A program made the translations under genes and the position numbers. This document shows, piece after piece, positions 1 to 64,000 of a stretch of DNA of 64,000 bases (position 1 is the stretch's first letter; each line of letters begins with the position of its first letter). The stretch is from positions 186,001 through 250,000 of the forward strand of contig JAWMAR010001141.1 of NCBI GenBank assembly GCA_036785375.1, read 5' to 3'. This stretch comes from Leucoraja ocellata. Taxonomy: Eukaryota. The notes beneath the pieces were generated by a model. That model saw nothing but the letters and a program-made list of their open reading frames with translations, did not search any database and had not been told where the DNA came from.

Positions 1-1589
1 TGGGCCCAATTTGAAACGTCTCCCAACCTTTCACTCCAGAGAATCTCTGAGAGATGTTGCCTGACTCATTGAGTTACTCCAACACTTTATATCTATCTTC
101 AACTTACAAACTCGCACATCTTTGGGATTATATGACCGCATGGGTTTTCTCAGTTTGCTCAGGTATCCTCCCACATTCCAAATACATGCAGGCTTGTAGG
201 TTAATTGGTTTCTGTAAATTGGTGTGTAGGAGAGAATTGTGCAAGATAGAATGGGTGATCACTGGTCAGTCCAGACTCGGAGGGCCGAAGGGCCTGTTTC
301 CGTGAGGTATCTTTAAGCATAAATACAGAGTGCAGAATATAGTTCTCAGCATAGTAACACATCAGTTCCATATAGGAAGTCCAATGTCTACAATGGGGTA
401 GAGGTGAATTTGACAGTACCCTAGTTTATGTAAGTGCCATTAGTGTTAAAGCGAAATTGAGCATTGAATGACTAACCCCTGCTTCTATTTCTTATGCTCT
501 GAGTCATCAAGTCATGCTTCCAACTCATCAGTTCCAGTCACGCACCATATTGATTTCAAAATATATTATTGGCTGTGTCTGAGTCTGGAACACACTCCCC
601 AATTGTGATGGAACCTTTGCCAGGATAGCAATGGTTCAACGAGGCAGCTAACAGCCACTTCAACGAGGGCAGTAAGGAATGGGCGATATGCACATGCCTT
701 GTCAGCAACACTACAACCCCCAAATGAGTAAATAAATGCAGACGGTGAGGAAGTTCAGGTTTCCCCATGTCTGCAATAGTTTTAGAAAGTAGTGTGCAGA
801 AGTGATGACAGTTTAAAAAAAAAAAATCTCATGAGTGTGGTGAATTTTTCCACAAAATAGTTTATACCACGTTTCCTTTTTTTTTTAAATCACGAGAATT
901 CAGAGACTGCTTTATTGATAAACAAGTAATTTTGCAAACATGGCTGGCTTTCATTAAACCAAGACCAAATAAGGTGCAAATAAAATGTTGCGTTCATGCA
1001 TAATTGTGAAGTTAATTGCCTCAAAGCACCAGGAGACCCGGGTTTGATCCTGACCTGGGGTGCTGATTGTGTGGAGTTTGCAGGCTGACCCCCTAGGTTT
1101 CCTCCGGGTGCTCCGACCTCCCACTTCCCAAAGACGTACAGGTTTGTAGGTTAATTGGCCTCAGTAGAGAGTGGATGGGAAAGTGGGGTAACATCTAACG
1201 TGTGAATGGTGATCAATGGTTGATACGGACTTGATGGGCCGAAGGGCCTGTTTCCATGCTTTATCTCTCGACTAAACTAAACTAGTTCCTGACTGTGAGC
1301 GTTAGCAACCTGCATTGTACATTGGCAACTTGAGCTGAGTACACAAAATAGTTTCTGATCTTTGGTTCAAAGAATGAGAAATTGGTTATTGACTGCCCAA
1401 AATAACCAACCCAGCTGTTAATGCTACGTGACAATCATAAATAGTTCCCTATTTCATGTAATTCTGTGTGAATCTCCTCACATCTCTGCTGGAATATTGG
1501 AGAATTCTCAGGGGAATTGACATTACTGTGTCGCAAGCAATCAGGAAAAACACTAAAGGTTTAATGCTCGAAATTACACAGGGTCTCAC

Positions 1590-1905
1590 AATGGCACAGT
1601 GGTAGAGTTTGTTCCTCGCAGCGCCAGAGATCCGTGTTTGATCCTGACTATGGGTGCTGTCCGTACAGAATTTGTACGTTCTCCCCGTGACCAGTGTGAG
1701 TTTTCTCCGGGATCTCCGGCTTCCTCCCACACTCCAAAGGCGTACAGGTTTGTATGGTCATTGTCTTGGTATAATTGTAAATTATCCCTAGTGTGTGTAG
1801 GATAGTGCTAGTGTGTGGGGATCGCTGGTTAGTGCGGACTAGGTGGCCGAAGGGCCTGCTGCCATGCTGTATCTCGAAACTGAACTGAACTAAACTAAAC
1901 TAAAC
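1590..1905 (+). mobile_element. tRNA-derived HE1/V-SINE-type SINE
   Basis: tRNA-like head, central gtttgtacgttctccccgtg domain, CR1-like tail ggccgaagggcctg..(taaac)n. Confidence 0.8.
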
Positions 1906-3564
1906 TCCTCTTCTGTAAAAGTTAGTCATAGCTATCACTGTTATGAACAAACGTGAACATTCTCAGTCCAGAAAATAACAGTGTGAAGCTTTACACTTCA
2001 GCACATATGTAATGGAGGAAGAAGTCGCTGGGACTGGTACGGTCGTGACAAAGTTCCTCCCACATTCATTGCAACCAAAGTGAAGCACAAGATGAGGAAC
2101 TTCAACCGTTTCGAGACATTTTAGGCAACGGAGGCCAGCTGGAACAAACTTTGAGGTTCTCGTTGAACAAGCTTGCAGTGGGTACATATAATTGAAGTAA
2201 GATCACTCGGTGACCAGTTTGAACCACTGGCTTTTCTTTAGAGGCAGATTTCCCCCCCCCCCCCTTTCTGCTTAGCAGTCTGCAGTCATGGGCTTAACAG
2301 AGATTATTCAAGTTCAAGTTCACATTTATTATCACATGCACCAATTAAGGAACAGCGATATTTGAGTTAACATACAGCCATACAAGTAAAATGAACACCA
2401 TACATAATAGGATTTAACATGAACTTCCACCACAGTGGAATCATCATTCTTCACTGTGATGGAAGGCAATAAAGTTTGGTCATCTTCCTCCTTTATTCAC
2501 CCGTGGTCGGGGGCCTTGAACCCTCCGCAGTCGCTGCTACAGATGTTCAGGCCCTCTCGTCGGGATGATCGAAGCTCCGATGTCGGAACGGATCGGAACA
2601 CACTCCGTGGCTTGGAGTTCCCGAATCAGCCGCTTCTTGCGGCTTCACGATGTTATAATCCACAGGCCCGGCGGTCAGAGCTCTAATATTGGCGATCCTT
2701 GGCAAAGGGTCACAGCTCCGCGATGTTAAAGACCGCGCCGCAGCCGCGGCTAGAAGCTCCGCAGACCGTTGCTCCATCCCGCAGTCGGAGCTCCAACACT
2801 GCCGATCCTTGGCAAAGGATGCTGTCGCCCGCTCGGTGGTGACTCTGTGTAATACTTTGCTGCAGAAGGCTGTGGAGGTCAAGTTAATGGGTATTTTTAT
2901 GACAGAGATAGATAGATTCTTCGGTGTCAGAGGTTATGGGGAATAGGCAGGAGAACGGGGTAAGGTGGGAGAGATGGATCAACCATGATTGAATGGCGGA
3001 GTAGACTTGATGGGCTGAATGGCATAATTTGGCTCCAATCACTTATGTCCTTATACCTCGGTACATGTGACAATAAACTAAAAACTGGAGAAAACAAATT
3101 CCCCTTCTATTGGGGAGCAGAGACCTTGTAAGGGAACTAATGCTTTGAGAGCACAGTATTTACATCAGATCAGTCGGCCAGTCGATGGTGTGTATGTGAT
3201 AAACAGGAATACATTGAGGATAGTCCTTGTTCTTCAGTTCACTGGATGGTTTTCAGTGTTGAAAGAGCTGATGAGTTATGGGGCAGTGGTGCAGAGTGAC
3301 AGACCGCTCTCGCCCTGGAAGGCAAAGAATGAAAGACAATTTGCATCTTGCAAAACAGAATTGAGTCTTTGTGTCCTGCAAATTTGTACTTGGCAATCAT
3401 CATTATACACACATGCTGAACAAAAGGAATAAAATCAGAGAACTCCAAAATCCCCGACAGGTTGGGCAACCGACAGGTCACCTGTAACTTCCCGTACATT
3501 GTCCCTAGTAGGTAGGATAGAACTTGTCTAAAAGAGAAGCAAACTACCGATTTGGCAGTATGTT

Positions 3565-3870
3565 TAGGTTTAGATTAGACATACGGCTAAGAAACCGGTC
3601 CTTCGGCTCACCCAGTCCGTGACGACCAGCGATCCCGGTGCACTAACGCTATCCTACACACACTAGGGACAATGTACAATTTTACCAGGACAAGTAGTCT
3701 ACCATCCTGCATTTTGGAGTGTGGGAGGAAACCGGAGCTGCCGGAGAAAACCAACGCAGGTCACGCACGGGGCGAACTCCGTACGGACGGCACCCATAGT
3801 CAGGATCAAACCCGGGTCTCTGGCGCTGTGAGGCAGCATCTCTACCGCTGCATCACCATGGCACCCTACA
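3565..3870 (-). mobile_element. HE1/V-SINE-type SINE
   Basis: Reverse complement of the same consensus; other copies at ~4890-5175, 9478-9750, 12640-12935, 26020-26300, 46980-47280, 49555-49845, 61900-62195. Confidence 0.75.
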
Positions 3871-4695
3871 AGGAATATGTAACTACAAGGAACTGCAATG
3901 CAGGCTTATCCAAAAGAAAGTTTATGTTCGTAAGTTATAGGAGCAGAATTAGGCCATTTGGTCCATCGAGTCTACTCTGCCATTCAGTCATGAATAATCT
4001 ATCTTTCCCTCTCAACCCCATTCTCTTGCCTTCTCCGCGTGGACTTTGACCCCTGTACTAATCAAGAACCTGTCAATCTCTGCTGGATATTCCTTGCTAT
4101 CGCCTGACATGATGGACTGGAAAGGAGGAAAGGACACTTAATTTTTTATTAATTCTGAGAAATAGTTATAAAAGGTGCCAGGGGTAATGGGCAGAAGGTA
4201 GGAGAATGGGTTTAAGAGGGAAAGATTGAGGATATGAGGGGGGGGAGGTAGAAATCGGAGCACCAGGAGAAAACCCATGTAATCACAGGGAGAACGTGCA
4301 AACTCCACACAGAGAGCACCTGAGCTCAGGATCAATCCCAGGTTTCTGGCATGTGAGGCAACAGCTTTACCGTTGCAGAGATTGCTATTACATCCAGGTG
4401 TCGGGTTATGGGGAGAAGGCAGGAGAATGTGGTTAGGAGGGGGAGATAGATCAGCCTTGATCGAATGGCGGAGTAGACTTGATGGGCCGAATGGGCCTAA
4501 TTCTGCTCTTATCACATGAACTTACTAACTTAATTCCCAGCAAGGTGTTCCCTCATCTGTCTGAAGGAAGGTCCTGACCTGAAACATCCCCTATCCATCT
4601 CCTCCACAGATGCTGCCTGACCTGCTGAGTTACTCCAATGTGTTGTCAATGTTGAATTTAAAGATGCAGAAAGGGGTGAATAAAATAAATCTTAC

Positions 4696-4805
4696 CTGTT
4701 TTCTTTGCCTACATTCTCGTGGTCACGATACCCCAGACAAGCAGAATGGCAAAGAATATCCAACGCAAAATGCTCCATATGAAATTGTAGTTAGTATTAT
4801 GTTTC
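4696..4805 (-). CDS. Gene A exon 4: transmembrane with Arg, stop at 4709-4711, followed by a donor in the 3' UTR
   Basis: ctctttcctcgtag| acceptor; KHNTNYNFIWSILRWIFFAILLVWGIVTTRM*; CAG|GTAAG donor at 4695. Homologous to the gene B TM exon. Confidence 0.85.
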
Positions 4806-7800
4806 CTACGAGGAAAGAGTCAAAACAGTTTAATCAAAGGCGTTTAATAAGAGTACAGGTGGATGTGCGTCCGATTATTTGTAGCAATATAGATACCGTG
4901 CAGAAACTGGCCCTTCGGCCCACCGAGTCTGCGCCGACCAATGATCCCCGCTTATTAACTATCCTACACACAGTAGGGACAATTTACATTTACACCAAGC
5001 CAATTTACCTACATACCTGTACGTCTTTGGAGTGTGGGAGGAAACTGAAGATCTCGGAGGAAACCCACGCGGTCACGGGAGAACGTACAAACTCCGTACA
5101 GACAGCACCCGTAGTTAGGATCGAACCCAGGTTGTGTAAGGCAGCAACTCTATCGCTGCGCCACAGTGCCGCCCATATTTACTTGGGCAAGACTGTTGGG
5201 GACACAAAGTGCTGGAGTAACTCAGCAGGTCAGGGAGCATCTCTGGAGTTCAGAGATAGGTAATATTTGGGGCCAGGCCACTTCTTCAGACTTCTGTAAA
5301 TGGTCCACTGGGTATAGGATGGAACAAGGATACAGGTGATCATTTGTTGCCAAGGGATCAATTAAACGTTGTATCACTAATCTGAACTAAAGTGCAATCC
5401 AACATCTTGATTCTCTACCACATATTGTACACTTTTACATGTTCTATAATATTCCCCTTGATTCTGAAACCGTAAATAAATAATCCTTCATTCTCCACAT
5501 TCTCCCCCAACTTTCTAGACAAACATTGACCAGTGAAACAACCAAGAAGCAGTGATAACCCCTTGTACAGAAGTATTCATCACTATAGCTATGCAGATAT
5601 AGGGTAAGTATTCAGAAGATATAACTTTATAAAGATTTAGCCTTTACCAGATATCCTTTGACGTTGACGGATCTGTGATTGAAAAAGTAAATGATGACTT
5701 GTTAAAATTGAGGTTAATTACTTGTGGCTAGTAGTGCAGGTAAATGTCTATAACATGTTTAATCTAACCCATCAATTTGTTCACAAACAAAAAGTTAAAA
5801 TGTAATGTGTAGGTAGGAACTGCAGATGCTGGTTTAATATGAAGTTAAGTCAAGTCAAGTCACTTTTATTTCTGTAGCACATTTAAAAAACAACTCTCGT
5901 TGACCAAAGTGCTTTACATTAGTGGAGGTACTAACGTTATACAACATTGGTTCATAGATTAAGTACATACATAAATACATACATATACCCCTCCCTCAGA
6001 GGACGTCAAGAAAGGCTTGAGAGTAAAGATGAGTTTTAAGTCGATGAGTCTTTTGAGTCGATGGAGGGGGCAGTTCTGATGGGAAGAGGGATGCTGCTGT
6101 TCCACAGTCTAGGAGCTGCAACCGCAATGGCGCGGTCACCCCTGAGCTTATGCCTAGACTGCGGGATGGTCAGTAACCCTAAGTCGGCCGATCTGAGGGA
6201 CCTGGAGGTGGTATGGTGGGTAAGAAGACTTTTGATGTAGGTGGGGGCAAGCCCGTTAAGGGCTTTGTATACATAAAGAAGGATCTTGAAATTTATTCAG
6301 AACCGCACAGGGAGCCAGTGGAGAGAGGCCAGAATCGGGGTGAAGTGGTCCCTTTTTCGTGTGCACGTCAGGAGTCTCGCTGCGGTGTTTTGGACCAGTT
6401 GCAGGCGGGACAGGGAAGATAGGCTGATGCCAGTGTAAAGGGAGTTGCAGTAATCGAGGCAGGAGGAGATAAATGTGCGGATGATCTTTTCGAGGTCGTC
6501 AAAATGGAGGAATTGTTTTATTTTAGCTATCGTCCGAACCTGGAAGAAGCTAGCTTTTACCACAGCATTGACTTGTTTGTCAAATTTCTACGCTGAGTCA
6601 AATATCACACCAAGGTTTTTGACGAGGTTTAGAAAGATCGACACAGAGAGCTGGAGTAACCCAGCGGGGTCAGGCAGCATCTCTGGTGAAAATGAATAGG
6701 TGACATTTCGGGTCAAGACCTTTTTTCAGACTGAGTGTCAGGGGAAAGGGAAGTGAGAGATATAGACAGTGATATAGAGAGATATAGAACAAATGAATGA
6801 AAGATATGCAAAACAGTAACGATGATCGAGGAGACAGGCTATTGATAGCTGTGAGCTAGGTGTAAATGAGTTATACAGAGAGAAACTCTCCAGGATGGCA
6901 GTGAAACTAGTACAATGACTAGGTTAACATTTAAATTAGAGCCATAGAGCCATAGAGCCATGGAAGAGTCAAACAGCGTAGTAATAGGCCCTTCGGCCCA
7001 ACTTGCCCACAACATGTCCCAGCTACCCTAGTCACAGCTGTCTGCGGTGGCCCGTATCCCCAAACCTATTCTATCCATGTTCCTGTTGAACTGAAATTAA
7101 ATTAAATGAAAACTTAAATTACAGGTTACATTTAAATTAAAAATTAAAGGTTAAATTAAAATTAAGATTAACATAGTTAAAAATTAATGTTCCAACAGAA
7201 AATATCTTAATTTCTTTCTAGAATAATAATTCTGTTAAAAGCTATGTAAACCGCAAACTATATAATAATTCACACAGCAGACTATGTAAGAGCATTGACG
7301 TTTACAAAAGTATATTCAAGCCTTACTTTCAATGATATTAAGTTTCACACGACTTCGCAGGTCAATGACAATTCTCCTAATCGCACACCAATACCACCCT
7401 TCATCATTCAGGGTGAGATTTTCCATGGTGACTGAGAACTCCCCGACTTTGGTATCATCTGTAATGGATATTCTGCCATCAGACGTTGTCTTGTTATGGC
7501 CAATGGTTTGTACCAGAATGGTACATCTCATCCAGTCACCGCCTTTGCACCAGTACTTTGGGAAGTGGCTGAAATATCGATTATATGTACATGTGATATG
7601 GACTGATTGCCCCTCTGTTCCATTTACTGCACGTGGTCCACTTAGAGCAGCATTTGTAACTGTTCAGTGTGAAAATATAAAATGCATATTAAAACATAAT
7701 ATTTGTGGCAGATTAATAACTAGAGAACTAAAGGACTTTCAAACATTTGCTCCATGTTTAGGTCCATTATTGTCAAGTGTACCATGGTACAGTGGAAAGC

Positions 7801-9917
7801 ATTGTTTTGCCTGCAATCCAAGCACTAAATGTTATTTCCTTTATCCTGTATGTGTACACTGTGGATGACTTAATTGTAATCATGTATAGTCTATCGGCTG
7901 ACTGGATAGCACGCAACAAAAAGCTTTTCACTGTATCTCGGTACATGTGACCATAATAAACTAAACTAAATTACACTAAACTAAACATAACATAAATGCA
8001 ATCATCCTACTGGTACAATAAATAGAGCAAAGGGGAAGATACAGAGTGCAGAATAGTTCTAAGCATTGTAGTGCATCAGTTTCATAGACAAAGTACAATG
8101 TCTGCATTGGGATAGAGGTGAATAGGATAGTACCCTAGCTTATGGAAGGACCGTTCTACAGCTTGATTACAGAGGGAAAGATGTTCCTGAGTCTGGTGAT
8201 GCATTCTTTCAAGCTTATGTACGTTCTGCTGGATGGGAACAGGAAGAAGGAATGACTAGGGTGAGACAAGTGTTTGGTTACGTTGGCTGCTTTTCCAATG
8301 TCCTAACTCACCAAATTCTAATTCACCCAACATAGGCATGGAGTGATAGCATGAAAATAGGCCTTTCGGCCCAACTTGCCTACACTGGCCCAATGTCCCA
8401 GTTACACTAATCCCAACTGCCCATGTTTGGCCCATATCCCTCCAAACATGTCCTATCCATGCACCTGTCTATGTTTCTGGAATGTTGGGATAGTCCCAGC
8501 CTCAACTACCTCCTCTGGCAACTTGTTCCATACACCCACCACCCTATGTATTAAAAAGTCACCCCTCAAATTCAGATTAAATCTTTTCCCCTTGACCTGA
8601 AACCTATGTCCTCTGGTGCACAATTCACCTACTCTCGGGAAGATACACCTGTTTCATTTGATTGTTTAAATGTGAAACTGGCAGATCATAATTTCATGCT
8701 GAATAAAATATTTTGTCCTTACTTCATCCCAAGATATATATACATTGCTTTAAGTACTTATTTTTCACTTCCTGAACTCCTCACATAATTGAAACGGTTT
8801 CACAAACGGGACAGCGGGATTGCAAGGAATGCCAAATTTTAACCACGCTGGCAGCTCTTAAAAAATATCCTGCTCTTCCTTGCTTCATGTCAAGATAGAT
8901 AATTTCACAATTCTTCATGTCATATTGCACTTGTATTTTCCCCAATCACCTAACCATCCTTATACTGACACAATATGGCTCAGAACAGGACATGAAGCGC
9001 TGGAGTAACTCAACGGGTTAGGCAGCATCTGTGGAGAAGGATAAACGACATGTTTGGGTTGGCATCCAGCCCAGTTAGTGAATCCGAAATCAATTTAAAA
9101 AGCATAGAAAACGGATAAGTGTGCTCAGAATTAAAATGCTTAAAATGGCTTTATTTATTTGGAAAGAAAATTCAAAGCAATCTATCACGAACAGATGCTG
9201 CACAAAGTAGAAGGAAACAAGGATGACTTGAAACATCGTCAGAGAATTTCCAAACAATTTGCAGACAATCATGAGATTTTTGATGCAGTCACTATCGTAA
9301 GGTAGGAGGCAAGAGGACCGACTTGTGTGCATCAACCTCCCACAAGTACAAAGAGGGGTCGGACACTCAGATTCGATCATCCAGTTGGGTATGTTTGATC
9401 TTCTGTGAACAATATACATTGCAGATTAGAGAGGTTGGATAATGGAGACTGTATGATTTCACATCCATACAAGCAAACTTAGTTTAGTTTAGTTTAGAGA
9501 TACAGCGCAGAAACTGGCTCGTCAGCCCACCGAGTCCACGCCGACCAGCTAATCAAGCACACGGGCGCTATCCTACACACAGTACGGACAATTTACAATT
9601 ATACCAAGCCAATTGACATAAATATGTACATCTTTGGAGTCACGAGGAGAACGTACAAAATCCATACAGACCGCAACCATAGTCAGGATTGAACCCGGAT
9701 CTCTGGTGCTGTAAGGCAGCAACTCTACCGCTGCGCCACCGTGTCGCCCCACTGTTGATGTGAACAATCTTATCATTAGGCAAGCCAACCTCTCCCAATC
9801 ATCCTTAGTTCCACTGAAACCTAATCTATCTATTATCATGTACCAATATGCAGCCAACAGCAATTGCAGGCACTTACCCGAAATGGTGATCATGAAATAA
9901 AGAAATACAAAGTCCAT
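4709..9917 (-). CDS. Gene A: CD300/pIgR-like (MDIR-type) single Ig-V receptor, putative activating type, ~164 aa. Exons 9878-9917, 7327-7659, 5648-5672, 4709-4805
   Basis: Four exons with GT/AG sites and matching phases (1,1,2) join into an open 495-nt frame: signal MDFVFLYFMITIS, V domain (C..KYWC..C..DEGWYWC), stalk NPSTSKDIW, TM FIWSILRWIFFAILLVWGIV, TTRM-stop. Confidence 0.85.
5648..5672 (-). CDS. Gene A exon 3: 25-nt micro-exon stalk (NPSTSKDIW)
   Basis: ttactttttcaatcacag| acceptor and TG|GTAAAG donor; converts phase 1 to phase 2 exactly as needed to join V to TM. Confidence 0.7.
5845..6625 (-). mobile_element. L2-clade LINE 3' fragment
   Basis: ORF 6297..6563: LDYCNSL..LQLVQNTAARLL..HFTPILASLHWLPV; (cttga)n tail at ~5846. 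Confidence 0.85.
7327..7659 (-). CDS. Gene A exon 2: CD300/pIgR-type Ig V domain
   Basis: aacag| acceptor, 333 nt open: GPRAVNGTEGQSVHITCTY..KYWCKGGDWMRC..GRISITDD..FSVTMENLTLNDEGWYWC; donor A|GTAAGG. Has the extra C-C' Cys pair typical of the CD300/TREM/pIgR family. Confidence 0.92.
9878..9917 (-). CDS. Gene A exon 1: signal peptide (MDFVFLYFMITIS)
   Basis: actATGG Kozak context, hydrophobic 13-mer, phase-1 donor G|GTAAGT. Confidence 0.8.
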
Positions 9918-10079
9918 AGTGTACGTTTTGAAAGCAAATAATGATTCCAGTGGAACTTGTGATATTGTTCCTATTTTGTATCTTTGCACAGCTCTGCTTG
10001 AGTTTCGAAATTACCATTCGTTACAGTAAGTATATTTATAGCAATAGCATGGGGCTGGTGACAGAATGAATCATAGAAG

Positions 10080-10226
10080 CCTTGGGTGGGGGATTGCAAC
10101 CTTCGCGTGGTCCACCCTGTTTCGACTAATGCAATCAACCCGACTTGCAAATTCAAATAAGATCAAATTGAACAAGTAGTCTGACAACTTTAGGCTGTGC
10201 ACGCCATACGCAAGAAGAAGAAGAAG
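10080..10226 (+). mobile_element. Short retroposon with (AAG)n tail and 7-bp TSD
   Basis: atagaag at 10073-10079 and 10227-10233; (aag)5 tail. Confidence 0.65.
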
Positions 10227-13200
10227 ATAGAAGTCTTTATATTTTACTCTAAGCTCATTCTAGCTTTGTTGCAAGTTTCAGGATTGGATATTAAGCTGTG
10301 GCTGAGCAAAGATAAATCTTAAGGACTGATGTTTGGGATCTGGTGATTAAATTATTTCTCAATGCTGAGAACTATATTCTGCAGTCTGTAACTTTACCTT
10401 CACTCTACCGATTATACTTGACTTTTGTCTTGATTGCATATGATCTAAACAGGTCCAGGACAGAATAGAATTCAAAATCTGCAAAGCAGTGACATGCAGA
10501 AGTTTGAAAACGCGCACCTACAGATTCACGGACAGTTTCTTCCCAGCTGTTATCACCCAACTGAACCATCCTCTCACCAACTAGGGAGCTGTTCTGACCT
10601 TCCATCCACCTCATTGGAGACCTTTGGACTATCTTTAATTGGACTTTACTGGACTTCATCTTGCACTAAACGTTATTCCCTTGATACTGTGAACGGCTTG
10701 ATTGTAATCATATGTAGTCTTTCCGCTGACTGGATAACATGCGACAGAAATGCTTTTCACTGCACCTTGGTACCCATGACAATAAACCAAACTAATCTAA
10801 ACAATGTGACCCAGGATTGTGCCATGGACATACGTGAGAAGTTGAACGTTACACTTGGACGGCTTGATTGTAATCATGTATAGTTTTATTGTCACATGTA
10901 CCTTGGCTCACGTAACAATTATAAAGTAAAAGCACAGAGTCTCTTGCCAAGAGTAGGAGAATAGAGAACCAGAGGACATAGGTTTAACATGAAGGGGAAA
11001 AGATTTAATAGGAATCTGAAGGGTCACCTTTTCATGCAAAGGGTGGTGTGGAACGAGCTACTTGAGGAGGTAGTTGAGGCTGGGACTATCGCAACGTTTA
11101 AGAAACAATGACAGGTAGATGGGTAGGATCGGTTTAGAGGGTTATGGGGTAAACGCGGGCAGGTGGGACTAGTGTAGACGGGGCATGTTACTGTGGGCAA
11201 ATTGGGCCGAAGGACCTGTTTTCATGCTGTATCACTCTATGATGCTATGGAAATAAAGTAATGGATAAACTAAACTAAACTAATTCCCTGCTTGCACTAT
11301 GATCAGGTTTTTTCCCCACAATATTGATGAGATCTGTAGGCATCTATTTCCACTTCAGTTACTTTGGTTATTTTATAAAAGGCTCCACAAGGAAGTGCCT
11401 GTTTCTGTTGTTGCACGATCATTATTCAACCCAGTTTCGGTCACACTGGAGCCAAACTTCCAAATGAACTTTAATAAATCCATTGGTTGCAAAATCTCCC
11501 CGGCTGATGATGTGAGTGGGGCAGAAGTCATTTTGTTCATCAATCTTTTGAACAGTGTACCTCTTAATATCTCCAGTCTAAATACCTCCCATGTGGTGTG
11601 GGAACAATATTTTATTTAAGAACTCACTTGTGCAGAATCTTGAAATGTTCCACTGTGTTAAAGTTGCTTTATAAGTAAGATATAATTTTAACACCTCAAC
11701 CATGACTCAAATGGTATTTCTTTATGGTGTTAAGGTTTGTCACAATTGATAATTGTTAAGGTTAACACCATTGATGAGCAGACAGATCTTTTGGTCCATA
11801 TCCATGACCCACTGGAAGTGGTAACACAAGTAGATAGAGTGGTACAAAATGGATTAAAGGAAATAACAGCCATAAACTCAGAACTTCCTCCCTCATGTTC
11901 TCGAGAACCATATATAACCATATAACAATTACAGCACGGAAAACAGGCCATCTCGGCCCTTCAAGTCCGTGCCGAACATTTATTTGGCAAGACCAGTATT
12001 TTTAGTTTACTGTTTTGGATAAAATAGGAAGTGATGCTAGAGAGAGCTAGATGGAGCTGGGAGTCTGTGGAATTCTCTGCCTCAGAGGGCGGTGGAGGCC
12101 AGTTCTCTGGATACTTTCAAGAGGGAGCTGGATAGGGCTCTTGAAGATAGCAGAGTCAGGGGATATGGGGAGAAGGCAGGAACGGGGTACTGATTGGGAA
12201 TGATCAGCCATGATCACATTGAATGGCGGTGCTGGCTCAAAGGGCCGAATGGCCTACTCCTGCACCTATTGTCTACTGTCTATTGTCCAACTCATTTATG
12301 GTTAAAATACTTACACTTGTCTTTTTAAGAGCAGGCCTAGATTCCAGAATAGGATTAAAATATTCACTGCTCTTATTGTTCTGCAAGACAGTGCCATGTT
12401 TCACCAAATGCCTTAGAAATCAACAATCACATTTGTTGGAAGGATCTTCCATATTTCAAGAAGATAGAAATGTTCTCGTAATGATGGCACAGAAAAGGTA
12501 TTGTAAATGTTGTCCAGGATATCGCATTTTGTTCAAATAATTCAATAAGTTACCTGGCCTCAAAACTATCACCTGGGAATAGAACTACTTAGAGACATAG
12601 TCATGGCCTCACGGCTCAGAAACAGGCCCTTCAGTTATAGTTTAGAGATACAGCGTGGAAACAGGTCCTTCGGCCCACCGTGTCCGTGCCCACCAGCGAT
12701 TACCTACACTAGCACTGTCGTACACACTAGGGGAAATTTACAATTTTTATCAAAGCCAATTAACCTACAAACCTGTACGTATTTGGAGTGTAGGCGGAAC
12801 CCTGAGCACCCAGAGAAACCCACATAGGTCACTGGGAGAATGTACAAACTCTGTACTGACAGCATCCGCAGTCAGGATCGAACCCGGGTCTCTGGTGCTG
12901 TAATGCAGCCACTCTACCGCTGTGTCATCGTGTAGCCCTGGCTGTTCCCTGGTGCCGGGGCTGTCCTTCACACCACAGCCTCTGGGCTCCACTATCTATT
13001 ATTTCCCCTCTGAAAGCAGCCACAAATTCACAGGCTTGAAAAGAGAGGAAATTGTGTAATGTTATTATCGCAGTGCAAATGCTGCTGATTACAGCAAATC
13101 TAGTATCTTCCTCCCTCTCCTGGTGTAGTGAAGAGATGTCAGCTGGAACAGTTCCATAATCTCATTGTTCATGGGGACTGCCGACATGGGAATCCCAGTA

Positions 13201-13557
13201 CATGACCAACTAAGTACTGTTGGTGGAGTGATGACGGAATATATACCAGTCATTTATTGACTCATTCACAACTTGTAGCAAAGGCAAATGTCCATTTTGA
13301 ATTGCACTTGACTTTAATAGTTTGTTCAGCTTTTTCACATCAATAATGTCATTGATTTGTTTGTGCCTATGATTTAGTTTTTACTGAAGGATGTTAGTGA
13401 AAGATAGATTTACATAACAACTTTCTGGCTTAATTGTTACTATGATTGATAAGGGAATTTTAAAAACAATATTCATGTTTTTCATTTGAAAATAGACTTG
13501 ATTTTGCAATAATTCCAGCTTTTAGAAATATTCATCGTAGACGGATCTTTGATCTTG

Positions 13558-13930
13558 GGCGGCACTGTGGCGCAGCAGATGCTGCCTCACAGCGCCAGAG
13601 ACTTGGGTTCGATACTGACTACGGGTGCTGTCTGTTCAGAGTTTGTACGTTCTCCCTGTGACCTATGTGGGTTTCTCCGGGTGCTCAGGGTTCCTCCCAC
13701 GCTCCAAAGACGTACAGGTTTGAAGGTTCGTAGGTTTTCTCCGAGATCTTCGGTTTCCGCTCACACTTCAAGACATACAGGTTTATAGGTTAATTGGCTT
13801 GGTATAAATGTAAATTGTCCCTAGTATGTGTAGGATAGTGTTAATGTGCGGGGGTCGCAGGTCGGCATGGACTCGGTGGGCGAAGGGCCTGTTACTGTGC
13901 TGTATCTATAAACTAACTAAAATAAACTAG
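13558..13930 (+). mobile_element. HE1/V-SINE-type SINE
   Basis: gggcggcactgtggcgcag..ggttcgatac head, central domain, (aact)n tail. Confidence 0.8.
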
Positions 13931-13999
13931 ACAGCATTAATAGAACTAAGCAAGAAATCGATTAATTAAGGGAAATCACAGCACAGATTTGTTTAACCA

Positions 14000-15262
14000 T
14001 ATAACAATTACAACACGGAAACAGGCCATCTCGGCCCTACAAGTCCATGCCGAACAATTATTTTCCCTTAGTCCCACCTGCCTGCATTCATACCATAACC
14101 CTCCATTCCCTTCTCATCCATATGCCTATCCAATTTATTTTTAAATGATACCAACGAACCTGCCTCCACCACTTCCACTGGAAGCTCATTCCACACCGCT
14201 ACCACTCTCTGAGTAAAGAAGTTCCCCCTCATGTTACCCCTAAACGTCTGTCCCTTAATTCTGAAGTCATGTCCTCTTGTTTGAATCTTCCCTATTCTCA
14301 AAGGGAAAAGCTTGTCCACATCAACTCTGTCTATCCCTCTCGTCATTTTAAAGACCTCCATCAAGTCCCCCCTTAACCTTCTGCGCTCCAAAGAATAAAG
14401 ACCTAACTTATTCAACCTTTCTCTGTAACTTAGTTGTTGAAACCCAGGCAACATTCTAGTAAATCTCCTCTGTACTCTCTCTATTTTGTTGACATACTTC
14501 CTATAATTGGGCGACCAAAATTGTACACCATACTCCAGATTTGGTCTCACCAATGCCTTGTACAATTTTAACATTACATCCCAGCTTCTATACTCAATGT
14601 TCTGATTTATAAAGGCTAGCATACCAAAAGCTTTCTTTACCACCCTATCTATATGAGATTCCACCTTCAAGGAACCATGCACGGTTATTCCCAGATCCCT
14701 CTGTTCAACTGCATTCTTCAATTCCCTACCATTTACCATGTACGTCCTATTTTCATTTGTCCTGCCAAGGTGTAGCACCTCACATTTATCAGCATTAAAC
14801 TCCATCTGCCATCTTTCAGCCCATTCTTCCAAATGGCCTAACTCACTGTAGACTTTGGAAATCCTCTTCATTATCCACAACACCCCCTATTTTGGTATCA
14901 TCTGCATACTTACTAATCCAATTTACCACACCTTCATCCAGATCATTGATGTACATGACAAACAACAAAAGACCCAACACAGATCCCTGAGGCACCCCAC
15001 TAGTCACCTGCCTACAACCCGACAAACAGCCATCCACCATTACCCTCTGGCTTCTCCCATTCAGCCACTGTTGAATCCATCTTGCTACTCCTGCATTTAT
15101 ACCCAACAGTTGAACCTTCTTAACCAACATTCCATGAGGAACCTTGTCAAAGGCCTTACTAAAGTCCATATAGACAACATCCACTGCTTTACCCTCGTCA
15201 ATTTCCCTAGTAACCTCTTCAAAAAATTCAAGAAGATTAGTCAGACATGACCTTACAGGCAT
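14000..15262 (-). mobile_element. CR1/HER1-type LINE 3' fragment (RT, frameshifted)
   Basis: ORFs 14843..15439 and 14068..14883: SCLTNL, DFSKAFDKV, SGVPQGSVLG, YADD, YKALVRPNLEY, LERRRLRGDL. Confidence 0.92.
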
Positions 15263-15454
15263 AGAAGAAATCATATTCAAAAATTTGATCCTTTCCGGTA
15301 AAATTACAGATAAAGTTGATGAAGGTAATGAAGTTAATGTGGTATAAATGAGCTTCCAGATGGTTTTAATAACAGGATAAATGGCAGATATCAGGAATAA
15401 AAGTAAAGTTGAAGAACATGAAGAACATAAAAGGGGCATTTATGGATAGGAACA

Positions 15455-16170
15455 CCATGTGGTGCCACCAGCAGTGGCTGCCTCGCCAACAGTCTGTCTG
15501 TCCTTTCTTCTTTTTGTTATTTTTAGTATGTGTTAAAAGTATGTTTCAGCCTTCGTTGGTTTGTTTTATGTGGGGGAAACTTTTTTTAAATCTCTTATCT
15601 CGACGGAGATGCGGTTTGTTTCCGTATCGTATCACTGTCCCCACTGCGGCCTAACATTGTGGAGTTGGCGGCCTTTCCTGGAGACGGACGGGCGCTCCAA
15701 GCCGCGGGAGACTGCGGGACTTTAACATTGCGGAGCTTGCGATCCCTTTGCTGGGGATCGAAGCTCTAACCGCGGGGCCTGTGGACTTGAACATTGTGAA
15801 GCCCGCAATCTCTGGTAAGAGTCCCATGGACTCGGGAGATCCATGCAGTGGAGAAAGTTTCAACTGGCCCGATGTGGGAGTTTCGATCACCCTGACGAGG
15901 ACTTCAATCACCGGCTGCGGAGGCTTTGACTGCCCCGACTGCAGATGGTTTGTCTGCCCCGACCACGGGAGAACAAAGAGGAAGTTTGAACTTTATTGCC
16001 GTCCGTCACAGTGAGGAATATGGAATCCACTGTGATGGATGTTGATGTTAACTTTTATATGGTTGTGAGTCTTGTTGCTTTTCACTTAGTTTGCCTGTAT
16101 GGTAACTCAAATTTTACTGTACCTTAATTGGTACATGTGACAGTAAACTGACCTGGAAACCTTGAAGATG
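15455..16170 (+). mobile_element. GC-rich non-autonomous retroposon with L2/Rex-like tail
   Basis: Head ggctgcctcgccaacag, shared cacagtgaggaat..actgtgatgga block and cacatgtgaca.taaa tail; relatives at ~2310-2830(-), 24040-24450, 26618-26950, 57435-58215(-). Confidence 0.65.
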
Positions 16171-16404
16171 GTTAAGTATCATATTACAGAGGAAAGACAT
16201 TGAAAACTGGGGTAACAGTGGGTCAGACAGCATCTCTGGAGAAAAGGAATAGGTGATGTTTTAGGTCGAGACCCTTCATACAACAGAGTCAGAGTAAAGG
16301 GGACCAAGACTCGCTGCTACAGAGGAATATGGGTGATCGGCTGCTTATTGAGCAGGAGGAAGGTCAATAGTGAGATTGGTGTTGGCTTTTTAAAAATCAA
16401 AAAA

Positions 16405-16955
16405 GAAACATAGAAAATAGATGCAGGAGGAGGCCATTCGGCCCTTCGAGTCAGCACCGCCATTCATTGTGATCATGGCTGATCATCCCCTATCAATAAC
16501 TCGTGCCTGCCTTCTCCCCATATCGCTTGACTCCACTAGCCCCTAGAGCTCTATCTAACTCTCTCTTAAATCCATCCAGTGATTTGGCCTCCACTGCCCT
16601 CTGTGGCAGGGAATTCCATAAATTCACAACTCTCTGGGCGAAAAAGTTTTTTCTCACCTCAGTCTTAAATTACCTCCCCTTTTATTCTAAGACTGTGGCA
16701 CCTGGTTCTGGACTCGCCCAACATTGGGAACATTTTTCCTGCATCTAGCTTGTCCCGTCCTTTTATAACTTTATCGGTTTCTATAAGATGCCCCCTCATC
16801 CTTCTAAACTCCAGTGAATACAAGCCTAGTCTTTTCAATCTTTCCTCATAAGACAGTCCCACCATCAAAGGGATCAATCTCGTGAACCTACGCTGCACTG
16901 CCCCAATCACAAGGATGTCCTTCCTCAAATTAGGATGTCCTTCCTCAAATTAGGA
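16405..16955 (-). mobile_element. CR1 LINE 3' fragment
   Basis: ORF 16665..16928: VQRRFTRLIP..LGLYSLEFRRMRG..TRCHS; CR1 3' UTR. Confidence 0.85.
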
Positions 16956-17309
16956 TATAAGTGACCAAGACTTGGATTTGCAAGTCACAAGTTTGAAATG
17001 AGCTGATGATGCAAAACGAAATAGCATTGTGAACTGCAATCCAGGATGTTGTTGAATTTCGGGAGTGCATAGACTTGCTGGCGGGATGGACAGTCATATG
17101 GCGGAAGGTAGACATAAAAAGCTGGAGCAACTCAGCGGGTCAGACAGCATCTCTGGAGGAAAGGAATAGATTACGTTTTGGGTTGAGACCCTTCTTCAGA
17201 CTGAGAGTCAGGGGAAAGGGAAGCGAGAGATATAGATGGTGATATAGAGAGATATAGAACAAATGAATGAAAAAAATGGTGGAAAGTAACGATGATAAAG
17301 GAGACTGGC

Positions 17310-17482
17310 TAATGTGAGCTGTGGTCTAGGTGAAACAAACCAGTGTTAGCTGCGGTCTACATGGAAAAAAAATGTTAGCTGTAGTCGAGATGAATAAAAA
17401 CATTGTTAGCTGTGGTCTATGTGGAAAAAAAACCATTGACAGCTGTGGTTTTGGTGAAAACCTTGTTAGCTGTGGTCTAAAT
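17310..17482. repeat. ~30-32-bp minisatellite x5-6 (ttgttagctgtggtcta)
   Basis: Imperfect tandem copies inside a Penelope-derived fragment. Confidence 0.8.
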
Positions 17483-18033
17483 GAAACCAGCATCTGCAGT
17501 TCCTTCCTAGACATATGACAGATTCATTTATTGCAGAGAAATGAGGTGATAAATTTTGAATACTTTGGGGCAATATAAAATAGTCTGACGAAGGGTCTTG
17601 ACCCGAAACATCACCCATTCCTTCTCTCCAGATATGCTGCCTGTCCCTCTGAGTTACTCCAGCATTTTGTGTCTTATCTTCAGTTTAAACCAGCATCGGG
17701 TGGTATCCCGAGCCGGCAGCTTCGCCAGCAGCTGTCCGTCCTTTCGACTGAAGAAGGGTTTCGGCCCAAAACGTTGCCTATTTCCTTCGCTCCATAGATG
17801 AGTGCTGAGTTTCTCCAGCATTTTTGTCTACCTTCGATTTCCCAGCATCTGCTTCTTAACTATTTAACAATATTAAGATATGGTAATTGAGGTTATATTA
17901 AAACCCACAAACCTGCACGTATTTGGAATATGGGACGAAACCCACGTGATCAGAGGGATAACGTACAAACTCAGTGCAGACAGCACCCATTGCCAGGATC
18001 AAACCTGGGTCTCTGTCAAGGCTGTAAGGCAGT

Positions 18034-18982
18034 AAGGTTGCGTCCTCAGCTCTCTATTGTACTCCCTGTACACACATGACTGTGGCTAGGTTCAGCTCCA
18101 ACTCAATAATCAAGTTTGCTGATGACACTGTGGCGGTGGGCCTGATCTCAGACAACGATGAGAAGGCCTACCGGGAGGAGGTGGCTGATCTAGCACTCTG
18201 GTGTCAGGACAACAGCCTCCTCTTGAACATCAAAAAAACTAAGGAGTTGATCGTTGACTTTAGGAGGGCACATCATCCGAGGACGTACACACCATTGAGG
18301 ATAAATGGGGATACTGTGGATAGGGTGAGCTGTTTTAAATATCTGGGAGTCCACATCTCTGAGGATATGACATGAACATCACACGCTGCAGCACTCGTGA
18401 GTAAGGCAAGGCAGCGCCTTTACCACCTCAGGCAATTGATGAAATTCAGAGTGTCTCCGAGGATCCTCCAGTGCTTCTACTCAGCGGCTGTGGAACGCAT
18501 CTTGTCCGGAAATATTACCATCTGGTTTGGGAATTGTCTGGACAATTCCCAGGACAAGAAGGCGCTGCAGAGAGTAGGGAACTTCACTCGCCCCCCCTGC
18601 AGGAACTATACATCAAGAGGTGCAACTCCAGAGCCAATAAAATCATGGGAGACCCCTTCCACCACTGCAACGGACTGTTCCAGCTGCTACGGTCAGGCAA
18701 AACGCCTCCGTTGCCATGCTGTGAGAACGGAGAGGTTGAGAAGGAGTTTCTTCCCAGAGGCCATTCGGACTGTAAACTCCTATCTCACCAGGGACAACTT
18801 TACTGAACCTTTTTCCTTCCGCCCACAATATTTAATATGTAAAAGAATATGTGATTCTGTTTGTAGCTTGTTTGGTTGTTTGTTTGTTTGTCTTTTTGCA
18901 CAAAGTCCGCGAGCATTGCCACTTTTCATTTCACTGCACAACTCGTATGTGTATGTGACGAATAGGCTTGACTTGACTTGAC
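18034..18982 (+). mobile_element. Rex1/Babar-like LINE 3' fragment nested in a SINE
   Basis: GCVLS..LYTHD, IIKFADDT, KTKELIVDFRR, ARQRLY, SFFP; (cttga)n tail; the flanking SINE sequence (aaggcag / ctctaccgct) is split by it. Confidence 0.85.
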
Positions 18983-19254
18983 TCTACCGCTATGCCACTA
19001 TGCCTTCCATTTGGAATTTGCATTTTACCTTGATTTTAAACATCTCCACCTGATCACTTTGCAATCTTCTCTGTTCTCAGGAGATCAATTGTTCGCTGTT
19101 CGCTGATCAATTATCCACCAGACTAAAGTCCTTCATTCCTAAGTTACTTTTTCTAAATCCCTCATGTACCTCTGTAACGATTTCACAACCTTCCTATTGT
19201 GACCAAACTCATATTTTATAAATGGAGGTACACTAAACTATCGATGCTGGAATC

Positions 19255-22200
19255 TTTTTTTTTTTTTGTTTATTTTATTAGAAGTTAATACATCACAAAA
19301 CAGTACAGTGGCACCTAATTTTAGGTGCCAACTATGTAATACCGTAATCCATTCTATGTACAACCTCTAGTTTTATGTTATAAGAAAGAAGTAAGCAGAA
19401 CAAGAAAAAGAAAGCAATAGAAAGGGGAAAAAGTGGAGAAATAGATGGTAGAGAGTAGAGAAACGTGAAGTGTGTATATAAAAAATAAAAAAAGGAAGAG
19501 AGAAAGAGGAAAGTAGAAATAGAAGAGAAGGCCCCTTAAAAGAGAATTTTTCAAATCTGTATTCGGAGATGTAGCTCTACCCGCGTCATGAACTGAAATC
19601 AGCAATCCTTATGGCACCGCTGCATCACATGATTCCAAAAAGTCGATGAAAGGAGACCAACTCTTTAAGAATTGGTCATATTTATCTATTAGTCGGAGTC
19701 TCATTTCTTCAAGGCGTGCTATGTCCATCATATTCCTAATCCACATTTTAACAGTTGGTGTGGTTGTATTTTTCCAAAATTTAAGTATCAATTTCTTTCC
19801 AATTATTAACCCATAATTAAAAAAAACATTTTGATCTTTATTTAAATTGGTATCTTCTCCTATTATTCCAAATATAATCCATCCCGTTTTGGGTTCTATT
19901 CTTGACTTGAAAATCTTTGTAAATATATCAAATATATCACTCCAAAATTTATTCAACTTTGTACATCCAACAAATGAGTGTGTTATATTAGCGTTTTGAA
20001 ACAAACATTTATCGCATCTGGGAGAGACGTTTGGATAAAATTTATTCAACCTCGTTTTTGAATAATATAGTCTATGTAATAATTTGAATTGAATTAAATT
20101 ATGTCTTGCGTTAATAGAACAGTTATGTGTATTCATCAAATATTTTTCCCATCTATCCTTAGAGATCTTTGTCATTAGCTCTTGTTCCCAATCTTCCCTT
20201 AATGCTTCTGTTGAGGGTGATTCTCTATTTAATATATTATTATAAAAATATGATATTAATTTTTGTGAATCAGCCTTGATATTCATTGCTTCTTCTAAAG
20301 GATCTAAAAATATAGTTTGAAATCTATGTGTATGTTTCTTCATAAAGTCACATACCTGTATATATTTAAAATATTGATTATCCTTCAATTTAAATTTTAA
20401 TTTTAATTGTTGAAATGATAACAGTTTGCCCACTTCATACATGTCCCCTACTTTCCTAATCCCCAGTCTATCCCATTGTTGATATGTGTTGTCGATGAGA
20501 GAAGGTTTGAATGCGGGGTTGTTCAATAGTGGGGTTAGTACTGATAAATTATTTAATTTCAAGGATGCTTTTATTTGTTTCCAAATTCTTATTATATTGT
20601 GAATAATTGGGTTCTTCTTATATATTATACTATTCAATTTTATCGGTGAGAGCAGGATCGTTCCTATATCGTACGGATAGCACTCCTCTTTCTCCATTCT
20701 TATCCACTCCAACTGCTGAGTGGAACTATCTAGCCAGTATATTATGTTCTTAACATGCACTGCCCAGTAGTAATATATAAAGTTAGGTAATGATAAACCC
20801 CCCACTTCTTTAGATTTGCACAAATGCTTTCGTTGAATTCTATGTGTTCTGTAGTCCCATATAAAATTAGTGATAGTGGAATCTAATTTTTTGAAAAAAT
20901 ATTTTGGAATATATATTGGGATTGCTTGAAACAAATATATTAATTGTGGTAAGAAAGTCATTTTTATAGCGTTAATTCTACCTATCAATGAGAGTGGAAG
21001 CGTTTTCCAAAATTTAATCGTATCATTCAGTTTATTTAATAGTGGTATAAAATTGGCACTAAATAATGATTTGTGTCTTCTCGTAATTTGAATACCCAAG
21101 TACTTGAATTTTTCTGTTGCAATTTTGAAGGGGAATTTTAGTAAGTGTCTCGAATCCTGTGGTTTTAAAGACATAATTTCGCTTTTATTCCAATTTATTC
21201 TGTATCCTGAAAAAGAGCCGAATTCCTCAATTAGTGTTAATAAGGTGGGTATACTCGTTTGTGTATTAGTAATATATAAAAGGATATCATCAGCGTATAA
21301 TGAAATTTTATTCTTTGAGTCCTTGCTGTTATATCCGTGAATATTCGGGTGATTTCTAATCCTTTCGGCCAGCGGTTCTATCATAAGGGCAAATAGCAAT
21401 GGTGATAAGGCACACCCTTGCCTATTACCCCTTGATAAGTAAAATTTTGGAGATAGCGTATTGTTAGTTAATATTCTTGCCGTAGGTCTATCATAAAGTA
21501 GTTTAATCCATCTGATAAAATTCTCTCCCATATTAAATTTTTGGAGTACCTTGTATAAATACTGCCATTCTACTTGATCAAATGCCTTCTCTGCATCCAA
21601 CGTGACCACTGAGATATCTTCATTGTCCTTCTTATGAGAGTACATTATATTAAAAAGCCTTCTCAAATTATTAAATGATTGTCTTTTGGGTATAAATCCC
21701 GTTTGATCCGTATTTATTAAATTGTTAATATAATTATTTAGCCTTCTAGCTAGAATCTTTGCTAAAATTTTCTGATCCGTATTTAGAAGTGATATAGCTC
21801 TATAAGAACCAGGCTCATCTAAATCTTTATCTTTTTTTGGTATAAGCGTTATTGTTGCTTCTGCTAGGGTTTCTGGTAGTTTATTTTCAGTATAAGCCTG
21901 CGTGTATAAATTAAATAATCTTGGTACAATAGACTCCTGAAATCTTTTATAAAATTCATTACTAAAGCCATCTGGTCCTGGGGTCTTCCCATTTTTCAAT
22001 GAGTTTATTATTTGTTTTATTTCTTCACTAGTAATCCGTGCTCCTAATTGCTCTTGTTCTAAACTATCCAATTTTGGGAGCTTGCAATTATCTAAAAAAT
22101 TTGTAATTTTACTTACATCTGTCTTTATTTTGGATGTGTATAAATTATGATAAAATTGGGCAAACCTCTTATTAATATCCTTAGGCAATGTTAGCAACTC

Positions 22201-23233
22201 ACCATTGTCCGATTTAATTTTTGTAATAGTTTTTTCCTTTTCTCGTTGCTTCAGTTGCCTCGCAAGCAGTTTATGTGGCTTATCCCCAAATTCGAAGTAT
22301 GCTTGTTTTGTAATTTGGAATAATCTTATTACTCTAGCCGCTAATATTCTATTGACTTTATATTTCAGTAAAGTTATCTTATTATGTTTATTTATGGTTG
22401 GGTCAGTTGCATTGTCCAGTTCTAGTAATTTTATCTTCTGTTCTATCCGCTGAAGTTCTCTTTTATTTTCCTTATTTTGAAAACTTTGGTAAGAGATTAT
22501 GACACCGCGAATATATGCCTTGAAGGTTTCCCATAATAGCGGTGCAGAAATACCCGGTGTGTCATTTATTTCGAAAAAAAGTTTTGTTTGTTCTTTTATA
22601 TACTCATAACCCTGCGGGTTATTTAATATGTGTGCATTGAACCTCCAAAAAGGCTTTATACTCGGCATTCCCTCAATTTTAAGTATAAAAGTCAATGGTG
22701 AGTGATCAGAAATAATACTATTATGATATGATGGTTTATTCGTATACGGGATCAATTTTGTGTCCAGTAAGAAATAGTCAATTCGCGAATAAGTTTTGTG
22801 AACTGATGAATAAAATGAGTATTCCCTACCACTTGGATTTGCTATTCTCCAAACATCAGCTATGTTATTATTTTTTATATAAGTATTTAAAAATTCACAG
22901 GTCTTGGTTTTAACAAGACGCTTCCCTAGCTTTATTGATTTATCTAAATATGGATCTATAACACAATTGAAATCTCCCCCCATTATTATATTTTGAAAAT
23001 TATGCTCTGCGATTAAATCTATTATTTTCCTAAAAAATTGTGGGTTATCAAAATTAGGCGCGTAAATATTTATCATAGTTAATGGTGTATTGTAAATTTC
23101 TTCTGTGACTATAACATATCTTCCCTCTTTATCAGATATGGAATTCTTTAATTTAAAAGGTATGCCCTTCCGAATTATAATAGCCGTGCCTCTTGCTTTA
23201 GAGGTGAATGAGGGGTAATAGGTTTGACCTATC
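19255..23233 (-). mobile_element. L1-clade LINE, 5'-truncated within the endonuclease, ORF2 uninterrupted (partial APE, RT, CCHC), poly(A) tail, 14-bp TSD
   Basis: ORF 19609..23376: GGDFN, YSRIDYF, SDH, GPDG, RQGCALSP, YADD, C..C..H..C; T-run from 19255; TSD cgatgctggaatct at 19242-19255 and 23234-23247. Confidence 0.95.
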
Positions 23234-23964
23234 CGATGCTGGAATCTGAAGCAAGAAGGTATCCTGGTGCAGTCTAGACCAAAATGTTGGCAATTTATTT
23301 CTGCTTGCGGACTCTGCTTAACCCATTGAGTGCCTTGAGCATTTTTTTGGCTCTTACATGTTTCATAAAGTTTCATAATAACTCATGTAGGCTGTGGGGC
23401 GAGTAGCTTTTTCCCAGCGTTTCGAAACCCAAGTCACAGAACTACATGAAATTTTCACATATTATGTAAAAATATATAAATCACCCCTGAAACTCGTCAT
23501 GAACAAGACTTGCATATTTTTTATTAAATTTCGGGTATTTTTAGTCCAATCAAAGCATGTTTAACATTGAGTTGTATGCCAGTTGGCCAATCACGCGCTT
23601 TGCTTCAGGCTAGCACACAACATGGCTGAGAGGACTTCACTGATGCCTGCTTTACTGGAGATTCCGATGAAGGTTCTTTCTAGTTCTGTGGAATACATGT
23701 CGTGGAAACTTACAGCAGGGTAATTGAATTTAGTGAGAAAAGCATTAAGAAGGCTGAAGAATGTGCTGCTAAGAGGATAGAAGAGGAAGAAAGTCTTGAA
23801 AGCAAAGTCGCTGCTGAAGTGCTGCAGTCAAACTTTGTGAATCAACTGGAACTGAAAGGTAAGATCTAAAGTCTGAATTTATGAAAATCTATCTGTATGG
23901 ACTTTAATTAATTTAATTGCACCCTTTTATAATGAGAGAAAATGAGATTTTGAAGCTGTACATT

Positions 23965-24022
23965 CACTCACTCACTCACTCACTCACTCACTCACTCACT
24001 CACTCACTCACTCACTCACTCA
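23965..24022. repeat. (CACT)n microsatellite
   Basis: Direct reading; explains the HSLT repeat in ORF 23917..24147. Confidence 0.95.
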
Positions 24023-24039
24023 TTCAGGCTAGCACACAA

Positions 24040-24150
24040 CCCGGCCTCGGAGCTGGGGCAGCGGCAGTGGCGACCCGGCCTCGGTGCTGGGGCAGTGGCA
24101 GCGGCCACCCGGCCTCGGAGTTGGGGCAGCGACGGAGGCAGCGGTGACCC
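24040..24150 (+). repeat. GC-rich ~30-33-bp minisatellite x3 (ccggcctcggagctggggcagcggcag)
   Basis: Three imperfect tandem copies visible. Confidence 0.75.
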
Positions 24151-24878
24151 GACCCGACTGCAGGCCCAGTGGACGACATCGTCGGGAGCTCATAGTCACA
24201 GGTTGGTGACCTGTTCTCCGGAGCCTCCGCAACAACAGCTGCGTCCGCTGGACTGGAGGGCCGCAGCTTCGGCAGCTTCAAGCTCGGATTCAGCCGCGGG
24301 ACTGACATTACTTACCAACGCCCAGCGGGGTCACAACATCTGAAGCCTGGATCGCCTCGGCGCAGAGGGAGAATAAGAAGGGTTGAGACAAAGACTTAAG
24401 ACTTTTGCACAGTGAGGAGGTGCCTGGTGAACTCACTGTGGTGGATGTTAATTTGGTATAATAATATATAGTTTAAATGGACTGCAACACGGAAATAGGC
24501 TGCCCATGGTGTAATGTGGGTATTGGCCACTAGATGGCGCTTACTTTCCCGATTTCATTTCCTAATTAGTTTAATTAATTAATGTGCAACTTTAGGCAAT
24601 GATGAGTTATGACATCCTTCTCAATTATATTTCATCTAAATATGTGGAAAATTTCATGTAGTTTGGTGACTTGGGTCACGAAAACTGATTTCTAGACACA
24701 TTTTTGATGCTCGGCCCACAGCCTAATATTCTATGTATCAGAGTTAATTCATTTTTTTCAATCAATTTCCCAATCTGCTCTGGAACTTTCAAGGAGCTTG
24801 GCTATTAAACATTCTGCAGAAGTCTTGTTTTTGTACCTTCCAGTTTATATTGCCACTTGCAATACTGATCATAAAATA

Positions 24879-24913
24879 AGTCTGAAGAAGGGTCTCGACC
24901 CGAAACGTCACCT
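24879..24913 (+). ncRNA. Minimal hammerhead ribozyme motif (Penelope pLTR-derived), representative copy
   Basis: CTGAAGA-A-GGGT-ctcg-ACCC-GAAA-CG-TC then acct: hammerhead core boxes, 4-bp stem II, palindromic minimal stem III. Confidence 0.6.
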
Positions 24914-27373
24914 ATTCCTTCGCTCCATAGATGCTGCCTCACCCGCTGAGTTTCTCCAGCACTTTTGTCTACCTTCGATTTTGCCAGCATCTGCAGTTCT
25001 TTCTTAAACATAATGTAATGCGTTACATTCTTTATTATTAAATTTTATTGGCCAAACAACAAACGTATGAAGCAACTTAGAAAATATAGGAAGGAACAAT
25101 TGTTTGTTAATTTTATATAGTGTGGACGTGTAGAGATGAGTACAATATTGTTCTCATTACCTTGCTAAGATTAAGATCAAATTTAGTATTTCACTGCCTT
25201 TAAACCTAGCTCTTCGAAACCACAATCAGGAAGTGGTTTGTATTCTTTGCAAAACTGTGTTCTTCTTGGAAGTCAATTGTTGAGCAATGTGTCAATTAAT
25301 GCTCTAATGTGAGGCAAACACAACTGCTTGTTCTTTTTGTAAACAAGTTTTTGCAGTTAATTTTTTCTATTTGTTCTCCAGGCATGCTGTCTAACCCACT
25401 GAGTTCCTCCAGCACTTTGTGTCTTTTGTGTAAACCAGTATCTTTGGTTTCTTGTTTCTACATTTTGACGGGTCTGAAGAAGGGCCCCGACCCGAAACGT
25501 CACATATCTATGTTATAGATTCTGAAGATGCACTGTATACCACCATTGAGCCATCTATACCTCACGATGCCCCAAGAAAGCAGACAACATAATTAAGGAC
25601 CTTTTTCATCCCAGCCGTCCCCTCTTCTCCCCTCTCCCATCAAGGCAGAAGATATAAAAGCTTGAAATTATACCCCGCCAGTTTCAGGGACAGCTTCTTC
25701 AAACCTGATGTGATGTAAGAGACTTTTAGATAAATACATGGAGGTGCAGGGCTGGAGGGATATGGATTATGTGCAGGCAGATAAGGGTTTGTTCAGGGCA
25801 AGCACTCTCAGAGGGGGGGGCAACGAGTGGCATTTGGCATGGGCCTCATGCCTGTCTGCTTCAAAGGGATCTTGATTTGGGTGCCTCTAAAATTGAGGGG
25901 CTTCTGCTTGAAATTCTAAAATTGAAATTGGCCTCGGCCTCAGTTCATCTATGAGATGGCCTGGTTCCTGGCATTATGTTTGGCATGGACATTGTGGGCC
26001 CGAGGGCTTGTTCCTGTCATGTTTAGTTTAGTTTAGAGATACAGCATGGAAACACGCCCTTTGATCCACTAAGTTTGCCCTGACCAGCAATCACCCATAC
26101 ACTAGTTCTATCGTGCACCCTAGGTACAATTTACAGAAGCCAATTAACCTACAAACCTGCACGTCTTTGGAATGTGGGAGGAAACCAGAGCAGCCAGAGA
26201 AAACCCACGCGGTCACTGGGAGTACGTACAATCTCCGTAGTCAGGATTGATCCCAGGTGTCTGGCAGCAACTCTACCGCTGTGTCACTGTGCCACCCTGC
26301 CTCAAGAAAGCAGCCAACATAATAAAGGACCTTTTTCACCGCAGTCATCCCCTCCAATCCCTCATTTATCCATGATAACAATGAAACATATATTTCCACT
26401 TTGCACAACGACTAGACTATATCAAAAATATATTTTAGCACTAATTGTTAGTTTATATTTTGAAGGTTTTTGTTAGTTAGCTAGTTAAGTTTATTGTCAC
26501 TCATAAGTCTCTCAGCTCTTCCTCTTCATTGCAAAATAACGTTTAAGTAGAAACGTTATGAGGAACATAAATGAGGAAGAAGTCAGCAAGACATTGTGTA
26601 TGAAACTACAATGATCATTGTAGTGGGCTCCAACAACAAGACCCGGAGCGTGGCCTTGCACCACCCGGCGCGGCGTTAATGGCCGCGGGACAATTGTTGT
26701 CGCCCGCCGGGGGCTCTGACTTGGGTTCTGACTTTGACTCTGACATCGGGGGGAGAGGAAAGTGCAGGGTAGAGATAAGTTTTTTTGCCTTCCATCACAG
26801 CGAGGAGGAGATGCGCTGTGATGGATGTCTGTGTAAACTGTGTTGTGTCTTGGGTCTTTTTTTTCTTGTATGTATGACTGCAGAAACAACATTTCACTTG
26901 AGCCTCTATGAGGTTCAAGTGACAAATAAATTGTATTGTATTGTATTGTATCTTGCAGATTAACTCTCGAGTTTCAAATTTTCCCAGCACATTTCAAACA
27001 TAAATTAATGTTCATAGAGTAATGAAAATGGTGAAAAGAGTCAAAAACCTGGCACGAGTGAGGAATATTTGGTAATACGGTCACCAGGTCATTAGTGATA
27101 CGGCCCATGATGTCTAGCCCGCCATTCAATCATGGCTCATCTATCTCTCCCTCCTAACCCCATTCTCCTGCCTTCTCCTCATAACCCCTTTGCAGGATCT
27201 GGAATGATTGACCTAGTAGCCGGAGCATTGGTTGATGGAATTTAATACAGAGAAGTGTGAGGTGTTGCAATTTGGGACGTCGAACAAGGGCTGGACCTAC
27301 ACAGTAAATGGCAGGCCTCTGGGTAGTGTTGTAGAGCAGATGGGTGATCTGAAAGAGGTGTATAAGATCATGA

Positions 27374-29485
27374 GATCAGACAGGGAGATCCTCTGTCCCC
27401 CTTACTCTTTGATATTGCTCTGGAGCCCCTCGCAATAGGTATCAGGAGTCACCCAAACATCAGGGGTATAAAGGTGGGGAATGTGGAAAGTCGTGTGCGG
27501 CTTTACGCCGATGACACATTACTATATCTCTCCGATCCAGAAGGCTCTGTTCTTCCCTTGTTAGATTTTATTAAATCATTTGGCAAGCTTTCTGGATTCA
27601 GATTCAGATTCAGATTCAATTTTAATTGTCATTGTCAGTGTACAGTACAGAGACAACGAAACGGATACACAGTCAACTGGAGTAAGAGTGAGTTCATGCC
27701 TTTATCAGACAATATAGATTCAGATTGTCTTGAGGCTCTACCATTTAAGATAGTATATGACCATTTTACATATCTAGGACTCAAAATACCCCTAAACCCC
27801 AAACGTATATTCAAACTCAACTACGCTGATATGATTACAAAGTTAAAACTGAACATAGAGAAATGGAGGATTTTACCCTTGTCTATAGTGGGGCGTATTA
27901 ACGCTATCAAGATGGTGTCTCTTCCTAGATTCATATATTTATTCCAAAATCATCCAATTTTTCTTACTTCATCATTTAAAAAAAAATTGGACTCCATTAT
28001 CCTTCCATTCATTTGGGGCTATAAAGCCCACCGTATATCAAAGGCAAATCTTCAAAAGCCAAAAAATGAGGGAGGCATGGGCCTTCCTATATTTAGGCAC
28101 TACTATTGGGCAGCCAATGCTAGAGCTCTGATTTACTGGCAATGGGGATTCCCAGATGAACCTTTGGATAATAATAATAATACCCCTTCGTGGCTAAACA
28201 TTGAAAACACAGCAGTGAAAAATTCCTCCCTCTGTACTTTGCTTTTTTCCAAAACAGAATCCCCACATAAGTTGGTTGGTGAGAACTTCATTTTAAGAAA
28301 TTCTATTCGAATTTTAAATCAGATAAGAAGTTTCAGTACATTGTCAAATGTCTCTATTTACACCCCCATATGTCACAACCACTCCTTTTTGCCATCACAG
28401 ACGGATGGGGTGTTTGCTGTCTGGAGGGACAAGGGCCTTGCGACCCTCAGAGATCTATATATTGACAAAAAGTTTGCTTCGTTTAATCAGCTGAAATCAA
28501 AATTTAACCTTTCCAACTCTCATTTTTTTCGCTATCTCCAAATTAGGCACTACGTTAAAGATCAAATTGCAAATTTTCAAACCATGCCCACTCTATGAGC
28601 TCCTGCAGCTTCCTCCAGACTCCAAACATCTAATATCTCGCTTTGTGAGTCTATTCACCACCTCTGTATCCACTACCCATCTGAAAGAAGCCTGGTCTAC
28701 TGAGCTGAATTTCGAGGTGTCTGACGACACTTGGAATGAAGGTCTGACCAGAATCCAAATTTGTTCGATCAATGTCAGGTATAAACTGATTCAGTTTAAA
28801 GTCATCCACAGACTCCGTTACTCAAAGACCAAATTACATCGAATCTACCCTGCTATTTCTCCATTATGTGACAGATGCAAAAGTGCAGATGGCTCTTTAA
28901 CACATATTTTCTGGCTCTGTCCTCATATACAAAGATACTGGTCTAAAATATTTGTGGTTTTCTGGGGTCTATGGAAAAGATATTCTCCCTGATCCAGAAC
29001 TGGCACTTTTTGGATGCTCAGAGACTGCTTTGTACTTCACGTCTGAAGAACAACAAGCACTGATGCTTGGTATGGTGGCAGCCAAGAAAATGATCCTAAC
29101 AGACTGGAAATCATCTACACCCCCCTGCTTCGTAAAATGGCTCAATGAAATGATAATAATCATACAGATGGAAAGGATACGCTTCTACAACTCCAAGGTA
29201 CCAAACAACTTTTTAAGTGTTTGGGGACCATTTATCAACCATCTCAAAGTCCAATAATTTCACAATTTCATATTATCTGCAGTGATGTAGTCCTGTGACC
29301 TTTACTTCTGTTTTTGCAATGCCTGACTGTGTAGCACCATGTGGATTGTACCAATACTGTTATGTCTGGCGGCTTTGTTTTATTTTATTTTTTTTTAATT
29401 TTTTTTTCCTGTTGTCTTTTTCAGTTTTTTTTTTTTTTGGTTTGTTTTGTTAAAAAATTGTATAAAACAATAAAAAATATTAAAA
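27374..29485 (+). mobile_element. L1-clade LINE 3' fragment, copy 1 (degraded)
   Basis: Starts at the RQGDPLSP motif, YADD, CCHC region; ~66-bp insertion near 27597-27663 and frameshifts near 28586 and 28950; A-rich tail. Confidence 0.9.
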
Positions 29486-30286
29486 CAGGATTGATCCCAG
29501 GTGTCTGGCAGCAACTCTACCGCTGTGTCACTGTGCCACCCTGCCTCAAGAAAGCAGCCAACATATTAAAGGACCTTTTTCACCGCAGTCATCCCCTCCA
29601 ATCCCTCATTTATCCATGATAACAATGAAGCATATATTTCCACTTTGCAAAAACGACTAGACTATATCAAAAATATATTTTAGCACTAATTGTTAGTTTA
29701 CATTTTGAAGGTTTTTGTTAGTCAGTTAGCTAGTTAAGTTTATTGTCACTCATAAGTCTCTCAGCTCTTCCTCTTCATTGCAAAATAACGTTTAAGTAGA
29801 AACGTTATGAGGAACATAAATGAGGAAGAAGTCAGCAAGACATTGTGTATGAAACCACAATGATCTTGCAGATTAACTCTCGAGTTTCAAATTTTCCCAG
29901 CACATTTCAAACATAAATTAATGTTCATAGAGTAATGAAAATGGTGAAAAGAGTCAAAAACCTGGCACGAGTGAGGAATATTTGGTAATACGGTCATCAG
30001 GTCATTAGTGATACGGCCCATGATGTCTACCCCGCCATTCAATCATGGCTCATCTATCTCTCCCTCCTAACCCCATTCTCCTGCCTTCTCCTCATAACCC
30101 CTTTGCAGGATCTGGATCGATTGACCTGGTAGCTGGAGCATTGGTTGATGGAATTTAATACAGAGAAGTGTGAGGTGTTGCAATTTGGGACGTCGAACAA
30201 GGGCTGGACCTACACAGTAAATGGCAGGCCTCTGGGTAGTGTTGTAGAGCAGATGGATGATCTGAAAGAGGTGTATAAGATCATGA

Positions 30287-32356
30287 GATCAGACAGGGAG
30301 ATCCTCTGTCCCCCTTACTCTTTGATATTGCTCTGGAGCCCCTCGCAATAGGTATCAGGAGTCACCCAAACATCAGGGGTATAAAGGTGGGGAATGTGGA
30401 AAGTCGTGTGCGGCTTTACGCCGATGACACATTACTATATCTCTCCGATCCAGAAGCCTCTGTTCTTCCCTTGTTAGATTTTATTAAATCATTTGGCAAG
30501 CTTTCTGGATACACAGTCAACTGGAGTAAGAGTGAGTTCATGCCTTTATCAGACAATATAGATTCAGATTGTCTTGAGGCTCTACCATTTAAGATAGTAT
30601 ATGACCATTTTACATATCTAGGACTCAAAATACCCCTAAACCCCAAACTTATATTCAAACTCACCTACGCTGATATGATTACAAAGTTAAAACTGAACAT
30701 AGAGAAATGGAGGATTTTACCCTTGTCTATAGTGGGGCGTATTAACGCTATCAAGATGGTGTCTCTTCCTAGATTCATATATTTATTCCAAAATCTTCCA
30801 ATTTTTCTTACTTCATCATTTAAAAAAAAATTAGACTCCATTATCCTTCCATTCATTTGGGGCTATAAAGCCCACCGTATATCAAAGGCACATCTTCAAA
30901 AGCCAAAAAATGAGGGAGGCATGGGCCTTCCTATATTTAGGCACTACTATTGGGCAGCCAATGCTAGAGCTCTGATTTACTGGCAATGGGGATTCCCAGA
31001 TGAACCTTTGGATAATAATAATAATACCCCTTCGTGGCTAAACATTGAAAACACAGCAGTGAAAAATTCCTCCCTCTGTACTTTGCTTTTTTCCAAAACA
31101 GAATCCCCACATAAGTTGGTTGGTGAGAACTTCATTTTAAGAAATTCTATTCGAATTTTAAATCAGATAAGAAGTTTCAGTACATTGTCAAATGTCTCTA
31201 TTTACACCCCCATATGTCACAACCACTCCTTTTTGCCATCACAGACGGATGGGGTGTTTGCTGTCTGGAGGGACAAGGGCCTTGCGACCCTCAGAGATCT
31301 ATATATTGACAAAAAGTTTGCTTCGTTTAATCAGCTGAAATCAAAATTTAACCTTTCCAACTCTCATTTTTTTCGCTATCTCCAAATTAGGCACTACGTT
31401 AAAGATCAAATTGCAAATTTTCAAACCATGTCTGACAGTTGCCCACTCTATGAGCTCCTGCAGCTTCCTCCAGACTCCAAACATCTAATATCTCGCTTTG
31501 TGAGTCTATTCACCACCTCTGTATCCACTACCCATCTGAAAGAAGCCTGGTCTACTGAGCTGAATTTCGAGGTGTCTGACGACACTTGGAATGAAGGTCT
31601 GACCAGAATCCAAATTTGTTCGATCAATGTCAGGTATAAACTGATTCAGTTTCAAGTCATCCACAGACTCCATTACTCAAAGACCAAATTACATCGAATC
31701 TACCCTGCTATTTCTCCATTATGTGACAGATGCAAAAGTGCAGATGGTTCTTTAACACATATTTTCTGGCTCTGTCCTCGTATACAAAGATACTGGTCTA
31801 AAATATTTAAGTGGTTTTCTGGGGTCTATGGAAAAGATATTCTCCCTGATCCAGAACTGGCACTTTTTGGATGCTCAGAGACTGCTTTGTACTTCACGTC
31901 TGAAGAACAACAAGCACTGATGCTTGGTATGGTGGCAGCCAAGAAAATGATCCTAACAGACTGGAAATCATCTACACCCCCCTGCTTCGTAAAATGGCTC
32001 AATGAAATGATAATAATCATACAGATGGAAAGGATACGCTTCTACAACTCCAAGGTACCAAACAACTTTTTAAGTGTTTGGGGACCATTTATCAACCATC
32101 TGAAAGTCCAATAATTTCACAATTTCATATTATCTGCAGTGATGTAGTCCTGTGACCTTTACTTCTGCTTTTGCAATGCCTGACTGTGTAGCGCCATGTG
32201 GATTGTACCAATACTGTTATGTCTGGCAGCTTTGTTTTATTTTATTTTTTTTAATTTTTTTTTTTCCTTCCTTTTTTTTTCCTGTTGTCTTTTTCAGTTT
32301 TTTTTTTTTGGTTTGTTTTGTTAAAAAATTGTATAAAACAATAAAAAATATTAATA
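30287..32356 (+). mobile_element. L1-clade LINE 3' fragment, copy 2 (open 575-aa frame)
   Basis: ORF 30387..32114: LYADD..KIPL..CDRC..H..C; near-identical to copy 1; distinct family from the L1 at 19255. Confidence 0.92.
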
Positions 32357-33157
32357 CAGGATTGATCCCAGGTGTCTGGCAGCAACTCTATCGCTGTGTC
32401 ACTGTGTCACTCTGCCTCAAGAAAGCAGCCAACATATTAAAGGACCTTTTTCACCGCAGTCATCCCCTCCAATCCCTCATTTATCCATGATAACAATGAA
32501 GCATATATTTCCACTTTGCAAAAACGACTAGACTATATCAAAAATATATTTTAGCACTAATTGTTAGTTTACATTTTGAAGGTTTTTGTTAGTCAGTTAG
32601 CTAGTTAAGTTTATTGTCACTCATAAGTCTCTCAGCTCTTCCTCTTCATTGCAAAATAACATTTAAGTAGAAACGTTATGAGGAACATAAATGAGGAAGA
32701 AGTCAGCAGGACATTGTGTATGAAACCACAATGATCTTGCAGATTAACTCTCGAGTTTCAAATTTTCCCAGCACATTTCAAACATAAATTAATGTTCATA
32801 GAGTAATGAAAATGGTGAAAAGAGTCAAAAATCTGGCACGAGTGAGGAATATTTGGTAATAGGGTCATCAGGTCATTAGTGATACGGCCCATGATGTCTA
32901 CCCCGCCATTCAATCATGGCTCATCTATCTCTCCCTCCTAACCCCATTCTCCTGCCTTCTCCTCATAACCCCTTTGCAGGATCTGGATCGATTGACCTGG
33001 TAGCCGGAGCATTGGTTGATGGAATTTAATCCAGAGAAGTGTGAGGTGTTGCAATTTGGGACGTCGAACAAGGGCAGGACCTACACAGTAAATGGCAGGC
33101 CTCTGGGTAGTGTTGTAGAGCAGATGGGTGATCTGAAAGAGGTGTATAAGATCATGA

Positions 33158-33505
33158 AAGGAATAGATCGGGTAGACTCACAAAGTCTTTTGCCCAGAGA
33201 AGGGAAATCGAGGACCAGAGGACATAGGTTCAAGGTGAAGGGGTAAAGATTTAATAGGAATCTGAGGGGTAACTTTTTCACAAAATGGGTGGTAGGTATA
33301 TGGAACAAGATGCCAGAGGAGGTAGTTGAGGCTGGGACTATCTGATCGTTTAAGAAGTTTAAGTTACACAGATACATGGATAGGCCAAATTTGGAGGGAT
33401 ATGGACCAAGCACAGGCAAGTGGGACTAGTGTACCTGGGACATTGTTGGCGGGTGTGGGCGAGTTGGGCCGAATGGCCTGTTTCCACACTGTATGACTCT
33501 ATGAC
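33158..33505 (+). mobile_element. CR1 3' fragment continuing from unit A3
   Basis: GDLKEVYKIMKGIDRV..RTRGHRFK, then the HER1-like 3' UTR (gggccgaatggcctgtttcc). Confidence 0.8.
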
Positions 33506-34426
33506 ACTCTGACCACACTCTCACTTCACTCCTGCCATTGGGAAGAAGGTACAGGAGCCTGAAAACCGTGACCTCCAGGTTCAAGAACAGCTTCTCAGCA
33601 GCAACAATTAGGCTTTTGAACACTGCACACTAACCTCAACTATCAAGTATGGGCAGTCTTTGGTTGCACTAAAGACATCAGTTATTTTTTGTCCTTATTG
33701 GACTTATTAACTAATTCATTTTTGTACATTTTCTATTAAGTGTGTGCATTGTGTATACAAGCACAATGAGGGGAATAGATAGGGTATGTGTTGGAAGGAA
33801 CTGCAGATGCTCATTCAAACCGAAGATAGACTCAAAAACCTAGTTACTCATTGGGTGAGGCAGCATCTTTGGACTAAAGGAATAAGTGGTGTTTTGAGTC
33901 GAGACCTCTCTTCAGACAGAGTTAGGGGAAAGGGTAACAAGGGAAACAAGTCTCTTACCTAGAGCAGGGGAATCGAGACTCAGGGGACAAGGCTTCAGGT
34001 GAAAACAAAAAGATTTAATAGGATCCTTAGGGGCATCATTTTTTTACACAGTGAGTTGTGGGTGTATGGAATGAGCTAACTGATGAAGTATTTGAGGCAG
34101 GTGCTACAAAAATATTTTAAAGGCATTTGGACAGTTACATGAATTGGACTGGTTTAGGAGGAGATGGACCAAACGCTGGCAGGAGGAACTAGAGTAGATG
34201 GGGCATCTTAGTTGACGTGGACAAGTTGGGCTGAAGGGCCTGTTTCCGTGCTGTACATCTCTATAAATCTGCAGATTCATTGTGCTACTGAAACAAAGCA
34301 ATATATTTCCCCTCTGTCGGTACATATGACAATCAAGCACTCTTGACTTTTAACAATACAAAATCAACCAAATGTCCTCAACATGGATTCAGTTCCAGCG
34401 CGTAAAAAAAGTTGAGAAGAATATAC

Positions 34427-34658
34427 CTTGCACTATATTTGTTTTGAGTACTGTTGATATCAAGCTTGTAATTGGAGATAGTGTGGTTGTCATTGGTTTT
34501 AGGTGTCATTCATAATGTCACTTTATGTCATATTGCAATTGAGGGCGGAGCACCAAGGCAAATTCCTTGTATGTGAATACTTGGTCAATAAACCTATTCA
34601 TTCATAAACCTATTCATTCATCATGCATTCATCATTCCTTCATAAGTTCATTCAAGTT
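34427..34658 (-). pseudogene. Orphan stalk pseudo-exon interrupted by a retroposon 3' fragment
   Basis: Acceptor flank (+ strand gttctgttgaggcaaggaaataaaa) resembles those of the gene B and C stalk exons. Removing 34513-34654 (flanked by tcattca) gives a 90-nt phase 1-1 exon LE*HLKPMTTTLSPITSLISTVLKTNIVQ with G|GTATAT donor. Confidence 0.6.
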
Positions 34659-35588
34659 CTGTTGAGGCAAGGAAATAAAATTAAGTCTCAGCTGTTTTCA
34701 CATGCAGTGAATAAAGAGAACAAGATTGTCAGATGGAACCCATTGCTTTGAGTAAAGTGCCAATTAGTTTAAGAGATACGGTGACTTTCCTTCAGTGGAA
34801 TTGGACGTCTTAGTTGAGTTGAGTTTAGTTTAGAGATACAGCATGGAAACAGGACCTTTGGCCCACCTAGTTGACGCCAACCAGCTATCTCCTCCGCACA
34901 CCAGCACTATCCTGCATACACTAGGGTCAATTTACAATTTTACGTGTCTACACGTGTCTACGTGTATGTGATGTTGCCACAAGCGTGATTTTCATTGTAT
35001 CTGCACCTCACCATACGTGCACATAAGAATGACAGACTTGACTTGAAAACAGCTCAGCAAAGTATATTACAGTGATGTTCTCATGAGAAAAAGTACTTCC
35101 AGAACATTTGATCTGATGGGATGTCATAGCTTATGAATATTCATAATATTCCCTCTTCTAAATATTCTTCACAGTTAAAACCATGAGGCATTTCCAGGAT
35201 TGAATACAATTTATTCCACATAACTGCAATGTCATGCTACACAACACAAAATAATAAGTCATTGCTATAAAGGCTAGCAACATTGTTTAAATGGCACCTT
35301 TACTGAGTGAATATTGTGTAAACTAAGTTAATAATTTTAGCAGAAGAAGCATTAATTCTGTGCAGTCTATTATGAAAGCAAAATGAAAAACACTTTGTCA
35401 ATGCCCTTTATGGGCGACTATTGCATACCTTGGGTTAGCAAGCAAAGAATTTCACTGTGACTTGTCACACGTGACAATAAAGTATTAATTAATCAATTCA
35501 TTCATTCATTCAAAATAATAATGATCATTTGGTCTTGTTGGAGAGTTGTTTCTCAGTCACTATCACCAGTGGATCTTCATTCTGCCTT

Positions 35589-35624
35589 CTACGGCAAGCT
35601 GTGAGGTTTTGGTTCAATGGGTCC
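35589..35624 (-). CDS. Gene B exon 6: short cytoplasmic tail (GPIEPKPHSLP*)
   Basis: poly-T gcag| phase-0 acceptor matching the TM exon donor; candidate AATAAA on the minus strand near 35210. Confidence 0.65.
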   Translation of the reverse strand, partial: GPIEPKPHSLP

Positions 35625-38600
35625 CTGCAAAAAAAAACCTAGAAGTCATCAGATTAATTGACTCCGGGAATTGTGCTGTATTTCACAAGGCCACTAACAA
35701 CAGAATTCTGCTTCCAATTGGCACAGTGATGCAGCTGATAGAGCTGCTGCCTCATAGCGTCCAAGAATTTGCTTGGATTTTGACTTTGATGCTATCTGTG
35801 TGGCGTTTACATGTTCTCGCTGTGGCCATGTGGGTTTCCTCCGCGAGCTCCGGTTTCCTCCCACCTCCCAAAGACTTGTGGGTTTACAGGTTAATTGGCC
35901 AATGTGAATTTCCCCTAGTGTGTTGGGAGTTGGGATGAGAGAATGGGATAACATCGAACTCATCCGTACGGCCTATATTTGTGAAGTACTTTAAACGCTT
36001 TTCGTTTGTTTTATTTTATCAGCATGTTTGAAGGTATTAATGGACAGCATTTGGAAGCATTCAGCGATTCTGATGATCTCCGCAAAACATACCTTCCTTA
36101 TACTTGTGAACAATGAGACTGAGATGCTGCAGATCCCAAGCAGAGCGAAGTACAGCCAGCGTCCCACATTCCATATCATGTAACTGAGCAAAGGGGGAAA
36201 GATACAGAATCAGTGGGAGGAAACAGACTTGTTCGTGTTGGAAACATTCATAGCCTGATTGCTGTGAAATCTCTGCATGGAGCAGGGTACAGCAACAGAG
36301 CCCAGGTAGTTCACCTGGGAAATTCCACCGTCCAGGATCTCGACCCGAAACTGCACCTATCCATGTTCTTCAGAGATGCTGCCTGACTCGCTGAGTTACT
36401 CCAGCATTTTGTGTCTAGCGTTGATAAAGTTAGTTAAAAAAAGATGGGAGAAGTGACGAGTGGTATGTAAACACCAGCATGGGATCAGTTCAGTTGATCT
36501 TTTCTGTGCCTTAAATCCTATGTGATCAGATGTCATTCTGCGTAACCCTGGAACGTCATCACATTGAGGGTATTGTGTGCATTTCTGGTCGCCATGTTAC
36601 AGGAAAGATTTTGTCAAGCTGGAAAGGGTGCAGAGAAGATTAACGAGGATGTTGCCGGGACTCGAGGGACTGATGTATAGGGAAAGGTTGAGCAAGCTGG
36701 GTGATTATTTCTTGGAGAGCAGGAGGACGAGGGGTGATCTTATGGAGGTGTATCATCAAGAGATGAATCAAAAATTACTCTCTCATCTTTTTTTTGTTAC
36801 ATTGACACATTTGATAGAGCTGCTCTCTTAAAGCGCTAGACACCTGGGTTCGATCCTGAACTCAGGATGTTATCTGCGTGGATTTCTACATTCTCCCTAT
36901 GACCGCGTGGTTCTCCTGCAGGTGCTCTGGTTTGCTCCCACATCCTAAAGGCATGCGGGTTTGGAGGTTAATTGGCATTGTAAAATCGCCCTTAATGTGT
37001 AGGAAGTGAACAATAAGGTGGTACAACACAGAACTAATGTTAACGGGGGGATGGAAGATCGACACAAAAAGCTGGAGTAACTCAGCGGGTCAGACAGCAC
37101 CTCTGGAGAGAAGGAATAGATGATGTTTTTCATGTTGAGTCACTTCTTCAGACTAATCTATGGATGTCATGGACTCATAGGGTGGAAGGGCCTGTTTCCG
37201 TGCTGTTTCTTTAAAACTAAAAACCAAAAAAAAAGCTAGAGTCCATTTGGCCCATTGAGTGTATGCTGGATCTTAGATCATTCTCGTACTCCGATCTCAA
37301 CATTTGAATCGATTGAAGTCAATACTCTGATGCACATAACTAGCAAATGAAAGAGGAAATTATCTTCCAATTAAATATCATAAGGAAGCAGAGCCAATCA
37401 CAACAGCAGTAATAACATAATTGTACCATTCAGTGCAGGTGGATCGGGTGGAGTCATTTTGACTCTCATTGGATCTTTTTACTGTACTTGCAAAAGGTGT
37501 AGTCATCATTCGTTCAGTCACTTTATGTTCTGTTGGGTCAAGGAAATACAATTCAGCATCACCTGCTTTTCACTTGCAATCTTAAGTTCATAAGGCATAG
37601 GAGCAGAATTAGGCCATTTGGCACATCAAGTTCATCAGTTCATGTTCATAAGCGATAGGAGCAGAATTAGGTCATTCGGCCCATCAAGTCTACTCCATCA
37701 TTCAATCATGGCTGATCTATCTCTCACTCCTAACCCTATTCTCATGCCTTCTCCCCATAACCCCTGATACCCGTACTATCTCCGCCTTAAAATATCCATT
37801 GACTTGGCCTCCACAATATTCTGTGGCAATAAATTCCACAGATTTACTACCGTCTTGCTTAAGAATTCCTTCCTAAAGAAACACTCTTTAATTCTGAGGC
37901 TATGACCTCTGGCCCTAGATTATCTCACTAGTGGAAACATCTTCTCCACATCCACTCTATCCAGGCCTTTCATTATTCAGTAAGTTTCAAAAAGGGCCTC
38001 CCTCACCCTTTCAAACCCCAGCGAGTACAGGCCCAGTGCTGTCAAACACTCATCATATATTAACCCACTCATTCCTGGGATCGTTCTTGTAAACCTCCTC
38101 TGGACCCTCTCCAGAACAAGCACATTCTTCCTCAGATATGGGACTGACCAAACAGTCTGCTCCACCATTCAATCACGGCAGATCTATCCATCCCTCTCTA
38201 CCCCATATGCAGGGGGAGGATGTGCTGGCCGTAGCAGTGCGCATGTGCGAGGCGGCCGGCCGTGCCGGCGGACGAGGAGCCCGGCGGCCCAGACACGGAT
38301 GGCGGGCGGAGACGGAGAGTAACAGAGAGAGAGAGATAATGAGGGGACTCACTCAGAGTTAAACGGCAGGTGTCCTGGGTGCTTGCCATGCCGGGCAAAA
38401 TGACACAACTTTTAGGTTGCCCGGCAGGACGTTAGATGGCCATTGGCACCTGGGCAACCGTAAATTTCGAGCCCTGCTTTGGCCGAGGCCCCTAGATTTC
38501 GGGGCCCTGGGCAGGGTAACGTTTCGTACTTACGATTGTTACCGAAATGCACCATATAACTGCAATTCTCTCCGGTGTTGGACACTGCCACAGTGACCAT

Positions 38601-41600
38601 TTCACTGAACTCTGTCCCGCGATTATTTGAGGCTTTGCAGTAATATTGATGGCTTTGTTGTTTGAAGTATTGACAACGTAGATCCAGGTTGTTGTTATTT
38701 GAGATCTTTAAGGTATTTTCATACCAGGTGTAGCTAATGGGAAGAGATCCCCGCTCAGACCTACAGGACACTGTCACTGAGCCTCTGACACCTGGGACAT
38801 TGGCTGGTGATAGTAATCCAAGCACAGGAACAGACACAGGTTCTGTGGGAAAGGAGCAAATAATGGATACAAAGTCAACACTTGAATATAAACGACTCTC
38901 CCATTCTGGCACTCTTGTACCTCGACTTGTGAAGAGGTACACGCGAACCTCGTCTCCTGCCTTCGGTGCTCGCAATATGACCTCGACCTTGACATCGGCC
39001 AGCCCAAACGGAGGCTTGGAGACCGGTTCGCTGAACACTTGCCGCCCCGTTTATCTCCACGCGGTCAATTCCATCCCTCCATCCCTCCCTCAATCCTGCT
39101 TCACATTTCACTGTTCCTCCTCTCCTTATCTGGTCTCCTCCTCACTTATATCACTCCACCCGTCTGTNNNNNNNNNNNNNNNNNNNNNNNNNNNNNNNNN
39201 NNNNNNNNNNNNNNNNNNNNNNNNNNNNNNNNNNNNNNNNNNNNNNNNNNNNNNNNNNNNNNNNNNNNNNNNNNNNNNNNNNNNNNNNNNNNNNNNNNNN
39301 NNNNNNNNNNNNNNNNNNNNNNNNNNNNNNNNNNNNNNNNNNNNNNNNNNNNNNNNNNNNNNNNNNNNNNNNNNNNNNNNNNNNNNNNNNNNNNNCCGTT
39401 CCCATCTCTCAATTCCAGTTTTCTCCTCCCTCATTCCGTCTGTCTGAAGGAGGGTCACGACTCTAGTGTTCAAGAAGGAACTGCAGATGCTGGAAGATCG
39501 AAGGTACACAAAAATGCTGGAGAAACTCAGCGGGTGCAGCAGCATCTATGGAGCGAAGGAAATAGGCGACGTTTCGGGCCGAAACCCTTCTTCAGACTCG
39601 AGTTGGTTTTGTCCATTGCCTCCACAGATGCTACCTGACCCACTAAGTTCTTCCAGCACATGGTTTTGTTCACGTGTCGTACACCTGTCCAATGTTCGGT
39701 GGCTATACAGAGAGGCTATAGTTGTGCTTGGATTAAGTGACCTGCAACAGGAAGGGAACCCACTGATGCTGATATCGGGGTGGAGACAGCGAGAGATATT
39801 GTCAGTCTGAGAATCCCAGAAACTCGGGGAAGCTGGAGGTCGCCGGGAGTTTCCTGAAAGGTCTGATTAGGATTGCTTTACTCAAATTTCCACCGAGATT
39901 GGGCCGGGTGGAGAGGCTGGCTGGCTGCCGGGCGGTGGGTGGTCAGTGGTGAGTGGCTGCTGGGGGTGGGGGCGCATTGACGGGACAGAGGGAGATAGAG
40001 GGAGAGAGACCGCTGGGTGGGGAGAGGGTGTTTGGTCCCTGAGGTGGGGGCGGGGTGCGGGCTGGCCTGCCCCGGGAGTATTGAATGCAGTCTGTTGAAC
40101 TCACGGGACTGATTCCCTGTTTATGATTCTCCAGGTATTCAGACCAGACCACTTGTTTCTACCTGATCTGTCGGATTATTAGTTTGAGTGGGAATGCAAA
40201 CCTCTGACAGGGTGACATTTCATACAGTTCAGAGGCAGGGAAATGTGCTGAGCATCCCACTTGACGTGAGTGGCCGCTCAGTGGGACAGAGCCCGCACTG
40301 GGTGAGAGCAACATGAGTGGGGTTTCCCGACCCCCGCCCGCTCCCCGCAGGTCTCTGCACTGCTGCGGAGCCTCGGGATATCGGTGCAGCCCTGACCCTT
40401 CCCGGAGAAAACGTGGATCAGGCATTTCAGTGGAGACGTCAAGTCAATCGCTGCGAAACGTACCGGCAGATACTTGGAGATGTACGCGAAACATTGGATC
40501 AGCGCCAGATGCAGTAATTCCACAGCTGTACCATCCAGTTTCTCCAGAGCGAAGATCCTCCACAGTCACGGTAAATATTCCTCGTGCCGGGTTATCGGTG
40601 ATTGACGATCTTCCATTCCGTCCGTGTTGCCCATTTGTTTCCAATAACACTCTACACTGGCGGGTCCACCCTTGACACCAGTATTTTGTGTGCGAGCGGT
40701 ACTTTGCTTCATAGTGACAATCGATTGTGATCGCTCTTCCCACAACTCCTCTTACATGTTTCTCCCCCCACACCGCACCTGAAACTGAGAGGTCAAATCT
40801 TCTGAAAATGAACAGGAAAAATCAGCTGAATATTCGGAATGATGAGGGGTGTGTTGGACAACATTCACCCCCGCACCAACACTGGACCAGATCATCCATC
40901 ACTGAATGGACTTGCCCTCGTTTCAATTGGAAACGTCTCTGCCATCTCCAACCTAGTGGTAGGAAACAACATCTCATATTTCCCGTCGGCAAATTACAAT
41001 CCAATTGTATGAATATTGATATATCTAACTTCAAGTAAACCTTATATCCCCCCCCTCTGTCCATCCCTCCCCCACTCAAGTTGCACCAGCTTCTTGTTGA
41101 ATCTCATTGTCTGTAACTAGTTCTCACTCACCGCACAGCAATGGCCTGTTTCCTTTACCATTGTTACTTGTTTACATATCTTTCATTCATTTGTTCTATA
41201 TCTCTCTACACAACCGTCTATACCTCTTCCATTTCCCCTGACTCTGTAGAAGAGTCTAGATCTCGAAACAGCACCTATCCCTTAGTTCCATAGATGCTGC
41301 TGACCAGCTGAGTTACTCCAGTATATTGTGTCTATCTTCCAAACCAACATTGTCTCTGCCCCCTCAGCATTGCCGGCGTTTCTTTCGCTCGTCACGCTGC
41401 TGGGAGCGGCATCTCCCGGCCTTAGTGTCGGCTGGTGACTTCCCAGAAGATCCAGCAGTTGTGAATGGAAGGAGACCACGGAGTACAATATTCGGCAAAT
41501 TACCTCACTATAGCTACCAACTAAATGGCTCGCTTTAATGACCGAGTGAGAAAATACGTCCAAGTAACTATATGGGATTCTGGATAGTGATCCCCTCTAA

Positions 41601-42915
41601 CTCACAATCAGTTTCACAACAGCATCAGGGTTAAGGTTGGGTCTTGCTGAAACATAGAAACATAGAAACATAGAAATTAGGTGCAGGAGTAGGCCATTCG
41701 GCCCTTCGAGCCTGCACCGCCATTCAATATGATCATGGCTGATCATCCAACTCAATATCCCGTACCTGCCTTCTCTCCATACCCCCTGATCCCTTTAGCC
41801 ACAGGGGCCACATCTAACTCCCTCTTAAATATAGCCAATGAACTGGCCTCAACTACCCTCTGTGGTAGAGAGTTCCAGAGATTCACCACTCTCTGTGTGA
41901 AAAAAGTTCTTCTCATCTCGGTTTTAAAGGATTTCCCCTTTATCCTTAAGCTGTGACCCCTTGTCCTGGACTTCCCTAACATCGGGAACAATCTTCCTGC
42001 ATCTAGCCTGTCCAACCCCTTAAGAATTTTGTAAGTTTCTATAAGATCCCCTCTCAATCTTCTAAATTCTAGAGAGTATAAACCAAGTCTATCCAGTCTT
42101 TCTTCATAAGACAGTCCTGACATCCCAGGAATCAGTCTGGTGAATTAGACAAAAGCACAACAGAGGCAAAACAAAATGAGAAGTAAATGATTACTCATTG
42201 CGGGAGCGCTGTTGACCAACACTCTACCCAGGAGGATTAGTGAACTAACAAAATAAACGGCTAAATTTTAAACAAAATTGTCAATTTGAGAATTTGAAGC
42301 GTAACTAGACCAAGTGGAGACCCGTTGTGCATGTACCCCCAGCGTGCGGTTGCGAGGAGAGGGGGGGGGGAGTGGCATGCGGCGTCACACACATTAACCA
42401 CCCCCACACACACACTAACTACCCCCTCGCACACACGCTAACTAACCCCCCCTTGTCAATATATTAATATTATGCATTTGCTCCTTTTACCCCATAACCG
42501 CCCTATCTACTGACGCATAGCCCCCAACTCACAGGCGCGTCTAGAGAGGAAGGGGGGGGGGGGGGGGGTTAGAGAGTGAGGGCAGAGAGAGAAGGGGGGA
42601 AGAGGGAGGGAGGGGGAGAGGCAGGGAAGGAGGGGGGTACAGGGAAGGGGGAAGGGAGAAGAGGGGGGGGGAGGACGGGGTGAGGGGTGGAGATGTGGGA
42701 AGAGAGAGAGAGGTGGGGGAGAGAAGGAGAGAGAGGTGGGGAAGAGAGAGCGAGAGAGAGAGAGGTGGGGGAGGGTGGGGAGAGAGATTTATTCAAAATA
42801 TGGGGAACCAAGGAATGGATTTCTGAACTCCTAAGATAAATCGCTACGGAAATTGTAAAAATCTCCGCTTTTTTGTGTCAGGTTTTTGAGGAGATACGTT
42901 TCAAAAGCAAAATGC

Positions 42916-42960
<45 letters not shown>

Positions 42961-45900
42961 AAAAGTATATAGATATATAGATAGATAGTTGGATAGATAG
43001 ATAGATAGATAGATGGATAGATGGATAGATGGATAGATGGATAGATAGATAGATAGATAGATATTCATATATAAATATACACCGTTCTGTTTTCTCGTTT
43101 ATAACATTGTTTACAGAGTACTATGTTTACATATTCTGTTGTGCTGCTGCTAGTAAGGATTTCATTGTTCTAACTGGGACGTGAGTGAACAAAACACTCT
43201 TGACTCTTGACTTACTCCGCTAATGTGTGGGATAGAACTAGTGTACAGGTGATCGGTGGTCGGCGTGGACTCGGTGGGCCGAAGGGCCTGTTTCCACGCT
43301 GTATCTTTAAATTAAACTAAAAACACTCAAACCAGAGGGAGGGTAAAGAAGGGTCTCTACCCGAAACGTCACCCAATTTCTTCTATCCAGAGTTGCTGGC
43401 TGCTCCATGGAGTAACCCCGCACAATTAAAGCATGGAATAGTCTTCACCCTACCATAGTTACCCAAACAGACGCAACTAAATTTAAGGTACCTCTTTTTC
43501 CCCCAAGAACCCTTTCATGCTTGCGTCCAAGTCAAGAGTCAAGAGATGTTTAAGAAGGAACTGCAGATGCTGGAAAATCCCAGGTACACAAATGTGCTGG
43601 AGAAACTCAGCGGTTTGCAGCAGCATCTATGGAGCGAAGGAAATAGGCAATGTTTCGGGCCAAAACCCTTCTTCAGACTGGTGGGGGGTTAGGGTTAGGA
43701 GGAGGAGAAGCAGAGGGCTGAGGGAGAGCTGGGAAGGGGAGGAGACAGCAAGGGCTAACAGAATTGTGAGAATTCAATGTTCATGCCACCAGGATGCAGA
43801 CTCCCCAAGCGGAATATGAGGTGCTGTTCCTCCAATTTCTGGTGGTGCTCACTCTGGCCATGGATGAGACCCAGGACAAAGAGGTCGGATACGGAATGGG
43901 AGGGGGAGTTGAAGTGCTGAGCCACCGGGAGGTCAGGTTGGTTAATGCAGACCGAGCGGAGGTGTTTGGCGAAACGATCGCCAAGCCTACGCTTGGTCTC
44001 ACCGATGTAGATCAGCTGACATCTAGAGCAGCGGATGCAATAGATGCAGGTGAACCTCTGTCGCACCTGGAACGACTGCGTGGCTCCTTGAATGGAGTCA
44101 AGGGGGGAGGTAAAGCGACAAGTGTAGCATCTCTTGCGGTTGCATGGGAAAGTGCCTGGGGAGGGGGTGGTGCAGGAGGGAAGGGAAGAATGAACAAGCG
44201 AGTTACGGAGGGAATGGGCTCAGCACTTCAACTCCCCCTCCCATTCCGTATCTGACTTCTCTGTCCTGGGCCTCCTCCATTGCATGAACATTGAATTCTC
44301 ACAATTCCGTTAGCCCTTGCTGTCTCCTCCCCTTCCCAGTTCTCCCTCAGCCCTCGGGCTCCACCTCCTTTTTCCTTTCTTCTCCCTGCCCCCCCACCCA
44401 CCCCCCCATTAGTCTGAAGAAGGGTTTTGGCCTGAAACGTTGCCTATTTCCTTCGCTCCATAGATGCTGCTGCACCTGCTGAGTTTCTCCAGCATTTGTG
44501 TGTACTAGAGTCAAGAGAGTTTTATTGTCATCTGTCCCAGATAGGACAATTAAATTCTTGCTTGCTGCAGCACAAGAGAATATGTAAACATAATACAGAA
44601 CAGGAGATAAAAGTTCAGTGTCCTTATATACCATAGACCATATATATATACACAATACAATACAATAGGCTGTTATTGTTCAGCCCTCCACCATCTCCAG
44701 TTTAAATTCCATTTAGAATATTTATGGAGGACCAGGAAACCAGAAGCAAGAGTTACTCCAGGGTGTTACTCCAGATCCAGGGTCAGGGAGTGATTCTGCG
44801 TTGGTTTTCAGCGACCGGACAGCAATGGCGGCCAGATCTGTTTGCTCCCCATACCCCACGATTCCATTAGCCCTAAGAGCTGTATCTAACTCTCTCTTGA
44901 ACTCTCTCTTGAATTGGCCTCCACTGCCCTCTGTGGCAGAGAATTCTACAGATTCACAACTCTGGGTGAAAAGGGTTTTCCTCATCTGGCCTACCCCTTA
45001 TTCAGGTCTCAACCCAAAACGTCACCTATCCATGTTCTCCAGAGATGCTGCCTGACCTGCTGACTTACTCCAGCACTTTGGTCATTACTAAAGCTGAATA
45101 GCCAGCTGCCTGTGGTACCAGTGGTGACTCAGCAGGTCAGGCAGCATCGGTGGAGAACATGGATAGGTGACGTTTCAAGTCAAGACCATGACATATTGCC
45201 TGACCTACTGAGTTACGGCAGCACTTTGTGCCTCATTGAAATAAACTTCCCGGCCTGTGGTGGAAACTGGATCTGCCACTGATGTTTCAAACTCCACGTC
45301 CACCTGGAATAATCATGAGGTGTCTTTTTCACACAAAGGCTGGTGGGTGTATGGAACAAGCTGCCAGAGGAGGTAGTTGAGGCAGGGACTATCCCATAAT
45401 CTAAGAAGCAGTTAGACAGGTACATGGATAGGACAGGTTTGAAGGTACATGGACCAAACGTGGACAGGTGGGACTAGTGTTGCTGAGACATGTTGGCCGG
45501 TGTGGGTAAGAAGGGCTGAAGGGCCTGTTTCCAGACTGTATCACTCTATGACTCTAACACATGTGAAACTCTGCAGATTCAGGAGCTGGGGTGGAGACAC
45601 ATCATCACATCAGTCCAGGTCGGCTCACAAGCCACAAGACAAATGCCTTGAAGGAGAACTCAGAGGCTGGGGAAAGCACAGTGTGTAGAACAGCTCGAGC
45701 AGCAGAGTCCGTTGTAAGGCAGCTGGTTTTTCTCAGAAGGGAGAGATTACCACAACTTCTCCAAATGCTAAATTGGACAGTCACTCTGGTGCTTCCTCAT
45801 TTGAGATGCCCGCCTGTTCCCAATGGCTGGCTTTCACAGAATTTTCTTTGAATGTGCTAAGGTTTAGGTTCAACATTTCCCATTGCAGTGCGTGGAGGGA

Positions 45901-46422
45901 GTGCCGTGTGTCTTTGATCGACTAAATGCTGCAGTAACGCAGCGGGTCAGGCGGCATCTCTGGCGAGAAGGGGGAGGTGATGGAGGGAAAGCAAAGGCTA
46001 CTTGAAGTACACATTGGATACATTGGTGATGATTTGTGTAGTACCATGTTACAGAGAGAGAGTGTTTACATGACTATATTCCAATACTGGTCATATTATT
46101 ATGTGCTGAACATTTTGCAGCTTTACGTGGCGACACATTTTTAACCATCTGAATGAATGAATGAATGTCTATTGGCCAAGTATTCACATACAAGGAATTG
46201 GCCTTGGTGCTCCGCCCGCAAATGACAAAATGGCATACAGTGACAGATAGGAATGCTACATAAAACATTACACATTAATAACACTGCATCTCTGCAGTGG
46301 CAACAGTGTATAACGTGCAAACTAATACTAATTATCAGAATGTCCAATGCTGAATGTTACTCACCGGGCAAGAAACAAATGAGAAGAATTGGCACCAACA
46401 TCGTTTTAGATGCAGACCCCAT
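35589..46422 (-). CDS. Gene B: MDIR/CD300-like V+C2 receptor, putative activating type, ~305 aa (298 from second ATG). Exons 46365-46422, 40464-40784, 38534-38842, 37427-37529, 36093-36183, 35589-35624
   Basis: Six exons with canonical splice sites and compatible phases (1,1,1,2,0) form a 918-nt open frame: leader, V, C2, S/T stalk, TM YMIWNVGRWLYFALLGICSISVSLF, tail GPIEPKPHSLP*. Confidence 0.87.
36093..36183 (-). CDS. Gene B exon 5: transmembrane with Arg
   Basis: ctttccccctttgctcag| acceptor; YMIWNVGRWLYFALLGICSISVSLFTSIRK; AAG|GTATGT donor. Confidence 0.85.
37427..37529 (-). CDS. Gene B exon 4: Ser/Thr-rich stalk
   Basis: tttccttgacccaacag| acceptor; QHKVTERMMTTPFASTVKRSNESQNDSTRSTCTE; 103 nt, phase 1 to 2, same length as the gene C stalk. 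Confidence 0.78.
38534..38842 (-). CDS. Gene B exon 3: Ig C2-type domain with an extra Cys pair
   Basis: cctttcccacag|AA..EPVSVPVL..VTVSCRSERGSLPISYTWY..YYCKASNNRG..ENCSY; C|GTAAGT donor; 309 nt. Confidence 0.9.
39168..39395. other. Assembly gap (228 N) in gene B intron 2
   Basis: Run of N. Confidence 0.99.
39564..39598 (-). ncRNA. Minimal hammerhead ribozyme motif, sense to gene B pre-mRNA (intron 2)
   Basis: Reverse complement CTGAAGA-A-GGGT-TTCG-GCCC-GAAA-CG-TC; UUCG-capped stem II. Confidence 0.55.
40464..40784 (-). CDS. Gene B exon 2: Ig V domain (CD300/pIgR-like)
   Basis: Matches ORF 40444..40773: ITIDCHY..KYWCQGWTRQC..GRSSITDNPARGIFTVTVEDL..GWYSC; ctcag| acceptor, G|GTACGT donor. 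Confidence 0.93.
41650..42143 (-). mobile_element. Young CR1 LINE 3' fragment
   Basis: ORF 41752..42123; (tttctatg)n tail; near-identical to the copy at 56160-56920. Confidence 0.9.
42301..43062. repeat. Composite repeat with G/A-rich tract, (CA)n and (TAGA/TGGA)n microsatellites; possibly Helitron/Helentron-related
   Basis: Begins aactagacc.., G-run tract 42548-42790, (CA)n 42920-42955, ends aaagtatatagat followed by (taga)n. Class assignment uncertain. Confidence 0.5.
43545..44500 (-). mobile_element. Penelope-like element: GIY-YIG endonuclease fragment with inverted terminal (pLTR-like) sequence
   Basis: ORF 43755..44066: IYCIRC..YIGETKRRLGDRF..H..PVAQHFN..E..I..L..GMN; terminal sequence at ~43550-43760 recurs inverted at ~44285-44500. 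Confidence 0.85.
46365..46422 (-). CDS. Gene B exon 1: signal peptide (MGSASKT-MLVPILLICFLP)
   Basis: Two in-frame ATGs (46422, 46401), hydrophobic core, G|GTGAGT donor; homologous to the gene C leader. Confidence 0.85.
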
Positions 46423-46440
46423 GCTGGGACGTTTATTGTT

Positions 46441-46545
46441 CAGCTCTTAGTCCAGAGAACTAAATAAATGCCCATCGAGAGGAAATGTTACAATATAAAT
46501 GATGAAGAAAGAAACAAGGAACCGGAATGTGAAACAAGAGTGAGC
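46441..46545 (-). promoter_or_regulatory. Gene B proximal promoter/5' UTR, conserved with gene C
   Basis: + strand cagctcttagtcc ... aatgatgaagaaagaaacaaggaaccggaatgtgaaacaagagtgag aligns with the gene C upstream sequence. Confidence 0.55.
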
Positions 46546-49500
46546 CAATAGCTGACAACCAGCTAGTTCCCCTTGGCTATAAATGATTTCACGAATCTAA
46601 AGTGAATTTTAATCACATGATAGAGTGTAGTTATGCTATGACTCCATGCTACTCCCATAACATGAACTTACAAGGTCCAGATAACTGGACAAAGTGAGAA
46701 GGGATTGTGCCAACGCCTGTGGAATCATCTTGTTCTGTAGTTGGGAGAGGACCACCATATCTATGCTGGATGTTGGCTACAGAGGTCTTCAGGACAGGTA
46801 GCATAGTCCCACACCCACCTCTCTGGTCACCCTTTGACCAGAAATGGCTGATTGTGGTGGGCAAGTAATGCCGATTTGGACGGGATTTGTTCTGAACTTT
46901 GATGGGTGTGATCCAGGCTGGGACTTTGATCTCAGGGCAGGTCTCGTTTCATGCCTGGAGCTTGTTAATGGTGGGTGATTTAGTTTTGTTTGGAGATACA
47001 GCATGGAAATAGTCCCTTCGGGCCAACCAATTCCACACCATTGTAGTCCAATGTTATCCCATATTCACATCCTACACACTGGGGGACATTTACAGATGCT
47101 AATGAACCTACAAACCTGTACATATTTGGGATGAAGGAGGAAACCAGACCACCTGGAGAGAACCCGACTGTCGCAGTGAGAACATGCAAACTCCACACAG
47201 GCAGCGCATGATGCCAGGATCAAATCCAGGTCTCTGGCGCTGTGAGACGGCAGCTCTAACGCTGCACCACTGTTCCTGATGGGTTTTGCTTCATTCCAAG
47301 TTTGATTCTCGCAACCAGCTAAGTAACCCAATACAAACCTGACCCACAATTGCCAAAAGTTCGACTTCCCCAGCAAGCCTTACTGGTTGGGAAGGGGATT
47401 GGATTTCCGACTAAACCTCAACAACATTGTAAGTTTAAAAAAATCTCTTATTGCTGATTTCACAAAACCTTTGGCCAGGATGTCATTCACTGTCCAGTTG
47501 GCAAGTTTAGTTTAGTTTAGTTTATCGTCATGTGTACCGAGGTACAGTGAGAAGATGTTTTTTGCAACAGAAAGACGATGCATGATTACTGTTTAAGAAA
47601 AAACTCCAGATGCTGGAAAAATCGAAGGTAGACAAAAATGCTGGAGAAACTCTGTGGGTGAGGCAGCGTCTATGGAGCGAAGGAGTAGGCAACGTTTCTG
47701 GTCGAGACCCGAAACGTCACATATTCCTTCGTTTTTGTCTACCTGTGCATGATTACAAACAGCCATCCACAGTGTACAGATACGGGATAAAGTGAATAAC
47801 ATTTAATGCAAGATAAAGTCCAGTAAAGACCGGGTAAAGATAGTCTGGCTGTCTCCAATAAGGTGGGTGGGAGGTTAGGACCGCTATCTAGTCGGTGAGA
47901 GAATGGTTCAGTTTCCTGATAACAGCTGGGAAGGATCTGACTCTGAATCTGGAGATATGCATTTTCACATTTCTGTACCTCTTGGCTGATGGAAGAGGGG
48001 AGAAAAGGGAGTGTCCAGGGTGTGACTCATCCCTGATTATGCTGGTGGCCTTGCCAAGGCAGCGTGTCGTGTTGATGGAGTCAATGGAAGGGAGGTTGGT
48101 ATACAATCGTACACAGTGTTAATAATGGACAAAGAAGATAATGAAATCATTATATCTCACTTTAATCTATTTCAAGGCAGATTGCTGCCCTTAAAGTTAG
48201 CCTGTGTGGCGATAAGAATTACTAACCACTTGAAAGCATCACTTGGAGTTGTGTCTTGACCCTGGTACAGTAGGTGTACGATTGGACACACAATCAGCAA
48301 AGAACTAATAGCGGTCATCAAATGATTGTGTCTGAGTTCAATACTCATTACGTTCGGCAAATTCAATGAGTAAGGATCTCTGGGAGGAGACGTGTTTTGG
48401 ACGCCTTCAATATGCTAATAGCATGTGATCTCAGCAAGCAATTGGGACAGGATCATGGTGCATTTATGGGAGGGAAATCATGTCTGACAAAGTAGCTGAG
48501 GGATTAATGGATCCCGGGTCTCTGGCGATGTGAGGCAGCAACTCTACCAACTGGGCCACTGTGCCGCAGGCTGATGGAGAAATGGCTGCCCACTTGTAGG
48601 CTCTGGGGGCTTCTTCTCAGTATTGCTGTTAACAAAACTGAGCATCTAATCTAACTCCGTTTATTGTTCGAAACAACATTCAACTAAGATAACAGCACTG
48701 TGCCAAAAATCATACCATGCAGTGCTCATAGTTTGAACACAACATAAAGCAAGAGTATAGTCTCAAGAAGGGTCTCGACCTAAAATGTCACCTATCCTCA
48801 AGAGATGCTGCCTGACCCGCTAAGTTACTCCAACACTTTGTGTCTATCTTCAGTATTTTTCTCCGCTACTCAATGGCATCATGGTTGACACAGCACCACT
48901 TTTGTGAATGGATTCTATATCCTTTGTTTCCTATAATTTTTAATAAAAATATTGATTTTTACTGTGATTGAGCCTCGATGGTCTCCTGGTGAGAGAACTT
49001 TGAGGATTCACCATGTTCCTTGTAAAGAGGCTTCTTCTTGTCCCATTCTTGAATGACTGACCTCATATTTTGAGTCAGATGCCCCTTATAAACAGGGGAA
49101 GCTTCATCCCAGCAGCTACCCTATCAAAACCTATTAATATATGGAGCCCATTAGGCCCATTGATTCCATACCAGCTTTGGGAGTTATCCCATTAATTTGT
49201 CCCCATCCTACATCCCTTTGCCTATTCTCTTGCATGTTACAGTTGCCAGTTATTCTACCACCTAGTATGCTCTGGGGTATGGGAGGAAACTGGAGAATCC
49301 AGAGGATAACAATGCAATAGCAGAGAGAACATGCAAACTCCACACAGAAAGCAATGAAGTTCGGAATTGAACCCAGCTGACTGGAGCTGTGAGACAGATG
49401 CACTAGCTGTGGCATCTCCTGTACCTGCTTCCATAAGATTATCCACAAAAAGTTGGTGTAACTCAGCTGGTCAGGCAGCATCTCTGGCGATAAGGAACAG

Positions 49501-50087
49501 GTGATGTTTCGGGTCAAGACCCTTCTTCTTCAGAATATAGACTGCTGAATTTTTAGTTTAGTTTAAATACAGTGTTGAAACCGGCTCTTTTGCCCACTAT
49601 GCTGACCATCCAGCCCCTTTGTACTAGTTCTATGTGATCCCACATTCATATCTTACACACTTGGGAGAATTTATAGAAGCCAAACAACCTACAAAACTGC
49701 AGATCTGTGGAATGAGGGAGGAAACCAGAGGACCCAGAGAAAACCCCACACAGTCACCGGGAGGATGTGCAAACTCTTCACAGACAGAACCTATAGTCAG
49801 TTTTGAAACTGGGCCTCTGGTGCTGTGAGGCAGCAGCTCTGTTGAATCTTGGCTGCATTCTCTCCTTTGCAAGTATATCCATCATTATGTATAAAGACCA
49901 GATCAACAAAACATTCCAGACGCAGTCTCAACAGAACCCTATATAGCATTGAACCAAAGTGTCAGTATGCTTGCATTCAAATTTCTTGCAACAATTACCC
50001 ACATGCCGTTTGCCTTCCTAAAAGTTGCACTGTTGGTCAACTTTCAATAATTCATGTACTGGAATATCTGGGCCCTTCTGCTCCACA

Positions 50088-50383
50088 GCACGGTGGCACA
50101 GCGGTGGAGTTGCTGCCTTACAACATCTACAGCACCAGAGACCCAGGTTTGATCCCGACTACGGGTACAGTCTGTATAGAGTTTGTACGTACTCACCGTG
50201 ACCACATGGGTTTTTTTTAGAGACCTCCGGTTTACTCCTTTCCTCAACGTCATACAGGTGCAGGATAATTGGCTTGGTAAAATTGTAAATTGTCACCAGT
50301 GTGTGTGGGGTAGTGTTAATTGCTGGTGGTGCAGACTCGGTGGGCCGAAGGGCCTGTTTCCACGCTGTATCTCTAAACTAAAC
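50088..50383 (+). mobile_element. HE1/V-SINE-type SINE
   Basis: Same consensus; other + copies at ~1020-1285, 35720-35960, 53990-54320, 58427-58636, 59821-60120. Confidence 0.78.
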
Positions 50384-51864
50384 ATGAAGACATTTCAATC
50401 GCTTGCCGTTTATAAAACGGTTCAGCATTTCTGCTTTCTTCCCCTCGTGTCTCATATGCTGCATTTCCCACATCCTCGTGCATTCAGTTAACCCAACTGC
50501 ATTCCACAATGACTCTCTATATCCTCTTCATAGTTCACCTGTCATGCAGCTCATAACCCAGGGCTTTTGGAGTGGTTTGAATATGGATCCCAATAGGCAC
50601 TATTTATTTTTATTTGTTGAACTTATTGTTTTGTTTGCTTGTTATTTTATCCATTGAGCAATTGCTGGCTTAACCTAGCACTAAACGTTATTCCCTTATC
50701 ATGTATCTATACACTGTAATGGCTCAAGTGTAAGCATGTATTGTCTTTCTGCTGACTGGTTAGCACGTAACAAAAGCTTTTCACTGTACTTCGATACACG
50801 TGACAATAGACTAAACTGAGACTGACTCCGAAACTGTGTTTACAAACCTGTTGTGCTGCTACAAGTGAGAATGTTATTGTTCTATTTTGGGACATATGAC
50901 AATGAAACACACTTGACTCTCGAGTCAAAAATCATCACGTGAAGAGAAAAAAAAAAGCTTTATTGTGTCTTATTAATCTCAATATTCAACATGGTCTCTG
51001 GAAGCAGAAACATCCTCTGCGCAAGAAAACATTCATCATCTTCAATATACAATATTTGCCATCTCCAACTTTTGTTTCCTTTATTTCTGTGTCTCCTGCG
51101 ATGCAGGAGGTGCCTTGTAGATCGACACACTCGCTCGTTCTGCACTGAAGTGTTCAGGTGGGTTACCTGCTCAGGTGCTGTGATGAGATTTGAACTCACA
51201 ACCTTGAGTTGTAGAGAGAAGATGTTTGCACTGTAACATAACACCTCTCAGTCTATGTTGGGGATGGGGTTGAGGAAGGAGACGGCATCATTCAATGCAT
51301 TGAGCAAAATGGCTGCTATTTGCAAAGCTGGCCCAGATTCAGTAATTTTATGGGAATTGCTGATCATTGGGACCAAGGAAGGGAGTGGAAAAATGAGGAA
51401 CTGCAGAAGCTGGTTTGCAAAAAAACGAGACAAAGTTCTGGAATAACTTAGCGGGTCAGGCAGCATCCCTGAAGAGAAGGAATGGGTGATATTTCAGGTC
51501 GAGACCCTTCTTCAAAGTAACTAGATTTGTCGATTACAGCAGAGAAACCTCAATGCAACCATGGCGCAAAGATGGGGCAACAAACAGCACTGGTCCAGGT
51601 ACGGGGCTGCCGAGAACATAGCGGACCTGGCGTGGGGTGGGGGTGTGTTAACAAAGGGGGTCATGGAGTGGGGGGGTGGGGGAGCCGAGAACAAAGGGGG
51701 ACCAATAGGGACTGTAATGAATAGTTTGTAACTGTTGGCGCCCTATACATAGTGACTCTTTATATACCTTGTTTATGGTATGCAAAACAAAAACAATTAT
51801 CACCGTGACATGTCACATGTGGTAATAAAGTATCAATCAATCAATCAATGACTCAATGGTCTAT

Positions 51865-52125
51865 CTAAGAAGTCACAGTGGCATAAATACTCTGCACAGG
51901 AGAAGGAGCTTTCTGACGGGCAAGCTGGCTGACGCTTTGAGATGTAACTTCTGAATAGGTGACATTGTCCTCCCCAGTACTGGAGTGAGACCCTGTCGAT
52001 TTGCTTTGAACTTGCACTTCTGCATACACAGTTTGATATTGATTAGAACAATGGGCAGCTTCCTTGTTGCTTCGAATGTCTGACAGTGTTGCATAAACGA
52101 TGCTCCGTTTTCCTGCTGGCAAACC
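51865..52125 (-). CDS. Gene C exon 6: ITIM/ITSM cytoplasmic exon
   Basis: tcttttgtttttcag|; matches ORF 51865..52122; IVYATL, TVYAEV, VTYSEV, SIYATV then TAG; candidate AATAAA on the minus strand at ~50958-50963. Confidence 0.9.
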   Translation of the reverse strand, partial: GLPAGKRSIVYATLSDIRSNKEAAHCSNQYQTVYAEVQVQSKSTGSHSSTGEDNVTYSEVTSQSVSQLARQKAPSPVQSIYATVTS

Positions 52126-55100
52126 CTGAAAAACAAAAGAGGAACCAAGGTTTGTCTGATGATTTGTGTTCAGTTTTAGTCACCATGTCATAGGAAAGAT
52201 GCTGTCAAGTTGGAAAGGGTGCGGAGAAGATTTGCAAGGATGTTGCCCAGACTCGTGGGCGTGAACTATAGGGAGAGGTTGAGCAGGCCAGGACGCTTGG
52301 AGTGCAGGAGGATGAGGGGTGATCTGATAGAGGTGTACAAAATCATGAGAGGAAAAGATCGGGTAGACGCACAGAGCCTTTTGCCTAGAGTAGAAGAATC
52401 GAGAACCAGATGATATAGGTTTATGATGAGGGGGGGAAAGATTTAATAGGAACCCAAGGGGTAACTTTCTACACAAAGTGTGGTGGGTGTATGGAACGAG
52501 CTGCTGTGTATGTGATCATGGCTGATCATCCAAAATTAGAACCCTGTTCCTTTAAAACAATCGTCTGATCTGTATGCATAAAATAACCTTGATGCATCTT
52601 GATGCGTTTGATGATAAAGGAACCATAGAACCATTGAAGCAGATTAGTGACTTGATTAGTGAGGTTGGATTACAGAATTTTGTAAATTCTCAATCCACGG
52701 AGAATTCATACTTTGCCGTCTTTACCTGCATTTCATTGTTATTTGCTCTGGGAGGTTTGTTCCCTTCTGATTCTGGAAAACACAATGTTAACATTGAAAG
52801 AACATGTCAGGGACATTTTTAACCAGCCATCTTGATGCATATAGAGTAGGGAGGAACTGCAGATGCTGGTTTAAACCGAAGATGGACACACAATGCTGGA
52901 GTAACTTAGTGGGACAGGCAGCATCTCCGGAGAGAAGAAATGGATGGCGTTTCAGGTTGAGACCCTTCTTCAGACCGTTCTCTCCAGAGATGCCTATCCT
53001 GCTGATTTACTCCAGCATCTTCAATCTGTCTTATGTGTATAACCAGCATTTGCAGTTCCTTCCTACACTTTTATTCATGAGAACCACGGGGGCACCACAA
53101 GCCCAACTAGGTGGGTTACCTCTGGGTGCTCCGTTTCCCCCTACATCCTAAAGACATGCACGCCTGTAGGTTAATTCCCACTGTAAATTGTCCCTAGTGT
53201 GTAGGCGAGGGGTAGAATCTTGGGGAAATTGATAACAACATGGAGAGAACAAAGTTGAATAAAATTAGTGTGTAGAAAGGACCTGCAGATTAATGAATTA
53301 ATGAATAAGTTTATTTGCCAAGTATTCACATACAAGGAATTTGCCTTGGTGCTCCGCCCCCGCAAGTGACAACGACAAACAGTGACAGTTAGGAATGACT
53401 GTTAAGAATGCTAGTTTACACCCAAGATAGATACAAAGTAGTAACTCAATTGATCAGGCAGCATCTCTGGACGAAAAGTGTGGGTGACATTTCAGGCCGG
53501 GAACCTTCTTCAGACTGGATAAGATTATTGTAGGACTGGAATAAAGAGATGTTTGATAAAGGGCCTGTTTCAGTGCTGTATCTCTCTCCCTCTCTGCAGG
53601 AAATGATCACATACATCATGAAAGGATGAAGGAAACATAGAAACTCACTCCTTTGTCTACACATTAGGCACCAAAGTAGACCAGCAAATATCACCACGAG
53701 AAGAACTCCAGCAATACTGAGGTAAATTATGGGTCTATGGGACAGAGAAAGCAAAAAGGTTACTCTTGTTTCATCATTGATTCCTATCCTTTGGTAAAGA
53801 ACAAAAGTCTAACATCTGCAGGGTATCTTTCATGAGCTCAGGATAAGTCAAGCCCAGTCAATGGAGTGCACACATTGCTGTAATGTGGTAAACACCAAAG
53901 CCAATCTGCCCACAGCAAGTTCCACAAACAGCAGTGCGATAACGACCAATGATTGTGATGTTGGATAAAGAATAAACCCAACTCAACCCAACAGTAGCGC
54001 AGCATGGAGTTGATGCCTTACAGCGCCAGAGACCCAGGTTCAATCCAGACTACAGGTGCTGTCTGTAAGGAGTTTGCATATTCTCCCTGTGATGAAGTGG
54101 GTTTTCTCCGGGTGCTCCGGTTTCCTCCCACATCACAAAGACGTGCGGGTTTGTGGGTTAATTGGCCTTGGTAAATTGTCCTTAATGTGTAGCGAGTGGA
54201 TGAAAAAGCGGGATCACATAGATCTAATATAAAAGGGTGATCGACGGACAGCGTGGACTCGGAGGAACGAAGGATTTCTTACCATGCTGTATCTCTAAAC
54301 TAAAGTAAAACTAAACTAATTGTGTGTGAGATCTGGGCAGTGGCATTGTCCGTGGTCGATATATCTGCCGATTGGTTTACAAATGCTCACAGCTTACAGA
54401 TTTACAAAGGAAACACCCCTTGTTCAAAACCAGTGGACAGTCAATAAGTGTAGGGAGGAACTGCAGATGCTGGTTTAAACCGAAGAAGATAGACACAAAA
54501 TGCTGGAGTAACTCAGCGGGAGAGGCAGCATCTCTGGAGAGAAGGAATGGATGACATTTGGGATTGAGACCCTTCTTCAGGGGAGAAGGAGATACAGAGA
54601 TAAGGAAGTGTAAGGTGTGAAAACGAAACAAAGGGGGTGGAGATCAAGGAAAATGTAGAATAGATCATTGTTAGCTGGGAGACGGTAACAACAAAGTAAA
54701 CAAAGATAAAATATAATTGGGCAGAGTCAGACTGGTCGGAGTACTGGAAAGGGAATGGGATGGAGTCAGGGAAAGCAAGGGATACTTATAGTTGGAGAAG
54801 TCAATATTCATACAGCTGGGGTGGAAGCTGCCCAATAGGAGGTGCTGTTACCTCTAATTTTCGCTGATAAAGGAGGAGGCCCAGGACAGAAATGTAAGCA
54901 TGGGAACGGGAGTGGGAGTTAAAGTGTTTACCACCGGACGGTCAGATAGGCTTAAGCGGACTGAGCGAAGGAGATCAGTGAAACGATCGCCAAGCCTGCG
55001 CTTGTTCTTGCCGATATAAAGGAGTCCACACCTGCAACTGTAGATGAGGTTGGAGGAGCTGCAAGTGAACCTCTACCTCACCTGAAAAGACTGTCAGGGT

Positions 55101-58100
55101 CCTTGGACGGATTCGAGGGGCGAGGTATAGGGACAGGTGTTGCATCTCCTGCAGTTGCAGGTGAAAGTACTTGGGGACGGGGTAGTTTGGGTGGTAAGGG
55201 ATGAATTAACCAGGGAGATGTGGAGGGAACGGTCTCTGCAGAAAGCCGAAAGGGGTGGAGATGGGGAGATGTGGCTAGTGGTGGGTGTCAATGTCCTGCC
55301 AAGTTTAACTGTTGTTTCTTTAATTTAGTTTAGTTTATTATAGTCACGTGCATCGAGGTTCAGTGAAAAGCTTTTGGTTGTGTGTTATCCAGTCAGCGAA
55401 AAGACTATACACGATTACAATCAAGCTGTCACAGCATATAGATTTGTGATTAAAGGGTAGAATGTTTAGTGTAAGATAGAGTCCAATAAAGTCTGATTAA
55501 AGATAGTTGGAAGGTCTCCAATGAGGTAGATGGGAGGTCAGGGTCGCTCTCTAGCTGGTGAGGGGATGGTTCAGTTGCCTGGTAACTGCTGGGAAGAAAA
55601 TGTCCCTGACTCTGCAGGTGTGCGTTTTCAAACCTCCATACATCTTGCCTGATGGGAGAAGAGGGAGTGACCAGGGTGAGTGGTCCTTGATTATGCCTCT
55701 CTGGCATTGTAAGGCAGCAACTCTACCGCTGCACCACCATGCCACCCTCGACAACCTAGAGTTACTCCAGTACTTTGTGTTGTACTCAAGGTTCCAGCAT
55801 CCAGCCAGGTTAATTCCCGGGATGGTGGGACTGTCGTATAATGAAAGAATGGAGCGACTGGGCTTGTATTCACTGGAATTCAGAAGGATGAGAGGGTATC
55901 TTATAGACACATATAAAATTATTTAGGGATTGGACACGCGAGATGCAGGAAACATGTTCCTGATGTTGTGGGAGTCCAGAGCCAGGGGCCACAGTTTAAG
56001 AATAAGGGGTAGGCCATTTAGAACTGAGTTGAGGAAAACCTTTTCACCCAGGGAGTTGTGAATCTGGGAAATTCTTTACCACATAAGGCAGTGCAGGCCG
56101 ATTCACTGGATACATTCAAAAGAGAATTAGATAGATTTCTTAGGGCTAGCGGAATCATAAAAACATAGAAACATAGAAAATAGGTGCAGGAGTATGCCAT
56201 TCGGCCCTTCGAGCCTGCACCGCCATTCAATATGATCATGGCTGATCATCCAACTCAGTATCCCGTACCTGCCTTCTCTCCATACCCTCTGATCCCCTTA
56301 GCCACAAGGGCCACATCTAACTCCCTCTTAAATATAGCCAATGAACTGGCCTCGACTACCCTCTGTGGCAGAGAGTTCCAGAGATTCACCACTTTCTGTG
56401 TGAAAAAAGGTCTTCTCATCTCAGTTTTAAAGGATTTCCCCCTTATCCTTAAGCTGTGACCCCTTGTCCTGGACTTCCCCAACATCGGGAACAATCTTCC
56501 TGCATCTAGCCTGTCCAACCCCTTAAGAATTTTGTAAGTTTCTATAAGATCCCCTCTCAGTCTCCTAAATTCTAGAGAGTATAAACCAAGTCTATCCAGT
56601 CTTTCTTCATAAGACGGTCCTGACATCCCAGGAATCAGTCTGGTGAACCGTCTCTGCACTCCCTCTATGGCAAGAATGTCCTTCCTCAGATTTGGAGACC
56701 AAAACTGTACGCAATACTCCAGGTGTGGTCTCACCAAGACCCTGTACAACTGCAGTAGAACCTCCCTGCTCCTATACTCAAATCCTTTTGCTATGAAAGC
56801 TAACATACCATTCGCTTTCTTCACTGCCTGCTGCACCTGCATGCCTACTTTCAATGACTGGTGTACCATGACACCCAGGTCTCGCTGCATCTCCCCTTTT
56901 CCTAGACGGCCACCATTTAGAGAATCAAGGGATATGGGGACAAGGCAGGAACGGGGGTACTGATTGTGGATGATCAACCATGATCACATTGAATGGCGGC
57001 GCTGGCTTGAAGGACTGATTGGACCTCTCCTGCACCAATTGTCTATCTATGTATCTATGTATGGATCAACAGTTTATTGTGTCTCTTGCTCTCACATTGA
57101 GAAGCAAGGCCAATCAAAACTTGAGCAAGTGAAAATTATACCCGGGCGCAGCGGTGGCGGGTAGAATATTTCCGGATGTTACTTTTGTAGTTGAAGTAAA
57201 CGCTACTGTTGTTGTTGTTGACGATCCAGGATTAGGTTCAGGTTCTGTTGAGAAAAGGAAATAAAAGACAATTAAAGATAGACAAAATATGCTGGAGTAA
57301 CTCAGCGGGACAGGCAGCATCTCTGGAGAGAGGGAATGGGTGAAGTTTCGGGTCTGAGGATGGGTCTCGGGCCGAAACGTCACCCATTCCTTCCCTCCAG
57401 AGACGCTGCCTGTCCCGCTGACATACTCCAACATTTCAAGTTCGTTCACATATTGTCACGTGCACCAATTAAGGTACAGTGGTATTTGAGTTATCATACA
57501 GCCATACAAGTTAAAACAGATAACGCAATACACAATAGTTTTAACATAAACATCCACCACAGTGGAATCATCATTCCTCACTGTGATGGAAGGCAACAAG
57601 GTTCAGTCATCTTCCTCCTTTGTTTACCCGTGGTGGTCGGGGCCTTGAACCCTCAGCACTGCCACTGCCGACGGCCCGTTCAAGCCCTCTCGTCGGGATG
57701 ATGGAGACCCCGGCGTCGGGGCGGAACGGAAACACTCCGCGGCTTCACGGTATTAAAGTCCACAAGCCCCGCGGTCGGAGAGCTTCCACAGCGATCCTCA
57801 GCAAAGGATCACAACTCTGCAATGTTAAAGTCCGCGTCGCCACTTGCGGCTTGAAGCTCCAGCCCGGTCTCCAGGAAAGGCCGCATCCATCCAGTGGTTA
57901 GTCCGCGGGGAGGGGACGGAGACGTGACACGGGGAAAGATCACATCTCTGTTGCGGTAAGTGACTGAAAACGGTTTCGCCCTCCCCTCACCCCCCTCCCC
58001 TCCCCCTCACCCCCCCCCTCCCCTCACCCCCCTCCCATCACCCCCCTCCCATCACCCCCCTCCCATCACCCCCCTCACCCCCCTCCCCTCCCCTCCCCCC

Positions 58101-61100
58101 ACATTAAAAACACAGAAACATTAAAACATACATTTTAGACAGACTGAAAATAACAAAAAAGTCGAAATAACACACAGGCTGCTGGCGAGGCTGCCATCTC
58201 GGCGCCACCCAGTGACGCATCTATCTGCTCTATAGATTGTGTGTCAATGTTCGATTAAAACAGCATCTGCAGTTCTTTCCAACACAATAAAAGACATTTC
58301 CCTGTTTGCCGTTTCATCATTATTCAAGATCCAGGGGCATCATCTGCACACTCCCAGGAGGGGTAAGAACAGAATTCGGCCAAAGCGCAAAGATCCCGGC
58401 ACTGATCCCTATGGTGCATCATTAAGGGCGGCACGGTGGCGCAGCTGTAGAATTGCTGCCTTACAGCGCCAGGGACCCGGGTTCGATCATGACCACGGGT
58501 ACTTGTCTGTCTGTCTGTCTGGAGTTTGTACATTCTCCCCCTGACCTGCGTGAGTTTTCTCTGAAAACTTCGGTTTCCCCCCACACTCCAAACACGTACA
58601 GGTTTACAGGTTAATTGGCTTGGTATAAATGTAAAACGTACCGTCAGATACTTGGAGCTGAACGTTAAACAATGGATCCAAGCCAGATGCATCAATTCCA
58701 CAGCTGTACCATCCTGTATCGCTAGAGTGAAAATCCTCCACAGTCACAGTAAATTTTCCTTGTGCCGGGTTATCTGTGATTGACGCTCTTCCACGTCTGT
58801 GTTGCCCATTTGTTTTCACTACAACTGAACACGAGCGAGTCCACCCATGACACCAGTATTTTGTGTGTGAACGGTACCGTGCTACATAGTAACAATCGAT
58901 TGTGATATTTTTTCCCACAACTCCTCTTACAGGTGTATTTGCCGTCAGAGCACCTGAAACTGAGAAGAAAAATCATCAGAACATGTACAGGACAAATCTA
59001 CTTAACACAGCGTTTGCTGTCCCACCCACTCTTCCCCTAATCAACGATGGGCCGAATGGTCCAACCCGTGTGTGGACATTCACTTACCCTTGAGCCAAGC
59101 ACAAAGTGCCCGTGTAACTCAGCAGATCTGGCAGCATCTGTGGAGGGAATGGACACGTGACGTGTCGGGTTTGGACCCTGCTTCAGACTGATTAAAGTAG
59201 GGCGGGGAAAGCTGGAAGAGAGGTGGAGATGGGATAAAGCCTGGCAAGTGACAGGTGGAAGGTAGACACAAATTGCTGGAGTAACTCAGCGGAACAGGCA
59301 GCACAACAAGTGGATACAGATGAGGGGGGAATTTTGACTGGTTCACGAGTGGACAAAGACTGGAGGTGAAAAGCGGTCAAAAGGTTGTCAGATGAGGAGA
59401 GATGAGAAGCAAAATGTAAAGACAGAGGGAGGGGTATATTTGGCAGTGGACAGGGTAGAAAAGGAAGAAGAGGCATGGGTTAAATGGTGCACAGGAAAGT
59501 GAGAGAAGGTAGGGGGGTGTGCAACGTAAAATTGGAGAATTTAATGATCATAAGATATTTTTCTATTGATTGAATTGATTGAAAAATACAGCATGGAAAG
59601 ATGCCCTTTGGCCCATCGAGTCCTCTTCACACTAAAGATAGACACAAGGTGCTGGAGTAACTCAGCGGGACAGGCAGCATGTCTGGAGAAATAGAATGCG
59701 TGATGTTTCGGGATTGGGACCCTTCTTCAGACACCCTTCTAAGTTACTCCAGCACTTTGTTTCTATCTTTGGTACAAAGCAGCACCTGCAGTTCTTTGGT
59801 CCTAACTGTTGACACTAGTTGGGCAGCACAGTAGCACAGCAGAAGAGTGGCTGCCTTACAGCGCCAAGGACCCGGGTTTGATCCTGACTATGGATGCTGC
59901 CTGTACAGAATTTGTACGTTCTCCCTGTGACCGCATGGGTTTCCTCTGTGTGCTCTAGTTTTCTCCCACAATCCAAACAGGAGTAGGTTTGTAAGTTAAT
60001 TGACTTCTGTAAATTACCCCAAGGGTGTAGGATAGAACTGGTGCACGGGTAATCGTTGGTCGGCTTGGACATTGTGGGCCGAAGGGCCTGTTCAAGGCTG
60101 TATCTCTAAAACTAACTAATTGTCATATTGCATTTAATGAGCTGTGAGAATATTCTCCAAGGTCCTTCTGTTCCTCCACACTCCCTCAACATCCATATAT
60201 TAATGTCTTTATTTAGACCTCTTTGTCAAATGTAATTCCTCTCACTTCTCTGGATTAAACTGTCTTTGTCACTTTTCTGCCCTACTGATTTGTCCATCCA
60301 TATACGCCCTGGGGTCAAAAGCCTTCTCCTCCCTGTCAACCATCCAGCTGACCTTTGTCTCATCTGCAGAGGACTTCACCACGCCCCCTACATTTATCTA
60401 CATAGATGATTCTTGCTATTGAGGGAGTGCAGCGTAGGTTTACAAGGTTAATTCCCAGGATGGCGGAACTGTCATATGCTGAGAGAATGGAGCAGCTAAG
60501 CTTGTATCTGGAATTTAGGATGAGAGGGAATCTTATTGAAACATGTAAGATTATTAAGGGTTTGGACACGCTAGAGGCAAGAAACATGTTCCCAATGTTG
60601 GGGGAGTCCAGAACCAGGGACAACAGTTTAAGAATAAGGGGTAAAGCATTTAGAACGGAGATGAGGAAACACAGAGAGTTGTCAGTATGTGGAATTCTCT
60701 GCCCACTCTCCGGAAACTTTCAAGAGAGAGCTAGATAGGGCTCTTAAAGATAGTAGTCAGGGGATTTGGGGAGAAGGCAGGAATGGGGTACTGATTGGGG
60801 ATGATCAAGCATGATCACATTCAATAAACAATGGACAATAGACAATAGGTGCAGGAGTAGGCCAATTGGCCCTTCGAGCCAGCACCGTCATTCAATGTGA
60901 TCATGGCTGATCATCTCCGTTCTAAATGGCTTACTCATTGTTCTTCAACTGTGGCTCCTGGTTCTGGACTCCCCCAACATCGGAAACATGTTTCCTGCAT
61001 CTAGCATGTCCAAACCCTTAATAATCTTAAAATAATTTTACAATAATCTTACAATAATCTTACATGGCAGTGCTGGCTCAAAGGGCCGAATGGCCTACTC

Positions 61101-63345
61101 CTGTACCTATTGTCTATTGATGAGTACTGAGGCTTGTGGATCCCTACAACAACCTTATCCCCCAAATGCACTTATATCGTTGACCTGTTTTATGGAGGGT
61201 AAACCCTATTTGCCATCTTTCCCATTTATAAACTAGGAAATAGTCACCTACACTTCACGCTGCCTTGCAAGGCCACCAGCATAATCATGGAACAGTTTCA
61301 TCCCAGTCACTCCTTCTTTACCTGTCTACCATTAAGCACGAGGAACAGAAGTTTGAACCCAATGCTCTAGATTCAGAGATAGTTTTCTTCCCAACTGTCT
61401 TCAGGCAACTGACCCATCCTCTCACTAGCTAGAGCGCAGTCCTGGCCTCCTATTTACCCCCGTGAACAATCAATAATTGGACTTTATTAGACTAAACTAA
61501 ACTAAACTAGTAAAGCAATGATACTAGATTACCGGAAATGATCTGGTGAATGAAGACAGTCAATATTGGCCTTCACCTGCATCTGAGCATCAGTGATAAC
61601 ATTGCAAAAAATAATTTACTTGGTAACAATAAATTATTAATATTGCATGCTGATGACTTTGACAAATATGCATAGTTGACGTCCAAGAACAAGAAGGAAA
61701 TGGCTACATTGCACGAGCAACCCACAGCCCAAGAGGAACTGGACGTCAAACAACATCTGAACTTTAAATAAGAGGAAGTGTTGTAAAATGGAGACAATTG
61801 TTTTGGCATTATTGCTTGGCTGCTGTTAGTGAGTGCAAGCAAGCAATAAAACAATGTTTCATGAATAGAAAGGGTCCCTTTGCACTTTGACACTGTTACT
61901 TTAGTTTAGTTTAGTTTAAGATGGAGCATGGAAACTGGCCCTTCGGCCCAACTTGTCCGTGTTGACCTAGTATCTTGTACACTAGGGACAATTTACATAG
62001 TCCATATTCCCTATTTATAGAGGCCAATTAACCTACAAATCTGTGCGTCTTTGGGATGTGGGAGGAAACCAGAGGACTGGTAAAAAAACCCATGCGGTCA
62101 CAGGGAGAAGGTACTAATTCCATATAGACAGACCCCTTAGTCAGGATCGAACCCAGATCTCTGATACTGTAAGGCACCGCTGTGCCACTGTCCCAGTCAC
62201 TTGTAATTGTCTCTGTTTTTCATTCACAGTTGCTTTGTGCTGTCAGATACATTGGCGGCCATGATTTATGTGTGGCACAGTGATGGAGACAGGAGGAGAT
62301 TGGAAGACCACACTCTAATATTGAGACAAAAGAGATTGCAGATGCTGGAATCTGGAACAACAAACAGCACACTGGAAGGACTCAGTGGGTCATGGAGGTT
62401 TGAAGGCAAAAAAGTGTAAGTTGTTCTTTCAGATCGAGACCCTGCATCAGGACTGAGAAGGGACAGAGATGTTTGGCAACATATAGATGTACTAATGGGT
62501 GGGAGGGTTGGGGCTGGTTGAGGAAGATGGAACTGGATGAAGAGGATATGTTTGATAGAGAATACACAAGCAGAACATGAGATGTTGATTGATAGTTCAA
62601 AACTCAATGGTATAAACATTACATTTTCCAATTTTGGGTAATTCACACCCTCTGGTGTTTTCCTCCCACACAAGCCCACCTGCCGATCCTGATTCAACCT
62701 TTCCTGCCTCCCTTGCTCAGTCCCGACACAGGTTCCTCTTCACGTACACAGATGCTGGCTGACCCTCTGAGTTCCTCTTTCTTGATCCACGCCCCAATAT
62801 TGTTCAGTTATCTTTACATCTGCAAGCATTTAACTATCTCCACTGCAGAAATGGTACACAAGACCCAGTTACATTCTGATCACCAAAATGAATATCAAAA
62901 TAAAACTACGGAGGTTAACAAAATCTAACACGAAAACAAAAAAATAATCAGGTGGTCAGGGCGCATCTGTGGGGAGAGATAGAGTTAGGTTTTAGGTCGA
63001 AGGATCTCTGATCTGAAAGGGTAACTCTTTTTCTCGGCACACCTGCTAAGTATTTCCAGCATATGTAAAGGAAGGAACTGCAGATGCTGGTTTACACCGA
63101 AGATAGACACAAAATGCTGGAGTAACTCAGAGGGACAGGCAGCATCTCTGGATAGAAGGTATGGGTGACATTTCGGGTCAAGACTTTTCTTCAGGCTGTC
63201 CCGCTGAGTTACTCCAGCACGTTGTGACTATCTCATACTTCCCGTAGAGTCTGGTCACATGACCGTCCAAATCAAGCTGTTACTTACCGGGCAGGGAATA
63301 CATGAGTAGCATTGGAATCCACATAGTTTTATCCAAGGAGACCAT
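51865..63345 (-). CDS. Gene C: CD300a/CD300lf-like (MDIR-type) inhibitory receptor, ~290 aa. Exons 63288-63345, 58642-58959, 57142-57244, 53649-53734, 52726-52772, 51865-52125
   Basis: Six exons, phases 1,1,2,1,0, open 873-nt frame: leader, V, Thr-rich stalk, neutral TM IIYLSIAGVLLVVIFAGLLWCLMC, tail with IVYATL, TVYAEV, VTYSEV, SIYATV. Confidence 0.9.
52726..52772 (-). CDS. Gene C exon 5: cytoplasmic spacer (KSEGNKPPRANNNEMQ)
   Basis: tgtgttttccag| acceptor, CAG|GTAAAG donor; converts phase 1 to 0 as required. Confidence 0.72.
53649..53734 (-). CDS. Gene C exon 4: uncharged transmembrane
   Basis: tctgtcccatag|; PIIYLSIAGVLLVVIFAGLLWCLMCRQR; A|GTGAGT. Confidence 0.87.
54448..55290 (-). mobile_element. 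Older Penelope-like element fragment
   Basis: ORF 55094..55291 (CRDRSL..CNCRRCNTCPY), degenerate GIY-YIG region and pLTR-like sequence. Confidence 0.7.
56160..56920 (-). mobile_element. Young CR1 LINE 3' fragment
   Basis: ORF 56255..56977: YRVLVRPHLEYCVQFWSP..LEFRRLRGDLIETYK..TRGH. Confidence 0.9.
57142..57244 (-). CDS. Gene C exon 3: mucin-like Thr/Ser/Pro stalk
   Basis: ccttttctcaacag|; EPEPNPGSSTTTTVAFTSTTKVTSGNILPATAAPG; GG|GTATAA; 103 nt. Confidence 0.82.
57980..58100. repeat. C-rich tandem repeat (ccccctcccatca)n, G-quadruplex-prone on the minus (transcribed) strand
   Basis: Direct reading. Confidence 0.8.
58642..58959 (-). CDS. Gene C exon 2: Ig V domain
   Basis: Matches ORF 58604..58918: ITIDCYY..KYWCHGWTRSC..DTGWYSC; ttcttctcag| acceptor, G|GTACGT donor. 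Confidence 0.93.
60405..61120. mobile_element. CR1 fragments in both orientations
   Basis: ORF 60406..60738 (VQRRFTRLIP..ESRTR) plus an inverted internal copy at ~60830-61030. Confidence 0.75.
63288..63345 (-). CDS. Gene C exon 1: signal peptide (MVSLDKT-MWIPMLLMYSLP)
   Basis: In-frame ATGs at 63345 and 63324; G|GTAAGT donor. Confidence 0.85.
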
Positions 63346-63364
63346 GTTAGCACTGACCTGCTGC

Positions 63365-63466
63365 TCAGTTCTTAGTCCTCAGACTGAACGGTCTGACAAA
63401 TATGGCATGTATTAAGAATGAGGAAGAAGGAAACAGGAAACCTGATTGTGAAACCAGAATGAGACT
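63365..63466 (-). promoter_or_regulatory. Gene C proximal promoter/5' UTR with ETS/PU.1-like GAGGAA and GGAA motifs
   Basis: + strand cagttcttagtcc ... aatgaggaagaaggaaacaggaaacctgattgtgaaaccagaatgag immediately upstream of the ATG. Confidence 0.55.
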
Positions 63467-63514
63467 GGTGATAAAATCTGAAACTTTAGAATTTGAAGTT
63501 GTCTCAGTTAAATT

Positions 63515-63910
63515 TAAGGTACACAAAAATGGTGGAGAAACTCAGCGGCTCCAGCAGCATCTATGGAGCGAAGGAAATAGGCAACGTTTCGGGCCGAAAC
63601 CCTTCTTCAGACTGATAGGGGGTGGCGGGGAGAAGGAAGGAAAAAGGAGGAGGAGGAGCCCGAGGGCTGGGGGATGGGAGGAGACAGCAAGGGCTGACAA
63701 AATTGGGAGAATTCGATGTTCATGCCCGCAGGATGCAGACTCCCCAGGCGGAATATGAGGTGCTGTTCCCCCAATTTCCGGTGTTGCTCACTCTGGCAAT
63801 GGAGGAGACCCAGGACAGAGAGGTCGGAATGGGAATGGGAGGGAGAGTTGAAGTGCTGAGCCACGGGAGGTCAGGTAGGTTCTTGCGGACTGAGCGGAGG
63901 TGTTCGGAGG
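63515..63910 (-). mobile_element. Penelope-like element 3' fragment (GIY-YIG C-terminus plus pLTR)
   Basis: ORF 63607..63864: AQHFNSPSHS..LGEQHLIFRLGSLHPAGMNIEFS. Confidence 0.82.
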
Positions 63911-64000
63911 TGTTTAATCAAAGTTAGATTTGGTTCTGTTTAGTCAGTTAAATTTAGTTCTGATTAGTTTAGTAAACAAGTCCATGCCGATCAGCAATCC

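Follow-up and report, generated by a model that had tools for sequence, protein, structure and literature searches.

Do two neighbouring receptor genes, one apparently activating and the other apparently inhibitory, form a pair that reads a single ligand, or does each have its counterpart elsewhere in the genome? The question arises from a 64,000-nt stretch of the Leucoraja ocellata genome (assembly GCA_036785375.1, contig JAWMAR010001141.1, positions 186,001 to 250,000 of the forward strand), here called the window, which holds genes B and C. In the preliminary description, these were taken for a paired set with a shared ligand-binding V domain and opposite signalling modules, and skate MDIRs were cited as one of several analogous systems. 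MDIRs (modular domain immune-type receptors) of the clearnose skate were reportedly described by Cannon et al. in 2006, and their on/off logic is said to have been known since then. We consider it probable, on sequence grounds, that genes B and C are themselves intact MDIR members, B likely activating and C likely inhibitory, and that each finds the counterpart of its V domain on an opposite-type gene at another place in the cluster.

Gene B reads through leader, V-set, C2-type Ig, stalk, transmembrane (TM), and terminal tail exons (Table 1) into a product of 298 aa with the C2 domain included; the introns are GT-AG, the phases fit, and the one stop is terminal. The Arg-bearing TM and the 11-aa, Tyr-free tail exon first attributed to this gene were borne out by the exon reading, with the Arg lying near the outer end of the TM and 20 uncharged residues following it. 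This TM is 62% identical to that of MDIR5 over 26 aa and identical to the TMs of models P0088 and P0106. The C2 exon matches Pfam Ig_2 at E=7e-6 and 26.7 bits (cut-off 27) and is 73% identical to the C2 domain of MDIR2 and 90% identical to those of P0088 and P0077. Among the joins listed for gene B in 4 of 24 runs, a 340-nt contig from a run that we guessed to be RNA sets a piece of the V exon (40489-40687) next to a piece of the C2 exon (38730-38843). At about 95% identity, this contig may represent a V-to-C2 splice of the gene B type, possibly from a paralogue. Read mapping to gene B, which covered 4 of the 24 listed runs, was dominated by intronic repeats, with an exon depth of about 0-3 in the raw-read run, and no RNA dataset was listed as carrying gene B. 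Use of a donor at 38725 would shorten the C2 exon to 116 nt; this form was ruled out because it gives phase 0. Beyond the tail exon lies a decayed, repeat-interrupted stalk exon of the B type, a relic of an earlier duplication.

Gene C encodes a product of 283 aa with a single terminal stop, GT-AG introns, and matching phases; its junctions are predicted from splice signals and reading frame, from conservation among paralogues, and from annotated model P0010. The neutral TM and four tyrosine motifs described for it were found as such: the TM is uncharged, and the tail carries IVYATL, VTYSEV, and SIYATV, which from their consensus patterns we take to be ITIM-type, and TVYAEV, which we take to be ITSM-type. 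A micro-exon between stalk and TM, hinted at by P0106 and P0010, was ruled out, as its residues are the 3' end of a 106-nt stalk exon. When proteins of near length were searched with the gene C V domain, both of the two candidates matched; both were annotated models, and no transcript fragment was among them. Structure prediction for this V domain was poor (pLDDT 65 alone and 60 with a 33-row alignment), and a fold search returned no match at E<=0.001.

Table 1. Features of the window and of related loci (window positions unless a contig is given; C1141 is the contig that carries the window)
Feature	Position	Strand	Length (nt)	Remarks
Gene A	4696-9916	-		Single-V, CD300-like
Gene A TM exon	near 4807-4696	-		Arg in I-L-R-W motif; small-exon boundaries approximate
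Gene A V exon	7659-7327	-		37-39% to B and C
LINE-like frames	19609-23382	-
LINE-like frames	27366-32114	+
Decayed B-type stalk exon and acceptor flank	34400-34720	-		z=14 to those of gene B
Gene B terminal tail exon	35589..35624	-		11 codons and stop, no Tyr
Gene B TM exon	36093..36183	-	91	Arg in W-x-x-x-R-W motif; MDIR5-type TM
Gene B stalk exon	37427..37529	-	103	Ser/Thr-rich; 97% to annotated model P0088
Gene B C2-type Ig exon	38534..38842	-	309	AG/GTAAGT ends, phase 1-1, open frame
Gene B V-set exon	40464..40784	-	321	MDIR/CD300/pIgR-D1 type, extra Cys pair; Pfam V-set E=6e-10
Gene B leader exon	46365..46401	-	37	ATG start, GT donor, phase 1; homologous to gene C leader
Gene C terminal cytoplasmic exon	51865..52125	-		3 ITIM-type, 1 ITSM-type; 73% to P0010/P0011, 28% to MDIR2 tail
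Gene C first cytoplasmic exon	52726..52772	-	47	Phase 1 to 0; required for frame; same segment in annotated model P0010
Gene C TM exon	53649..53734	-	86	Uncharged; 59% to MDIR2 TM
Gene C stalk exon	57142..57244	-	103	Ser/Thr-rich
Gene C V-set exon	58642..58959	-	318	Pfam V-set E=7e-11
Gene C leader exon	63288..63324	-	37
D1 V exon	C1141:317062-317379			72 kb from gene C
M2	C70:4.52-4.54 Mb			MDIR2-type ITIM gene
MDIR3/MDIR5-type pair	C70 3907/3925 kb			99.7% first-V nt identity
MDIR3/MDIR5-type pair	C70 4354/4422 kb			99.4% first-V nt identity
Inverted ITIM-exon copies	C70: 4570656, 4590770, 4613757, 4636236; C1141: 361318			Others too
Distant V-exon runs	C70 4.73-4.90 Mb; C1141 99-178 kb			29-41% to gene B
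FcR-gamma-like gene	C201 ~592.4-595.6 kb			TM exon at ~592.4 kb, with Cys and Asp
CD3-zeta-like TM exon	C175 ~2.977 Mb	-		1-nt frameshift

The family to which both genes belong is indicated by their V domains, which are 75, 71, and 70% identical to clearnose-skate MDIR2, MDIR3, and MDIR5 for gene B and 68, 65, and 63% for gene C (the accessions of MDIR2, ABC86796.1, and MDIR5, ABC86800.1, were confirmed). A search among longer proteins with the gene B V domain gave 112 matches from 188 candidates, and the named ones were all from sharks and rays. The closest PDB structures are those of pIgR and of CD300lf (E=8e-23) and CD300a, followed by NKp44 and TREM2. Skate MDIRs have been presented as a multigene family of activating and inhibitory receptors resembling CD300, TREM, and pIgR, according to the accessible text of PMC3031540. 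The corresponding features were found at this locus: a V-set domain of the CD300/pIgR/TREM type in both genes, a modular ectodomain of V and C2 exons (with up to nine Ig exons in neighbouring genes), and a large cluster of genes that includes both charged-TM and ITIM forms. Judged by exon structure and similarity, genes B and C are real, intact members of the skate MDIR family, and the first reading of MDIRs as a mere analogy understated the relationship. The window also contains a gene A, which appears to be a more distant, activating-type neighbour of B and C. Between genes A and B lie a 1257-aa frame resembling LINE ORF2 and two partial frames that are nearly identical to each other, all presumably LINE-derived from their motifs.

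In this genome, at least 119 near-full-length matches to the gene B V domain at 61% identity or more were found among the best 150 of 195 candidates, all on contigs C70 and C1141. Modules were mapped on C70 3.85-4.72 Mb and C1141 250-364 kb, and units with no leader match, no TM call, or a broken or partial first V exon were dropped. The 43 genes kept from the two contigs together comprise 28 with an Arg TM, 14 with an ITIM tail, and 1 unclassified (22, 11, and 1, respectively, within the C70 interval), and genes of the MDIR2, MDIR3, and MDIR5 types neighbour each other in the same cluster. On a tree of the 43 first-V exons, the Arg-TM label changes 11 times, compared with 12.6 times when shuffled, and 107 of 500 shuffles were as low. 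Because the label is unclustered on the V tree, signalling type is not tied to V lineage, and modules have been reshuffled often. Similar mixing is seen in annotated models of other skates: P0088 sets a C-type leader and V on the C2, stalk, TM, and tail of the gene B type, and P0077 sets a B-type V and C2 on an MDIR2 tail. To this extent, the proposal of a cartilaginous-fish system of activating and inhibitory receptors, built by recombining V cassettes with TM and tail modules, holds well. Further opposite-type pairs with near-identical first V exons occur among MDIR3/MDIR5-type genes on C70 (Table 1). Inverted, mostly degenerate copies of the gene C ITIM exon lie in introns of multi-domain MDIR3/5-type genes, and runs of distant V exons, possibly belonging to pIgR-like multi-V genes, flank the cluster on both contigs.

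The partners of gene C and gene B are found outside the window. From the window onward, the gene order on C1141 is B1 (gene B), C1 (gene C), B2, C2, B3, C3, D1, D2, and D3, in which the D genes combine a C-type leader, V, and stalk with the TM and tail types of gene B. The V exons of gene C and D1, located on the same contig, are the same at 317 of 318 nt; the sole difference is synonymous, and the amino acid identity is 100%. The other C/D copies differ from the gene C V by 14-23% in protein sequence. D1 is intact, is in frame through its Arg TM, and has a tail exon. Informative sites among C1, C2, and D1 place C1 with D1 by 19:0 inside the V exon; the flanks place it with C2, by 9:1 on the upstream side and by 7:3 on the downstream side (Fisher test of upstream against V, p=1e-6), the exceptions being one upstream and three downstream sites that put C1 with D1. 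With the V exon following D1 and the flanks following C2, this pattern is a gene-conversion signature confined to the ligand-binding exon, and conversion, in either possible direction, is the likely origin of the gene C/D1 V identity. Gene B matches M2 at 190 of 208 aa (91%) over V and C2, and at 92% over V. As far as their sequences can tell, gene C/D1 and gene B/M2 each combine near-identical ligand-binding domains with opposite signalling modules.

The contigs C1141 and C70 are colinear, with 94-99% identity at the far end of C1141 (first 80 kb) and 96-99% on both sides of the block, and C1141 is most likely the second haplotype of the C70 region. The block holds nine genes on C1141 and three, of the D, C, and B types, on C70. 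The inhibitory gene on C70 has a 5' half that matches D1 (2 substitutions in ~6 kb) and a 3' half like that of C3 (the same 2722-nt stalk-to-TM span) and is likely a D1/C3 hybrid, as would arise from unequal crossover. One alternative keeps the MDIR assignment and attributes the C1/D1 identity, the 9-versus-3 count, and the hybrid to assembly artefacts such as false duplication, collapse, or a phase switch. A 200-N run does lie between C1 and D1, inside the V-stalk intron of B2, where the C2 exon of B2 would be; the 6-kb block common to D1 and the C70 inhibitory gene is bordered by sequence differing at 2-4%; and a CD3-zeta-like exon elsewhere carries a 1-nt frameshift that is likely an indel error. 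Nevertheless, this alternative is unlikely: the C1141 copies diverge from one another by 3-10% in their V exons and by 1-4% in their introns and so are not duplicates of one locus, and C1 and D1 are unlike in both flanks and have only the V tract in common. Were there a phase switch at this 6-kb block, the gene counts would become 4 versus 8, with C1 and D1 still together. Independent sequence points the same way, as P0106 (191 aa, encoded by a 1028-nt contig) is a spliced receptor of the D type with a C-type V on an Arg TM. The evidence leans, if only slightly, toward a polymorphic paired block of the KIR/Siglec style, with nine- and three-gene haplotypes, positive selection on V, C/D1 conversion, and a hybrid allele that joins an activating promoter to an inhibitory tail. 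We propose that, in this cluster, gene conversion and unequal crossover repeatedly re-match V exons between inhibitory and activating genes and also alter the number of genes from one haplotype to another.

Selection on the V exons was assessed by pairwise NG86 pN/pS among recombining, non-independent copies, a measure that points to selection and is not a site test, and gave a mean of 2.79 over eight C/D V exons (pN<=pS in 0.7% of 300 codon bootstraps) and 2.49 over the five C/D V copies of one contig. The five B-type V exons gave 1.32, which falls short of significance (25% of bootstraps <=0). The comparison of gene B with gene C proposed in the preliminary description gave a pairwise pN/pS of 0.97. 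Among four inhibitory copies, V differs by 5.9% versus 0.45% for the ITIM exon and 1.2% for the TM. These figures suggest that the C/D V exons are under positive selection. We propose that V exons diversify under a positive selection that is likely pathogen driven, with TM and tail exons staying almost fixed. Positive selection favours a microbial ligand for the V domains; no MDIR ligand was found in the papers searched. Gene C and D1, with identical V domains and opposite types, offer a clean test pair for ligand discovery.

How the two types would signal is inferred from established ITIM and FcR-gamma biology. Upon ligand binding, the tyrosine motifs of gene C would be phosphorylated and would recruit SHP-1/SHP-2, damping the cell, and the B and D products, themselves free of such motifs, would use the TM Arg to engage the Asp of an FcR-gamma-type adaptor and signal by way of its ITAM. 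A candidate adaptor, represented by two exons, is encoded on another contig (Table 1): in the PDB, its TM exon matches FcR-gamma best (E=4e-12), with CD3-zeta ranking lower, and ~3 kb further on lies a terminal exon with a YxxL motif. A CD3-zeta-like TM exon was also observed (Table 1), and its frameshift is most likely an assembly indel. A 2014 survey had found no FcR-gamma in cartilaginous fish, according to the accessible text of PMC4016189. In searches of a literature that was thin in subscription journals, no paper was found on FCER1G in sharks and nothing relevant on the TM motif.

An alternative view of the Arg-TM genes holds that receptors such as B are non-signalling decoys or adhesion receptors, in which the Arg merely anchors the helix at the membrane surface. 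The placement of the Arg at the outer TM edge and the short, motif-free tail would suit this view; the residue three before the Arg varies across the family, and the describers of MDIRs reportedly did not count MDIR5, of the same TM class as gene B, as activating. However, the outer TM end is also where the Arg usually couples to FcR-gamma in LILRA, GPVI, and NKp46. The Arg-Trp motif persists across sharks and rays in receptors with ITIM-free tails (it occurs in 40 of 112 homologues, sharks included, in a set picked by motif), divergence among the B-type TM copies is just 0.75%, and the genome encodes an FcR-gamma-like adaptor whose TM has an Asp. We therefore judge a decoy or adhesion role improbable and retain an activating role for gene B as the likely one.

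The remaining issue is whether B and C, being neighbours, are also partners. Their V exons differ in 32 of 107 aligned columns (31 substitutions and 1 gap), in agreement with the first count, and are 82.9% identical in nucleotides and ~70% in amino acids. Homology of leaders, promoters, and splice flanks was upheld in large part: by z scores from single-base shuffles, which pyrimidine tracts can inflate, the leader exons (both 37 nt) align at z=11, leader and upstream 300 nt at z=31, the V acceptor flank at 14.5, and the stalk acceptor and donor at 7.0 and 4.1; the V donor flanks (z=-0.5) do not align, and the TM exons are not homologous (z=1.2). The 103-nt stalk size does recur in both genes, but as evidence of homology it is weak, because the bodies of the two exons cannot be aligned (z=0.5) and five of eight C-type stalk copies have a length of 106 nt. 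The ectodomains also differ in build, being V and C2 in gene B, a C2 that the first reading lacked, and V only in gene C.

The claim that the two share a ligand-binding V domain was overstated, as 70% is the background of the cluster. The gene C V ranks 64th among 150 scored matches to the gene B V (of 195 candidates), and the B/C nucleotide identity falls below the median of 85.1%, with 66% of 903 first-V pairs closer. On the 43 first-V tree, B and C belong to two different clades, each with support (99/98 and 100/100), and a forced B+C clade is rejected at p-AU 0.000123. Paired receptors are recognised by V domains closer to each other than to paralogues, and those of B and C are not; by their V sequences, they are not each other's partner, and the paired set first described does not stand. 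Among the regions that differ are the predicted A strand, CDR1, CC'/C', and CDR3 (placed by V-set sequence pattern), so a common ligand is not implied. That B and C are still the functional pair, with one ligand and opposite outputs, is very improbable: although they are adjacent on one strand, form a B-C unit that is seen three times along C1141 (B1-C1, B2-C2, and B3-C3) and once along C70, have homologous promoters and leaders, and represent B-type and C/D-type V clades that are sisters (98/93), their V identity is cluster background, a 30-kb block duplicated in tandem accounts for the repeated unit, and much closer opposite-type partners are present, gene B also having its extra C2.

The family and its on/off logic are already known, and the novelty here is modest, consisting of dynamics like those of CD300A/C and SIGLEC5/14. 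In the literature searched, which was thin in subscription journals, no paper was found on MDIR genomics, pairing, V-limited conversion, or gene-number variation in cartilaginous fish. Compared with the described MDIRs, the likeness lies in the V (B 70-75% and C 63-68%) and C2 (73%) domains, the modular exon build, an MDIR5-like TM in B, and an MDIR2-like TM in C. The differences are that gene C has one V domain and a four-motif tail sharing only 28% identity with that of MDIR2 and that gene B joins an MDIR2-like V and C2 to an Arg TM.

Two mammalian systems offer parallels to the pairing itself. First, primate CD300A and CD300C have ectodomains homogenised by gene conversion and, like the skate genes, join a single CD300-type V-set domain to an inhibitory ITIM partner and an FcR-gamma-coupled activating partner, as described in the accessible text of PMC12447643. 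The CD300C TM residue is Glu, not Arg, and the skate cluster exceeds 30 genes; the skate identity to CD300 is remote, as the CD300lf match indicates, and the likeness is drawn from sequence similarity. Second, in human SIGLEC5/SIGLEC14, conversion is limited to the ligand-binding exons, and a SIGLEC14/5 fusion allele is a deletion haplotype in which the promoter and 5' end of the activating gene drive the inhibitory gene, according to the accessible text of PMC4042635. The D1/C3-like hybrid on C70 would match this fusion, by analogy only, and the SIGLEC5/14 system belongs to another Ig family, couples to DAP12, and has a known sialic-acid ligand. Together, conversion, positive selection, and probable differences in gene number suggest that receptors of cartilaginous fish, too, are shaped by evolutionary behaviour like that of CD300A/C and SIGLEC5/14. 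If this is true, pathogen-driven pairing dynamics would extend to the jawed-vertebrate lineage most distant from mammals and would run there on an FcR-gamma pathway that the accessible text of one survey once reported as missing.
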